Source of the DNA: an uncultured Lewinella sp.
GTDB taxonomy: Bacteria; Bacteroidota; Bacteroidia; Chitinophagales; Saprospiraceae
Direction of reading: 5' to 3'
Length of the DNA: 59,783 nucleotides
Assembly (NCBI GenBank): GCA_964554545.1
Contig: CAZKPE010000003.1
Coordinates: 1 to 59,783 of the forward strand
Shown here: piece after piece, positions 1-59,783 of the stretch
Numbering within the stretch: position 1 is the first letter of the stretch
Layout: every line of letters starts with the position of its first letter
Made by a program: the position numbers and the translations under genes
Notes under the pieces: model-generated
Seen by the model: the letters and a program-made list of their open reading frames with translations, nothing else
Database searches by the model: none
What the model was told of the DNA's origin: nothing

Positions 1-1562
1 GTGTCCTGGAAAAAACCGCTGAAGCGGGTGCTGTTGATCTGGTTTTCCGTCTTCAGGACGCTGAAGAGCCGCACGGCATCCTCGTCGAAGGGCAGGCTGT
101 AGCCGGCCGAGTCCAGCCGCTCCCACTCGTTAATGTAGTCGTCGATGCGCTCGTGTTGCACTTTGCCGCTCCACTGCAGGAAGTGGCTGCGGGAGGTGGT
201 GGCGTCGCCGGTGTTGAGCTCCAGTCCGCCGCGCAGCTCGGCATTGTAGACCTGGATGTTCAGGAAGTTGCGGACGTTCTGCTGTTGCACGCCGGTGCCG
301 ATGATGCTGGTCTGTTGCCCGAAGGTTTCCGAGCCGAGATCGGTGTCGAGGTTGCCGAGGGTGTAGGCGCCGCCGATGCTGATGCCCTCGTCTTCGTCGC
401 TGCGGAAGGCCGAGGTGAGGAACTTGAGGAACAGCGGGTTGGCCGCCCGCTCGGGGATGTAGGTCAGCGAGAGGCCGCCCATCTGGGTGAGGAAGTCGTC
501 CCGCTCCGCCCCCTCGAAGGCGGTGAACAGGCTCAGGGTTTCGAAGAAGCCCCCGAAGGCCGTTTCCCGCTGCACGGGTCGGAAGTTGTAGATGCTGCGG
601 TTGTAATTGCCCAACAGCCCGAGCTGGAGGGTGCGGCTGAAGTCGTAGGTCACGTAGGCCTGGATGTCGTAGAAACTGGGGGTGTACTCGCCCGTGGTTT
701 CCAGGCTGCCGAGGATGTAGCGGGTGTCTTTGTAGCGCACGCCGCCCAGGAAGCGCAGCCGCTGGTAGGCCGAGCCGCCGAGTTGTTTGCTGCCCTCGAT
801 GTGGGCCGAACCGCCGAGCAGACTGGCGTCGAGGCTGGCGCGTAGGCTATCGGGGCGCTTGTACTTGATGTCGAGCACCGAACTGAGCTTGTCGCCGTAG
901 CGGGCCTCGAAGCCCCCCGAGGAGAAGCTCAGGCTGCGCATCAGGCGGGGGTTGGCGAAGGTGAGCCCCTCCTGCTGCCCCTGCCGCACGAGCTGGGGGC
1001 GGTAGATCTCGAAGTCGTTGACGTACACCAGGTTTTCGTCGTAGTTGCCGCCGCGGACGTTGTACTGGCTGGTAAGTTCGCCGCCCGCGCCGCTGCTCAC
1101 GCCGAGGGCGATACTGGGCAGGATGCTCTCCAGGTTGCCGGTGATGGAGGGCAGGAGGCGAAGCTGCTCGGGGTCTTCGCGGATCATGCCGCCCTCCTCG
1201 ATCTTGCTTTCGCGGACGATGACCTCCAGCGCGCTCTCTACGGGTACGAGGCCCACGTCGATCTGTTTGCGGGAGCCTTCGGGCAGGGCGGCCACGTTCA
1301 CGGCGGTTTCCCGGTAGCCGATGCGGCTGAAGACGAGCACGAAGTCCTGGCCGGCGGGCACGGTGGTGACGTAGCGGCCCGTCTGGCTGGTCTCCACGGC
1401 GGTAGTGGCTCCGCGGACGTAGACGGTAGCGAAGTCGATAGGCTGTTCACTGACGCCGTCGGTCACCCGGCCGCTGATGGAGGCCGTTGCGATCTGGGCG
1501 CGGGCGCAGGTGCAAGCCAGGACCAGAAAAACAACGAAGGCACTACGAAGGAGGGGAATCAA
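1..1562 (-). CDS. TonB-dependent receptor with N-terminal carboxypeptidase-like regulatory domain and plug (3' end outside window)
   Basis: Absent from the ORF track because it has no in-window stop. Manual translation from TTG at 1562 gives MIPLLRSAFVVFLVLACTCARAQ...SISGRVTDG...IDFATVYVRG and the plug motif SQYNVRGGNYDENLVYVND...GGFEARYGDKLSSVLDI. Confidence 0.88.
   Translation of the reverse strand, partial: MIPLLRSAFVVFLVLACTCARAQIATASISGRVTDGVSEQPIDFATVYVRGATTAVETSQTGRYVTTVPAGQDFVLVFSRIGYRETAVNVAALPEGSRKQIDVGLVPVESALEVIVRESKIEEGGMIREDPEQLRLLPSITGNLESILPSIALGVSSGAGGELTSQYNVRGGNYDENLVYVNDFEIYRPQLVRQGQQEGLTFANPRLMRSLSFSSGGFEARYGDKLSSVLDIKYKRPDSLRASLDASLLGGSAHIEGSKQLGGSAYQRLRFLGGVRYKDTRYILGSLETTGEYTPSFYDIQAYVTYDFSRTLQLGLLGNYNRSIYNFRPVQRETAFGGFFETLSLFTAFEGAERDDFLTQMGGLSLTYIPERAANPLFLKFLTSAFRSDEDEGISIGGAYTLGNLDTDLGSETFGQQTSIIGTGVQQQNVRNFLNIQVYNAELRGGLELNTGDATTSRSHFLQWSGKVQHERIDDYINEWERLDSAGYSLPFDEDAVRLFSVLKTENQINSTRFSGFFQD
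1495..1516 (-). repeat. Dispersed motif copy CTTGCACCTGCGCCCGCGCCCA
   Basis: Identical over 22 bp to 59021-59042; encodes CTCARAQ in the signal peptide. Confidence 0.85.
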
Positions 1563-1646
1563 GACCGGGGCGATGAGCTAGGGGAACGGTAAAGGTAGGG
1601 CGGGGATTGCCTTGCCGTCGGCTGTGGCTTGCCGCGTCCGCCAGGG

Positions 1647-2219
1647 CTACTCCACCGGCCAGAAGATCAGCCCCAGTACTTCCACTAACTCCCCCGCGTG
1701 GCCGTAGATCCCCCGCAGTTCGCCCCGGTAACCCCCATCGGCGTTCTGAGTGATCAGGGTACGGAAGGTGGTATCGCCGCCCCGCCCGCCGTAGAGGGGG
1801 CTCACGCTACCATCCGAGAAGTGGAACTGCACGGCGTCGATGTACCAGCCGGCCCGCCCGCTGATGCCGATCCACTGCCCGCCTGGTGGTACGGGGTAGG
1901 GGGATGCAAATTCAGCCCCCGCCGGGCGGCCGACGGTATAGACCTGCTCGCGCCCGTCCGCATCGGTGTAGGTGAAGCGTAGGCACTGTACGACCAGGAA
2001 GTCGGCATTCCCCGTGGTGCCGACCTCGATCTGACGCAGGACGGTGCCGGGGGTCAGGAATTCGGCGCGGAAGGCGGGAGATTCGGTGCCCGTCACCCCG
2101 CCGACCGGGGCGGAGTAGTGCAGCTCACCGAGGCGGGCCTTCACGTCGGGAATGGCGGTGGTGGCGCGCTGGCAACCGGCGAGGAGCAGGAGGGAGAGAA
2201 GAATCGGGGCGGTCCGCAT
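1647..2219 (-). CDS. Jacalin-like lectin domain lipoprotein
   Basis: ATG at 2219, lipobox LLAGC, jacalin-like motifs ISGRAGWYIDAVQF and YGGRGG. Confidence 0.7.
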   Translation of the reverse strand: MRTAPILLSLLLLAGCQRATTAIPDVKARLGELHYSAPVGGVTGTESPAFRAEFLTPGTVLRQIEVGTTGNADFLVVQCLRFTYTDADGREQVYTVGRPAGAEFASPYPVPPGGQWIGISGRAGWYIDAVQFHFSDGSVSPLYGGRGGDTTFRTLITQNADGGYRGELRGIYGHAGELVEVLGLIFWPVE

Positions 2220-2313
2220 ACGGCTGAAATTACGGAATGCCCCGGCGCGGCCGATTGCTAACGGGCGGGGCTGATATATTTCCGTACCTTCGCCGTCCCA
2301 CCAAGCTACCCGC

Positions 2314-3120
2314 ATGGCAACTGTATTAAGCTTACTGAACCACAAAGGCGGCGTCGGCAAAACGACCAGCGCCATCAACATCGGAGCCGGGCTTGTTGAG
2401 CTCGGGCAGCGCGTACTGCTCGTCGACCTCGACCCCCAGGCTAACCTGACCCTCAGCCTCGGCATCCCCCGTCAGCCCGTGACGATCTACGAGAGCATGA
2501 TGGGGGAGAGCGACCTGAGCCCCTACGAGATCAAGCCCGGTTTCCACGTCGTCACCTCCAGCCTGGACCTGTCCAGCGCCGAAATGGAACTGGTTAACGA
2601 GGCCGGCCGGGAATTCATCCTGCGGGAGCTCTTCGCCGGGGTGGATGAGGACTACGACTTTATTATCATCGACTGTCCGCCGAGTTTGGGCTTGCTCACG
2701 CTGAATGCGCTGACGAGCAGCCAGCAGGTGATCATCCCGCTGCAGACCGAATTCCTGGCACTGCAGGGGCTGGCCAAGATCAAGCAGGTCATCCAGAAGG
2801 TGAAATTGCGGCTGAATAAGGAGCTGCACATCAGCGGCGTGCTGGCCACCATGTACGACCAGCGGAAGGTACTCAACCGCGACGTGGTGGATACGATCAA
2901 GAAGTACTTCGGACCGCTGGTCTTCGATACCTACATCCGCAGCAACGTAGCCCTGGCCGAGGCCCCCTCCCAGGGGCAGGATATCTTCACCTACAGCAAG
3001 TCGAGCCATGGGGCCAAGGATTACCTGAAGGTGTGTAAGGAGATCCTGGATCGTACCGAGAATCCCCCGCACCTGCGCCCGCGCCCGGAAAGAAAACCCG
3101 CTCCGACACCCGCCAAGTAA
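2314..3120 (+). CDS. ParA/Soj-family ATPase (no adjacent parB)
   Basis: Deviant Walker A KGGVGKTT, plus DLDPQAN, IIDCPP and LAEAPS motifs. Confidence 0.93.
   Translation: MATVLSLLNHKGGVGKTTSAINIGAGLVELGQRVLLVDLDPQANLTLSLGIPRQPVTIYESMMGESDLSPYEIKPGFHVVTSSLDLSSAEMELVNEAGREFILRELFAGVDEDYDFIIIDCPPSLGLLTLNALTSSQQVIIPLQTEFLALQGLAKIKQVIQKVKLRLNKELHISGVLATMYDQRKVLNRDVVDTIKKYFGPLVFDTYIRSNVALAEAPSQGQDIFTYSKSSHGAKDYLKVCKEILDRTENPPHLRPRPERKPAPTPAK
3069..3086 (+). repeat. Dispersed motif copy GCACCTGCGCCCGCGCCC
   Basis: Exact 18-bp core in the parA 3' tail, read as HLRPRP. Confidence 0.85.
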
Positions 3121-3127
3121 GCTCGCC

Positions 3128-3550
3128 ATGGCTAAGAAACGATTCACCGACAACCTCTCCGGCCTGTTCGAGGACGACTACCTCATCGGCGACGACCCCC
3201 AGGCCGTCAACGAGGAAGTGGTGGAAGTGGACGTGCCGGTCAGAACCAAGAGGGCGACCAAGAAGATCACCAGCAAGAACTTCACGAAGAATCTGGACGT
3301 CTTCATTAGTGACGACAACCGCCGTAGCCGCGGCCGCAGCCGCCGTACCGGGCTGGACTACCTCATCCGCTCCACGGTACAGGACGACCCCGACCGCCAG
3401 CCCGACGAGCCGGTCAAGCCCGAAACCAAGCGCGTCACCCTGGTCTTCAACAAGCAGCACCTGCTGACCCTCAAGGAACAGGCCAAGGAGCGCAAGATGT
3501 ACCTCAAGGATGTCGTGCAGGAGATGGTCGCTCAGTATCTCGAAGAGTAA
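3128..3550 (+). CDS. Small ParA partner with putative C-terminal ribbon-helix-helix domain
   Basis: Starts 7 bp after parA. The C-terminus KRVTLVFNKQHLLTLKEQAKERKMYLKDVVQEMVAQYL has a beta-alpha-alpha pattern. Confidence 0.7.
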   Translation: MAKKRFTDNLSGLFEDDYLIGDDPQAVNEEVVEVDVPVRTKRATKKITSKNFTKNLDVFISDDNRRSRGRSRRTGLDYLIRSTVQDDPDRQPDEPVKPETKRVTLVFNKQHLLTLKEQAKERKMYLKDVVQEMVAQYLEE

Positions 3551-3611
3551 GGCTAACTTATTCACACGCGGCCCGTTGATTGTAGCGTTGAAACACGCTA
3601 ACTTCCCCTTC

Positions 3612-6600
3612 ATGCGTCCCGGTCTCCTGCTTCTGTTTTGTCTTCTCGCTCTGGTGAGTTTGCGTGCCCAAACCGCCCGGGTCGAGTTCGGGAAGAACCG
3701 CGTACAGTACCACAATGATTTTTCGGACTGGGAGAAGTACGATTCGGACAACTTCATCACCTACTGGTACGGCAACAACCAGGGCGTCGGCCAGGCCGTC
3801 GTTCAGTTGGCCGAGTACGACTTCGCCTACATCCAGAAGATGCTGGAGAGCCGCCTGAACGAAAAGGTGCAACTCATCACGTACCGTGACATCACCGATG
3901 TCAAGCAGAGTAATATCGGGGCTGAGGAGGTTTTCGAGCTCACCGGTAATCAGTCCATCAACGCGAACACCAGCTACGTCGGCGGTACACGCGCCAAATT
4001 CCTGGGCAACAAGGCCTTCGTCTACTTCACCGGCGATCACCTGGACCTGCGGCGGCAGGTGCGCGAGGCCATGGCCAGCGTGTACATCGAGCAGCTGCTT
4101 TATGGCTCGACGGTGCAGGAGGTGGTGCAGAACGCCGTGCTGCTCAACCTGCCCGAGTGGTTCAAGCCCGGGCTCGTGGCCTACCTCGGCGAGGATTGGA
4201 ACTCGGAACTGGACGACCAGCTGCGCGATCTGCTCAGCACCGGTGAGTACGAAGATTTCGAAGACCTGGCCGAAGACTACCCCCGCCTGGCCGGCCATTC
4301 CCTCTGGTACTACATCGCCACCAATATGGGCAAGCCGACGGTCAGTAACCTGCTGTACCTGACGCGCATCAACCGCTCGGTGGAGAATGGTTTCCTCTAC
4401 GTGCTTGGTAGCGGCTACGACAACGTGCTCTTCAACTGGATGGAGTATTTCCAGAACCGCTACGCCGAAGATGCCAGCGGCAAACGGATACCGACCGAGG
4501 ACCCCTTATTGATCACCAACAAAAAGCAGTTGCCCATCACGCAGGTAAAGCTAAGCCCGGACGGCAGCAAGGTGGCCTACATTCAGAACGAGATCGGCAA
4601 GTACAAGGTATTCGTGCAGGACGTAAGCACCGGCGAGCGGGAGCTGATCCTGAAGGGTGGGCAACGCAATCTGCTGCAGGCCACCGACTACGCATACCCC
4701 CTCATCGACTTCAACCCCAACAATCAGGAATTGGCCATCCTGTACGAGTTCCGCGACCAGCCGAAGTTGCTGCTGTACAACCTGGCGAACGGGGAGAAGA
4801 AGACCGACATCCTCGGGATTCGCCTGGACCGCGTGCTGACCCTCGCCTACAACGGGCCGGTCAACTTCATTATCTCGGCGATGGCTGATGGCTTCAGCGA
4901 CATTTACCACTATTACCCGGCCACCCGGCAGGCGGTCAAGATCACCAACGACCACTGGGACGACCTGGACGCGGTGCCCGTCGACATCCGCGGCCGGCGG
5001 GGCGTCGTTTTCGCCAGCAATCGCCCGGACACCAGCCTACTGGCCCAGCGGCTGGACACCCTGCTTCCCATTAACCACTACGATCTGTTCTACTACGATC
5101 TGGAGAACAAGCCGGGGCACCTAGTGCGCATCACCGATACGCCACTGGCCGACGAGCGGGAGCCAGCCGCCATCGACGGGGAGCACTTTGCCTACCTGAG
5201 CGACGTCAACGGGATCTACAACCGCTTTCAGGCCCGTCTGGAGGATTACATCGACCACTACGAGCAGACGATCTACCTGGAAGACGGAACGGAGATTACC
5301 ATGCACGGCGATTCCACGCTGGAATCCCTCGATACGGCCCTCATCGATTCCATTGCCATTTTCCCGGTCATTCGCGAGCGGGCGGTGACCGAGGCCACCA
5401 CCGATTATGGGACAAATATCCTGCGCCTCGATGGTAGTGGCGGACTTCCCGTTGGCGTAGAGAGCTTCATCGATCAGGGCGACACCTATATCCGCCGCTT
5501 CACCTTCGATACCACCGCCGCGGTAAGTCTGCGCCCGACCGCCTACCGCCGCCGCAGTTACCAGGATGCCGGACAGGTCGTGCCCCAGTTCACCACCACC
5601 GCCCGACAGCCTACTGATCGGGTCATGCGCCCCAACCGGATCAACCCGGAGGATGCCCCGGACGAGGAGGGTCTTCTTTTTCAGACCCGCTTCCAGGATA
5701 CGGTTGCCCCGCCGCCGGTGACCTCCCCGGGGGTCACCGAATTACTGGACACCGACCGCCGGACGGAGTCGCCGCCCGCCGCGGCCCGCCCCGACAGTAC
5801 CGGTACCCGACCCCCACTGACGGTAGTGGGCGGGGCGAACGACCGACCCGTCACCAGACGGGATCGCGGGCTGCCCGCCGTACGGGGCGAACGACCGGCC
5901 CCCGAACTGAACCGGATCTACCGCTTTCGGCCGGGTAAGGTCACCTCCTACCGCACCACGTTCCGGGTGAACTACGTGAAAACGACGGTCGACAACGAGC
6001 CCCTCTTCGACGGCATCAATACCGTAGCCGCGAACCCGGACGGCTATACTCAGCAGCCAGTCGGCATTCTCCTGAAGGGAAATCTCGTGGACCTGCTGGA
6101 AGATTACGTCATCGAAGGCGGGATCCGCATCCCGACGAGCTTCAACGGAACGGAGTACTTCCTTACCGGTAGGGACGTACGGCGGCGGCTCGACCGGATT
6201 TACACCTTTTACCGGCGCAACCGCCGGCTGCAGGAAGGGACATTCGATCGGTCGGTCTTTCCCGATCAGCCCCGATTAGTGGAAGAGAACACCCTGATGG
6301 CACAGTATGGGGTCCGCTACCCCCTCGATATCTTCCGCAGTCTGCGGGCCACGGCGACGGTTCGTCGCGACCGGGTACAAACCCTGCCCACCGAGCTGGC
6401 CGCCCTGCAAACGGAACCCCTGAGTACGGAGCGGGTCGGGCTGCGGCTCGAGTACGTCTTTGATAACACCCTCAACCTGGGGACCAACCTCCGTATGGGG
6501 AGCCGCTATAAACTGTACGGGGATGTGTTCAAAAGCTTCAATATTTCCTTTGATGAGGGGGTGAGCTCGCAGTTCGAGCCCGGTATCCTGGGTATCGTCG

Positions 6601-7205
6601 GGGTTGATGCCCGTCATTACCAGCGGATTCTGAAGCGGAGTATCATCGCCCTGCGGTTTGCCGGAGCCACCAATTTCGGACGGCAAAAGGTGCTCTATTA
6701 CCTGGGGGGCGCGGACAATAGCGTCCTGCGAAATTTCAACGAGGGCATCCCAACCCCCACTACCTCGGACTTCGTATTCCAGGACTTGGCTAACCCGCTG
6801 CGGGGCTTCGATATCAACATCCGCAACGGGGGCACCTATGCGCTGGCGAACGCCGAGCTCCGGGTACCGGTCTTCAATTACCTGTTCGGGAACCTACGCT
6901 CGGCCTTCCTGCGTGATTTCCAAGTCGTCGGCTTCTTCGATACCGGTACCGCCTGGTCGGGCCGCAACCCCTTCGACGAAGATAACCCGGTCAACATCAC
7001 CGAATATCCCGAAACGGATAACGACGGCTTCAGCCCCGTCCGCGTCCGTGTCCGGCGGTTCCGCGAACCCATCGTCTACGGTTACGGTGCCGGCGTACGG
7101 ACGAGCCTCTTCGGCTACTTTATCCGGGTCGACTACGGCTGGGGGGTCGAGACCGGTCTGCGGCAGCCGGGCAAGCTGCACTTGTCGTTGGGTCTGGACT
7201 TTTAG
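3612..7205 (+). CDS. Outer-membrane protein: degenerate peptidase-like domain + TolB/PD40 propeller + Omp85/BamA-type barrel
   Basis: ATG at 3612 with signal peptide, LSPDGSKVAY repeat, PLRGF and ANAELRVP Omp85 motifs, C-terminal LHLSLGLDF beta-signal. Confidence 0.8.
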   Translation: MRPGLLLLFCLLALVSLRAQTARVEFGKNRVQYHNDFSDWEKYDSDNFITYWYGNNQGVGQAVVQLAEYDFAYIQKMLESRLNEKVQLITYRDITDVKQSNIGAEEVFELTGNQSINANTSYVGGTRAKFLGNKAFVYFTGDHLDLRRQVREAMASVYIEQLLYGSTVQEVVQNAVLLNLPEWFKPGLVAYLGEDWNSELDDQLRDLLSTGEYEDFEDLAEDYPRLAGHSLWYYIATNMGKPTVSNLLYLTRINRSVENGFLYVLGSGYDNVLFNWMEYFQNRYAEDASGKRIPTEDPLLITNKKQLPITQVKLSPDGSKVAYIQNEIGKYKVFVQDVSTGERELILKGGQRNLLQATDYAYPLIDFNPNNQELAILYEFRDQPKLLLYNLANGEKKTDILGIRLDRVLTLAYNGPVNFIISAMADGFSDIYHYYPATRQAVKITNDHWDDLDAVPVDIRGRRGVVFASNRPDTSLLAQRLDTLLPINHYDLFYYDLENKPGHLVRITDTPLADEREPAAIDGEHFAYLSDVNGIYNRFQARLEDYIDHYEQTIYLEDGTEITMHGDSTLESLDTALIDSIAIFPVIRERAVTEATTDYGTNILRLDGSGGLPVGVESFIDQGDTYIRRFTFDTTAAVSLRPTAYRRRSYQDAGQVVPQFTTTARQPTDRVMRPNRINPEDAPDEEGLLFQTRFQDTVAPPPVTSPGVTELLDTDRRTESPPAAARPDSTGTRPPLTVVGGANDRPVTRRDRGLPAVRGERPAPELNRIYRFRPGKVTSYRTTFRVNYVKTTVDNEPLFDGINTVAANPDGYTQQPVGILLKGNLVDLLEDYVIEGGIRIPTSFNGTEYFLTGRDVRRRLDRIYTFYRRNRRLQEGTFDRSVFPDQPRLVEENTLMAQYGVRYPLDIFRSLRATATVRRDRVQTLPTELAALQTEPLSTERVGLRLEYVFDNTLNLGTNLRMGSRYKLYGDVFKSFNISFDEGVSSQFEPGILGIVGVDARHYQRILKRSIIALRFAGATNFGRQKVLYYLGGADNSVLRNFNEGIPTPTTSDFVFQDLANPLRGFDINIRNGGTYALANAELRVPVFNYLFGNLRSAFLRDFQVVGFFDTGTAWSGRNPFDEDNPVNITEYPETDNDGFSPVRVRVRRFREPIVYGYGAGVRTSLFGYFIRVDYGWGVETGLRQPGKLHLSLGLDF

Positions 7206-7290
7206 CGACCGGTAAACCCGCCGGGCTTGAGTTGGCGACCGGAGCCGGCTACTGTACCTTGTGCCGCCAAACTGACCGTTGCTACCACCT

Positions 7291-8313
7291 ATGACCAAGA
7301 TTCGCGCCGCCATTACCGGGGTTCAGGGCTATGTACCCGACTACATTCTCACGAATGAAGAGCTCGCCACCATCGTCGATACGAGCGATGAATGGATCAC
7401 CTCCCGGACGGGCATCAGCGAACGCCGCATCCTAAAAGGGGAAGGCAAAGGAACCTCGGTTATGGTCGAGCAGGCGCTGCGTAAGCTGCTGGACAAAACG
7501 GGCACCCACCCCGACGAGGTGGAACTGGTTGTCTGCGCTACCGTAACCGGCGACAGCATCTTCCCGGATACGGCTAATGTAGCCGCTTACAAAGCAGGAA
7601 TACGCAAGGCTTTCGGATTTGACGTGAGTGCAGCCTGTAGCGGATTCCTGTACGCCCTTACCGTTGGCGCGAAATTCATCGAATCCGGCCAGCATAAGAA
7701 GGTAATCGTGGTGGGGGCTGACAAGATGTCCTCCATCATCGATTATACCGACCGCACGACCTGCGTCATCTTCGGGGACGGGAGCGGGGCGGTCCTGCTG
7801 GAGCCGGCAACCGATGGTACCGGCGTGATCGATTACCGCCACTACGGCGATGGTAGCGGCGAGGAATACCTGTACTTGGTGGCCGGCGGCTCCCGTAAAC
7901 CGGCTACGGTGGATACGATCATGGCCCGCGAGCACTTCGTGCGGCAGAACGGGCGGCCAGTCTTCAAGGCAGCAGTGAAGGGGATGTCGGAGGTGGTGGC
8001 CGAAGTGATGCAGCGCAACGGCCTGAAACAGGAGGAGGTCGCCTGGCTGGTCCCCCACCAAGCCAACATCCGCATCATTCAGACGGTCAGTAAGCTGCTC
8101 CACTTCCCGCTGGACAAGGTCATGATCAACATTCATAAGTACGGAAATACGACGGCGGGTACCCTGCCCCTCTGTCTGTGGGACTACGAACCACGCTTAC
8201 GTAAAGGGGACAACCTGATCCTGACGGCATTCGGGGGCGGCTTCACCTGGGGCGCGCTCTACCTGAAGTGGGCCTACGATGGGGCGGGCGGGGACGCAGG
8301 TGCCGACGAATAG
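7291..8313 (+). CDS. fabH: 3-oxoacyl-ACP synthase III
   Basis: Catalytic motifs AACSGF, HQANIRI and GNT; FGGGFTWG. Confidence 0.96.
   Translation: MTKIRAAITGVQGYVPDYILTNEELATIVDTSDEWITSRTGISERRILKGEGKGTSVMVEQALRKLLDKTGTHPDEVELVVCATVTGDSIFPDTANVAAYKAGIRKAFGFDVSAACSGFLYALTVGAKFIESGQHKKVIVVGADKMSSIIDYTDRTTCVIFGDGSGAVLLEPATDGTGVIDYRHYGDGSGEEYLYLVAGGSRKPATVDTIMAREHFVRQNGRPVFKAAVKGMSEVVAEVMQRNGLKQEEVAWLVPHQANIRIIQTVSKLLHFPLDKVMINIHKYGNTTAGTLPLCLWDYEPRLRKGDNLILTAFGGGFTWGALYLKWAYDGAGGDAGADE
8286..8303 (-). repeat. Dispersed motif copy GCACCTGCGTCCCCGCCC (2 mismatches)
   Basis: Lies in the non-conserved fabH 3' tail (GGDAGA). Confidence 0.65.
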
Positions 8314-8408
8314 GTGAACGCCGACATATTCCCGCATATCCGGAGCGCTTACGCACATCATCCGGCCTGACACGTTTTTGGTCGTATCGCGGTGATCGTG
8401 AGCGAACT

Positions 8409-9197
8409 ATGACCAGGGAAGAACTAAAAAAAAGCGGCTTACTCGACCAGTACGTCCTCGGTCTGCTCGGCCCCGAGCAAGCCGGGGAGGTGGAACGTAT
8501 GCTGGACGGCGACCCCATGTTGGAAGCCGAGGTGGAGCGCTTGCGGCGGGAGCTGAACGCCTACGCCGACGCTCGCAATATCGGGCCGCCACCGGGGGGC
8601 AGGACCGTTCGCACCGCACGGGACTTTCAAGACCTGGATCACGAGATGATCACCGCCATGATGGAGCGGAACCACACCCTCAATATCTGGCGGTACGTAT
8701 TAGTGGCGATCTGTTTGCTGCTAGTCGGCCTGGCCGGATACCTGTTCCGTATCAAGGAGAATTATCGCGGCCAACTGCTCCGTGAAGAAGCCCTGCACGC
8801 CCAGGATGCGGTCGTTTACGAATTTGAGATGGAACGCAGCCAGGAGGCCGTCTGGGACAGTCTCCGCAACTGGCACGGATTTCGTTTGCTGGAAGAACGC
8901 CTTGATTCCGGCACCTTACGGGTACATCTGCCCAGTAACGGGAAGGTTGCCCTGGTCGATCTATCCGGAGTACCCGCGCCGAAGCCTGATATGGCCTATT
9001 ACCTGTTCGTCGGAGAACCGAATGGCGAGAGCGAACCGGTGATCGTGGGCCGGGGGCAGGGTGAGCAGGGCTTGCACGCCCTGTCGCTACACCATGGGGC
9101 TCGGTACCTGCGCATTTATGAATGGGAAGCAGGCCTTGCCGACTACCCCGTTAGCAGCAGCCGCCCGGTTGCTGAGCTTGAATTGCCGATCCGATAG
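8409..9197 (+). CDS. RskA-like anti-sigma factor (no adjacent sigma gene)
   Basis: N-terminal SGLLDQYVLGLL...EVERM, one TM helix, and a C-terminal region with LSGVPAPKPDMAYYL. Confidence 0.7.
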   Translation: MTREELKKSGLLDQYVLGLLGPEQAGEVERMLDGDPMLEAEVERLRRELNAYADARNIGPPPGGRTVRTARDFQDLDHEMITAMMERNHTLNIWRYVLVAICLLLVGLAGYLFRIKENYRGQLLREEALHAQDAVVYEFEMERSQEAVWDSLRNWHGFRLLEERLDSGTLRVHLPSNGKVALVDLSGVPAPKPDMAYYLFVGEPNGESEPVIVGRGQGEQGLHALSLHHGARYLRIYEWEAGLADYPVSSSRPVAELELPIR

Positions 9198-9429
9198 GGA
9201 CGCCGATACGTATAGTTTAACACCCGATAGGTGTGAAAAGGGCAAGTCAAAAATTACAGATCCGGGGTGGTTAAACTATAATGCCCTGAAAATTAGAAAG
9301 TAACCGAGTTGCGCCTTGGAATAACACGACGAATATTGTTTATTGCAACTGCTCCCCGGGCAGTCTGATTATTTTGTCGGCCACCGGTCTCGCTGATACG
9401 TCTCTTTCATTTCACAACGTGTTCATTTC

Positions 9430-9519
9430 ATGACGATTCTTTACGTACTCCTGGCTGCCTGTGCGCTCGGCGGCGGGCTCAGTATTACTTCCGCACTGCT
9501 CGACGGAAGCAGACGGTAG
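9430..9519 (+). CDS. Putative 29-aa hydrophobic small protein
   Basis: MTILYVLLAACALGGGLSITSALLDGSRR* preceded by an AT-rich leader; too short for the ORF track. Confidence 0.45.
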   Translation: MTILYVLLAACALGGGLSITSALLDGSRR

Positions 9520-9588
9520 GTCCCCCTTTCCCAACGTTACGGTCTGACTTCCCCGGCCTATCTTTAGCCGAAACCGTACTCTCCGACC

Positions 9589-12500
9589 GTGCAACCCCTG
9601 ATCCCCCCCTTCATCCAGCAGCGGCTGCGCGCGGGTGATCTGCACGGGGACATACGGGCTTTTGCCCTCAATATCGATCTGTCGGGGTTCACTCCCCTGA
9701 CGGAAAGCCTGATGCAACGGGGCCTGGCCGGTGCCGAGCAACTATCGGTCATTCTCAATGATATCTTCGAGCCGCTGGTGTCTCTGGTGTACACTACCGG
9801 TGGCTTCATTCCCTACTTCGCCGGCGATGCCTTTACGGCCGTCTATCCCCTGGAATTGAACCGCCGCTATGCCCTGCACCTGCTGCAGGTGGCCGAGCGC
9901 GTCCGGCAAACATTCCGGGACCGGGATAATGATTTCGGCGGAGGCTTCAGGATCGGGGTCAAGGCCGGCATCGCAGCCGGTACGGTCAGCTACGGTATTG
10001 TTGGGGAAGAACTGCGGGCATTCTACTTCCGGGGAGGCGCTATTAACGCGGCTGCTCATTGTCAGAGTCAGGCCGGCGAGCAGGAGATCGTCGTTGACGA
10101 TGCGGTATACAACCTCATCGAGGGCAGCCTGATGTACACCGAAGAATTGGGACACAACGCCCACCGGGTCCTGGGCGACATTCCCGTACCGAGCGAGCCA
10201 CCGGTGCCGCGCCTCGACTTACCCCAGGTAGATGCGGAGACGGCGGCGGTGTTTCTGCCCCCGGAAGTGGTCCGCTACGATCAGGCGGGTGAATTCCGGA
10301 CGGTCGTCTCTTGCTTTCTCTCTTTTGATGCCGTACGTACCCACGACGAGCTGAATGATTTCGCCACCGTGGTGCTGCGTCAGGTAAAGGACTTCGGCGG
10401 CTACTTCAAGGAGGTGGACTACGGCGATAAAGGGGCACTGATGGTTATTTTCTTCGGAGCCCCCGTGTCGTACGAGCATATTGTTGCCCGGGCGGTGGAA
10501 TTCGCCCTGGTCGTCCGCCACGAACTGGACGTGCTCAACGAGAAAAGCCACCGCGAGTTCCGATACCGGATGGGCATGACCGTCGGAACGGCCTTCACGG
10601 GGATCGTCGGAGGAAAAGAGCGCGCGCAATACGCCTGCGTGGGCAACCGGGTCAATCTGGCGGCCCGAATTATGTCGGAGGCCGAATGGAAGCTGGTAGT
10701 GGTGGATGAAGAGATTGCCGGTGACCCCCAGTTCCGGTTCCGCCCACGGGGAAAGATCAGGTACAAGGGGATCCAGGAACCGGAGGCGACCTACAGCCTG
10801 GAAGGTAGAAAACAGTCATTGGGAAAACCGGCCTACGGGGGCAAGCCGATCGGGCGGGAGCGGGAGATCACCCGTCTACTCGAATTCGCCAGCCCCATCT
10901 TTGCCGGTCAATCAGCCGGTATTGCCTACGTGATCGGTGAAGCGGGAATTGGTAAAAGCCGACTGACCTACGAACTACGCCACCGCCTGGCCGATGAGGG
11001 AACGGCCGCCTGGTTCCTCGGAAGCTGCGATCAAATCCTCCAAAAGCCATTCAACCCCTTCATCTATTTGCTGCAACGCATGTTCCGCCAAAGCCCCGAC
11101 CTGAGCGAGGCGCGGAACCTGCGCCGGTTTCACTTTCGGATCAGTCGGTTGCGGCTAACCCTCCTGCGGATGGAGCAGGATCAGGCTACCGAACTCGCCG
11201 AAGAACTGGAACGTACGGAGTCCGTGCTGGCCGCCCAGCTGGGGCTCGTCTTACCCGATAGCCTCTGGACGCGGTTGGACGCGCAGGGAAGGTACCGCAA
11301 CATCCTGGATGCGGTCGTCAACCTGATTGCCGCGGAGTGCACGGTCCAGCCGACTATCCTGGAGCTGGAAGATGTTCACTGGATCGATGCCGATAGCCGA
11401 ACCCTCGTCCGGGAGATCCTCAGACGGTGTAACAAGCTGCCACTATTGGTACTGGCTACGGCACGGCCCGACGATAACGGCCAGCACTCCGATCTGCTCG
11501 GGGAACAACTAATCAGTCAGATCGATATTCCGGTAGTCTCGGTCGAGCTCGGTACGCTACCCGCGGCGGCCGTTCGAAAGTTCGCCGAATCAAGCCTTGG
11601 GGCCCCGGTGACCGATGCCACCCTGGACGTCTTGTTGAAGTCAACCAACAGCAACCCCTTTTACCTGGAACAGATTCTAGCATACTTCCGGGAGAACGAT
11701 TTGCTGGAAGAGCAAGCAGACGGAAGGCTACACCTGAGTGACGAGGACATCAAACTGTCGACCAGTATCACGTCCATTCTGACGGCCCGCATTGACCGAC
11801 TCAGCGATATGGTGCGGGAAACGGTGAAGGCGGCGGCGGTCATCGGCCGGGAATTCGATATTCCCGTGCTGAGCGAAGTGATGCGGGCGGAATCAGATTT
11901 CGGCGGGGACACGGAGGACGTCAGGAAGGTACTGGAGCAGCAGATCGAAGTCGCCGAACGGGGGCAGATCTGGAGCGCGATGAACGAGTTACGGTATATC
12001 TTCCGCCATAGTTTGCTTCGGGAGGCGGTCTACGGCATGCAACTGACGACGCGGGTGCAACAACTGCATCTGAGTATTGCCCAGGCCATCGAAAAGCTCT
12101 ACGCAGAAAACATCGAGGAACGCTACGTCGATCTGGCGTTTCACTACGAACAGAGCGGGGAAACGGATCGGACCATCCAGTACCTCACTAAGGCTGCTGG
12201 CTACGCCCGCGCAAATTACCAGAACCAGCAAGCACTGGACCTGTACGGGCGGCTCATCAAAAAACTGAGCCAGCAGCCCGATCAGGATGTCTCGGTCCAT
12301 ATCCACTTGAACCGGGGCGGGGTGTTCGAGATCGTGGGGCAGTGGGAAGAGGCCCGCCATGCCTACGAGGAGGCTCAGCGGATCGCGAAATCGAGTCGGG
12401 ACGTGGTCCTGCTAGGCCGAACCAACAACGCGCTCGGGCAATTGTGCACCCTTCAGGGCGAATACGAGGTGGCCATGGAGCACCTGAAGGTGGCCGCCGG

Positions 12501-13650
12501 CCTCTTCGAATCGGTAGACGATATGTTCGGTCTGGCCAAGACCTACAGTAATATGGGCAATCTGTTCTTCCGGACCAACCACTACGACCGGGCCCTGACT
12601 TACTACCGCCGCTCCCTGGATAGTGGACTCAGCCAGGCCGGTACAACCACTTCGGCAGGCACCATCAGTCACCTCGGCCTGACTTGCATGAACCTTGGGG
12701 ACTACGAAGAGGCGATCCGCCTCATTAGGGAGCAGATTCCCCATCACGAAAAAAGTAATGACATTCTCGGGCTAGCAACCCTCCATACGAACCTGGGCAT
12801 CGTATACTTCGAAGCGGGAGAGTACGATCTGAGCATGGAGCACCACCAGACCGGTCTGCGGATGGCCCGAGAGCTCGGAGACCGCCGCTTACAGGCGATC
12901 GGACTCGGGAGCCTGGGAAGTGTCTACGAACGGCAGGGGCGCTACACCACGGCCCTGGAACTATTCGAGGAAGACCTGAAGATGTGCTACGAGATCGGCG
13001 ACCGCCAGGGCATCGCCGTGGCCGAAGGACTGATCGGCGACCTGAACAGCGTAATGGGTGAATTTTCCAAAGCAATCAGTCATCTCGACCGCTGTCTTTC
13101 CATCAGTAGCGACCTGGGCTACCGAAAGGGCGTCGCCAAGGCCGTCAACACGCTCGGTGATATATACTACCTACAGGGAAAGTACGCCCAATCCATCAAG
13201 TACTATGACCGGGCCATCAAAATTGCCCGCGGCACGAACAACCGCCTCGTCCTCGCCGCGAGTTTATACGAAAAAGGGCAGGTGCTGCTGGCGGACGGCC
13301 AATTGGATGCCCTTGAAGAGGTGGAACGGGAAGCCCTGCAAATAGCCGAAGAATTACGCAACCCGGACGTCATGTTCGGAGCACGCCTATTACGGGCCCG
13401 AGCAGTAGTGGCTCGCGAGCCGGTAAAACGGGATAAGGCCCGCAATCTGGTTCAGGATTTGTTGCAGTCCGACACCCTGACGGAGGAGCAGCTTGCCGAG
13501 GCCCACCTGACCATCTACGAGATCAGCGGAAAGAAGGACGAGCACGCCCGCGTGACAGCCCTCGATCTATACGAACACCTGTACCGGGAAACGCCGAAGT
13601 TCATTTACAATTATCACCTGGCTACCCTACGGGAAAGTGAGCGCGATTAG
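9589..13650 (+). CDS. Tandem class III nucleotide cyclase + STAND/AAA NTPase + TPR protein (sAC-like architecture)
   Basis: IDLSGFT and FAGDA in C1; GDKG and GNRVNLAARIM in C2; Walker A GEAGIGKS; Walker B LELEDVHWID; many TPR-like repeats. Confidence 0.92.
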   Translation: MQPLIPPFIQQRLRAGDLHGDIRAFALNIDLSGFTPLTESLMQRGLAGAEQLSVILNDIFEPLVSLVYTTGGFIPYFAGDAFTAVYPLELNRRYALHLLQVAERVRQTFRDRDNDFGGGFRIGVKAGIAAGTVSYGIVGEELRAFYFRGGAINAAAHCQSQAGEQEIVVDDAVYNLIEGSLMYTEELGHNAHRVLGDIPVPSEPPVPRLDLPQVDAETAAVFLPPEVVRYDQAGEFRTVVSCFLSFDAVRTHDELNDFATVVLRQVKDFGGYFKEVDYGDKGALMVIFFGAPVSYEHIVARAVEFALVVRHELDVLNEKSHREFRYRMGMTVGTAFTGIVGGKERAQYACVGNRVNLAARIMSEAEWKLVVVDEEIAGDPQFRFRPRGKIRYKGIQEPEATYSLEGRKQSLGKPAYGGKPIGREREITRLLEFASPIFAGQSAGIAYVIGEAGIGKSRLTYELRHRLADEGTAAWFLGSCDQILQKPFNPFIYLLQRMFRQSPDLSEARNLRRFHFRISRLRLTLLRMEQDQATELAEELERTESVLAAQLGLVLPDSLWTRLDAQGRYRNILDAVVNLIAAECTVQPTILELEDVHWIDADSRTLVREILRRCNKLPLLVLATARPDDNGQHSDLLGEQLISQIDIPVVSVELGTLPAAAVRKFAESSLGAPVTDATLDVLLKSTNSNPFYLEQILAYFRENDLLEEQADGRLHLSDEDIKLSTSITSILTARIDRLSDMVRETVKAAAVIGREFDIPVLSEVMRAESDFGGDTEDVRKVLEQQIEVAERGQIWSAMNELRYIFRHSLLREAVYGMQLTTRVQQLHLSIAQAIEKLYAENIEERYVDLAFHYEQSGETDRTIQYLTKAAGYARANYQNQQALDLYGRLIKKLSQQPDQDVSVHIHLNRGGVFEIVGQWEEARHAYEEAQRIAKSSRDVVLLGRTNNALGQLCTLQGEYEVAMEHLKVAAGLFESVDDMFGLAKTYSNMGNLFFRTNHYDRALTYYRRSLDSGLSQAGTTTSAGTISHLGLTCMNLGDYEEAIRLIREQIPHHEKSNDILGLATLHTNLGIVYFEAGEYDLSMEHHQTGLRMARELGDRRLQAIGLGSLGSVYERQGRYTTALELFEEDLKMCYEIGDRQGIAVAEGLIGDLNSVMGEFSKAISHLDRCLSISSDLGYRKGVAKAVNTLGDIYYLQGKYAQSIKYYDRAIKIARGTNNRLVLAASLYEKGQVLLADGQLDALEEVEREALQIAEELRNPDVMFGARLLRARAVVAREPVKRDKARNLVQDLLQSDTLTEEQLAEAHLTIYEISGKKDEHARVTALDLYEHLYRETPKFIYNYHLATLRESERD

Positions 13651-14471
13651 TTGTTGCCACCGCCCAAGATAAGGGGAAGGCCCCCGCTGCCGCTGTCTCC
13701 TACCACCACGACTTTGCTATTGGGGCTCTTGGCGAGTTCGAGGGTGGCCTCAATACCCTTGTCCCGTAGAATGTTCTCGGACAGGCTGGCAGTCAGTATC
13801 CGGTTGGCGTCGGCCTTGGCCTGGGCCTCGATCAGGCGGCGCTCGGCCTCCTGCTTTTCCCGGGTGAGGATGTACTCATACTTCAGGCTGGCCTGCTCGG
13901 CTTCCAGCTTTTCTTCGATGGCGGTACGGACCTTGTCGGGCAGCTCAATATCCCGGATGAGGATGGCGCGAAGGTCGATGTAATTGTTGGTCAGCGTGTT
14001 CGACAGGTCTTCGGTAATCAGTGTCTGCACCTCATCGCGCTTGGTGGAGTAGAGCTCCTCGGGGGTGAACTTACCGATCACCTGCCGGACACTCGAGCGT
14101 ACCTCGGGGCGGATCAGCCGCTCCATGTATTCCCGACCGAAGGATTCGTGCAGTTGGGGTACGTCAGCAAAATTGGGGCGGATCCGGACCGTCACGTCGA
14201 CTTTAATATTCAGTCCGTTGCTGGATAAAACTTCCATCTCCTCCTCGATCTGCTGTTCACGGACCTCGTAGACGTACATCGAGTTCCAGGGAGCCACGAC
14301 ATGGAAGCCGGGTGCGTAAGTGGTGTTCTTATCCAGTCCACTGAAGCGCCGGAACAGCACCCCCCGTTCCCCTGAGTCGATCGTGACGAAGGTGGCACTA
14401 CTCAACATGATGAGAATGATGACAGCAAAGAAGGTGACGATGCCCCAGGACATCAGTTTACGTTGATCCAT
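13647..14471 (-). CDS. SPFH/prohibitin family membrane protein
   Basis: ATG at 14471, N-terminal TM, GERGVLF, GFHVVAPW, coiled coil and KGIEATLELAKSPNSK. Confidence 0.9.
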   Translation of the reverse strand: MDQRKLMSWGIVTFFAVIILIMLSSATFVTIDSGERGVLFRRFSGLDKNTTYAPGFHVVAPWNSMYVYEVREQQIEEEMEVLSSNGLNIKVDVTVRIRPNFADVPQLHESFGREYMERLIRPEVRSSVRQVIGKFTPEELYSTKRDEVQTLITEDLSNTLTNNYIDLRAILIRDIELPDKVRTAIEEKLEAEQASLKYEYILTREKQEAERRLIEAQAKADANRILTASLSENILRDKGIEATLELAKSPNSKVVVVGDSGSGGLPLILGGGNN

Positions 14472-14506
14472 ACCTAGGTAACGTTCCGTAGCCGGCTTTG
14501 GATTTG

Positions 14507-15598
14507 TCAGCGCTGCGCGTTGCGCACGAAGTAAAGGGCCGCCACGGAAAAGAGGATGTTGGGCATCCACATGCCGAGGAAGGTAGGCAGGTTGCTCCCC
14601 TGACTGATGGTGGAGGCGAAGCGGCTCAAAAACACGAAGAGGGCACCGATAAAAATGCCCATGGCCAGTTGGATACCCATGCCCCCCCTCACCTTGCGGC
14701 CGGCTACCGAGAGTCCGATCAGCGTGAGGATGAAAATTGTAAAGGGCTCGGCCGATCGTCGGGCCAGTTCGACCTCGTACTTGCGGATGTTGCCGGCCCC
14801 CCGTTCGCGCTGCTTGCGGATCTTCGTGAGCAGCTCCGGGGTGGTGAGGGCCGACTGCTGCTCGCTGAAGTCGACAAAGTCGCCGGGGACCAGGTTGAGC
14901 ACGGTGTCGAGGTGGGCCCGGGTGCTGGCGACCAGCGTTTCCTCCAGTCCGTCGAAGGTGCGGACCTCGTAGTTCTCCAGGCGCCAGACGGCCGGTTCTC
15001 CGGGAATGTAGCGGGCCTGTCGGGCCTTCGTCAGACTGATCAGCTCGTTGTCGACGATGTGCTCGATCCGGAAGTTGCGAGCTGTACTGTCCCGTTTACT
15101 GTAGTGCGTCATGAACACCTTCGTATCCGGGGCCACGTAGAAGTGTACGTTGGTGGTGCGGCCCTCGTCGCGGCCCTTATTGAAGTACACCCGCCGGAGT
15201 TCCGTCCGGTGGGAGTTGGCAATGGGAACCACGTAATGCACTCCGACCAGGTAAAGCAGGAAGAGAAAGCCCGCTGAAACCAGGTAAGGCCGCATCAGGC
15301 GCCGAAAGCTTACCCCGGCATTAAGAATGCTGATGATCTCGGAATTATCCGCCATCCGACCGGTAAAAAATACGACGGCGATCAGGGTCAGCATCGGCCA
15401 GAGCAGGCCCAGGATGAAGAGCAGGAAGGTCGGAAAATACTCAAAGGCGACCGCCGTAGCGGGGATGCCCGACTCAATGAAACGCTCGACGTTCTCGCTG
15501 AAATCGATAATTAGACTCACCATCGAGAAGATCAGCACCGTAAAGAAAAAGGTGCGCATGAACTTCCCGATGATGTACCAGTCTAGCTTCTTGAGCAT
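14507..15598 (-). CDS. LptF/LptG family LPS export permease
   Basis: MLKKLDWYI start, SEIISILNAGVSFRRL, 3+3 TM layout and WMPNILF. Confidence 0.9.
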   Translation of the reverse strand: MLKKLDWYIIGKFMRTFFFTVLIFSMVSLIIDFSENVERFIESGIPATAVAFEYFPTFLLFILGLLWPMLTLIAVVFFTGRMADNSEIISILNAGVSFRRLMRPYLVSAGFLFLLYLVGVHYVVPIANSHRTELRRVYFNKGRDEGRTTNVHFYVAPDTKVFMTHYSKRDSTARNFRIEHIVDNELISLTKARQARYIPGEPAVWRLENYEVRTFDGLEETLVASTRAHLDTVLNLVPGDFVDFSEQQSALTTPELLTKIRKQRERGAGNIRKYEVELARRSAEPFTIFILTLIGLSVAGRKVRGGMGIQLAMGIFIGALFVFLSRFASTISQGSNLPTFLGMWMPNILFSVAALYFVRNAQR

Positions 15599-15601
15599 CG
15601 C

Positions 15602-16048
15602 CTAACTTAACAGGCGCTTGACCGTGGCGGCGATTTGTTTGCCATCCGCGCGGCCGGCCGCCCTGGCGTTCGCCTGCCCCATCACCTTACCCATATCGCG
15701 CATGGAGGTGGCACCGGTTTGCTCGATCACTTCGCGTACCATCCGCTCGACTTCCTGATCGGTCATCGGCTCGGGAAGGTAGCGGCTGATCACCTCGATC
15801 TCCTCGCGCTCGGGCTGAGCGAGGTCTTCGCGGCCCTGCTTCTCGTAAATTTCCAGGCTTTCCTGGCGGCTCTTGACCAGCTTCTGCAGTAGGGCGATCT
15901 CGCCGGCTTCGTCAAGGGTAGTGCCGCTGCCGTCGGTTTCCTGTAGCAGAATGGCGTTTTTAATGGCGCGGATACCGCGGAGGCCGGCCTGGTCTTTGGC
16001 GCGCATGGCGGTTTTGAGGTCGGGGGTGATGCGGTCTTTCAATGACAT
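15602..16048 (-). CDS. GatB/YqeY domain protein
   Basis: MSLKDRI...LKTAMRAKD, YEKQGREDLA, DMGKVMG and GRADGK motifs. Confidence 0.92.
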   Translation of the reverse strand: MSLKDRITPDLKTAMRAKDQAGLRGIRAIKNAILLQETDGSGTTLDEAGEIALLQKLVKSRQESLEIYEKQGREDLAQPEREEIEVISRYLPEPMTDQEVERMVREVIEQTGATSMRDMGKVMGQANARAAGRADGKQIAATVKRLLS

Positions 16049-16133
16049 GGTCAATAAGTGAATAAGGGTATACGTGAATGCAGCTAACCAACGCCGGCCA
16101 GGGGGCTTAAAGTTTCCCTATTGCTTTACACCT

Positions 16134-16153
16134 GTCCCGCAGTACTGCGGGAC
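16134..16153. terminator. Perfect 20-bp palindrome just downstream of hisIE
   Basis: GTCCCGCAGTACTGCGGGAC, 4 bp from the stop codon; no clear U-tract. Confidence 0.5.
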
Positions 16154-16157
16154 CGCC

Positions 16158-16772
16158 CTAGTTGTGCCGTTGGCGGAGGACGGCTTTTACTTCCTCCAGG
16201 GTGTAGCCTTTGGCGGCCAGCAGGACGAGGTAGTGGTACATGAGGTCGGCCGCCTCACCGAGGAAAAGGTCTTTGTTGCCGTCCTTGGCCTCGATGACCA
16301 GTTCGACGGCTTCCTCGCCGACCTTCTGGGCTACTTTGTTGATACCCCGTTGTAGCAGGGACGTGGTATAACTGCCCTCGGAGGGGTTGTCGCGGCGGTC
16401 GTGGATGGTGCGTTCGAGGTGATCGAGAAAGTCGCCCCGGTTAGGCAGGCCCCAGCAGGTAGCGGAGCCAGTGTGGCAGACCGGGCCGCTGGGATGGGCC
16501 TGGATGAGGAGGGAGTCGCGGTCGCAGTCGGCATCGACCCGGACGAGCTCGAGGTAGTTGCCGGAGGTTTCGCCCTTCGTCCAGAGGCGCTGTTTGCTGC
16601 GGCTGTAGAAGGTGACGCGGCCGCTGGTGAGGGTTTGCCGGAGGGCTTCTGCGTTCATGTAGCCCTGCATGAGGACGGTACGGCTGCGGGCGTCCTGGAT
16701 GATGGCGGGGAGGAGGCCCGTGATGGAAATGTTGAAGTTTAGAGCCTCTAAATTGGTTGTGGTTACTTGCAT
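16158..16772 (-). CDS. hisIE: Bifunctional phosphoribosyl-AMP cyclohydrolase/phosphoribosyl-ATP diphosphatase
   Basis: WTKGETSG, DCDRD, CHTG..TCW, KVGEEAVE and EAADL motifs. Confidence 0.96.
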   Translation of the reverse strand: MQVTTTNLEALNFNISITGLLPAIIQDARSRTVLMQGYMNAEALRQTLTSGRVTFYSRSKQRLWTKGETSGNYLELVRVDADCDRDSLLIQAHPSGPVCHTGSATCWGLPNRGDFLDHLERTIHDRRDNPSEGSYTTSLLQRGINKVAQKVGEEAVELVIEAKDGNKDLFLGEAADLMYHYLVLLAAKGYTLEEVKAVLRQRHN

Positions 16773-16810
16773 TGCTTATATATTAGAGGTTCATCCACAC
16801 TTCCTTGACT

Positions 16811-17281
16811 ATGATAGGCGAAACAACTCTTGACGACGGTTACGGTGCCGGGCTCAGCCTCACTACCGCCGATTCCGCAAACCTACGCAAAGCCGGCAAG
16901 TGGGCCCGCTTTCTGGGGATCGTATCCATGATCTTCCTCGGACTGTTCATCGTAGGGCTCATCGGTTTCGGTGGTACCATGATGGCCATGATGAGCGGCG
17001 GAGAGATCGGGGCCGGTACCGGAGCGGCTACGGCGGGGATCGTGGTTTACGTAGCCATCTTTGCCTTCAGTTTTTACCTGGTTTACCTACTCTACAAGTT
17101 CGGGGCCGAGGCGGTTACGGCCGTCGATCACGGGGATGGGCAGGCCATGAGCCGTTCGTTGGCTTCGCTGGGGCGGATGCTGAAGATCTACGGCATCATA
17201 ACAGTAATTTACTTTGCGTTCTTTGGCATCGGACTAATCGTGGCGCTCGTGAGCGGCGGATTGGCGGTCTTCGGAAGCTAG
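16811..17281 (+). CDS. DUF5362-like membrane protein
   Basis: [13 protein letters not shown] motif and three hydrophobic helices. Confidence 0.7.
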
Positions 17282-18042
17282 TCAGCCATGGGCCGCACCG
17301 GTATTCCCCGTTCCCCCAGGTAGCTTTTCAGTTCCCCGATCCCGATCTCCCCGAAGTGAAAGATGCTGGCGGCTAGTCCTGCGTCGGCTTTTCCCCGAGT
17401 GAAGACTTCGGCGAAGTGCTCCTTCGTGCCCGCCCCGCCGCTGGCGATGATGGGAATGCTCAATCGGTCGCTCATGCGTGCCAGAGCGTCATTGGCGAAA
17501 CCCGCTTTAGTACCGTCGTGGTCCATGCTGGTGAAGAGGATTTCGCCGGCCCCCCGCTCCTGGGCTTCTCCGACCCAGTCGAATAGCTTATGCTCGGTGC
17601 GAATGCGGCCGCCGTTCAGGTGAACGTACCACTCGCCGTCCACGAATTTAGCGTCTACCGCTACGACGACGAACTGATTGCCGAAGGCGTAGGCTAGTTC
17701 GTCGATGAGTTCCGGGCGGCGCACGGCGGCGCTGTTGATGCTGACCTTATCGGCCCCGGCATCCAGCAGCACGTCTACGTCGGTCAGGCTGTTGATGCCC
17801 CCGCCGATCGTGAAGGGGATGTTGAGGTGGCGGGCGATGTCGCGGGCCAGTTCGGCCAGGGTCTTGCGGCGTTCGTGGGTGGCGGTGATGTCGAGAAAGA
17901 CCAGCTCATCGGCTCCGGCCCGGCTGTACTGGGCTCCGAGTTCAACGGGGTCGCCGGCATCGCGGAGGTTGACGAAGTTGACGCCCTTGACGGTGCGGCC
18001 GTCCTTGATGTCGAGGCAGGGGATGATGCGTTTGGCTAGCAT
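17278..18042 (-). CDS. hisF: Imidazole glycerol phosphate synthase cyclase subunit
   Basis: [29 protein letters not shown] and ASGGAG motifs. Confidence 0.97.
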
Positions 18043-18047
18043 GGGGG

Positions 18048-18055
18048 CAAAGGTA
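18048..18055 (-). promoter_or_regulatory. Bacteroidota sigma70 -7 element for hisF
   Basis: TACCTTTG, a perfect TAnnTTTG match, 5 nt upstream of the ATG. Confidence 0.65.
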
Positions 18056-18060
18056 ATTGA

Positions 18061-18103
18061 GGTGCGGGATGCGGGTTACGGGTTCCTCGCACCCCGCACC
18101 CCG
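18061..18103. repeat. Heptamer-periodic inverted repeat downstream of the GH2 gene
   Basis: ggtgcgg-gatgcgg-gttacgg...gcacccc-gcacccc; stem GGTGCGGG/CCCGCACC. Confidence 0.5.
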
Positions 18104-18105
18104 AA

Positions 18106-20907
18106 TCACTTCTCCCCCCTAAAATCAAACCACAGCCGCCCCCCCCAGATACTCGGCCCGCCCCGGTGGCCCCGAAATTGGTTCGTCGCCCCGCTCGGAC
18201 TGCCCTTTTCGGCTACTTTGAACTTGGAGCCGATGGGACTGATCGCCTCCATGATCGACAGATTGCCCTCCGGAAAACGGCCGTCGGTGTTATCGTTAGT
18301 GGCTCCCCGGGGCGGGTCCGGCGTGAAGAGATGGAGGTAGTTGCCGGGTGTTGCCGTCAGGATGGTGAAATGCTGCTCTTCGGTTTCCAGCGTAGCCCAG
18401 TAGAGGTTACTGTAATAACCCTTGAATTCGGGGTAGTCCCAGCTTTCGCCCGTCACGGTATTATTGTAGGCCTTTTCGTGGAGCCTGAAATTCACTCCCT
18501 GTAGGCGGTTTTTCCACACGCGGTAGGGGCCGTCGCCGAGGTAGCGTACGCCCTTCACCCGTTCCTCCGGATAATCGAAGGTGATGCCCATGTAGTCGTG
18601 GTTTCCCCTCGGGAAGTAAGCATAGTCAAGCTGCAGCACCCCACTCGGCAGCATCCGGTAAGCCAGGGTATCCAGGGGGCCGGAAAGCACGAATTGAATC
18701 ATCTGAGTATCCCCCTCCTGACGCTGGATTACCTCCTCTACCGTCGCCTCACCGGTGGTCAGTCGCGGGCCGTTGCTCAGCGAGATAGCCCCCTTTCCGT
18801 TGCGAACGGAGCGGATCGTACCATCGGTTTTATTCAGTACGACTTCGACACCAGCGGCCGAAAGGATAAAGGTAGTTTCCGTCTTTTCCAGACTTGGGCG
18901 GCGGGGCGCGGGTGCAAGGTTGTCCACGAAATTGGAAGCAATCCGCTGCGGGGTGGCGATGGGCAAGGACCAGTGCATCACCAGCCTGCCGTGGGGGTCG
19001 AAGGCCCGGAGTTCGAGTGCGTCATGTGACTCCCAATCTTCCGGCAGACTGAGGTCGACATAGGCACTAAGACCCGGCGCTACGGAGGGGAGGTCGACGG
19101 TAGTCTGCAGGGTAGTATCCGCACCCCTGCTCTCCCCCGGCCCGGGCAGGTCGACCAGGGCCATTTCCAGGGTGCACTGATCCAGATCGGTGAAGTGGAA
19201 GCGATTTTCCAATTTCAACCGTCCGTCAAAGCGCGGGGGCAGGCGCTCCCGGTCGATGGCGATGGGCGACCAGATCTCGCGGATGGCGTAGAAGCTGCCC
19301 TCCTTTTCCCGGTAGGGGCCCACGATGCCGTCCGGTGCCTTATTGCCCTGGGTGTCGAGGGTATCGCTCCTGACGACCCCCTCGTCGGCAAAGACCCAAA
19401 GGAAGCCGCCGGCCGCGAGGGGGTTGCCGCGCATTTCCCGCCACCAGTCGGCCAGCCCCGCCCCGTGGCCGCCGTCGTAAAGTCCGTGCAGGAACTCGGT
19501 CGGAAAGAACACCTCCGTCCCGTTGAAGAACGACCCACCGCAGCAGTTGAAGTCGGCGTAGTGGAAGGTGTAGGTATCGTTGATCAGTCCCCAGGGGTGG
19601 ATAACGGTACGATCCTGGGGGTCATAGATGCGGTAATCGCCGAGCAGGGCGTAGTTGTTACCACCTTCGTTACCATTGGCCCAGAGCACCACGCTGGGGT
19701 GGTTTACGTCGCGTACGACCAGTTCCTTGACCAATTTGCGCCCAACGATCGTGTCATACGCATCCTGCCAGCCGGTGAGCTCGTCGATGACCAGGAGGCC
19801 CAGGGAATCACAGACCTCCAGGAAGTGCTTCTCCGGGGGGTAGTGGCTCATGCGCACGGCGTTCATATTCATGTCCTTCATCAGGTTGACGTCCTGGATG
19901 CTGAGTTCCTTACTGGTGGTGCGCCCCGAAGTCGGCCAGGAAGTGTGGCGGTTGACGCCGCGGAACATCACCTTGGTGCCGTTGAGGTAAAAGCCGTCCT
20001 GCGGTCGGAGCTCGAAGGTGCGGAAACCGGTGCGCTCCTTAAATTCATGTATGGGCTTGCCGGCGGTATCCTCTAACAATACGACGACGTCGTAGAGGTG
20101 GGGAAATTCAGGCGACCACGGGTCCACGTCATCGATCGTGCCGGTCAGGATCGTAAGACTGTCCTCTCTTCCGATAGTTTGTACGGGTAGCGTGCCCACT
20201 ACTTGCCCTGACAAGGCTTGCACCTGCGCCCGCGCCCGGACCCCCTCTTGCTGCCCCGCGGTGAATACATGTATGGTGAGCGCCCCATCGGCCCGGGCGT
20301 CGGTGGCTATTCGTTCGATATGCTGCCGGGGTTTGACTTCGAGATAGACGGGGCGGTAGATGCCGCCGTGAACCCAGAAGTCGGCATCCCGCTCGGCTTG
20401 GTTGACTGACTCGTTGCGGGAAACATTATTGACCACCACTTCCAACTCGTTCTCCCCCGGCCGCAGCAGGTCCGTGATGGGGTAGCTAAATTCGTAAAAG
20501 CCGCCCTGGTGGACCGGCCCCGCCGACCGTCCGTTCACCATGACGCGGGCATCGGTCATTACGCCCTCGAAGACGAGGTCGACGTGCTTTTCCGCCCAGT
20601 CGGCCGGTGCCGTGAAGGTGTGACGGTAGGTCGCCGTAGCGTCGGATTCCGGCAATTGCTGACGCCAGCCGGGGCGGTCTTCGCCGTTGGCCTGTCCGTA
20701 GCTGAAGATGCCGTATCCCTCAAACTCCCAGTTACTTGGGACGGCGATTTTACCCCATTCCCCGCTGTTGCGGCCGCGGTCGATGTGGAAGTCCCAGTCG
20801 ACCCGGTGGTCCTTATCGGTGCCGGACAGATACTGCCGCTCGGTAGTCTGAGCGATGAGAGAGGAAAGAGCGAAGAGGAGAAGGGGAACCAGGCTGGTGC
20901 GTAGCAT
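18106..20907 (-). CDS. Glycoside hydrolase family 2 (beta-galactosidase-like), secreted
   Basis: Signal peptide, [25 protein letters not shown], acid/base [13 protein letters not shown] and nucleophile PTEF. Confidence 0.93.
20217..20237 (+). repeat. Dispersed motif copy CTTGCACCTGCGCCCGCGCCC
   Basis: Exact core, antisense within the GH2 gene (RARAQVQ). Confidence 0.85.
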
Positions 20908-20937
20908 ACCCGGAAAGTACAGCGCCGTTGGGAAATG

Positions 20938-21870
20938 TTAGTACCAGTCCTGGTCGGAAAGCCCGGCGTACACCCGTTCGATCCCTTCGCGCAGCTCGAT
21001 CTCGTGTTGCCAGCCCATGGCGTGGAGTTTGTCGACATTCATGAGTTTGCGGGGGGTGCCGTCGGGTTTGGAGGGGTCCTTGGTGATGCGGCCGCTATAG
21101 CCGACGACCTCTTTGATCGTTTCGGCTAGGGAAAGGATGCTGAGGTCCTTCCCCGTACCGACGTTCACGAAACCGTAATCGCTGAAGTGGTGCATGAGGA
21201 AAACGCAGGCGGCGGCCAGGTCGTCGGCGTGCAGGAATTCCCGTTTGGGGGAGCCGGTGCCCCACATCACGACCTCCTCGCGGCCCTCCTTCTTCGCCTC
21301 ATGAAATTTGCGGATGAGGGCGGGCAGTACGTGACTGGACTCCAGGTCGTAGTTGTCGTTCGGCCCGTACAGGTTGGTCGGCATCACGCTGATGAAATCG
21401 CAATCGTACTGGGCGCGGTAGGCATCGCACAATTTGATGCCGGTGATCTTGGCGATGGCGTAGGGCTCGTTAGTGGGCTCCAGGGGGCCGGTCAGGAGGG
21501 CATCCTCCGTGAGGGGCTGGGGTGCCAGTTTTGGATAAATGCAGCTGGAGCCGAGGAACTGGAGCTTTTTGACCTCATGGACGCGGGCGGCCTCGATCAC
21601 GTTCGCCTCGATCATGAGGTTGTCGTAGAGGAACTGCCCCCGGTAGACGTTATTGGCCTGGATACCCCCGACCTTGGCGGCGGCGAGAAAAACGTACTCG
21701 GGGCGCTCGGCGGCGAAGAAGTCGTTCACCGCCCCTTGGTCGCGGAGGTCGAGTTCCTTGCTGGTCCGGGTAACGAGGTTCTCGTGACCGTCGGTACGTA
21801 GCTTCCGGACAATAGCCGAGCCTACCATGCCGCGGTGACCGGCGACATAGATCTTACTATCAGTATTCAT
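20938..21870 (-). CDS. fcl: GDP-L-fucose synthase
   Basis: [24 protein letters not shown] and YAIAK motifs. Confidence 0.96.
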
Positions 21871-21883
21871 AGCGTGTGTTTAG

Positions 21884-23200
21884 CTAGGCACCGACCGCTT
21901 TGCGACCGATGCTTTCGTAATGGAAGCCGGCTTTCTGCATGCGATCGAGGTCGTAGAGGTTGCGGCCGTCAAATACGACGGGCTCACTCAGCAGTTCCTT
22001 CATGCGTTCGAAATCGGGGGTGCGGAAGACGCTCCACTCCGTGACGATGGCCAGGGCATCTGCCCCTTCGAGGGCTTCGTACTGGTCCTCGCAGAAGGTC
22101 ACCTTGTCGCCGTAGATGGCACGAACGTTTTCCGTCGCTTCCGGATCGAAGGCGCGCACTTTGGCACCGGCTTTCAGCAGCCGGTCGATGGTGTAGAGGG
22201 CCGGGGCCTCGCGGATGTCGTCCGTATTCGGCTTAAAGGCCAGCCCCCAGAGAGCGATGGTCTTTCCCTTCAGGTCTTCGCCGAAGTAATCTTCCAACTT
22301 ATCGGCGATTCGGAACCGCTGGCGGGTGTTGACATCCATGACCGCATTGAGGATCTTGAAGTTGTAGGCGTACTCGCCGGCGGTGTGGGCCAGGGCCTGT
22401 ACGTCCTTGGGGAAACAAGACCCGCCGTAGCCGACACCGGGAAAGAGGAAGCGCTTACCGATACGGGAATCACTGCCCATACCCTTGCGTACGGCATCCA
22501 CGTCCGCGCCCGTCTGTTCGCAGAGGTTGGCGATCTCGTTCATGAAGGTGATCCGGGTGGCGAGGTAGGAGTTGGCGGCGTACTTCGTCATTTCGGCCGA
22601 GCGGAGGTCCATGAAGATGATCGGATTGCCGCTGCGTACGAAAGGCTCGTACAGCCGGCGCATTTTCTCTTCGGCTTGCGCGCTATCCGTTCCGATTACG
22701 ACCCGGTCCGGCTTCAGGAAGTCATCCACGGCGACCCCTTCCCGGAGGAATTCGGGGTTGGAGACGACGTCGAAGAGGCTTTCGTCCAGGTTTTCGGCCA
22801 GGGCGGCATGGACCTTTTCGGCCGTTCCGACCGGTACGGTACTCTTGTCAATGACCACGGTGTACTTCGTGATCATCTTGCTGAGGTCCTTGGCGACACC
22901 CAGGATGTAGCGGAGGTCGGCGGAGCCGTCTTCACCCGGGGGGGTCGGTAAGGCCAGGAAGATGATGTCCGAGGCATCCACCGCTTCCTGGAGGTTCGTC
23001 GTGAATTTCAGGCGTCCTTGCCGCTGGTTGCGCTCGAAGAGCACGTCCAGGTCGGGCTCATAGATGGGGACCTCCCCCTTTTTCATTTTCTCCACTTTAT
23101 CCGCATCGATATCGACGCAGATAACTTGATTTCCGGTCTCGGCAAAGCAGGTTCCGGTTACGAGACCGACGTAGCCGGTTCCAACAACAGCAATTTTCAT
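21884..23200 (-). CDS. ugd: UDP-glucose 6-dehydrogenase
   Basis: GTGYVG, NPEFLREG, GYGGSCFPKD and GLAFKPNTDD motifs. Confidence 0.95.
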   Translation of the reverse strand: MKIAVVGTGYVGLVTGTCFAETGNQVICVDIDADKVEKMKKGEVPIYEPDLDVLFERNQRQGRLKFTTNLQEAVDASDIIFLALPTPPGEDGSADLRYILGVAKDLSKMITKYTVVIDKSTVPVGTAEKVHAALAENLDESLFDVVSNPEFLREGVAVDDFLKPDRVVIGTDSAQAEEKMRRLYEPFVRSGNPIIFMDLRSAEMTKYAANSYLATRITFMNEIANLCEQTGADVDAVRKGMGSDSRIGKRFLFPGVGYGGSCFPKDVQALAHTAGEYAYNFKILNAVMDVNTRQRFRIADKLEDYFGEDLKGKTIALWGLAFKPNTDDIREAPALYTIDRLLKAGAKVRAFDPEATENVRAIYGDKVTFCEDQYEALEGADALAIVTEWSVFRTPDFERMKELLSEPVVFDGRNLYDLDRMQKAGFHYESIGRKAVGA

Positions 23201-23288
23201 GATCAGGGAAGTACGGGTAAGGAAAGGGGGCGTCGCGCCCTTAGGGGGTATTGGGTAAAAACGGGGGCAAAGATGCGGATAATTTGGC

Positions 23289-24245
23289 TTATACGGTAGC
23301 GTCAGCCCGCGCCACGGCTTCCCGGAAGTAGGGAAGGGCGCGGCGGAGTCCTTCGGCCCGACTGACCTGGGGTGACCAGTCCAGCACTTTTCGGGCTACG
23401 GTGATGTCGGGCTGGCGAATTTTGGGATCATCGACGGGTAGGGGGCGGCGGTCCAGGTAGGCGTCCGGGTTGCCCACTAATTCCATGATTTCTTCGGCGA
23501 ACTGGAGGATGGTGGTCTCATCCTGGTTACCGATGTTCACGGGCTGGCTGTAGTCACTCATCAGCAGGCGGTAGATGCCCTCCACGAGGTCGTCGACGTA
23601 GCAGAAGGAGCGGGTTTGACTGCCATCTCCGAAGACGGTCAATCCCTGGCCGCGAATCGCCTGACTGAAGAAAGCGGGAAGCACACGACCGTCGTTGAGC
23701 CGCATTCGGGGTCCGTAGGTGTTGAAGATGCGGACGATCCGGGTTTCTACGCCGTGGTAGGTATGGTAGGCCATCGTCATGGCTTCCTGAAAGCGCTTGG
23801 CCTCATCGTACACGCCGCGGGGGCCGACGGGGTTGACGTTGCCCCAGTAGGTTTCCTTCTGCGGGTGCTCCAGGGGGTCACCGTACACCTCGCTGGTGGA
23901 GGCGATTAGCATGCGGGCACCTTTCGCTTTGGCCAGACCGAGCAGGTTATGCGTGCCGAGGCTTCCTACCTTCAGGGTCTGAATGGGCATCTTCAGGTAG
24001 TCAATCGGGCTAGCCGGACTCGCGAAGTGAAGGATGTAATCAAGCTCGCCGGGTACGTGAACGAATTTACTGACATCGTGGTAGTAGAATTCGAAGTCCT
24101 TGCGTGGCATCAGATGGGCGATATTGTTCATCGAGCCGGTGATGAGGTTATCCATCCCGATGACGTGGAAGCCCTCGGCCAGGAAGCGATCGGATAGATG
24201 TGAGCCCAGGAAACCGGCCGCGCCGGTTATGAGTACTTTCTTCAT
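23289..24245 (-). CDS. UDP-glucuronate decarboxylase (UDP-xylose synthase-like SDR)
   Basis: ATG at 24245; [29 protein letters not shown] and DDPKIRQPD. Confidence 0.9.
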
Positions 24246-24295
24246 AGTATTCTGTGTAGTGTGTCTGTGGAAGTGAGGTGGCCGCCTATCCCCTC

Positions 24296-25411
24296 CTACT
24301 CGTACTGATTGCGCACGGCAAAACCTTCCTGCTTGAGCAATTGGTCGCGACGGAAAAGCTCGATGTCGGCCCGAACCATCTCGGAGCACATCGCGGCAAG
24401 GTCGTAGGTCGGCGTCCAACCGAGTTCACGTTTGGCCTTGCTAGGGTCGCCGAGCAAAAGCTCCACCTCGGTAGGCCGGAAATAACGAGGATCGACGGAT
24501 ACCATGGTATCACCGACCGAAACCGGAACCTCGGCGTTGCTCACGGAGGATGCGATACCCACTTCATCAGCGCCCTCCCCCCGAAAATCGAGTTCTACGC
24601 CTATCTCACGGAACGACATGCGAACGAAGTCGCGCACCCGGGTGGTGACCCCGGTGGCCAGGACAAAGTCTTCCGGCTTGTCGTGCTGGAGAATGCGCCA
24701 CATGCCTTCCACATAGTCCTTGGCGTGGCCCCAGTCGCGTTGGGCATCCAGGTTGCCGAGGTAGATACGGTCCTGGAGGCCGAGTGAAATCTTGGCTACG
24801 GCCCGGGTGATCTTGCGGGTGACGAAGGTTTCCCCCCGCAGCGGGCTCTCGTGGTTGAACAGGATACCGTTACAGGCATACATACCGTAAGCTTCCCGGT
24901 AGTTCACCGTGATCCAGTAGGCGTAAAGCTTGGCAACGGCGTAGGGCGAGCGCGGGTAGAAGGGGGTTGTCTCCGATTGAGGCACCTCCTGTACCAGTCC
25001 GTAAAGCTCGGAGGTAGAGGCCTGGTAGAAGCGGGTCTTCTCCGTCAACCCCAACAGACGGATCGCTTCCAGTAGGCGTGTCGTGCCAATGCCGTCCGCG
25101 TCCGCCGCATATTCCGGCATGTCGAAACTTACCTTTACGTGGCTCATCGCCGCCAAATTATAGATCTCGTCCGGCTGGACTTCCTGCACGATCCGGATCA
25201 GATTGGAACTATCGGTGAGATCCCCGTAATGCAGGATCAGGTTGCGGTCGGTGACGTGGGGGTCTTGGTAGAGGTGGTCGATGCGGTCCGTATTGAACAG
25301 GGAAGCCCGTCGCTTGATGCCGTGCACTTCGTAACCCTTACGCAAGAGTAATTCGGTCAGGTATGCACCATCCTGTCCGGTGATGCCGGTAATAATTGCC
25401 TTCTTGGCCAT
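24296..25411 (-). CDS. gmd: GDP-mannose 4,6-dehydratase
   Basis: [24 protein letters not shown] and FNHESPLRG motifs. Confidence 0.97.
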
Positions 25412-25498
25412 TCTAAATGTAAATTATGGGTGTCTATACAATGAATAACGGGAAATGGCCGCCGTTCATTGGATGTTAAGGAGGAGGAAGCCGTCGGC

Positions 25499-26920
25499 TT
25501 ACAGCGCGTTCTCTTCCCCCCGGACTGCATTGAGCACGGTCATGAAGATACAGCGGATGTCCATCAGGAAGCTCCAGTTTTCCAAATACCATACATCGTA
25601 TTCGACGCGCTTCTGCATCTTCCAGAGCTCATCGGTAGGCCCGCGGTAGCCGTTGATCTGCGCCAGCCCGGTAACTCCCGGCTTCACCTGGTGGCGAATC
25701 ATGTAGGTATCGATGATCCGGCTGTACTCTTCCGTATGACTCAGCATGTGGGGGCGGGGGCCGACGACAGACATCTGCCCGAGAAAGACGTTGATGAACT
25801 GGGGAAATTCGTCCAGGCTGGTGCGCCGCAGAAACGCACCGATCTTGGTAATTCGATCATCTCCCTTGGTTGCCTGACGGGCGTCGGAATCTTGGTTCAG
25901 CCGCATGGAACGGAACTTCCACATCCGAAACGAGGCGCTGCGGTAGCCCGTTCGCTCTTGCCGGAAGAAGATCGGGCCGGGGTCTTCGCGATAAATCAAG
26001 AAGGCCACAACAGGAAGCATGATTGGAAAGATGAACAGGATCACGCCGCCACTGACCAGGATGTCAAAAGCCCGCTTGACGATCTTGTTCCGCAACGACA
26101 TCAGGGGCACTTCCCTCAAGGTCAGCATCGACAGATCGCCAAGTTGCTGAGTGCGGTAGGCACGGGGGAAGAGGGTGGTCTCCCGGGGCGCAATCTCGAC
26201 GTCGATGAATTGGGTCTGACACAGGCGCATGATCTCTTGCTCCTCTTCCAGAGAAAGGCTACTGTTGAAGAAGATCAGCTTGTCGATGTCGGGGCCGCTG
26301 CGGAGAAAATCGCGTATGTCTTCGAAGTCGCCCAAATCACGCACCCCCTCATGGTGGTCGTCTCCGAACCGCCCGACCAGCTGGGCACTACCGGGAAAAC
26401 AGTAGTCGAAGGCCTTCCAAAGTTCCGCCAGGTTCTGCCGACGCCCCCCTACGATCACGTAGCGGAACTGCTCAAAGGGGCTGACTTCCCGCAGGCGGTT
26501 CACGATCCGGCCCCCGGAAATGAAGAGTAGTGCCAGCCCGTGGGAAAGTAACAGGAAGGGCGTGTGGGGAACGTCCAGTAGTACGTTATAGTAAAACAGG
26601 GAAGTAAACGCAAGCAGTAAGACGACCATCTTGATGACCTTGGTCAACTGCTGCTCCATACGCACCCGCTCGTACCAGCGGTAAGCGTTGAAGTACATCG
26701 CCGCACCGCCCCATGCCAGGTTGACCACGACAACCAGTGCCAGGTTCCGGTAGGTGAGGATGCTTTCGTAGTCCAGGAGCCCGTAAGTGATCAGGCTTGC
26801 GAAGAAGAACGCAATATTTAAAAGAATAAAATCCGTCGCAATCAGATCGTAGCGATGCGGAGTGGCCCGGAGCAATCTAGCCTGCGCCGGAGCCTGAATG
26901 TTAGTAGTAGTCAGTCCCAT
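25499..26920 (-). CDS. Undecaprenyl-phosphate hexose-1-phosphate transferase (WcaJ/WbaP-like)
   Basis: N-terminal TMs, KRAFDI, KFRSM, SLDEFPQ, VGPRP and KPGVTGLAQ. Confidence 0.92.
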   Translation of the reverse strand: MGLTTTNIQAPAQARLLRATPHRYDLIATDFILLNIAFFFASLITYGLLDYESILTYRNLALVVVVNLAWGGAAMYFNAYRWYERVRMEQQLTKVIKMVVLLLAFTSLFYYNVLLDVPHTPFLLLSHGLALLFISGGRIVNRLREVSPFEQFRYVIVGGRRQNLAELWKAFDYCFPGSAQLVGRFGDDHHEGVRDLGDFEDIRDFLRSGPDIDKLIFFNSSLSLEEEQEIMRLCQTQFIDVEIAPRETTLFPRAYRTQQLGDLSMLTLREVPLMSLRNKIVKRAFDILVSGGVILFIFPIMLPVVAFLIYREDPGPIFFRQERTGYRSASFRMWKFRSMRLNQDSDARQATKGDDRITKIGAFLRRTSLDEFPQFINVFLGQMSVVGPRPHMLSHTEEYSRIIDTYMIRHQVKPGVTGLAQINGYRGPTDELWKMQKRVEYDVWYLENWSFLMDIRCIFMTVLNAVRGEENAL

Positions 26921-28166
26921 GATTGTGTTGTTGTGTGTTCAGTGTCTTAAAATCAAAACCTAAAAGCCGGCGAAAACGGGAGAGAATAGTCTCCTTCGCC
27001 AAATAGTCGTGTGCATAGTCGGCCGCACCGGTCGCATCATCATGCCGGTGACCCGTTAAAATTTCCGTCAGCCCCGCCTCCAGGGCATCTATATCTTCGG
27101 GAGCGACGATCGTTCCCAGCCGGTGCTCCTGCGCCGTATCGTACAGCGTAGTCCCGGGCTCGGCCGTGATCAGGGCGTGGCCTCCGACCGCCAGAATGTT
27201 GGTCAGTTTGGAGGGCAGCACCAGATCGGCGGCAGCCTTCTTTTGCAGCACGAGGTGCACGTCGGCCGCCGCGAGCATCGGCGCAAGTAGCTCTAAGGGC
27301 TGCAATGGCTTAAATTGGACGTTACCGAGGCCCAAACGGTCACGTTCCGCTATCAATCTATCCTTTGCACCCCCTTCGCCAACGATGACGAAGGTCAGCC
27401 GGGCTACGTTGCGCAGGCGCTCCGCCAGTAGCAGGATTTGCTCCAGCCCCTGCTTTTCACCCAGATTGCCGGCGTAGAGGACCACCCGGTCATTCTCGGC
27501 AAAACCCCAGTCAGCCCGCAGGGAATCGGCGCGCGCAACCGGGTACACCAGCTCATTGTCCACCCAGTTCGGGAACAGCGCCAGCTGCTCTTCGGGCAAG
27601 CCTTTCGCCAGGAGCTTACTCCGCATGCCGGTGCTAATGGTCGTCACCAGCGACATCCGGCGCAGCAGCCAACGCTCCGCCTGCTCCAGAAAACGCAGCA
27701 GGCTACGGTTTTTAATAATACCGAGGTCGCGGGCGGCATCGACCTGCAGGTCCTGGATGTGGTTGATCACCCGCGTACCGTGCAGCCACTTATGTACCAG
27801 ACCCGGAAAGCCCAGATGAAAGGGCGGACTGATACAGACGATGGCGTCATAGCGTCGGAAGTAGCGGGGAATCCAGTACCGCAGGGAGCTCAGCACAAAA
27901 CTGAATTCGTGTAGGATCCGCTTAGGGCCCGTTACTTCCCCGGGAACGTAGAGGGGGCAGCGGTATACCCGAACCCCATCGATGTATTCTTCGCGATAGG
28001 CATTAGCGTAGCCGCCCTGTACCGACCAATGGGGGTAGTAGGGCGGGGCCGTAATGACCTCCACCTCATCGCCGGATGCGGCAAGGAATGCCGCCATCTC
28101 ACCCGTATACTTACCAATACCGGTAAGCTCCGGGGCGTAGTTGATGCCGTAGAGCAGTATTCGCAA
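26901..28166 (-). CDS. WcaI-like GT4 glycosyltransferase
   Basis: GINYAPELTGIGKYTGEM, YAGNLGEKQGL and LPSKL motifs. Confidence 0.9.
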   Translation of the reverse strand: MRILLYGINYAPELTGIGKYTGEMAAFLAASGDEVEVITAPPYYPHWSVQGGYANAYREEYIDGVRVYRCPLYVPGEVTGPKRILHEFSFVLSSLRYWIPRYFRRYDAIVCISPPFHLGFPGLVHKWLHGTRVINHIQDLQVDAARDLGIIKNRSLLRFLEQAERWLLRRMSLVTTISTGMRSKLLAKGLPEEQLALFPNWVDNELVYPVARADSLRADWGFAENDRVVLYAGNLGEKQGLEQILLLAERLRNVARLTFVIVGEGGAKDRLIAERDRLGLGNVQFKPLQPLELLAPMLAAADVHLVLQKKAAADLVLPSKLTNILAVGGHALITAEPGTTLYDTAQEHRLGTIVAPEDIDALEAGLTEILTGHRHDDATGAADYAHDYLAKETILSRFRRLLGFDFKTLNTQQHNHGTDYY

Positions 28167-28370
28167 TCTGCATGTAGCCAGCTAAAGCCAGCCAAGTTGT
28201 AAGTCTCCCAAATGGGGAAAACTGGGGATGAATGTGTAGTTACGTAGTGTCTGATACCCCACCAAAAGAAATGGTAAGGGCACAATCGAAGGCAAAAAAC
28301 GCCGGTGAACGGCACAACAGTTCCAAGTCAGGGTGAGCCAATCATCCGAGAATCGAAACTATTGGTTGAA

Positions 28371-28403
28371 CAAATATAAAACCTTTCTTCCGGTTTATGC
28401 AAA
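28371..28403 (-). promoter_or_regulatory. Consensus Bacteroidota -33/-7 promoter of the EPS operon
   Basis: TTTG (28403-28400), 21-nt spacer, TATATTTG (28378-28371). Confidence 0.7.
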
Positions 28404-28454
28404 TCGCGGGCTAAGGATGTGCAAGCATACGGACATTTCATGTAGGTACACCCA

Positions 28455-30584
28455 TCAGGAGATCAAACTCCAGCCCCGTACCGATTTTAGATGGCGGTCC
28501 AGATAGCGTCCAAGCGCCCGGTGGTTGGCAACTTGCAATTTGGGGTCCCGTTCAAGAATGTCTTTCGCCCGTTCGCGTGCTACGGCCAGAATGCGGCCAT
28601 CCTGCGCCAGGTCCGCGATCCGCATCTGTAGAACACCGCTCTGCTGGGTTCCGTCAATCATGCCCGGCCCCCGCAGGCGCAGGTCCGCCTCCGCGATCTT
28701 AAAGCCGTCCGTGGTGTCGACCATCGTTTTGATCCGCTCCCGGCTTTCTTTACTGAGCTTGACGCTCGATAGCAGGATGCAGTGACTCTCGGCGGCCCCC
28801 CGCCCGACCCGCCCCCGCAACTGATGCAGTTGGCTGAGCCCGAAGCGCTCGGTATGCACGATGACCATCAGGGTGGCGTTCGGCACGTTCACCCCTACCT
28901 CGATCACGGTGGTCGCCATCATGATCTGGGTGAGCCCGTTCTTAAAGCGGGCCATCTCGAAGTCCTTGTCCGCGGCCTTCATCCGCCCGTGCACCACGCT
29001 GATCTGGTAGTCGGGGCGGGGAAAGCGGTGGAGCATCTCTTCGTAGGCCGCTTCCAGGGCCAGCAGGTCCAGTTTCTCGTTCTCTTCGATCAGGGGATAG
29101 ACGACGTAGACCTGCCGGCCCTTGGCGATCTCCTCCCGCATCCGGCCGAACACCCGCTCCCGCCGGTGCTCGGTGAAGTGGACGGTCTTGATCGGCGTGC
29201 GGCCCGGGGGCAGTTCGTCGATGACGCTCACGTCCAGGTCCCCGTAGGCGGTCATAGCCAGGGTACGGGGGATGGGCGTGGCCGTCATCACCAGCACGTG
29301 GGGCGGGTAGGGGGTGTTCTTCTTCCAGAGTTTAGCCCGCTGCTTCACGCCGAAGCGGTGCTGCTCGTCGACGATGGCCAGTCCCAGATTTTTGAACACG
29401 ACCGCTGGCTCGATCAGGGCGTGGGTCCCGAGCAGGATGTCGATCCCCCCCGCCGCCAGCCGCTCCAGTAGCTCGCGGCGCGCCTTCCCCTTCACGCTTC
29501 CCGACAGGAAGGCGACCTCCACCTCGGTACCGGTCAGGTAGTCGCGGATCGACTCGTAGTGCTGGTAGGCGAGTATCTCGGTGGGGGCCATCATACAGGC
29601 CTGAAAGCCGTTGTCCAGCGCCATAAGCATGGACATCAGCCCCACCATCGTCTTACCCGAGCCGACATCACCCTGCAACAGGCGGTTCATCTGGATGCCC
29701 CGGCCCAGGTCGTGGCGGATTTCCCGCAAGACCCGCTTCTGGGCGCCGGTCAGGGTAAAGGGCAAGTGGTTACGATAGAAGTTGTTGAAGCGATTCCCGA
29801 TCGATTCGAAGGCATAACCCGCCACCTGCGCTTCGCGGCTGACCTTCAGTTGCAGTAACCGGACCTGCAAGAGGAAGAGCTCCTCGAACTTTAGCCGCCG
29901 CCGCGCCGCCTCCAGTTCCCCCTGATCAGCCGGCAGGTGAATGGCCTTTATGGCAGTATAATGGGAGATCAGTCGGAGCTCGTCACGCAGGTATTCGGGT
30001 AACATATCGGGCAAGTCGGCCTCGCCGATCTGGTCGATCACAGCCCGGATAAGCTTGCGCCGTCCCCGGGTATCCAGCCCCCGCTTATTCAGCTTCTCGG
30101 TACTGGCGTAGACCGGTTCGAAGGTGGCGGAATCTTCGGCCACGGCCCGGGCCGCCAATTCCATTTCGGGGTGAGTGATGCTGAGCCGGCCCCCAAACTC
30201 CTCGACCTTGCCGTAGCAAACGTATTCCTCCCCGACCTTGTACGTTCGGTCCAGGTAGTTGATGCCCCGGAACCAAACCAACTCCAGCGCCGCGCCACTT
30301 TCGTCCCGCAGCCGGCCCACCAGCCGCTTCTTGCGGTTCTCCCCCCGCACGTTCATGGTCACCAATCGGCCCTTGACCTGCACGTTGCCCTGGTCGGGCA
30401 GGATGTCGATGATGCGGTGAAACTGCGTGCGATCGACGTAGCGGAAAGGGTAGCTGTACAGTAAATCCCCGAGAGTGAATATCTGCAGTTCCCGTCCGAG
30501 TAAGTCGGCCTTGGCCGGACCGATGCCCTTCAGGCTGGCGATGCTGCGATCGAGTAGACGGACCCGCGACGGAGAGGGGGGCAT
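28455..30584 (-). CDS. recG: ATP-dependent DNA helicase RecG
   Basis: QGDVGSGKT, DEQHRFG, TATPIPR, QLRGRVGRG and DLRLRGPG motifs. Confidence 0.97.
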   Translation of the reverse strand: MPPSPSRVRLLDRSIASLKGIGPAKADLLGRELQIFTLGDLLYSYPFRYVDRTQFHRIIDILPDQGNVQVKGRLVTMNVRGENRKKRLVGRLRDESGAALELVWFRGINYLDRTYKVGEEYVCYGKVEEFGGRLSITHPEMELAARAVAEDSATFEPVYASTEKLNKRGLDTRGRRKLIRAVIDQIGEADLPDMLPEYLRDELRLISHYTAIKAIHLPADQGELEAARRRLKFEELFLLQVRLLQLKVSREAQVAGYAFESIGNRFNNFYRNHLPFTLTGAQKRVLREIRHDLGRGIQMNRLLQGDVGSGKTMVGLMSMLMALDNGFQACMMAPTEILAYQHYESIRDYLTGTEVEVAFLSGSVKGKARRELLERLAAGGIDILLGTHALIEPAVVFKNLGLAIVDEQHRFGVKQRAKLWKKNTPYPPHVLVMTATPIPRTLAMTAYGDLDVSVIDELPPGRTPIKTVHFTEHRRERVFGRMREEIAKGRQVYVVYPLIEENEKLDLLALEAAYEEMLHRFPRPDYQISVVHGRMKAADKDFEMARFKNGLTQIMMATTVIEVGVNVPNATLMVIVHTERFGLSQLHQLRGRVGRGAAESHCILLSSVKLSKESRERIKTMVDTTDGFKIAEADLRLRGPGMIDGTQQSGVLQMRIADLAQDGRILAVARERAKDILERDPKLQVANHRALGRYLDRHLKSVRGWSLIS

Positions 30585-30623
30585 AATTTTTAAAACAATT
30601 TGCGGTAAATATACAATTGGTCG

Positions 30624-31367
30624 CTAGGGTACACGCCGCTTCCGCATACATTCGTACAGCAGTACCCCGGCGGCTACGGAGACGTTCAGGCTGTTCAGCG
30701 TACCCACCTGGGGAATGAGGAAGGTTTGGTCGGCCGCCGCGGCCACCCCCTGGCTGATACCCGTATCCTCCGCCCCCATCACGATGGCCAGGGGCACGGT
30801 CAGGTCCAGTTCGGCGAGTTCCCGCGCGGCGCTCAGGTCGCTGGCAATCACGCTCACCCCGCTGAGTTGCAGCAGCTCCACGGTATTCACCAGGCTGCGT
30901 TCCCGGCAGACCGGCAGGCGACTCAACGCCCCGGCACTGCTCTTTACGGCGTCGGCGGTCAGTCCGGCACTGTTCTTCTGGGAAATCACGATGGTGTGGG
31001 CCCCGAACACCTCCGCCGAGCGGGCGATGGCCCCGAGGTTGCGTACGTCGGTCACCCCGTCCAGGATCAAAATCAGGGGCACTTCCCCCCGCTCGTAGAT
31101 TTGCGGGAGCACGTCGCCGATCTTTTGGTAGGCCGCCGCCGCCAACTGGGCCGCTACCCCCTGGTGGTTGCCCCTCACCATCCGCTGCAGTTTGGCCTGG
31201 GGGATGAGGGTCATGGGTACTTCCCCCTCGCGGCAGGCCAGGCGCAGCTCTTTCTCGAATTCCCCCCGCGTACCCTGTTGTAGATACACCTTATCCACCG
31301 GCTGCCCGGCGGCGAGGGCCTCCAGTACCGGGTGGCGACCGTAAATCAAGTCCGTACGCTGCTTCAT
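30624..31367 (-). CDS. rlmB: 23S rRNA Gm2251 methyltransferase
   Basis: YGRHPVLEAL, NHQGV, DVRNLGAIARS and SLNVSVA (SPOUT family). Confidence 0.9.
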   Translation of the reverse strand: MKQRTDLIYGRHPVLEALAAGQPVDKVYLQQGTRGEFEKELRLACREGEVPMTLIPQAKLQRMVRGNHQGVAAQLAAAAYQKIGDVLPQIYERGEVPLILILDGVTDVRNLGAIARSAEVFGAHTIVISQKNSAGLTADAVKSSAGALSRLPVCRERSLVNTVELLQLSGVSVIASDLSAARELAELDLTVPLAIVMGAEDTGISQGVAAAADQTFLIPQVGTLNSLNVSVAAGVLLYECMRKRRVP

Positions 31368-31440
31368 ACGGCGAAGGTAAAGCGGGCGGCCGCGTCATCA
31401 GGGGAAGGGGCCCCCTGATGTAAGCCAGGTGCAAGCCGGA

Positions 31441-33738
31441 TCAATTCCGGAAAACTCGCACGAAGACGATAAGGAGCAGTACGGCGAACCCCACCCCCAC
31501 CCGCACCCAGAACTGCTGCCGCGTCACGATGGCCGACTGCAAGTGGGCCGGGTTGGCCCGCCCGGGGGTGCCGGGGCCAGCTTCCGCTACCCAGTGGCGG
31601 TGGCGGCTGTTGTCCAGCCCCGGGAGGGCCAGGGCGTAGGTGAATACGGTATCCTCCCGGGGCGGAAGCTCGTAGCGGATCGAATTCACGTAGCTCCCGT
31701 CAGCGGCGTATAGCCCGAGGCGGTCCACTTCCTTATGCAACCCGAAGGGGAGGCCAGCGATGAATTCCGGCACCTCCGGGTAGGTAGCCGCGAACCGCTC
31801 TCCCTCGCGGGATACGACGAGGTAGGAGCCGGGGCGCAGCAGGGTAGGGGGCAGGTGGAAGCGTTCCCCGCTGCCGTCGATCAGGAACCACCCTTCCAGG
31901 TTCACGGCCGGTCCCTCCCGGTGGTACAGTTCGAGCCAGTCACCGGCCACTTCGCTACGGGGACAGACCTCATTGATGATGATCCGGTCCGCCAGCGGAT
32001 GGCGGCTGGGCGCGAAGCGGGCCTCAAGTTCATAGGAACGGTCCGCGCCTAAGTCCTGATCGAATATTGGGCGCTCTTCCTCGGCCCCCTCCCAGCCCGC
32101 GAAACGATAACCTGGCAGAGCCACGGCCTCCAGTCGGATCGGAACGTCAGCGAAATAACGGCCCTCCAGCCCGTCGCTACCGACCTGCAGGTTATCGTTG
32201 ACCACCACGTAGCCGCCCCGGCCCGCCCGGACCGCTACCGCACGGTCTGATCCGGCCCGGAAGTATTCCCGCAGGTGCTCGCGCAGAAAATCCGGCCGGT
32301 ACAGCGCGAAGCGGCGCAGCTGGTCGCAGTGGTAGCGCCAGTGGCCTAGCTGACGATCCCAGCGGGCCTGCTGCCGGGGCATTTCTTCCGCGATGGCTTC
32401 GATGGCCGCGTCAGTGCGTTCCAGGACGGCCTCGGCGCTGAAGTCGGTATGGAGGTAATCGAGGCTGCGGTTGATGAAGTTGCGCCGGTAAGCGGGGTTG
32501 GCCAGTAACTTGCGCTGCAGGAGGGTAGACCAGGGGGGATTCGGCCAGACCGGTCCGGCCGGCTCCGTGAAGAAGGTCAGTGAATTGGTGGTCCACCCCT
32601 GCTGCCGGTGCAGCCCGAAACCCTGGTCCACGTCGTACAGTATCCAGCGGAAACGCTCGTTCGGCCCATTCGGTCGCCAGAAGCGGATGTTGCCGCCGGC
32701 GTCGCGGTTATCGAAGTAGGTCTGGGCGATCTGCAGGCGCTGAAAGTTGTCGACATCCATTCGTTTCTCCACCCAGGCGTAGTGCCGCTGGTCGGCCAGA
32801 TCGTGGCGGCTCACGTAGTCGCGCAGTTCGGTGTAGTCGGCGTCGCTTCCGTGTTTAACGGTCCGTTCGTGCTCGATCAGGCTCAGGGAGTCCTTATCTA
32901 CGTCGTAGCGGTCGGCCAGGAAGCGGGGGTTGATCTTCTCGCGCAGGTGGTAGAGCCCCCAGTATTTTCCGTTGAGGTATACCCGGACGGGGCGGGCGGC
33001 CTGTACGTCCAGCTCCCAGCTCGGGTCTGCGAGTAGCCCGGTCAGGAGGGCGTCGCGGAGGTAGCTGCGCCCCCAGTCCGAGCCCCCGTTGCGGAGGACG
33101 ACGAACTGAAAGCGGTCGCCGGCCCCCTCTCCGAACAGCGGGTAATCAATCCGGCGGTTCCCGTAGCGTTTGCGGCCGGAGAGAGAAAAGGACTTCTGGG
33201 GGTGCACCCGGCTACGGCCGCCGAAAAGACGAAACCCCATGCGGCCGGCGTGCACCGATTTTCCCCCCGGGGTAAAGATCTCTACGTGGACGGGGTGTTC
33301 TGCGTCCGTCCACCAGTTGGCGCCGCGGGCCCCCGTGGTGTCAGAACCGGCTACGAACCAGCCGGACTCCGGGTGAAACAGCCGCCAGGGGTCGATGGCC
33401 ACCGCTACCGTCATCAGCTCCGATGGGGGTTCGCCAATGAGGTAGGTGCCGCCGAATTGTTCGGCCTTTCCGTCAGCACCGTAGCTGACTACCCGCAGCG
33501 TGGAAGAGGCCCGGACCGGAATCGGCCCCCCGGTATAGGGCAGGGAATGGCGGTCCGGCGTCCGTCCGTCCGTGGTATAAAAGATTGCACCTGCCCCGAT
33601 AGCTATCGGGGCGCCCAAAACCTCTACCCGCTGGGGTTCCGCGTAGAAGCCGGGGGAAGGAACAAGGCGCATCCCCTGCTGCCCCGGCAGTTGAGCGGCC
33701 AGAAACACCAACAAAACCGCGGGGAGGGCGTAGCGCAA
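31441..33738 (-). CDS. CotH kinase family protein with lamin-tail domain and C-terminal TM anchor
   Basis: Signal peptide, FYTTDG.TP, YLNGKYWGLYHLREK, RWILYDVD, IIINEV...DWLELY and a C-terminal hydrophobic helix. Confidence 0.85.
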   Translation of the reverse strand: MRYALPAVLLVFLAAQLPGQQGMRLVPSPGFYAEPQRVEVLGAPIAIGAGAIFYTTDGRTPDRHSLPYTGGPIPVRASSTLRVVSYGADGKAEQFGGTYLIGEPPSELMTVAVAIDPWRLFHPESGWFVAGSDTTGARGANWWTDAEHPVHVEIFTPGGKSVHAGRMGFRLFGGRSRVHPQKSFSLSGRKRYGNRRIDYPLFGEGAGDRFQFVVLRNGGSDWGRSYLRDALLTGLLADPSWELDVQAARPVRVYLNGKYWGLYHLREKINPRFLADRYDVDKDSLSLIEHERTVKHGSDADYTELRDYVSRHDLADQRHYAWVEKRMDVDNFQRLQIAQTYFDNRDAGGNIRFWRPNGPNERFRWILYDVDQGFGLHRQQGWTTNSLTFFTEPAGPVWPNPPWSTLLQRKLLANPAYRRNFINRSLDYLHTDFSAEAVLERTDAAIEAIAEEMPRQQARWDRQLGHWRYHCDQLRRFALYRPDFLREHLREYFRAGSDRAVAVRAGRGGYVVVNDNLQVGSDGLEGRYFADVPIRLEAVALPGYRFAGWEGAEEERPIFDQDLGADRSYELEARFAPSRHPLADRIIINEVCPRSEVAGDWLELYHREGPAVNLEGWFLIDGSGERFHLPPTLLRPGSYLVVSREGERFAATYPEVPEFIAGLPFGLHKEVDRLGLYAADGSYVNSIRYELPPREDTVFTYALALPGLDNSRHRHWVAEAGPGTPGRANPAHLQSAIVTRQQFWVRVGVGFAVLLLIVFVRVFRN

Positions 33739-33790
33739 GCCGGATGACCTTGATTTACCTATTTTCGGCGGGTAAAGTACTACGCCACCG

Positions 33791-34672
33791 ATGGAGTTTC
33801 ACCTACACAACGACCTGCTCGCCATTACCGTACAGCGGCGGGGGGCTGAATTGAGCAGCCTGGTCAGGCGACAGACCGGGCGGGAATACATCTGGAGCGG
33901 CGACCCCGAGGTATGGGGCAGTACCGCACCCGTACTCTTCCCCATCATCGGTTCGCTGAAGGATGGAAAGACGGAGATCGACGGCAAGGAGTATGCCATC
34001 CCCAAGCACGGACTGATCCGCCACAACGGGAATCTGGAACTGCACAGCAAAACCGAGGATCGACTGATCCTGCAGTTGACCAGCAGCCCGGAGACGCTTG
34101 AGCAGTACCCTTACCCCTTCGACTTCCGGATCACCTTCCGGCTGCGTAACGAGCACCTCATCATCTACCACGAGGTGCGCAATGAGGGAACGCGGCACAT
34201 GCCCTTTCATCTGGGGGGGCACCCCGCCTTTCGGGTCCCCGTCGTGGAGGGGGAGGAGTACGCGGACTACTTCCTGCGTTTCGAGCACGCCGAAGATAGC
34301 CGGAGCTACACGGTCACCGACGCCGGTACGGTCAGTCAGGAAACCCGCCCGGTACCCTGGACCGAAGGAGGGAAGGTGCTGCCGCTGACCCACGACCTAT
34401 TCGAACGGGATGCGCTGGTCTTTAAGGACCTGCAGTCGCGCAGCGTCAACCTCGAAAGCAGAAAGAGCGGCCCGGTACTGAAGCTGGACTACGCCGGGTG
34501 GACCCACCTGGGCATCTGGGCTAAGACCCAGGGCGACTTCGTCTGCATCGAGCCCTGGCTGGGACTGTCAGATGACGCGCAGGGGAGCGGCCGCTTTGCC
34601 GATAAGGAAGGGCTGATCTGGCTGGAACCCAACGGCGTGTACGAAATGAGCTACGACATCAAGATCCTGTAG
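33791..34672 (+). CDS. Aldose 1-epimerase family protein (LacX-like)
   Basis: GAELSSL, APVLFPIIG, HG, GGHPAF and FVCIEPW motifs. Confidence 0.9.
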   Translation: MEFHLHNDLLAITVQRRGAELSSLVRRQTGREYIWSGDPEVWGSTAPVLFPIIGSLKDGKTEIDGKEYAIPKHGLIRHNGNLELHSKTEDRLILQLTSSPETLEQYPYPFDFRITFRLRNEHLIIYHEVRNEGTRHMPFHLGGHPAFRVPVVEGEEYADYFLRFEHAEDSRSYTVTDAGTVSQETRPVPWTEGGKVLPLTHDLFERDALVFKDLQSRSVNLESRKSGPVLKLDYAGWTHLGIWAKTQGDFVCIEPWLGLSDDAQGSGRFADKEGLIWLEPNGVYEMSYDIKIL

Positions 34673-34675
34673 GGC

Positions 34676-35950
34676 CTACGCCCGGTAGAGGGGCTCGATG
34701 GAGCGGTAAAAGCGCAGCAGGTCCCCCTCGGCCAGTCCCCGGCTGCCCTGTACCACCCGAATTTGGGTCAGCGCCCGCTCGATGACCGCCGCGGGCAACC
34801 CCAACCGCTCCGCCAGATCGCCGGGCGGCGGCTGCCCCTCGGCCCAGCCCAGCCCGAAGCGGCGGTTAAGGTGGAAGCGGAGGTTGGCGAGTTCGCGGCG
34901 GGCCAGCGCCGTATGGTTGCCGGACTGGTAGACCAGCCGCCCCAGGGTTTCGATGAAGCGGCGACTGCTGTTCTCCCGTGGCGGAATGATGGGAATGATA
35001 CGCTGCCGCCGTCGCCCCCGGAAGATCACGAATAATAGGGTGCCCATCACCAGCAGATACCAGGCCAGGGCCAGCTCCCGCCGCTCCTGGATATACTGCA
35101 GGGTGCGGTTGCCGTCCAGCAGGTTACGGCCGCCGGTGTACTGTCGGGGGGTGGCGCTGCCGCTACTGCCGGCGGGAGGCTGGCGGTAGCGGCGGTGGTA
35201 CTCATCCCACAGTACCGGCCCCTCCCCGACTACGGACAGCATTTCTTCCGGATAGCGGTACTGTAGGCTATCGAGCACGAACCAGTTGGTGAAGTACACG
35301 GGATTGGAGTGGAAGTAGAAGTTCCCCTCCCCCCAGCCCAGGCGCAGGAAGTTGATGCCGAAGGTGTCCAGCACGCCGAGCACCTGGTTGTCCAGGCTCT
35401 CGTCGCAGAGTAGCCGGTCGCTGACCACCTTCATCGGCACCGACATGGGTTGAAAGAAGCGCTCGTGGACTAACTGAAAGCTATCGCCCCGGGGGTAGCG
35501 GTAGGCCGTAGCGGTATCAAGAAGGACCGTCGGGAAACGGAGATCCTGATAGCCTAAGCTGAGGTCCTCGAATTCATCGTAGTAGCAGGCATCGCCAAAG
35601 AGGTGATAGGCCAGGTCTTCGGGCAGCTCGCCGGCGGCAATGAAGGCGGTATTACCGCGCTCCACGAAGTCCAGCAGCCCGGTCACGGCCGCCTCGCCAT
35701 AGTAGGGGTTGTGGCCGATGAAGAGGTAGTTGCCACCCTCCATCGAGTCCAGGGCCGTCAGACTGGCCGTATCGTCGAGGCGGGTGAGCCCCTCCGGTCG
35801 ATCCTCCAGTAGTTCGTAGAGGGCATACAGATCGAAGGGCTGCCTCTCATCGTAGCGGTAGCGCTCGGTCCAGTCAGGGCGCGGACAGCCAAAAAGCGTG
35901 AGCAGCAGCAGGGCCACTCCAGGGTAGCGGAGGTCATACCGTCGCTGCAC
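34676..35950 (-). CDS. DUF4350-like lipoprotein/membrane protein
   Basis: Lipobox LFGC, LLDFVERGNTAFIA, WDEY, a TM followed by RRRQRIIP, and FIETLGRL. Confidence 0.7.
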   Translation of the reverse strand: MQRRYDLRYPGVALLLLTLFGCPRPDWTERYRYDERQPFDLYALYELLEDRPEGLTRLDDTASLTALDSMEGGNYLFIGHNPYYGEAAVTGLLDFVERGNTAFIAAGELPEDLAYHLFGDACYYDEFEDLSLGYQDLRFPTVLLDTATAYRYPRGDSFQLVHERFFQPMSVPMKVVSDRLLCDESLDNQVLGVLDTFGINFLRLGWGEGNFYFHSNPVYFTNWFVLDSLQYRYPEEMLSVVGEGPVLWDEYHRRYRQPPAGSSGSATPRQYTGGRNLLDGNRTLQYIQERRELALAWYLLVMGTLLFVIFRGRRRQRIIPIIPPRENSSRRFIETLGRLVYQSGNHTALARRELANLRFHLNRRFGLGWAEGQPPPGDLAERLGLPAAVIERALTQIRVVQGSRGLAEGDLLRFYRSIEPLYRA

Positions 35951-36608
35951 GGCCGAGCTGTTGGGTAAGGGTGGTGAAGGCCGTGCGGTGCACCCGGTAG
36001 GTGAGGCGGTCGAGGGGGTAGTCGCCGTACCAGAAGCGCTCGTAAGCGGCGGTTACGGCAGCGAAAGCGTCCCGGTGGGGGTTACCGGCCAGTTGGCGCA
36101 GGTAGTCTCGGTTGCTGTAGTCGCGGCGGTACTGGATGTGCTTTCGGTCCTGCAGTTCCTTCAGCACGCCGAGGTAAAGCAGGCGGATCGCGATGGCGTA
36201 CTCCCCCTCGGCTTCGGCCCGTTCCAGCAGACTCAGGGGTACGCCCTCGGCAACGGCCGCTTCCTCGTCCAGCGCCGCTGCTTCCACTTCCAGGGAGATG
36301 GGTGAGGGTTCGGTAGCCGGGCGGCGGAGGTAGCCGAAGTCGCCGAGCAGGCGGAAGATAAGAAAGCCGAGCCCCGTAAGTAGCACGATGGAGATGATGA
36401 TGATCAGCGGCTGGCGCAGAAATTCCAGGTCCATTGGCTCGACGGCCGGGTCCGGCTCCGGCAGTTCCGGTTCGCTGGGTCGGTCGTCGGTGTACACGAT
36501 CTCTTCCCGCAGTTCAGCGTGGCGCTCGGCCGGAAACAGGTCCGAGCCCTGTCCGTTCAGCGAGAGACAACCGGAATAAAACAGGAAAAGGAGGAGAAGC
36601 CGGATCAT
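35934..36608 (-). CDS. DUF4129 domain membrane protein
   Basis: AIRLLYL, SNRDYLRQL and YERFWYG motifs. Confidence 0.75.
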   Translation of the reverse strand: MIRLLLLFLFYSGCLSLNGQGSDLFPAERHAELREEIVYTDDRPSEPELPEPDPAVEPMDLEFLRQPLIIIISIVLLTGLGFLIFRLLGDFGYLRRPATEPSPISLEVEAAALDEEAAVAEGVPLSLLERAEAEGEYAIAIRLLYLGVLKELQDRKHIQYRRDYSNRDYLRQLAGNPHRDAFAAVTAAYERFWYGDYPLDRLTYRVHRTAFTTLTQQLGRAATV

Positions 36609-36687
36609 GGCGAGCGGCCCAAAGGTACGATTTTTACTATTTTACCCCTTTCTAACCCGCCGTCCCGCCGCGGTCGGCATAATCGAC

Positions 36688-37026
36688 ATGCCCGTGAGTA
36701 AATTTGATGAGAAACTGGCCACCTATGAGGCCGCCCTGGAAAAGACCGACAAGAAAATGGACAAGGACCTTCTCCGCAAAGTCACCAAGGGTCTCGGCCC
36801 CTCCATCTACAACAACGATTCCAACAAGGTGGCCTGTAGCGACAAGGCCGAACTGCAACGGGTGGTCGACAACTTCTGCATGAAAAAGCTCGGCATGAAG
36901 GACAAGGACAAAGCCATGGAAACCGTCCAGGCCGTCTGCAAGAAGTACGTTGACCGCAGCAAGCATCGCGCCGTCTTCTACTACCTGGTCGTCAAGGAAG
37001 CCGGCATGGAAAGCCACTACGCCTAG
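36688..37026 (+). CDS. DUF2853 family protein
   Basis: ATG at 36688; LLRKVTKGLGPSIYN.DS..VACSD..EL and KHRAVFYYL. Confidence 0.8.
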   Translation: MPVSKFDEKLATYEAALEKTDKKMDKDLLRKVTKGLGPSIYNNDSNKVACSDKAELQRVVDNFCMKKLGMKDKDKAMETVQAVCKKYVDRSKHRAVFYYLVVKEAGMESHYA

Positions 37027-37658
37027 GGCCGGATCACCAGCCGCCCCGTCAGCCCCTCCGTCACCGCGCGTACCGCGAGTTCCGCCACCTGGTCGGGCCG
37101 CAGGATGCGGGGCGGGGGGGCTTCGTTTTTCCAGCTGTCGGTCAGGGTGGCCCCGGGAGCGATCAGGGTGGCGCGTACGCCGCTGCCCGCGAGTTCTCTC
37201 TCCCAGCCTTCGTAAAGCGCGCGCAGGGCTTTTTTCGTGGCGGCGTAGGCGGTCATGTGCTCCGGCACCGCATCGGTGGCCACCGAACCGATCACCAGTA
37301 GATGCCCCCGGCCCCGTTCGCGCAAGGCGGGCAGTAGAAGGCGCGCCAGGCGGTGGTTGGCGAGTACGTTCAGCCGGTACAGCTCGGCGAACACATCCCG
37401 CTCCCCGTCGAGCAGGCCTCCGGGGCTGTACCCGCCGGCGTTCAGCAGGATCGCGTCGTAGGGTCCATCCAGCCGCGGGACCTCCGGGCCGGTCAGGTCG
37501 GTCACCACCGGGAGGATACGGTCGGGGTAGCCGGCACGCAGTTCCTCGAGGAGTTCGGCGGTGCGGGCCAGGGCGGTCACTCGCCATCCGCAGTCGGCGA
37601 AGGCTTCGGCACAGGCCCGTCCGATACCCCGGGAAGCTCCGGTAATGAGGATATGCAT
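37023..37658 (-). CDS. Short-chain dehydrogenase/reductase
   Basis: ATG at 37658; TGASRGIG, LNAG and YAATK motifs. Confidence 0.88.
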   Translation of the reverse strand: MHILITGASRGIGRACAEAFADCGWRVTALARTAELLEELRAGYPDRILPVVTDLTGPEVPRLDGPYDAILLNAGGYSPGGLLDGERDVFAELYRLNVLANHRLARLLLPALRERGRGHLLVIGSVATDAVPEHMTAYAATKKALRALYEGWERELAGSGVRATLIAPGATLTDSWKNEAPPPRILRPDQVAELAVRAVTEGLTGRLVIRP

Positions 37659-37668
37659 GGCAGGTTTT

Positions 37669-37687
37669 TTGCGCGGACGCAGGTGCA
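37669..37687 (-). repeat. Dispersed motif copy TGCACCTGCGTCCGCGCAA
   Basis: Intergenic, about 10 nt upstream of the SDR start and followed by an A-run. Confidence 0.7.
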
Positions 37688-37788
37688 GGGGTGACGGGTA
37701 AACGATAAACGGGCAACCGGGGTTAGCAGGAAAGCCGAGGGAAGAAATTCGTACCTTAGCTTTCCTATTCCTTATCCCCCCCCCGACC

Positions 37789-39027
37789 ATGCCCGATACC
37801 GCCACCCCCACCAAGCAGTTCACCTCTAAGGAAGATTTTCACCAGCAGGCCCGCGCCGACCGCTACCAGTTTCACGACTACTACCTGGTCGACGATCTGC
37901 TGGAGGATCACCACCGCATGGCCCGACAGGCCGTCCGCGACTGGGTGAAGGCCGAGGTCAGTCCCATCATCGAGGACGCCGCCATGCGCGGAAAGTGTCC
38001 TACCCACCTCTTTAAAGGGCTGGCGGAGGTCGGTGCCTTCGGTCCCAGCCTGCCCGTCGAGTACGGCGGCGGCGGAATGGACGAGATCGCCTACGGGGTC
38101 ATCATGCAGGAGCTGGAGCGTTGCGACAGCGGTCTGCGCTCGATGGCCTCCGTGCAGGGCAGCCTGGTGATGTACCCGATCTTCAAGTACGCCAACGAGG
38201 AAACCAAGCGAAAGTACCTGCCGAAGCTCGGCAGCGGGGAGTACATCGGCTGTTTCGGGCTGACTGAACCCGACTCCGGCTCCGACCCCGGCAGTATGCG
38301 GACCAATATCGTCGAAGATGGCGACCACTACATCCTCAATGGCGCGAAGATGTGGATCACGAACAGCCCGATCGCCGATCTGGCCGTAGTCTGGGCTCGC
38401 GACGAGGAGGGCAAGGTGCGGGGAATGGTGGTGGATGCCGACAGCCCGGGCTTCAGCGCCCCGGAAATTCACGGGAAGTGGAGCCTCCGCGCCAGCATCA
38501 CCGGCGAGCTGGTCTTCGAGAACGTCCGGGTGCCGAAGCAAAACGTCTTTCCCGACATCCGCAGCCTGCGCGGCCCCCTGAGCTGCCTGAGCAAGGCCCG
38601 CTACGGCATCGCCTGGGGAGCCATCGGCGCGGCCCTGGATTGCTACGATTCGGCCCTGCGCTACAGCCTGGAACGGGAGCAGTTCGGCAAGCCCATCGCG
38701 AGCTTCCAGCTGCAGCAGAAGAAATTGGCTGAGATGATCACCGAGATCACGAAGGCCCAGCTACTGGCGTGGCGGCTCGGTACCCTGGCTAACCGCGGGG
38801 AGGCCACCCCGGCCCAGATCAGTATGGCCAAGCGCAATAACGTCCACATGGCCCTGGAGGTCGCCCGGGAGGCGCGGCAGGTGCACGGCGGCATGGGCAT
38901 CACCAGCGAGTACCCCATCATGCGCCACCTGATGAATCTGGAGACGGTGCTGACCTACGAGGGTACCCACGATGTCCACCTGCTGATCACGGGGCATGAC
39001 ATTACGGGGGTGAATGCCTTCGGCTAG
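37789..39027 (+). CDS. Acyl-CoA dehydrogenase, glutaryl-CoA dehydrogenase-like
   Basis: ELERCDSGLRS, CFGLTEPDSGSDP, WITNSP and TYEGTHDVH motifs. Confidence 0.9.
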   Translation: MPDTATPTKQFTSKEDFHQQARADRYQFHDYYLVDDLLEDHHRMARQAVRDWVKAEVSPIIEDAAMRGKCPTHLFKGLAEVGAFGPSLPVEYGGGGMDEIAYGVIMQELERCDSGLRSMASVQGSLVMYPIFKYANEETKRKYLPKLGSGEYIGCFGLTEPDSGSDPGSMRTNIVEDGDHYILNGAKMWITNSPIADLAVVWARDEEGKVRGMVVDADSPGFSAPEIHGKWSLRASITGELVFENVRVPKQNVFPDIRSLRGPLSCLSKARYGIAWGAIGAALDCYDSALRYSLEREQFGKPIASFQLQQKKLAEMITEITKAQLLAWRLGTLANRGEATPAQISMAKRNNVHMALEVAREARQVHGGMGITSEYPIMRHLMNLETVLTYEGTHDVHLLITGHDITGVNAFG

Positions 39028-39039
39028 TTAGCTTTCGGG

Positions 39040-40722
39040 GTGCGACTATTCGTTCTGCTTATCTGGGTCACTTTAGGTTGCTCGTCGGTCGCGGCGCAGT
39101 ATGCCCCGCCCCTGCGTGGTCCCCTACTCATTACGGGAACCTTCGGCGAACTGCGCAGCAACCACTTTCACGGAGGTCTCGACTTCCGCGGACCGGTCGG
39201 GACCCCGGTCTACGCCGTGAATGACGGCTACGTGAGCCGCATCGTGGTGAAAGGGGGAGGCTACGGACAAGCCATCTATCTGGATCACCCCGACGGGAAG
39301 CGGAGCGTATACGGCCACCTGGAGTCGCTGGCTCCGGAACTGAAGGATACGATTCGTGCCCTACAGTACACCCGCGAGCAATTTGCCCAGGACGTCAACT
39401 TCGACGAAACGGCCTTTCCGGTCAGCCGCGGACAGCAGATCGGCACGGTGGGCAACCGCGGGTTCAGCTTCGGCCCTCACCTGCACTTCGAGATACGGGA
39501 GGCGGCCGGCGACGTGCCCCTGAACCCCATGTCGCTGGGCTACCCGATCTCCGATACCCGGCCGCCGGTCTTACAGCAGCTCCGGGTATACGGTATCGAC
39601 CGGGGGGAAGAGCGCAGGGTGCGTACCTACCGGCTGGAAGACCTTCCCGATACGGTCTTCGTCGGCCTGCCCGAGGCCACCTTTGCCGTTAAGGCCTTCG
39701 ATCGGCAAAACGCCATGCCCAACAGGAATGGCATCTACGGGGCCAGCCTGGAAGTGGACGGGGAGACAGCATTCGCCTTCCGCTACGACCGCATCCCCTA
39801 CGACAAGACGGAATACCTCAACGCGCTAACGGACTATGCCGACTGGCGGCAAAACGCCTCCTGGTTCTACCGGCTATCCGCCTCCGTACCGGAAGCCATG
39901 TTCTGGCTTCCTGGGGTAGATTCGACCAGCAGTAGGGGGTACGTAAACGTGCAGCAGGGCCATTCCCGCCAAATCGCCATTCGCCTTACCGACCGGGCCG
40001 GAAACGAGACGGTCGCTAACTTCGTGCTGGCTTTCCGTAAAGTGGAGGAAGCGGGCCGAACACGGGCTCCCGCCCCCCGAACGACCCACTACTGGTTGCC
40101 CGCCGACCAGCCCAGCATCATTGACACCGGTGATCTCCGGCTGGAAATTCCGGCGGGTAGTCTGTACGGCCCAATCGACCTCAGCTACACTCGCCTGCCC
40201 GACACCTCCAGCGATCTACTGAGCGACAGCCACCTGATTGGCGACCCGATGGTCCCCCTTCACGGACGGGCGACGCTTTCGCTACGCCCGCGGGCCCCGA
40301 TACCCGACAGCCTGTGGGGGAAAGTTTACGTGGGGCGTTGCGGCGCAGACCGGCACCGCAGCGTAGGGGGGCAATGGGAGCCCGACGGCAGCATGCGTAC
40401 CCGCATCGGCAGCTTTGGGAATTATGCGCTGGTGCTGGACACCGTACCCCCTGGCGTGCGGATCGAGCGATTTCCTACGGACCTGCGGCGAAAAAGTGGC
40501 TTCAGTCTGCTGATCGGTGAGGAAAGTGGCGGGGAATTGCGCTTCCGGGGCACGGTGGACGGGCAGTGGGTGCTCATGGAGTACGACGCCAAGTCCGGGC
40601 GCCTCGCTCATCGCTTTTCCGACGGCCCCCTGCGTCCGAACGGCACCCGGCGGCAGTTTGAGCTGCGGGTAGTAGACGACCGGGGAAACGTGGCCTCATT
40701 CAGTCGCCGCTTCCTCTACTGA
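39040..40722 (+). CDS. M23 family metallopeptidase
   Basis: Signal peptide; FGELRSNHFHGGLD and PHLHFEIR motifs. Confidence 0.88.
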   Translation: MRLFVLLIWVTLGCSSVAAQYAPPLRGPLLITGTFGELRSNHFHGGLDFRGPVGTPVYAVNDGYVSRIVVKGGGYGQAIYLDHPDGKRSVYGHLESLAPELKDTIRALQYTREQFAQDVNFDETAFPVSRGQQIGTVGNRGFSFGPHLHFEIREAAGDVPLNPMSLGYPISDTRPPVLQQLRVYGIDRGEERRVRTYRLEDLPDTVFVGLPEATFAVKAFDRQNAMPNRNGIYGASLEVDGETAFAFRYDRIPYDKTEYLNALTDYADWRQNASWFYRLSASVPEAMFWLPGVDSTSSRGYVNVQQGHSRQIAIRLTDRAGNETVANFVLAFRKVEEAGRTRAPAPRTTHYWLPADQPSIIDTGDLRLEIPAGSLYGPIDLSYTRLPDTSSDLLSDSHLIGDPMVPLHGRATLSLRPRAPIPDSLWGKVYVGRCGADRHRSVGGQWEPDGSMRTRIGSFGNYALVLDTVPPGVRIERFPTDLRRKSGFSLLIGEESGGELRFRGTVDGQWVLMEYDAKSGRLAHRFSDGPLRPNGTRRQFELRVVDDRGNVASFSRRFLY

Positions 40723-41049
40723 GGGAGGCTCACTTCGGTTCAGCCGCTCGATGACCGAGCGGACTTCGGCCAGTTGCGGGGTGTTGAGCTCGTAGTAAAT
40801 GAATTTTCCCTCCCGCTGGGGGGTGACAAGGTGGGCCTTACGCAGGATGGACAGGTGCTGGGAGGTAACGGACTGCTCCAGCCGCAGGGCGATGAAGATC
40901 TTGGTCACGGTGAGCCGCCCCTCCCGTTCAAGTAGGGCGATCATCCGGCGGCGTAGCTTGTGGTCGATGGCCCGTAGGATTAGTACAGCCTGACGGAGGT
41001 GTTCCGGTGCAATCCCCAGATCGGGGTCGGCGGGTTCGTTCGTTGGCAT
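40696..41049 (-). CDS. ArsR/SmtB family transcriptional regulator
   Basis: LRAIDHKLR, QSVTSQHLSILR and REGKFIYY motifs. Confidence 0.9.
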   Translation of the reverse strand: MPTNEPADPDLGIAPEHLRQAVLILRAIDHKLRRRMIALLEREGRLTVTKIFIALRLEQSVTSQHLSILRKAHLVTPQREGKFIYYELNTPQLAEVRSVIERLNRSEPPSVEEAATE

Positions 41050-41094
41050 GGGTAGCTAGGTGGCGTTTCAGCAGGAAAAGGTACGAAGCCGGCC

Positions 41095-41189
41095 AAAAAA
41101 AAGCCTTTAACGCTAGGCTAAAGGCTACATAACAAACACTATGAACAACACAAGATCTTCTGGGCGGTGTCTTATTTATCTCGGTGGTA
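41095..41189 (-). ncRNA. Candidate ~95-nt small RNA
   Basis: TACCTTTG -7 box at 41201-41194; intrinsic terminator AGCCTTTA/TAAAGGCT (41126-41102) with a U8 tail; arsR has a separate -7-like box downstream. Confidence 0.6.
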
Positions 41190-41322
41190 AGTACAAAGGT
41201 ATAAAAGAAATGTTGACTAGCCGACTCTGTTTATGTACAAGAATCGGATTTTTCCCAAATAATAGATGGTCGAAATACCAGGGAACCTCCCATCCGTACA
41301 ATCGGCGTAGCTTGCAGCGATC

Positions 41323-42159
41323 ATGACGCCACAGCACTTTCTGCGGTACCTCCAACAGCCCGACTCACTGGCTGATCTCCCGATCGGGACGGTGCGCGAC
41401 TGGGTCGACCACTACCCCTATTCCGCTAACCTGCGGCTCCTGTTGTTACTGCGGGCCCGCCTGGATTCGGACCCCGGCTTCGAAACGTATCTGGCCGATT
41501 TCGCGGCGTCCACATTCGATCGTGCCCACCTCTTTCAGCTACTCGAGGAACTCCGCCTTCGCGAAGAAGAAAGCGGGGAAGTGCTGGAACTGATGCAGCT
41601 GGAAGAACTGGAACTGGCCGATCTGAAGGAAGAGCCCTTCGAAGAGCTTCCCTCCCGCCTGAACGAGGCTGCACCGGAACCCAAGCTGCCCACGTATGAC
41701 GCAGAGGAGGACGTCAAGACCTCAAAGCCGCCAGCGCACGGACCGACCGCGATCGAAACCACCATCCCACCGGCCACCGCCATTCGGGATTGGGTACGCA
41801 CGGCTACCTGCCTGCTTGCCGCCCTGCCCCGGACCGCCACGGATAGTCCCCCCGAGCCAGCCCCTTCGAGCCGTCCGCAGCCCCAGGATCCCGCCTATTT
41901 TGAGCGGCAAATTCGGCCCGATCCGGCCACCGAACTGCGTGCCCGGCTGTGGCATTTACGGCGGCGCCCCGAACCCGCCCCGCCCCCGCCGAGTACCTTC
42001 GACCGGGGGGAGATCGCCAGTGAAACCCTGGCCGAATTATTGGTCCGCCAGCAGCAGTATCCCCGCGCGATCCGGATGTACCGCCGGCTCGCCTTGCTTT
42101 ATCCGGAGAAAAAGGCGATCTTTGCCGGCCTGATTCAAGAATTGAAGGAAAAACTGTAG
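41323..42159 (+). CDS. Hypothetical protein upstream of secG (TPR-like C-terminus)
   Basis: YPYSANLRLL at the N-terminus; SETLAELLVRQQQYPRAIRMY..L.LLYPEK at the C-terminus. Confidence 0.75.
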   Translation: MTPQHFLRYLQQPDSLADLPIGTVRDWVDHYPYSANLRLLLLLRARLDSDPGFETYLADFAASTFDRAHLFQLLEELRLREEESGEVLELMQLEELELADLKEEPFEELPSRLNEAAPEPKLPTYDAEEDVKTSKPPAHGPTAIETTIPPATAIRDWVRTATCLLAALPRTATDSPPEPAPSSRPQPQDPAYFERQIRPDPATELRARLWHLRRRPEPAPPPPSTFDRGEIASETLAELLVRQQQYPRAIRMYRRLALLYPEKKAIFAGLIQELKEKL

Positions 42160-42163
42160 CCCC

Positions 42164-42427
42164 ATGGTCAATCTGCTCACTATCCTCACCGGCGTGGTCT
42201 GTCTGTTGCTGATGCTCGTCGTGCTGATCCAGAATCCGAAGGGAGGGGGCATCGATTCGACCTTCGGCGGCGGCCAGGCCAACCAGATGCTGGGTGCCTC
42301 CCGCTCTACGGACGTGATCGAGAAGGTAACCTGGGGACTGGCCATTGCCCTCTTCGCGCTGTGCATCTTTACCGCACTGGCGGTTTCCGCTGTCGGCAAC
42401 ACCGGCGCCCTCGACGCTAATTTCTAG
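42164..42427 (+). CDS. secG: Preprotein translocase subunit SecG
   Basis: VLIQNPKGGG...FGG, EKVTW and two TMs. Confidence 0.93.
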   Translation: MVNLLTILTGVVCLLLMLVVLIQNPKGGGIDSTFGGGQANQMLGASRSTDVIEKVTWGLAIALFALCIFTALAVSAVGNTGALDANF

Positions 42428-42462
42428 TTCCCCCCTGCATCCTGCGCGCCGCCGCCCAATCG

Positions 42463-44394
42463 CTAGGCGAGGGTGGTGTAAATGAAAGCGAGGATCAGGA
42501 TAATGGCGATCGCCGAGATATTGAAACCCATCCGCGTACGGAACAGCTCCGGCGAGAGATCGATGGCCTTGTAGTCGTCGGCCGACTTATCGGTGTAGAT
42601 CAGCGCGATCACGATCAGCGATAAAACGAGGAAGAGGATCGCCATGACCATCGGCACGCCGGGCACCGGCTGCAGTAGCAGGCGAATCCCGGTAGCCATA
42701 CCGATGACGATCACCGCCACGGTCAACCCGTTGCGTAGCCGCGTATCCTTGATCAGCTTGCCCGCCAGGTAGCGCTTCTCCTGGGGGCCGAGGCCGGCTA
42801 CCTCCGACTGAGCGGCCACCCGCTCCGCCTTCGACTTACCGGTCAGCATGCTGACGACGATCATCAGCCCGGCCGAAATCAGGAAGATGAAGGCCATGCG
42901 GTCCAGGAAGGGCAGGTCCGGCATCAGCTGCTGGAAACCCCAGGAGAGCGGAACCGAAGAAAGTACCACCACCAGCGCCGCCTCGGCCGTGCCCCGTCGG
43001 TAGAAGAAGCCGAAGACGAAAACTGTCAGTACGCCCGGACTGATGAAGCCGGTATACTCCTGAATGACCTGAAAGACCTGTCCGGCATCGGCCAGGGCCG
43101 GAGCCACCAGCGCGCCGATCAACAGGGCCGCGGCGGCCGCGATCTGTCCGATGCGTACCTGCCGCCCCTCCGGGGCACCGGGGTTGATGAATTTGTTGTA
43201 GATGTCCATCGTGAAGATGGTCGAAGTGGAGTTGACCATCGAGCTGATGGACGAACCGATGGCGGCCACGAGGGCGGCGAAGGTCAGCCCCCGGAAGCCT
43301 ACGCCCACGTAGTTGGCGAGCACCCAGGGAAAGGCCTGGTCGGCTTTGGTGATGGGCAGGTTGGCCGGGTCCTGTTCGCGCAGCAGGTACCAGGCGGCGA
43401 TGCCGGGCAGGACGGCGAAGAAGGGGATGAAAAGTTTCATGAAAGCCGCGAAGGCCACTCCCTTCTGGGCCTCGGCCAGGTCTTTGGCGGCGAGGGCCCG
43501 CTGGATGATGTACTGGTTGTTGCCCCAGTAGTAGCTGTTCACGATCCACATGCCGCCGAAGAGCAGCGCCATGCCGGGCAGGAGCTGGAAGGAAGATTTG
43601 ACCTCGGCCCCTTCCTCCAGTTCGGTGACCTCCCCGTCGGCCGCGTAGCCGGTGGAAAGCTCGTGGGAATGCGCCACGTCGAGGTAGGTATCACCAGGCT
43701 CGAAGAGCATCTCAAAGTGCTCGGGCAGGGCCTCGTAGAGCACCGCAATACCGTGCATCATGCTGCCGTCGCCCACCACGCTCAGGATGCCGTAGGCCGC
43801 TACCGTACCGCCGACCATCAGGACGACCACCTGCACGACGTCAGTCCAGACCACCGCCTTGAGCCCCCCGAAAATGGAAAAGGAGGCCGAGTACAACACC
43901 AGCCCCACGATGCCCCAGGCCAGCGGCACGTCCAGTAGGGTTTCAATGGCCAGAGCGCCCAGGTACAATACCGTGGCGATATTCACGAAAACGAAGAGCG
44001 CCAGCCAGAAGACCGACATGATGGTGCGTACCGTGCCGTTGTACCGCTCCTCCAGGAACTGCGGCATGGTGTAGATCTCCTGCTTCAGAAAAACGGGCAG
44101 GAAGAATTTGGCCACCAGGATGAGCGTGATGGCGGCCATCAGCTCGTAGGTGGCGATGGCCAGCCCCAGCTCGAAGCCCGACCCGTTCATCCCGATGATC
44201 TGCTCGGCCGAGATGTTGGAGGCAATCAGGGAGCCGCCGACCGCCCACCAGGGGAGGCTCCGGCTGGCCAGGAAGTAATCGCTGGCGGTGGTGTTCTTCT
44301 CCCGGTTGGCGATCCAGACCCCGAAGGCGATGACTCCGACGATGTAAATAGCGAATATGAGGCTATCGATGGTGCCCAGTTGCCCTAATTCCAT
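42463..44394 (-). CDS. Sodium:solute symporter (vSGLT-like sugar transporter)
   Basis: ATG at 44394; YFLASRSLPWW, ASNISAEQ, GGLKAVVWTD and NQYIIQRALAAK. Confidence 0.92.
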   Translation of the reverse strand: MELGQLGTIDSLIFAIYIVGVIAFGVWIANREKNTTASDYFLASRSLPWWAVGGSLIASNISAEQIIGMNGSGFELGLAIATYELMAAITLILVAKFFLPVFLKQEIYTMPQFLEERYNGTVRTIMSVFWLALFVFVNIATVLYLGALAIETLLDVPLAWGIVGLVLYSASFSIFGGLKAVVWTDVVQVVVLMVGGTVAAYGILSVVGDGSMMHGIAVLYEALPEHFEMLFEPGDTYLDVAHSHELSTGYAADGEVTELEEGAEVKSSFQLLPGMALLFGGMWIVNSYYWGNNQYIIQRALAAKDLAEAQKGVAFAAFMKLFIPFFAVLPGIAAWYLLREQDPANLPITKADQAFPWVLANYVGVGFRGLTFAALVAAIGSSISSMVNSTSTIFTMDIYNKFINPGAPEGRQVRIGQIAAAAALLIGALVAPALADAGQVFQVIQEYTGFISPGVLTVFVFGFFYRRGTAEAALVVVLSSVPLSWGFQQLMPDLPFLDRMAFIFLISAGLMIVVSMLTGKSKAERVAAQSEVAGLGPQEKRYLAGKLIKDTRLRNGLTVAVIVIGMATGIRLLLQPVPGVPMVMAILFLVLSLIVIALIYTDKSADDYKAIDLSPELFRTRMGFNISAIAIILILAFIYTTLA

Positions 44395-44436
44395 GATCTG
44401 ACGTTGAGGTAAGCGCGGCAATATACCCCCTTTACC

Positions 44437-45909
44437 CTACCAGGGTAGCCGGCCGGGGTCGAAATAGCGAAATTCCCGGAGGTGGAACACGTTTCTGCGT
44501 AGCTCACTCACGGCATGGCGGTAAGCCACCCTTGCCGTTTCCCCCTCCCCGCGGCTTTTACCCCGCAGCAAATTGATCAGGGCGGATGGGTAGGCACTCT
44601 TATACCCGATACGACCTAGGTACCGGGCCAGGTTATTGATTCCGTAGCCGACGAATTCGGTATGGCCGAGTCGAAGGTGGCACCACAGTTGTAGCAGGCG
44701 CGCGTACACGATCAGGTCGTAGCGCAGGGCGTGGCGTTCGTTGATGATTGGGTACAGGTAATCCAGGGCCAGTTGGGGTAGGTCGTTCATGAGCGCGATT
44801 GCCGCCACTTTATAGTGCAGGACCAGCTGCTTATGGCGATCGACCCCCTCGATCTGCTTTATTTCCTCATTGAGGGCATTCAATTGGGCGGGGGCGCAGG
44901 TGCAATCTTTATTCAGGATCAATTGATTCAGGCGGGCCCGCAGCAGGACGAGCTCGGCGAGCAAGCGACTGTTCCGGTGTTGTCGGGTGGTCGGTGAGGA
45001 TTCGACGAAGGCCCGCAATCGCCGGTGAACCTCCTCGTGTTCCCCCGGGTCATAACGAAAAAAGGAGAGGAGCAGCCGGCGGTCCATCCCCTTGATGTAA
45101 AGTGTCGTATCGAGTTCCCGGAGCCCTTTGCGGCCCTCGATGACTTCCGTCCATTGGCGGGCGTGGACGGCGGCCCGGTCGAGCTGCAGCTGATTGTAGT
45201 GGTACCAGAAACGGCAGCGCTCGTTCAGGATGCGCTCCTGGTAGGTGGCTCCCCGACCGGGTACGTCGTCGAAGTAGTGGTGGTACAGCTGATAGAAGCG
45301 GCGGGCTTCCCCCGGGTTGGCGACGTGCCCGTTTAGGATGAAATAGCGCTGCAGGATCAACTGTAGGTTCGACTGGCGAACCGTGCTGCCCATCACCTCC
45401 TGCCGGCGACGGCTTTCGCCGGTCAGCTCTTCCATGCGGGTGGAGCTGGAACGGGTGATGTGACGGCTCTCGATGACCTTCTCGAAGTCGATGATCAGGA
45501 GGTGGTGAAGATCGAGGTGGTGAGTGATGGCCAGGTCTTTGGCGCGGCCGAGGATCTTCAGGGCGTGCAGGTAGAGGCCGCGGTCGTAAAGGAGGTTGGC
45601 GTAGTCGATCTGTTCGCGTACCTGAACGCCGGGGTCGCGCCGACGGTGCTGAAGCCGCAGGGCATCCAGTATCCGACCGTAGAGGTGGCGTTGCAGATTG
45701 ACTAATTGGGTCGGTCCGGTCAGGCCCAGCAGGCGGGTCAGTCCGGGGTCGTCCAGGCCGCCCCCCGCTGAAAGATGACGGAAGAGGCGGTAGAATTTAT
45801 CCGTTTCCCCCGAGCCCGTCTGGTTCGTGTAGCGGGTGAAGAAGCGTTTTTCGGAGCTATCCAGGCTTTCGACGAGCTCGGTGAGCATTTCTTTTTTGGC
45901 AATGGCCAT
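44437..45909 (-). CDS. Uncharacterised ~490-aa helical protein divergent from susC
   Basis: Long ORF starting LTELVESLDSSEKRFF, with TPR-like LYDRGLYLHALKILGRAK; no signal peptide or TM. Confidence 0.8.
   Translation of the reverse strand: MAIAKKEMLTELVESLDSSEKRFFTRYTNQTGSGETDKFYRLFRHLSAGGGLDDPGLTRLLGLTGPTQLVNLQRHLYGRILDALRLQHRRRDPGVQVREQIDYANLLYDRGLYLHALKILGRAKDLAITHHLDLHHLLIIDFEKVIESRHITRSSSTRMEELTGESRRRQEVMGSTVRQSNLQLILQRYFILNGHVANPGEARRFYQLYHHYFDDVPGRGATYQERILNERCRFWYHYNQLQLDRAAVHARQWTEVIEGRKGLRELDTTLYIKGMDRRLLLSFFRYDPGEHEEVHRRLRAFVESSPTTRQHRNSRLLAELVLLRARLNQLILNKDCTCAPAQLNALNEEIKQIEGVDRHKQLVLHYKVAAIALMNDLPQLALDYLYPIINERHALRYDLIVYARLLQLWCHLRLGHTEFVGYGINNLARYLGRIGYKSAYPSALINLLRGKSRGEGETARVAYRHAVSELRRNVFHLREFRYFDPGRLPW
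44885..44905 (-). repeat. Dispersed motif copy TTGCACCTGCGCCCCCGCCCA (1 mismatch)
   Basis: Read in frame as CTCAPAQ inside a cytoplasmic protein. Confidence 0.75.
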
Positions 45910-46099
45910 CACAAAATCGCTTAGCGGAGTGAGGAATGAGGAGCTGGCTACGGGCTGAAATACCGGTGGTGGGGGAAAGCTAACAAAACGTTAAGCGATC
46001 ACAAAATACGGGCCTTTATGATTTCGCATGCTGCTCTCCATTAATTGACCTTAGGGCAATCGTTCCGAATACCCCTTTTCACTTTGCCATCCACTAGTT

Positions 46100-49000
46100 A
46101 TGAAACAACGATTACCTTTTCTATCGGTATTGCTACTGATCACGACCGGAGTTTTCGCACAGCGTAGTCTGAACGGTACGGTTGCTGATGCTGACGGACC
46201 CCTTATCGGGGCAACGGTCATGGCTGAGGGTACGACCATCGGTACCGTGACGGACTTCGATGGGAACTGGACTTTATCCGTGCCCGATGACATTCCTAAC
46301 CTCATTGTAACCTATACGGGCTACGAAGGGCTTACGGTAGCTATCGGCCCCGAGAGCGCCTACGCAATTACCCTGGAAGAGTCGGCACTCGACCTGAGCG
46401 AGGTAGTAGTTACGGCCCTGGGGGTTAAGCGGGAGAAGAAGTCGCTGGGCTACGCCGTACAGGACATCGACGGGGCGGCCGTGGAGCAGACGCGGAGTAC
46501 GAATGTGGTCAACGGGCTATCTGGTCGGGTGGCGGGGCTGCAGATCTCGGCGGCTAACGTACCCGGGGGCGGTTCCCAGGTGACGATCCGGGGGAACTCC
46601 TCCGTACTTGGAAATAACCAGCCACTATATGTCATCGATGGCGTACCGATGGAGGGCGACTTCGCCGCACCCATTGACGGGGCGGCCGGTAATAACGTCT
46701 ACGGTGGCGGTATTTCGGAGATCAGCCCCGACAATATTGAGTCCATCACGGTATTGAAGGGGGCCAATGCCGCCGCCCTTTACGGGAGCCGGGCCGCGAA
46801 CGGCGTCATCCTGGTCACGACGAAGAATGGTAGCGGGGCCGAGGGGCTGACGCTGAGCTACGCCGGTAGTTTCACGGTAGAAAATCCCTTTATCACCCCG
46901 GAGTTTCAGAACACCTACGGCGGCGGCACGGGAGGCGTGACGTGGTACGCAGACGGTCGCAACGGCGGGATCACCGACCCCCTGGCCGTTGAGCAGTTCC
47001 GTAGCGTATACCCCAATGCGCCCCTGGTCGGTACGGCCGGTGTGGACGAAAGTTGGGGGGCACCGATGGATGGCCGGTTGGTGCGGCAGTGGTATACCGG
47101 TACCGAGGTCGCACCACTAGTGCCCGTGCCCGATAGCTGGGATAACTTCTGGCAGCGGGGGCAGACCGCCAACAATACAGTCAGCATCTCCAATAACTAC
47201 GGCAGCGGCAACTTCCGCTTCAGCTTCGGTCGGGTAGATACCCGGGGCATTCTGCACAATAACGACTACGAGCGTAACAACTTCCGGCTCAACCTGGAAC
47301 AGGAGCTAGCCCCGAAATTGAAGGTATCGGTGAGCTCGGAGTACATCAAGTCCGGCTCGGACAACCGGCAGCAGCCGATCCTCTGGGAACTGGGTACCTG
47401 GCATAACCGCCACGTGGACTGGGGGCAGCTCAAAGACTACGAGCAATATATGGACGTCCACATCACGCGGGAGGATGACGTATACCCCTATGCCAACTGG
47501 CAGCACAGCTTTGCCATGAACCGCTTTTACGAGCAGGAGGTACTGACCGATGCGAATGAGAAAGACCGGCTACTCGGTAATATCGCCTTCACGTACGAAT
47601 TTTTACCGAGCCTGAGCCTGATGGTCCGGGGCGGTACGGACCTCTGGACGGACACCCGCCGCTCCGTCACCCGTAACGAGCGCATCAAGAGCGGGACCGA
47701 GCGTACGCAAGCCTTCAGCGAGGACGTGCTGCGCCGGCAAGAGACCAATCTGGACTTCATCCTGTCCTACAACAACTACTTCGGGGAAGACTTCAGCCTC
47801 TCGGCCCAGGGCGGCGGCGTCCACCGCTCGAATTACTACAAGCGGAACTACATTGGCGTCAACGATGCTACGATCAACGGGCTCTACAACGTCAGCAACA
47901 ACGCCAGCCAGAACACCAACGTAAGCCGGATCGAGGAGAAGGAGGTCAACAGCTTCTTCGGCTCGGCCAGCCTGGGTTTCCGCAACTTCCTCTACGTCGA
48001 CGTGACGGCCCGTAACGACTGGTCGAGTACGCTACCGGTGGAAAACAACAGTTACTTCTACCCCTCGGTGAGCCTGAGTGGGGTGATCACCGATGCCCTG
48101 AAGATGAACAGCCCCATCCTGAGCTACGCCAAGGTACGGGCCAGCTGGGCCCAGGTAGGTTCGGATACTGACCCCTACCGGCTGCGTCAGGTTTTTCAGC
48201 CGGACGTACCCTGGAATGCTACCACCCCCGTTTTCCGTCAGCAGAGTGCCATTGCCAGCAGTGATCTACGACCGGAGCGCACCACCGGGAAGGAGGCCGG
48301 CCTCGACCTGCGCTTCCTGAACGGTCGGATCGGCCTGGACTTCACTTACTACGAGCAGACCACCGAAGATCAGATCATCAATATCGCCGTGAGTCGGGCT
48401 ACCGGCTTCGATAGTAAGCTCATCAATGCCGGCCGGGTACGGAACCGGGGCGTGGAGTTGGTACTGACCGGGGCGGTGATCGATCTTCCCAAATTCGGCT
48501 GGGACGTGACCGTCAACTACGCCCGCAACCGCAACGAGGTACTGGAACTCTTCACCGACGAGAACGGGAACGAACTGGAAACCATCGTACTGACCAGTCG
48601 CCGCGGACTCAGCCTGGAGGCCCGGGTAGGACAGCCCTACGGGACACTCTTCGGTAGTGGGTTTGCGCGGGTACCCGAGGGGCCACTGGCCGGCCAGATC
48701 CTGTTCGAGGACGGAGTGCCGGTGAAGGACCCCGACCTGAAGGTACTGGGTAATGTTACCCCGGACTGGATCGGCGGGCTCAGCAACACCTTCCGGCTGG
48801 GGGCCTTTCGGGCCAGTTTCCTGATCGACGCCAAGCTCGGCGGGGAGATCGCCGAAGAAAGCTCTTCGATCGGGATGCAAACGGGTGTGTACCCCATGAC
48901 CGCGATCGGGCGGGAGGAAGGCGTGATCGGCCTGGGTGCCCAGAATCTGGGCAGTGAGGAGGCCCCGATCTACGCACCCAATGACGTGGTCGCCCCCACC

Positions 49001-49306
49001 CGAAACGTGGTGGGAGCCCTGAGCGTACGCTACGCTAACGAAGGGGCCATTTTCGACGCGAGCTACGTCAAGTTGCGGGAAGCCGCCCTAACCTACGCGC
49101 TGCCGGCTGCGCTGACCGAGCGTATTGCCTTCGTCAAAGGAGCCAGCATTAGCATCATCGGCCGCAACCTGGCGATGCTGTACAGTAACCATAGTCAGAT
49201 CGACCCGGAATTTAATGTCTACGGGGGGAATTTGCAGGGGGCGCTCTACTACACGACGATACCGAGTACGCGGAGTTTTGGGGTGAATTTGAACCTCACC
49301 TTTTAG
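46100..49306 (+). CDS. SusC/RagA family TonB-dependent transporter
   Basis: GTVTDFDG, LSEVVVTALG, PLYVIDGVP, VLKGANAAALYGSRAANGVILVTTK and C-terminal GVNLNLTF. Confidence 0.96.
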   Translation: MKQRLPFLSVLLLITTGVFAQRSLNGTVADADGPLIGATVMAEGTTIGTVTDFDGNWTLSVPDDIPNLIVTYTGYEGLTVAIGPESAYAITLEESALDLSEVVVTALGVKREKKSLGYAVQDIDGAAVEQTRSTNVVNGLSGRVAGLQISAANVPGGGSQVTIRGNSSVLGNNQPLYVIDGVPMEGDFAAPIDGAAGNNVYGGGISEISPDNIESITVLKGANAAALYGSRAANGVILVTTKNGSGAEGLTLSYAGSFTVENPFITPEFQNTYGGGTGGVTWYADGRNGGITDPLAVEQFRSVYPNAPLVGTAGVDESWGAPMDGRLVRQWYTGTEVAPLVPVPDSWDNFWQRGQTANNTVSISNNYGSGNFRFSFGRVDTRGILHNNDYERNNFRLNLEQELAPKLKVSVSSEYIKSGSDNRQQPILWELGTWHNRHVDWGQLKDYEQYMDVHITREDDVYPYANWQHSFAMNRFYEQEVLTDANEKDRLLGNIAFTYEFLPSLSLMVRGGTDLWTDTRRSVTRNERIKSGTERTQAFSEDVLRRQETNLDFILSYNNYFGEDFSLSAQGGGVHRSNYYKRNYIGVNDATINGLYNVSNNASQNTNVSRIEEKEVNSFFGSASLGFRNFLYVDVTARNDWSSTLPVENNSYFYPSVSLSGVITDALKMNSPILSYAKVRASWAQVGSDTDPYRLRQVFQPDVPWNATTPVFRQQSAIASSDLRPERTTGKEAGLDLRFLNGRIGLDFTYYEQTTEDQIINIAVSRATGFDSKLINAGRVRNRGVELVLTGAVIDLPKFGWDVTVNYARNRNEVLELFTDENGNELETIVLTSRRGLSLEARVGQPYGTLFGSGFARVPEGPLAGQILFEDGVPVKDPDLKVLGNVTPDWIGGLSNTFRLGAFRASFLIDAKLGGEIAEESSSIGMQTGVYPMTAIGREEGVIGLGAQNLGSEEAPIYAPNDVVAPTRNVVGALSVRYANEGAIFDASYVKLREAALTYALPAALTERIAFVKGASISIIGRNLAMLYSNHSQIDPEFNVYGGNLQGALYYTTIPSTRSFGVNLNLTF

Positions 49307-49392
49307 TCGGCAGACGAGCCCTGCGCTTCGCGCTGCGGACTCGGCTGACGACTACCAAGCATCGCGCTGCGGTTTCGGTTGACGACTACCAA
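49304..49392. repeat. REP-like hairpin plus 34-bp tandem duplication between susC and susD
   Basis: Units 49325-49358 and 49359-49392 match at 30/34 positions; imperfect stem TAGTCG...CGACTA (49304-49354); GTAG termini on the minus strand. Confidence 0.7.
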
Positions 49393-49402
49393 GAGCAAAC
49401 AC

Positions 49403-49421
49403 TGCACCTGCGTACCCGCAA
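49403..49421 (+). repeat. Degenerate dispersed motif copy TGCACCTGCGTACCCGCAA
   Basis: Intergenic, upstream of the susD start and followed by an A-run like the copy at 37669. Confidence 0.55.
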
Positions 49422-49434
49422 AAAAATTTAAACT

Positions 49435-50922
49435 ATGCGACCCTTACTTTTTTCCCTGGTATTCCTACTGATCTTCACGGCCTGCGACGAGGGCTTCGAG
49501 GAGTTGAATGCCAACCCCAACGAGCCGGAGTTGGTACCCCCAGCTACCGTGTTTCCCTTTGCCGTGCGGGAAGCCGTCGACCGCATCCACGGGCACCGGA
49601 CGAGGAACCAGCGGCTGAACCTGGACGGCGGCATGCTGTGGATGCAGTACTTTGCCCGTAACCAATACGTGAACGAGGGTGACACCTACAACCCCGCCGC
49701 GACCCTACGCGGCAACACCTGGGACGGCTTTTTCACCGAGAGCCTCGTCAATCTGCAAACGGTGATCGAGCTGACCGACGAGCCCGAAGACCGCTACTAC
49801 AACCCGAACTACGCGGCGGCGGCCACCATTATGCGGGAGTACGTCTTCAGCATCCTGACCGATACCTGGGGGGCCATCCCCTACGAGCAGGCGCTGAGCG
49901 GTTCGACGGAGGGAAACCTGGCCCCGGCTTATACGCCGCAGCAAGAGGTCTATGCCGGGATGCTGGCCACCCTGAAGGCGGCCGCCGACCAGCTGGACCC
50001 CGCAGGACCGGGAATCGAAAAGGACATCCTCTTCGGGGGGGATATCCTGAAGTGGCAGAAGTTTGCCAACAGTCTGCGGCTGCGCCTGGCCAACCGGCAG
50101 GCGGAGAAAGCATCCGGAGAAAGCGCCGCGGTCTTTGCGGAAATTATGGGAAATCCCGACGCTTACCCGATCGTGACAGCGGAAGAAGAGGGCCTCTACT
50201 TCAACCCCACCAGCCGGCAGACTGACGAGAATAACAACACCTGGCACGAGGTGATGGTCTTCGACAGCCGGGAGGACTGGTCGATCTCCACCACCTTGAT
50301 TGATGCCATGGCGGACGCCGACGGGAATGCCACCGACCCCCGCCTGGAGGTATACGCCATACCCGCTCAGGCCGGTGTCCGGGCCGGCAAATATGCGGGC
50401 GCACCTAACGGACTGCCGGAGGGGGAGGCCGTGGCCTACTTCACCACCGCTAGCCGGCCGGGAAGTTACTTCACCGGGGAAACGACCCCCGTAGCGCTCC
50501 TCACTTACGCCGAGATTGCCTTCATCCTGGCCGAAGCGGCCCTGGAGGGCGACTACACCGGTGGAGCGGGCGCGGCGGATTACCTGGAGATGGCCATTGT
50601 GGCGGACTTTGGGGAGTTCGGTCTGACCCCGCCGGCTGGCTACCTGGAGGGACTATCCGTCGATAAGGAAACCATCATCACCGAAAAGTGGAAGGGGCTT
50701 TTTCCCCAGGGCATAGAAGCCTGGACGGAATACCGCCGGACCGGCTACCCCGTGCTGCCGGCACCTGACCCGCGGGCCGTGATGGAGAACGACGGCCGCA
50801 TCCCGACCCGCTTACGCTATCCGGAAAGCGAATACAGCCTGAACGGGGCCAACGTCAACGCGGCCGTCGGGATGAATGGCGGTCCGGACAATAAGCTGAC
50901 CGACCTGTGGTGGGCGGAATAG
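49435..50922 (+). CDS. SusD/RagB family lipoprotein
   Basis: Lipobox IFTAC, LTDTWGAIPY, WQKFANSLRLR, EAWTEYRRTGYP and RLRYPESE. Confidence 0.95.
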   Translation: MRPLLFSLVFLLIFTACDEGFEELNANPNEPELVPPATVFPFAVREAVDRIHGHRTRNQRLNLDGGMLWMQYFARNQYVNEGDTYNPAATLRGNTWDGFFTESLVNLQTVIELTDEPEDRYYNPNYAAAATIMREYVFSILTDTWGAIPYEQALSGSTEGNLAPAYTPQQEVYAGMLATLKAAADQLDPAGPGIEKDILFGGDILKWQKFANSLRLRLANRQAEKASGESAAVFAEIMGNPDAYPIVTAEEEGLYFNPTSRQTDENNNTWHEVMVFDSREDWSISTTLIDAMADADGNATDPRLEVYAIPAQAGVRAGKYAGAPNGLPEGEAVAYFTTASRPGSYFTGETTPVALLTYAEIAFILAEAALEGDYTGGAGAADYLEMAIVADFGEFGLTPPAGYLEGLSVDKETIITEKWKGLFPQGIEAWTEYRRTGYPVLPAPDPRAVMENDGRIPTRLRYPESEYSLNGANVNAAVGMNGGPDNKLTDLWWAE

Positions 50923-50942
50923 TACATCCTCAATCATATCGC

Positions 50943-51332
50943 ATGCGTATCCTCATTTTACCCCTGTTGCTGTTCGTACTGACCTCCTGCGTCGATGACG
51001 AGCTGGCATTTTACGTCGAAGCGTCCCCCATCAAGGCGGAGATCACCCGGCTGGACGATCCGGCCCCCGGCCAGGTTGCCTTTCTTGGGCGCTTCACTGA
51101 GCTGGATAAAGACGGTATACTGGATCAGAACGTCGGCATCATCGCCACTCCGGTCGCCGGCCTCTCCCTTGAAGTGCTTTCCCAGGAACAGAACGTGCTT
51201 GCCACCGTCACCACCAATGACGAGGGAGAAACCACATTGATCTTGAATACCGCCGACCTCACGGGAGTGAGCCGCCTGGAATGGGTGGGTGCTTACGATG
51301 GTAGGTCCTTCCGTATCTTAGAAAATCTTTAA
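50943..51332 (+). CDS. Small beta-rich lipoprotein
   Basis: ATG at 50943; lipobox VLTSC followed by acidic VDDE. Confidence 0.75.
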   Translation: MRILILPLLLFVLTSCVDDELAFYVEASPIKAEITRLDDPAPGQVAFLGRFTELDKDGILDQNVGIIATPVAGLSLEVLSQEQNVLATVTTNDEGETTLILNTADLTGVSRLEWVGAYDGRSFRILENL

Positions 51333-51348
51333 CAAATAACACGCTACA

Positions 51349-52521
51349 ATGACTAAGCTACCATCCACCCGCCGCCAGTGGTTGCGCCGTGCCGCTCTGG
51401 CCGGTGCCGGTCTCGCCACGCTCCCCCTCGCCGCCCGCCCCCCCTTGCCGCGCTCCTACACGAGCTTCCGCGAGTACCTTCCTCAACTTGAGTGGGAACG
51501 TAACCGTGCCGGACGGCTGCCCCTGAAGGCCCGTATGCTGGCCAACGAAAATCCCTACGGTCCTTCTCCGATGGCCATCGAGGCCATAGCCAGTAGCGCC
51601 AGTAGCGGGAATCGCTACCAACACGAAGCCGCCATGGAACTTAAGCAGATGATCGCGGACTACGAAGGCGTACCGGTGGACCACATCATGGTCACACCGG
51701 GCTCCTCGGACGTGCTGGAGAAGATGGCCATCGTCCACTTTAAGGAGGGTGGAAACGTGGTAGCCGCCGACCCGGCATATATGTCCCTCATCAAAGTGAC
51801 GATGGGAATGGGCGGTGATTGGAACAGGGTGAAGCTAACCGATGACTGGGCCCACGATCTGCCCGGTATGAAAGCGGCCATCAAAGCGGATACCAAACTG
51901 ATTTATGTCTGTAATCCGAATAACCCGACCGGGACCCTGACCGACCACAATGACCTCAAGCAATTCTGCCGCGACGTGGCGGACCGCGTCCCCGTTTTCG
52001 TGGATGAAGCCTACCTGGAATTTCTGCCGGACTACAAGGAGAAGACAATGGTACCCCTGATCAAAGAGGGGAAGGACGTGATCGTGGCCCGGACCTTTTC
52101 CAAGATTCACGGCATGGCGGGCCTGCGGGTCGGGTACGCCGTTGCCCTTCCTGAAACCCTCGAACGGGTGTACACCATCAGTCGGGGGAACATGGGTCTC
52201 TGTAAAACCTCCCTGGAAGGCGCTATGGCCAGTATGCAGGACGAGCGATTTCAGGAGATCAGCCGTGAGCAGACCGCGGCCTTCCGGGAGCAGGTTTATG
52301 CCGGACTACAGCGATTGGGCCTTTCGTATGTACCCAGCCATACCAGCTTCGTGCTGTTCCCGATCGATATGGCGGGAGATACCTATCTGGAAAAGATGTT
52401 CGATCAGGGTATCGGGGTGCGTGCCTTCGACGTACACGGCAAGGACTACTGCCGCGTCAGTGTCGGTAAACCTGAAGAAGTGGATCTGTTTTTGTCCGCC
52501 CTGGAACGGGTGTTGGTATGA
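51349..52521 (+). CDS. Tat-exported PLP-dependent aminotransferase (HisC-like, class I/II)
   Basis: TRRQWL twin-arginine signal; NENPYGPS, CNPNNPTG, DEAY and RTFSKIHGMAGLRVGY. Confidence 0.9.
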   Translation: MTKLPSTRRQWLRRAALAGAGLATLPLAARPPLPRSYTSFREYLPQLEWERNRAGRLPLKARMLANENPYGPSPMAIEAIASSASSGNRYQHEAAMELKQMIADYEGVPVDHIMVTPGSSDVLEKMAIVHFKEGGNVVAADPAYMSLIKVTMGMGGDWNRVKLTDDWAHDLPGMKAAIKADTKLIYVCNPNNPTGTLTDHNDLKQFCRDVADRVPVFVDEAYLEFLPDYKEKTMVPLIKEGKDVIVARTFSKIHGMAGLRVGYAVALPETLERVYTISRGNMGLCKTSLEGAMASMQDERFQEISREQTAAFREQVYAGLQRLGLSYVPSHTSFVLFPIDMAGDTYLEKMFDQGIGVRAFDVHGKDYCRVSVGKPEEVDLFLSALERVLV

Positions 52522-53609
52522 ATCCAGCGCTACAGAAGACCCTGACGTTTGTCTTGTTGATCCTGGCCGGCTACTTCCTGCAGCGCAAGATTACCGGCAA
52601 ACAGGAATTGAAGGGGGTGAAGGCGATGATCCTGAGCGTCATTCTCCCGGCAACCATCTTCGTGGCACTGCTGCGGGTAGAGATCGCGCCGAGCATGTTA
52701 CTGCTTCCCCTGGCTGCTCTCGGGCTCAATGCTGCGCTCTACGGTATTTCCCGGTGGGTGGTTCCGCGACTTGGCTTCGAGGGGGGCTCGCCTCAGGAGC
52801 GGACGATGCTCCTGTTAGTGCCGTCCCTGGCTCCGGGCTTGAGTTGCTTTCCCTTCATCCTGGAGTACCTGGGCGAAGAATCCCTGGCACTTGCCGCGTT
52901 GGCTGATGTGGGGAATAAAGTCTTCGTCCTGATCATCCTGTACCTCGTGGCTATGCACTGGTTCTACCGTTCGCGGCATGGTACGGAGCAAATTTCGCGG
53001 GGAAGTAAATTGAAGGAGCTGGGGCTATCGTTGCTGCGCGAACCGGTGAACCTAGTCATCTTGCTGGCCATCGGGATGTTGGGACTCGGATATACCGTTG
53101 ACAGCCTGCCGGTCTTCCTTGGCGATACCGTAGCGCGACTGGCCGCCCTGATGACGCCGATCGTGCTGCTGTTCATCGGCATGGCCGTGCGGTTCCAGCG
53201 ACAGGAGATGGCGCTGATATTGCGAACGCTCTGCTACCGGTCTGGTCTGGCTTTCCTGCTAAGTGCCATGCTCGTTTATACGGCAGGGCTGACGGGGCCC
53301 ATGGCTTTACTGGCTGTCATCTTCGCGCAGTGCGCGGTCAGTTTCTGGCCCTATGCTCACATGGCGGCGGCCGAAGCGATGCGAGAGTCGGGTTCGGACC
53401 GCGTATTCGATCTGGACCTGGGGCTAAACGTGCTGGCTTTCTCCTTACCCTTCTCTACCGTTGTAATCCTGACGGTCCTTTCCTTTGGCGATTGGTTCAG
53501 CCACCCACTGACGATCCTGCCCGCTGCTGGCTTGCTGCTGTTAGGACCGGGTATCTACATTGTGCGCGGTTATCTGCCAGCGGGTGAGCTTGGCGATGCC
53601 CGGGCTTAA
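52518..53609 (+). CDS. Putative AEC/Mem_trans-type permease
   Basis: About 10 TM helices; ILPATIFVAL, EPVNLVILL and PIVLLFIGM; ATGA overlap with the upstream gene. Confidence 0.75.
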   Translation: MNPALQKTLTFVLLILAGYFLQRKITGKQELKGVKAMILSVILPATIFVALLRVEIAPSMLLLPLAALGLNAALYGISRWVVPRLGFEGGSPQERTMLLLVPSLAPGLSCFPFILEYLGEESLALAALADVGNKVFVLIILYLVAMHWFYRSRHGTEQISRGSKLKELGLSLLREPVNLVILLAIGMLGLGYTVDSLPVFLGDTVARLAALMTPIVLLFIGMAVRFQRQEMALILRTLCYRSGLAFLLSAMLVYTAGLTGPMALLAVIFAQCAVSFWPYAHMAAAEAMRESGSDRVFDLDLGLNVLAFSLPFSTVVILTVLSFGDWFSHPLTILPAAGLLLLGPGIYIVRGYLPAGELGDARA

Positions 53610-53977
53610 TCATTGTCGCTCCGGTGCCCACCCGTACTGGTTCGACTTCGGACGTAGCGGTTGAAGGAGGCCACGTCCTCTGGTTCGAGATCGTGGTAGC
53701 GGGGGGGGAGCTGGATGAAGTAGGCGGACTCTTCCTTACCTATCTTCGGACTATAGGCCAGTGTATCCGCTTTTTCGCCGGCAAAGAAGAAGGATTGGTG
53801 AATCACATAGAGGGTAGGGGGAGCGAGGTCGGCGTGATCGAGCGGGGACAGCAAGAGGTGGGTGACCTTTGCCTGCGACTGATTCCAGACCAGATCGTGA
53901 ATGCGGGCGATCGCGACACCCTCGGCCGAGTAGACCGTAGCGTCTAAAAGTGCCCTCACGGAAAGAATGTGTCGCAT
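53606..53977 (-). CDS. PRC-barrel-like domain protein
   Basis: LSVRALLDATVYSAEGVAIARIHDLVWN matches the PRC-barrel pattern (degenerate). Confidence 0.6.
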   Translation of the reverse strand: MRHILSVRALLDATVYSAEGVAIARIHDLVWNQSQAKVTHLLLSPLDHADLAPPTLYVIHQSFFFAGEKADTLAYSPKIGKEESAYFIQLPPRYHDLEPEDVASFNRYVRSRTSTGGHRSDND

Positions 53978-53980
53978 AAA

Positions 53981-54430
53981 TCAGACGGAAGTCTGAACGG
54001 CTGCGCGTTTTGCGGTTTTTGCGGCTTTTTTAGCCCGGTTGGCCTGAGCCGAACCGATGATCGCCTGAATGATGGGTACCAAAAGCCGACCTATGCCGAT
54101 GAGCGTAGTCAGGGTCTTGGCTCGACTGCGGCGACGGGGCCGGCGGCCTTTCTTATACGGCCTTCCGTCGGGGTATTCGTGGATTACCTTGGTTTCTTTG
54201 ATCACCGGTTGCTTATTCGAGCCGGAAAGCAGACTGGAGAGGATGGCGAGGCCGGCAACGGCACCCCCTGCCGGCAGGGCTACGCCTTTCAACAGGTAGC
54301 TGCCTAAATTCGTCCGTGTCGTGCCGAGGGTGTGGGCCAACTCGCGTTTGGCCAGTTCGGTTTCCATGCGGACCTGCTTCTTGCGACGTTGCAACTCGGC
54401 CAGGGTGGTTATTTTTGGTTCGGGTACCAT
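53981..54430 (-). CDS. Basic hypothetical protein (YqjK/DUF3618-like position)
   Basis: N-terminal coiled coil ITTLAELQRRKKQVR and two hydrophobic segments; directly follows the holin-like gene. Confidence 0.65.
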   Translation of the reverse strand: MVPEPKITTLAELQRRKKQVRMETELAKRELAHTLGTTRTNLGSYLLKGVALPAGGAVAGLAILSSLLSGSNKQPVIKETKVIHEYPDGRPYKKGRRPRRRSRAKTLTTLIGIGRLLVPIIQAIIGSAQANRAKKAAKTAKRAAVQTSV

Positions 54431-54438
54431 GAGGGGGG

Positions 54439-54807
54439 CTATACTTCTTGGCCGTCGTGTTTAAAGAAGGCTGAAATGACCTTGCTGACGGCAGGGTTGG
54501 TGATCAGTTGTTTTTTCAGCAGCAGGACCAGCAGGAAAATCGCTAGTAGAATGAGAGTCACCAGTCCAAATCCGTAAACGGGGTGATCGAAGGCCAGCAT
54601 GAGGGCCAGTGCCAGCGTAACCAGGGCAAAAATGAGCGTGATGATCCCGATAACGGCGAGAACGATGGCGGTAACGACACCGGATATGACCTTGGCCGAC
54701 GTCTCGGCTACATTGAGTTTAGCGTATTCAATCTTCCTGTCGACGAAGCGATTGACATAGCCATAGCTTTCACCTAACTGCTCGAGGAGTTCTTCTTTTG
54801 CCTGCAT
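54439..54807 (-). CDS. Phage-holin-family (YqjE-like) two-TM protein
   Basis: ATG at 54807; RKIEYAKLNVAE followed by two TM helices. Confidence 0.75.
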   Translation of the reverse strand: MQAKEELLEQLGESYGYVNRFVDRKIEYAKLNVAETSAKVISGVVTAIVLAVIGIITLIFALVTLALALMLAFDHPVYGFGLVTLILLAIFLLVLLLKKQLITNPAVSKVISAFFKHDGQEV

Positions 54808-54830
54808 AGACGGGGCTGGGTTTGCAACAA

Positions 54831-54867
54831 AACGGCCATGCACTGAATCGTTCACTGCATGGCCGTT
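54831..54867 (-). terminator. Intrinsic terminator after ytxH-like gene
   Basis: 12-bp stem AACGGCCATGCA/TGCATGGCCGTT, running into TTTTGTT on the minus strand. Confidence 0.7.
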
Positions 54868-54898
54868 GGTAAATTAAATCGGCGGGACGAAGCAGGAG

Positions 54899-55375
54899 TT
54901 ACTTTTCCGTAGTTTGATCGATACGTTCCCGGTTTTCGTCCATCTTGCGTTCAGCCTTATTCACGCCGCGTTTGAAGCTGGACTCGGCGTTGCTGACCGT
55001 GGATTGAGCGGACTGATTAGCGGCGGTCGCTTTTTCGTCAATGGTCTTCTTCAGTTGTTCAGCCTGGGAGGAGGCCCACCGCTTGCTCTGCTCCAGCTTG
55101 ACCTTGGCTTGGGTAGTCAGGTCGTTCGACTTGACTTTGGCCTGATTGATGTACTCCTGACTTTTCACCTTGGCTTCGTCGACGAGTTGATTGGCCTTGG
55201 TGCTGACTTGCTGGCCGTACTCATTAATCTGGTTGCCGTACTCGTCGAACTGAGCGCGTGCTTTCCGTTGCATGGAGCGACCTTCATTAGAATTCAGGTA
55301 GTAACCGACGGCGATGCCGGCCAGCAATCCGAATCCGAGTGCCCATCCTTTTCCCGAGCTATTATTGTTATCCAT
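54899..55375 (-). CDS. YtxH domain protein
   Basis: ATG at 55375; GFGLLAGIAVGYYLNSNEGR followed by LEA-like helical repeats (QAKVKS). Confidence 0.8.
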   Translation of the reverse strand: MDNNNSSGKGWALGFGLLAGIAVGYYLNSNEGRSMQRKARAQFDEYGNQINEYGQQVSTKANQLVDEAKVKSQEYINQAKVKSNDLTTQAKVKLEQSKRWASSQAEQLKKTIDEKATAANQSAQSTVSNAESSFKRGVNKAERKMDENRERIDQTTEK

Positions 55376-55535
55376 GATGCGTGTATTATACGGTTCGATG
55401 ACGCCAATTTGGTCGTCAATTGTAGATCGTTTGCCCGGTACGATTTGTTCACAGCCCATTTTACCTTTGAGCCGGCCAAAATGGTTACCTTGAGCCTTAT
55501 TCTACGCGCGGTCGTCCCCGTTTAACGTCCATATT

Positions 55536-56057
55536 GTGAATTTTTTGTCCAGTAACCTGCGATGTCTCAGAAAGCAGCGGAAGCTATCTCAGCAGCAATT
55601 AGCGGATGACCTGGGGGTGAAACGTAGCAATATCGCCGCTTACGAGACCAAGAACGTGGAACCGCGACTTTCGCTGTTGAAGCGGATGGCGGATTACTTC
55701 GGCGTTCCCTTAGCCAGTTTTATCCTCCGGGATCTGTCGCAGTTGAGCCCCATTCAGCTTCAATCCCTGGATCAGCAGCGTGAAGGGGGGGTCGACGGTT
55801 TGTCGCGACCCTCCGTGGAGGAGATACGACAGATACTAGACAAGCTTCAACGGGCGGTTGATGGCTTCCGCGTTTTTTACGAGTTCAAGAGGAATTCCGG
55901 TGACGAAGCCGCACCCCGGCAGACTGGTGACATCGACAACTTCCTGGTTTTCATTGACCACATTGCCGAGTACCAACGGCAGATCAACGATACACTGAAG
56001 CCTCCGGACGTGCTCACAATGAGTGATGACGACGGCCGGGACGCGCTCGCTGGTTAG
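55536..56057 (+). CDS. XRE-family HTH transcriptional regulator
   Basis: NLRCLRKQRKLSQQQLADDLGVKRSNIAAYE and MADYFGV motifs. Confidence 0.9.
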   Translation: MNFLSSNLRCLRKQRKLSQQQLADDLGVKRSNIAAYETKNVEPRLSLLKRMADYFGVPLASFILRDLSQLSPIQLQSLDQQREGGVDGLSRPSVEEIRQILDKLQRAVDGFRVFYEFKRNSGDEAAPRQTGDIDNFLVFIDHIAEYQRQINDTLKPPDVLTMSDDDGRDALAG

Positions 56058-56058
56058 G

Positions 56059-56592
56059 CTAGCCGATCTCGTCGGCTATACGTTGTAGGCGCAGGGCGAT
56101 CTCATCACTTGCCGGTAGGTTTAGCTGGCGAATCTGGGCGATACTTTTGCGCAGTTCGATTTGCGCCCGCCGTTTGCGCTCCCAGTCCTCTTCCCGTTTG
56201 GCTAGGTTCTTGCGATTTCGTTCAATGACCTGCTCGAGCAGTTCGGGCAGATTGCGCAGGTTCTCCTTGAGCAGATATCCATTGGCTCCGGATAGAACTG
56301 CTTCTGCCACTTTTTCCTCATTGTTCAGGATGCCGGTAATAAAGATGAACGGAGTGCCATCGAGGTGTTCCCGCACATGGATCAGTGCCTCGAGCCCGTT
56401 CATGTCCGGCAAGTTGTAGTCAGATAGAACAATGTCTGGCTGGAAAACCGTCACCTTCTCCTCAAACTCACTTCGATGGCGGGCAACGGCAAAGAGTACA
56501 TTGGGGTTGAACTTGCGGACCTGTCGTTTTACCAATTCCAGGTCGACCGGCATATCCTCGAGAATGAAAACCTTGAAAATTTCGTCGCTCAC
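56059..56592 (-). CDS. Response regulator (REC domain + short coiled coil)
   Basis: ILED, VLSDYNLPDMNG, FITG and YLLK; no DNA-binding domain. Confidence 0.88.
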   Translation of the reverse strand: MSDEIFKVFILEDMPVDLELVKRQVRKFNPNVLFAVARHRSEFEEKVTVFQPDIVLSDYNLPDMNGLEALIHVREHLDGTPFIFITGILNNEEKVAEAVLSGANGYLLKENLRNLPELLEQVIERNRKNLAKREEDWERKRRAQIELRKSIAQIRQLNLPASDEIALRLQRIADEIG

Positions 56593-56618
56593 TGAGGCGG
56601 GGTGTTTTGGGTCAGGAT

Positions 56619-56942
56619 CTAGGAGTGCCGCTCGATTAGCTCGGTGATGGTACGGCCGCCGATGGCCCCCATTACACGATCGATCAACTCGCCATCTTTG
56701 ACGAACAGCAAGCCCGGTGGGTTGGTCACATTGAACACTTTACAGATGCGGGGTGAACGTTCCACGTCAGCCACTCCGAACTGCACTTTGGCGTAACCGC
56801 TGGAGATACTTTCCAGCAGAGTCCGCATGATGATGCCGTGGCCGTCCCAGGAAGAGGTGATCAGCAGTACGGTAAGGCCCGTTCGACCCAGGAGATCGCT
56901 CAGTTTACCGTCCGTTGTTAGTGTCAGATTCTGACTTTGCAT
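56619..56942 (-). CDS. Thioredoxin-fold protein lacking CxxC
   Basis: SSWDGHG in place of WCGPC; ADVER, FNVTNPPGLLFVKDGELIDRVMG. Confidence 0.75.
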   Translation of the reverse strand: MQSQNLTLTTDGKLSDLLGRTGLTVLLITSSWDGHGIIMRTLLESISSGYAKVQFGVADVERSPRICKVFNVTNPPGLLFVKDGELIDRVMGAIGGRTITELIERHS

Positions 56943-57182
56943 CCCTGTGTAAATAGGCAACCCGCCTGGTCAACCGATAGCCTAAATCAATTGGGCGGAT
57001 TGTGCACATAACCGGAGCGAAAGAATCATGTTCGCACAATTCAAGGTTATTGAGCGGGAGGGGGAAGAGGGCCGTGAACAACACCTGGCAGGCTTACTGT
57101 ATTTAATGAATTACTTGCATTGCAGACGGTCTTAGATTGGACGCACTTCCATAGTGGGCTGGTTTTGTGATGTTTAGCTATA

Positions 57183-57197
57183 TGGCATGATGTTTGT
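57183..57197 (+). promoter_or_regulatory. Putative sigma54 (-24/-12) promoter of the ECF sigma gene
   Basis: TGGCATGATGTTTGT has exact GG-N10-G spacing. Confidence 0.55.
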
Positions 57198-57250
57198 TGT
57201 CATACATTCCGAGTGCAGATCACCTTCACATACACTTTTACGTACCACGC

Positions 57251-57763
57251 ATGACCAACCAGCAGTTTATGTCCGAAATGGACCGCCTTGAAAACATTCT
57301 TTTTTCTTTCGCGCTCAGACTTACCCGCAACTACGAAGACGCCCAGGACCTCATGCAGGAAACCATTTTCCGAGCGTACAAGCACCGCGATAAATTCGCA
57401 ATGGGAACCAATTTTAAGAGTTGGTCCTCCACCATCATGCGGAACACCTACATCAACCGCTACCGGAAGATGAAAAGTCGCAAGCACGTCAACGAGCCGG
57501 TGGAAAGTTTTCTCTTTGCCGTCGAGAACAAGAGCGCCATTGCCAACGGGGGGGAGATGAACATGCGCATGGAGGAGTTGGAAGACAAGCTGCGGCAGAT
57601 CAGCGAGATCTACAGCGTACCCTTTCTGATGTTCTACCGAGGCTACGAGTACAAGGAGATTGCCAGCTACCTCAACATTCCGATCGGGACGGTTAAGAGC
57701 CGCATCTTTCTGGCGCGGAAAAAACTGAAGGCGCTGATCGGGGAACGTCCCGCGGCGGTCTAG
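57251..57763 (+). CDS. ECF RNA polymerase sigma factor
   Basis: ATG at 57251; DAQDLMQET, NFKSW..TIMRN and YKEIA.YLNIPIGTVKSRIFLARKKL. Confidence 0.93.
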   Translation: MTNQQFMSEMDRLENILFSFALRLTRNYEDAQDLMQETIFRAYKHRDKFAMGTNFKSWSSTIMRNTYINRYRKMKSRKHVNEPVESFLFAVENKSAIANGGEMNMRMEELEDKLRQISEIYSVPFLMFYRGYEYKEIASYLNIPIGTVKSRIFLARKKLKALIGERPAAV

Positions 57764-57961
57764 TAACCCATTCCCGCTTCGGCGGTAAGACAACTTTAAG
57801 AAGGGCGGATTTGTAAGTAACGGGGAGTCGGTCGTACTTTCGTGCCGCCCCCTGTGTCCGCACTCACCTTGCACGGCTTGCGGATACATCGCCGTTACCG
57901 GTCCCTAAGCAAACCAACCTAGGCTTACGGTAGTGGCTATTTCTGGATTAAGCCCTCCTAG

Positions 57962-58945
57962 ATGAGACGCGAAAAGTTTGTTTTCAATCAGCGCACCCTT
58001 CAATACGAGCGGGTGGTGGAGCCTCTCAGTTTTACCCTGCTACGCGCTTTCGGGTTCTCTTGTGCCGCTTTACTTGCCGGGGTCATACTCATGGCTTTCG
58101 TGCATCGCTTCTTTCCCAGCCCGAGCGAACGCATGCTGATGCAGGAGCTGGAAATCGCACGGGCGGAAAACGCTGCGCTGGCCGCTCAATACGACGAGTT
58201 GTCGGAAGTTGTCGGTCACCTCCACAACAGAAGCAACAATACGGTACGACTAGCCCTGCGTATGGATCCGGTAGACGATGATGTCTTCCGCGGCGGCGTG
58301 GGTGGTCACGAAGCATACGATGAACTTCGTGATTTGCCGAATGTAGGTAGTTCGATGGCTGACCTCCGGGAAAAAGCCGATCGCCTGCGGCACCAGATTG
58401 ATTTGCACAGCCGATCAATCGACGAGGTTGCCGAAATGGCCCTACGCAAAGAGGACATGCTCGCCTCCATCCCGAGCATCAAGCCCGTACGGGGGGATCA
58501 GTTCGCCCGGAAGATGGAAAACCTTTCCGGTTTCGGTCACCGCATCCATCCCGTACTTGGCGTTAAACGGATGCACTACGGTATCGACTTCAACAGTCCG
58601 CGGGGTACCGAGATTCAGGCTACCGGCAAGGGGCGCGTCGTTTTCGCCGGGTACAACCCCACTTACGGCAACTGCGTTGTGATCGATCATGGCTACGGCT
58701 TCCGGTCACGTTACGCCCACATGAGCAACGTCGAGGTGAAGCGTGGGCAGCAGGTCGACCGCGGGCACCTACTCGGGCTGGTCGGCAGTACGGGGCTTTC
58801 CACCGGCGACCATCTGCATTATGAAATTGAAAAGGACGGCGTGAAGGTCGATCCGATCCAGTACTGCTACGACGGCCTGACCCCGGAAGAATACCAGGAA
58901 TTGGTCGAAGCCGCCCGTCAGGTGAACATGTCGTTCGACGAATAG
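57962..58945 (+). CDS. M23 family peptidoglycan endopeptidase
   Basis: N-terminal TM and coiled coil; IPSIKP, MHYGID, YAHM and HLHYE. Confidence 0.92.
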   Translation: MRREKFVFNQRTLQYERVVEPLSFTLLRAFGFSCAALLAGVILMAFVHRFFPSPSERMLMQELEIARAENAALAAQYDELSEVVGHLHNRSNNTVRLALRMDPVDDDVFRGGVGGHEAYDELRDLPNVGSSMADLREKADRLRHQIDLHSRSIDEVAEMALRKEDMLASIPSIKPVRGDQFARKMENLSGFGHRIHPVLGVKRMHYGIDFNSPRGTEIQATGKGRVVFAGYNPTYGNCVVIDHGYGFRSRYAHMSNVEVKRGQQVDRGHLLGLVGSTGLSTGDHLHYEIEKDGVKVDPIQYCYDGLTPEEYQELVEAARQVNMSFDE

Positions 58946-58971
58946 ACCGTCACTTAGTCAACTAATTTGGA

Positions 58972-59011
58972 AAGGGTAGCTGTCCGCGGATGGCTGCCCT
59001 TCTCTCGTTTT
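58972..59011 (+). terminator. Intrinsic terminator after the M23 gene
   Basis: Stem AAGGGTAGCTGTCC/GGATGGCTGCCCTT with G-U pairs, followed by CTCTCGTTTT. Confidence 0.6.
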
Positions 59012-59020
59012 CCGATCCCC

Positions 59021-59042
59021 CTTGCACCTGCGCCCGCGCCCA
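59021..59042 (+). repeat. Dispersed motif copy CTTGCACCTGCGCCCGCGCCCA
   Basis: Intergenic, upstream of the rpsF promoter; identical to the reverse complement of 1495-1516. Confidence 0.85.
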
Positions 59043-59078
59043 AATCAAAATGGCGTTGGTGGGGGAGGGAAAAAGCAG

Positions 59079-59086
59079 TATCTTTG
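59079..59086 (+). promoter_or_regulatory. Bacteroidota -7 promoter element of rpsF-rpsR
   Basis: TATCTTTG, a perfect TAnnTTTG match. Confidence 0.7.
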
Positions 59087-59161
59087 CACCCGCTTTGGAC
59101 CCACCCGTGGGTTTGGGGCATGCGAAACCACTTTTATTAATCATTCAGTACACCTGATCCG

Positions 59162-59632
59162 ATGAGAAATTACGAGACTACCTTCATCGTAGACCCCACG
59201 CTGTCCGGGGAAGAGATCAAAGCGACAGCTCAGGCGTACGTAGACGCCCTCCAGAAGGAGGACTGTGAAATCGTCTTCGTGGATGAAATGGGCCTGCGCA
59301 CGCTGGCCTACGACATCAACAAGCGGAACAACGGGGTCTACTACTGTGTGGAGTATACCGCTCCAAACGGCGCCTTCCTGAAGAACTACGAACTTGGCAT
59401 GCGCCGGGACGAACGCATCCTGCGCTTTCTGACCGTGGCCCTGGACAAGTACGGCGTTCAGTACAACGCCGACAAGCGCGCCGGTAAGATCGGCAAAGCC
59501 AAACGCCACAAGCAGGAGAAGCCGGCCAAGAACGAGCCCGCTGCCCATGGTATCAGCCGCAAGAAGGCTGACGCCCCCCACCTCACCGGCGTGCCTTCGG
59601 GCGACGCCGAGTCGTTCAAAGAGGAGGAATAA
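59162..59632 (+). CDS. rpsF: 30S ribosomal protein bS6
   Basis: MRNYETTFI, MGLRTLAYDI, GVYY and RDERILRFL motifs. Confidence 0.95.
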   Translation: MRNYETTFIVDPTLSGEEIKATAQAYVDALQKEDCEIVFVDEMGLRTLAYDINKRNNGVYYCVEYTAPNGAFLKNYELGMRRDERILRFLTVALDKYGVQYNADKRAGKIGKAKRHKQEKPAKNEPAAHGISRKKADAPHLTGVPSGDAESFKEEE

Positions 59633-59661
59633 CCACAGTAGTAACCTAAAGACAAACCATC

Positions 59662-59783
59662 ATGGCCAGTCGCGATGATATCAAGTTCCTCTCCAACCCC
59701 AAGATTGGAGGCCGCCGCAAGAAGTACTGTCGTTTCCGCCGTTACGGCATCAAGTACATCGACTACAAGGACCCCGACTTCCT
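59662..59783 (+). CDS. rpsR: 30S ribosomal protein bS18 (partial)
   Basis: Manual translation MASRDDIKFLSNPKIGGRRKKYCRFRRYGIKYIDYKDPDF. Confidence 0.93.
   Translation, partial: MASRDDIKFLSNPKIGGRRKKYCRFRRYGIKYIDYKDPDF

Follow-up and report, generated by a model that had tools for sequence, protein, structure and literature searches.

The window analyzed here is a stretch of 59,783 nucleotides from a 4.97-Mb genome (G000) of the marine lineage Neolewinella, and it carries repeated copies of a dispersed, non-palindromic, one-directional word of 18 to 30 nt with the consensus GCACCYGCG-N4-6-CGC(CC). An earlier note had singled out an 18-mer of this type and ascribed it to a lineage of the Bacteroidota, with which the host assignment agrees; named isolates of the lineage hold the word as well. 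We distinguish an 18-bp site (form A), a 20-bp site with a 6-nt spacer (form B), and two hairpin forms (C and D). Seven matches to the 18-mer, with up to three mismatches, are present in the window where 0.31 are expected, a number that none of 100 shuffles reached, and a comparison of the window with Rfam gave no match.

The four exact copies and four variants reported earlier are all in place, and the peptides read through them are correct. The exact copies are form A sites. The first (1496–1513, minus strand) encodes part of the signal peptide (CTCARAQ) of gene 3–1562; the second (3069–3086, plus) lies in the C-terminal tail (HLRPRP) of a ParA-family gene and was gained across the genus by in-register substitution; the third (20220–20237, plus) runs antisense within gene 18106–20907 (RARAQVQ); and the fourth (59024–59041, plus) is intergenic, 120 bp upstream of a gene at 59162 whose product is, from its sequence, presumably ribosomal protein S6-like. 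The variants comprise a form A site with one mismatch at 44886–44903 (minus), in sense within gene 44437–45912 (CTCAPAQ); a form A site with two mismatches and the S=C spelling at 8286–8303 (minus), antisense to the last codons of gene 7291–8313 (GGDAGA); a form A site with three mismatches and a CGCAAAA ending between divergent genes at 37669–37686 (minus); and a weak site with five mismatches and the same ending at 49404–49421 (plus), in intergenic DNA upstream of the gene at 49435.

Three further sites had been missed. A form B site of 20 bp with a 6-nt spacer lies at 18896–18915 (minus), in sense within gene 18106–20907, and the other two carry hairpins. The form C site at 33587–33616 (plus) consists of GCACCT, a 20-nt perfect palindrome (33593–33612; hairpin of −9.6 kcal/mol), and GCCC, and the same stretch has 12 letters fewer in related strains. 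At 31384–31432 (minus; the start was computed from printed lengths) the left half of the word and a CGCCC tail are separated by a hairpin with a 9-bp stem, a type with three copies in the genome, and the orthologous site in genome G062 is a plain form B.

Abundance and origin of the copies

Summed over all forms, the genome contains 1,162 copies, or one per 4.3 kb, and the word is over-represented genome-wide, with equal use of the two strands and many copies inside genes. The 18-mer of the earlier note is found 43 times exactly, 260 times with one mismatch, and 257 times with two; 168 copies have the commonest spelling, GCACCTGCGTCCGCGCCC, where a Markov model predicts about 0.001 per 18-mer. 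The 5' flank shows T-rich patches in roughly helical phase that reach to −22, and the 3' flank is C-rich. Forms A and B fold no better than shuffled sequence, hairpins being confined to forms C and D (17 copies of form D in the genome). The genome's palindrome follows the left half of the word in 51 of its 81 copies; in genome G041 it occupies other positions in the word. We found no description of the word or the palindrome in the largely open-access literature searched.

The proposal that selection acts on the DNA and not on the protein is borne out, with the qualification that selection or drive would fit. A codon or peptide artefact is ruled out by the use of all six reading frames and by the resampling of synonymous codons, which leaves 2 to 8 exact copies in coding DNA where 441 are present. 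The reading as signal peptide is nevertheless real, as 74 of the 128 copies in that frame fall within the first 40 codons. Genes contain 66% of all copies (326 sense, 317 antisense), at poorly conserved protein positions; of the intergenic copies, 229 point towards the next gene start and 90 away from it. Orthologues mostly differ at the sites by substitution in register: 75 of 107 orthologue comparisons of coding copies involve no change in length, and five involve +6 or +7 residues. No shared flanks were found among the copies, and together with the in-register substitutions this rules out that the main forms arose by insertion or are the ends of a longer MITE, an origin that the earlier note had considered.

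Spacing and composition around the sites

Copies on the same strand avoid one another over about 4 kb, whereas copies on opposite strands do not. Relative to a null model that preserves gene context, same-strand pairs closer than 2 kb number 31 (191 expected) and opposite-strand pairs 199 (189 expected). Between neighboring sites the strand alternates 546 times and is retained 166 times, and the context-preserving null rules out gene layout as the source of this alternation. Exclusion also holds between forms A and B (9 observed, 88 expected), and form C has 3 same-strand and 21 opposite-strand A or B neighbors within 3 kb. A 16-nt hairpin can replace part of the word with both the exclusion and the compositional footprint described below being kept. 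Facing pairs are not depleted beyond 500 bp. Weak sites are too few for a direction of shadowing among them to be demonstrable. In control contigs, adjacent sites lay on the same and on opposite strands 192 and 200 times for USS (40 loci) and 100 and 117 times for DUS (25 loci, all of them prophage contigs), without kilobase same-strand exclusion.

The footprint lies on the 3' side of the word, from 0.3 to 4 kb, where G exceeds C by about +0.06 and GC is raised at silent sites. The G–C difference at silent sites is +0.05 to +0.07 from 0.5 to 3 kb downstream and near 0 past 4.5 kb; G+C is raised by +0.03, a rise that fades by 5–6 kb. A small positive G–C difference (+0.015 to +0.02) is also present upstream. 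The footprint accompanies both gene orientations and forms A, B, C, and D; it is absent around control words that contain the left half only, and USS contigs used as a control have no one-sided footprint, the DUS contigs being too noisy for this comparison. Intergenic DNA shows the rise in GC and not the skew, and T on the motif strand falls instead of rising. The effects of the two strands are additive and independent. The tract has a fixed reach and does not stop midway to the next facing site; tracts cover about 45% of each strand. Since the tract fades over 3–5 kb with no sharp end, a headful of constant length, as packaged by gene transfer agents, was rejected. A motif model accounts for only part of the skew seen locally (r = 0.33 for windows of 4 kb); no second short word behind the skew was found, the footprint being diffuse. 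The skew is as large as the difference between leading and lagging strands at silent sites of Escherichia coli (about 0.04 each way). Silent divergence to G062 is 0.49–0.50 near sites and 0.53–0.56 past 3 kb, a trend confounded with GC content. Among other genomes, the footprint amounts to +0.076 ± 0.012 in G041, +0.020 ± 0.010 in G062, and +0.029 ± 0.011 for the dialect of G017; it is not significant for the dialect of G009 (+0.017 ± 0.026, with poor gene calls) and was not seen in G042 and G022 combined (−0.047 ± 0.028 at seven loci).

Distribution in the genus and candidate machinery

The word occurs in quantity in 36 of 47 Neolewinella genomes, nine others have different words at similar density (0.17–0.26 per kb for these dialects), and the word is not in excess in 248 genomes from the family's other genera. 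In G001 and G020 the word is nearly lost. Some species have inverted pairs of the word, and the dialect of G058 and G060 is a 50-nt hairpin element. In the genome studied here the word is missing from DNA taken as recently acquired, in low-GC windows and in contigs C5, C28, and C31. A 49.6-kb contig and phage-like stretches of 24 and 21 kb have no sites; a 44.6-kb temperate phage holds about nine.

The suggestion that the word is a signal of chromosome architecture, oriented by replichore, did not survive: no strand switch or skew relative to the replichores was found. KOPS/AIMS, matS, and parS, which DNA-binding proteins or translocases recognize, are likewise scattered over the chromosome; unlike them, the word shows neither an orientation switch nor clustering when followed over the first 3.05 Mb of one complete chromosome. 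Among the 100 sites listed of 154 in G041, 51 are on the plus and 49 on the minus strand. Replichore-scale GC skew is absent in 40 samples of 20 kb from a complete chromosome, and loss of dnaA was rejected with the gene present in 45 of 47 genomes.

Genes similar to AddA and AddB are present in the genome. AddAB is fast-evolving, and the AddB-like sequence has no match by sequence among solved structures; its predicted model (pLDDT 89) finds AddB chains of AddAB crystal structures as best fold matches (E 1e-23). The AddB-like gene occurs in 89 of 150 family genomes, whereas this word is confined to one genus. ComEC, DprA, and ComEA-like genes are present too, and MutS, MutL, RecA, and ComM are present by signature match only. 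Of the uptake pair known from Riemerella, the DUF5689 lipoprotein was found in nine of the 47 genomes, all with other dialects, and in none of the remaining 38; neither DUF5689 nor its barrel partner has a BLAST match in G000. Y1 genes occur in 46 of the 47 genomes. Two of the four in G000 lie between back-to-back sites, and at 17 of 29 other Y1 loci a site lies no more than 1.5 kb away, at a distance that varies.

Discussion

The word is a polar site that tiles each strand separately, acts on its 3' side only, tolerates hairpins, and has dialects of like density. Our tentative explanation, plausible although short of probable, is that it serves as a polar self-tag at which an enzyme starts a single-stranded stretch of 3–4 kb that enters into homologous recombination with related DNA. 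Two bacterial families have established self-tags of specific sequence (DUS/USS). The polarity of the word matches the geometry of Chi.

The E. coli Chi site (GCTGGTGG) is likewise non-palindromic, polar, and present about once per 4–5 kb (132 sites in 500 kb). The G-rich strand of the word contains GCAGGTGC, six of whose eight letters are like Chi, and a helicase-nuclease of the RecBCD/AddAB type, with a predicted AddB fold, is present here. However, known Chi sites measure 5–8 nt, whereas the word has 18–30 nt, a variable spacer, and hairpin inserts, and its left half alone has no effect. Chi is oriented with replication (99 to 33, or 75%), whereas the word has no replichore skew. Of the same-strand exclusion and the one-sided footprint of the word, neither was seen in the E. 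coli control, and therefore true Chi function alone does not give the pattern. A tunnel that scans for Chi should not let a hairpin through, which also counts against a Chi-type reading. PMC1939737 gives 1,008 copies of Chi genome-wide and cites a title according to which Chi is read on single-stranded DNA; it also describes HIP1 of cyanobacteria as a short palindrome. Like the word, HIP1 is written into genes in many frames, but it has no polarity, whereas the word is long and polar. Among the papers listed on AddAB and Chi in Bacteroidetes, none concerned such a site by title or abstract.

Among other explanations, the one with the best prospects, although we think it rather improbable, is that the word is a loading or nicking site for strand-specific repair (as a strand signal in mismatch repair, in nick translation, or for a translocase that scans for lesions); in every cell cycle the motif strand would be renewed or protected for 3–4 kb downstream. 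The large footprint, the additive and independent action of the strands, the lack of replichore skew, the lower silent divergence near sites, and the MutS and MutL signatures agree with it, and it needs no uptake pore, which fits the failure to find the DUF5689/barrel pair. It leaves the rapid change of the word between species unexplained, only about 45% of each strand lies in a tract, and the divergence trend is confounded with GC. The earlier note had thought of an uptake sequence, and we judge it unlikely that the word is one with polar entry, where uptake would start at the word and one fixed strand would be imported via ComEC. DUS and USS do resemble the word in having about a thousand copies, equal on both strands and two thirds in coding DNA at tolerant positions (for USS, a coding share of 65% is given in PMC2817400), a strong core with a weak phased flank, absence from phage-like DNA, and dialects (PMC3630211); inverted pairs in some species and the ComEC, DprA, and ComEA-like genes also agree. 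Over-representation, dialects, and phage gaps thus stand in favor of uptake, and the spacing does not: the word is three times sparser, each strand is tiled separately to 4 kb where USS and DUS lack kilobase same-strand exclusion, and USS has no one-sided footprint. Facing pairs should compete in polar uptake, yet they are undepleted beyond 500 bp. What may speak against classical uptake is that the Riemerella-type outer-membrane pair was not found in the clade, DUF5689 having been found in genomes with other dialects.

It is improbable that the word acts like a promoter or loads polymerase, so that both strands are pervasively transcribed, with transcription-linked mutation and repair leaving the footprint. 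The excess of intergenic copies towards gene starts, the T-rich phased 5' flank, and a tract of about transcript length would suit such a site, but no TAnnTTTG lies at a fixed distance from the word, by which a housekeeping promoter element was rejected; the 3' flank is C-rich, sense and antisense copies are equal in genes, T falls on the motif strand, and hairpins are tolerated. We give very little credence to the view that a RAYT-like Y1 transposase spread the word as a selfish repeat of the REP type, or that the word is the target site of such a repeat. REP elements with RAYT/TnpA-Y1 (PMC3733652, PMC6006769) are the system for comparison with the hairpin forms, which share their short unpaired tail; most palindrome copies lie within the word, the dialect of G058 and G060 is itself a hairpin, and Y1 genes are widespread and twice flanked by sites in G000. 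The main forms, however, are non-palindromic, mostly intragenic, and derived by substitution, with unshared flanks and no REPtron layout, and neither exclusion nor footprint is explained; RAYT as the reader of the word is unsupported, as no site lies within 1.5 kb of 12 of these 29 other loci. Most doubtful of all is a priming or fork-restart signal on a chromosome replicated from dispersed starts: the lack of replichore-scale GC skew and a motif strand that is G-rich downstream, like a leading strand, speak for it, but dnaA is nearly universal, the tract ends at a fixed distance, and skew from replication alone would not raise GC.

Under the self-tag reading, the word would be maintained strand by strand, at about one site per 8.6 kb of each, and read on unwound or single-stranded DNA, and the complementary G-rich strand downstream would be the invading donor strand. 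Conversion would raise GC close to the site; C–C mismatches evade mismatch repair (PMC8956659), and the motif strand would therefore be pushed towards G. A linear donor fragment would need one correctly oriented site per end, so that little would be gained from another site of like orientation less than about 4 kb away. The mean length of transformation tracts given in PMC3375284, 2.3 kb, is near that of the footprint. The most suitable candidate for the reader may be AddAB, followed by a factor of the ComEC/DprA pathway. A skew of the size of that between leading and lagging strands in E. coli would need very frequent recombination, and repair once per cycle may suit better.

The word fails tested features of each known class and yet leaves a one-sided mark, and therefore an unknown enzyme probably acts there often. 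The word may well represent an undescribed class of signal, with the chances about evenly balanced: long, hairpin-tolerant polar words that tile each strand independently, direct strand-specific recombination or repair over about 4 kb, and do so strongly enough that local GC skew takes the place of replichore skew, the species-specific dialects being a barrier to gene flow. The footprint gives the direction and range of the activity in advance, and the dialects are natural swap experiments. Should the word gate recombination, it would act as a barrier between species and offer a genetic handle on seaweed-degrading Bacteroidota; a role in directing repair would make it a new strand signal.

A Substitution-Derived Word in the Source Genome

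All seven copies with up to three mismatches that an earlier note had placed in the window were found there (7 versus 0.31 expected), as was a weak eighth copy, and the peptides read from the in-gene copies are as the note gave them. Two 34-nt direct repeats (71% alike; 49307-49374) lie directly 5' of the weak site at 49404. In the source genome as a whole (4.97 Mb in 776 contigs, 88.7% complete) the word GCACCYGCG-N4-6-CGC(CC) ranks top among 9- and 10-mers, and single spellings reach 168 copies where about 0.001 are expected. Allowing one mismatch, form A (18 bp, GCACCYGCG-NCCS-CGCCC) occurs 632 times and form B (20 bp, GCACCYGCG-CNCCGY-CGCCC) 349 times, against 4 and 0 copies of the reversed patterns; minor forms included, there are 1,162 sites. 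The 5' flank is weak, with T-rich patches near -1, -8, -15 and -21. Arrays of 7-nt units (e.g., AGTAGGA, TACCGCC), spelled differently from species to species, are also frequent throughout this genome and in samples of three others of the genus (G042, G041 and G010).

The word is a DNA signal acquired through substitution. Of 981 form A and B copies, 643 lie in coding DNA (called with a custom hexamer model whose gene starts are approximate), occupying all six frames rather than one, 326 in sense and 317 in antisense orientation. The codon-preserving shuffle proposed earlier, carried out as five rounds of synonymous resampling, retains 2-8 of the 441 copies that match exactly in coding DNA. 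Flanks are not common to copies, the exceptions being about a dozen pairs that are duplicated or paralogous. Compared with orthologues lacking the site, length is unchanged in 75 of 107 cases and differs by +6 or +7 residues in five, and local protein identity is 0.36-0.43 versus 0.60-0.69 over the full length. The site in the window's ParA-family gene recurs at that position in 10 of 30 genomes, and stepwise intermediates occur in others; another ten instead carry a site on the same strand about 310 bp further along, and one has weak matches at both positions. Over 627 kb aligned to the genus member G062, 76 sites are common and 61 are not, some of the latter being form swaps.

Distribution and Dialects

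The word is genus-wide and real. Counting in related genomes, as the earlier note had advised, found GCACCYGCG-N4-6-CGC in quantity (170-1,590 copies, always strand-balanced) in 36 of 47 Neolewinella genomes and at background level in 11. In 248 genomes belonging to the family's other genera, the 10-mer core never exceeds 70 copies (364-1,240 in the three genus members), and none of 16 genomes in the order's other families matches form A; of 121 species-collection matches, the 80 listed are titled Neolewinella, Lewinella or bins named to family or higher. Samples of 20-200 kb per genome indicate that nine of the 11 background-level genomes use other words: GCTACTTTG-N1-2-AGYC in G017, ACCTGCGGAAGT in G009, G051, G052 and G053, CTTGCCCCTGC in G021, TTGCTCCTGC in G049, and, in G058 and G060, a 50-nt hairpin element that ends in GGRCACGCCC. 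Density is 0.17-0.26 per kb in the six of these that were counted. At sampled loci of G009 (L179-L183), G042 (L188-L192) and G017 (L173-L178), some sites form close inverted pairs beside A/T runs, resembling terminator-forming DUS pairs, and others stand back to back, at 150-250 bp, around hairpin repeats.

Sites are absent from source contigs C5 (1-49649; 49.6 kb), C28 (1-24439) and C31 (838-21740), and from low-GC windows. C5 and C31 appear mobile or phage-like from their ORFs. C28 is a relative of a temperate phage, with 16 proteins common to motif-bearing viral contigs, mainly that phage; unlike this relative, whose contig has about nine sites in 44.6 kb, it has none over 24 kb. Contig C47 (20,176 bp), also site-free, may be a contaminant; one of its ORFs starts like what we take to be a prepilin-type protein of another phylum.

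Spacing on Each Strand

Each strand is tiled by sites on its own. Against a null that keeps the gene context and orientation of every copy, the source genome has 31 same-strand pairs under 2 kb versus 191 expected, and the observed/null ratio rises from about 0.1 (below 1 kb) through 0.3 (1.5-3 kb) and 0.5 (3-4 kb) to 0.85-0.95 at greater distances. Opposite-strand pairs follow the null overall (199 versus 189), facing pairs below 250 bp excepted. Since forms A and B exclude each other (9 versus 88), they are equivalent. Adjacent sites alternate in strand 546 times and agree 166 times, and per-strand gaps average 8.6 kb (CV 0.55). Alternating/same counts agree in G062 (118/37), G041 (97/56), G017 (33/8) and G051 (12/6); alternation is absent in the small samples from G060 (3/6) and G049 (3/4). 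A skew relative to ori/ter, which the earlier note had wanted checked, did not appear: the complete chromosome of G041 has no strand switch among 100 of 154 sites listed (51 plus, 49 minus; up to 3.05 of 4.58 Mb).

Whereas the word's same-strand exclusion extends to about 4 kb, depletion is confined to below about 500 bp for both USS (495 sites in 40 non-overlapping loci, 654 kb; alternating/same 200/192) and DUS (283 sites in 25 prophage loci; 117/100). No exclusion is seen for Chi of E. coli (132 sites in 500 kb).

A One-Sided Footprint

Downstream of the word, the motif strand is richer in G at fourfold-degenerate sites for both gene directions, and GC there climbs from 0.82 to about 0.845; the upstream side is nearly flat. 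In a joint fit of all sites, the G-C excess is +0.05 to +0.07 between 0.5 and 3 kb, drops to +0.03 between 3 and 4 kb and is about zero past 4.5 kb (bootstrap sd about 0.006); the G+C excess of +0.03 fades by 5-6 kb (sd about 0.003). The tracts of the two strands are additive and independent. The footprint accompanies all four forms, including the palindrome-carrying C and D, and sense, antisense and intergenic sites; 396 left-half-only control words have none. A small signal is also seen upstream of sites, skew in intergenic DNA is unchanged, and the motif model correlates with local skew at r = 0.33. The downstream-minus-upstream skew is +0.040 in the source genome, +0.076 in G041, +0.020 in G062 and +0.029 in G017, with -0.047 +/- 0.028 for G042 and G022 together and +0.017 +/- 0.026 for the G009 dialect. 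In forty 20-kb samples of G041, whose chromosome is complete and encodes dnaA (present in 45 of the 47 genomes), local silent-site skews reach 0.18 in size, and no replichore-scale GC skew pattern is seen. The USS and Chi controls have no footprint, so that Chi lacks both features of the word; the DUS control is noisy and tends in the opposite direction.

Hairpins within the Word

The palindrome CCGATAGCTATCGG occurs 81 times in the source genome, 51 times after the left half in place of the spacer (form C); in 17 further sites it replaces the left half (form D), and in G041 it also takes a third position. A different hairpin lies inside three copies. Form C, found in local spelling in 7 of 47 genomes, excludes same-strand A and B sites (3 same-strand versus 21 opposite-strand within 3 kb) and swaps with form B at orthologous sites. 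A stretch starting inside the window's form C site is 12 letters shorter in related strains. A reader, that is, a protein recognizing the word, that tolerates an 8-bp stem at several places would most simply contact the DNA as a single strand from which the stem loops out; alternatively, the hairpin possibly inserts into a nicked site.

Y1 (RAYT-like) genes lie between or beside back-to-back sites at C390:1946-2804, C424:46-1087 and C66:1-1035, and two of these genes are accompanied by inverted repeats or hairpin arrays. Across the genus, sites point away from such genes 17 times and toward them 6 times.

Possible Functions

The word has polarity, range, strand independence and dialects, and in the features tested it is unlike DUS/USS, Chi, REP, HIP1 and KOPS, where Chi geometry and length and the traits of KOPS and AIMS served as background. 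Of the DNA-uptake or protein-binding site first proposed, the dispersed DNA signal stands, and classical uptake is weakened: spacing differs from the USS and DUS controls and the footprint from the USS control, and the DUF5689 lipoprotein with its upstream barrel gene was found in only nine of 47 genomes, the very nine that use other dialects, the pair having no match in the incomplete source genome. A passage of PMC8459023 assigns to DUF5689 a protein essential for Riemerella transformation; its distribution here probably reflects one loss in one clade. Uptake sequences are cited as evenly spaced in part of PMC1939737, and neither per-strand tiling nor a one-sided footprint is described in passages of that paper or of PMC7811141, PMC2397512, PMC3733652, PMC6006769, PMC8459023, PMC6343036, PMC8956659 and PMC3375284. 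The literature searched, including parts of PMC3630211 and PMC2817400, gave no account of the word.

The word may work most like a polar recombination tag, a reading we hold tentatively. One strand would be handled differently over 3-4 kb from the word, and the strand complementary to the motif strand would invade a related chromosome. Because a donor C opposite a recipient C escapes mismatch repair (passages of PMC8956659; marker classes in PMC3375284), such invasion would favor G on the motif strand, as observed, and conversion would push GC up near the site. A linear donor would require a site facing each end, which would produce per-strand tiling without replichore skew. The main rival, a strand-specific repair site or signal, is favored by the size of the footprint; we consider it rather unlikely.

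AddA- and AddB-like genes are present. The predicted AddB structure (pLDDT 89) best matches AddB crystal structures; AddB identity is 42-65% across the eight relatives compared, and the gene also occurs in 89 of 150 family genomes. Two more helicase-nuclease fusions, at C181:1335-4811 and at C30:22797-25748 (the latter conserved genus-wide), lie in the source genome, and either could be the reader. A cluster at C27:20819-23528 resembles cas6, cas1, cas2 and cas4, from ORFs and a PD-(D/E)XK match. Gene names that do not rest on a family search are presumptive.

The word is nearly lost in G001 and G020 (28-30 copies); G059 and G010, of the same clade, keep 172 and 366 copies. G001 and G020 represent a natural loss, which could reveal the reader.
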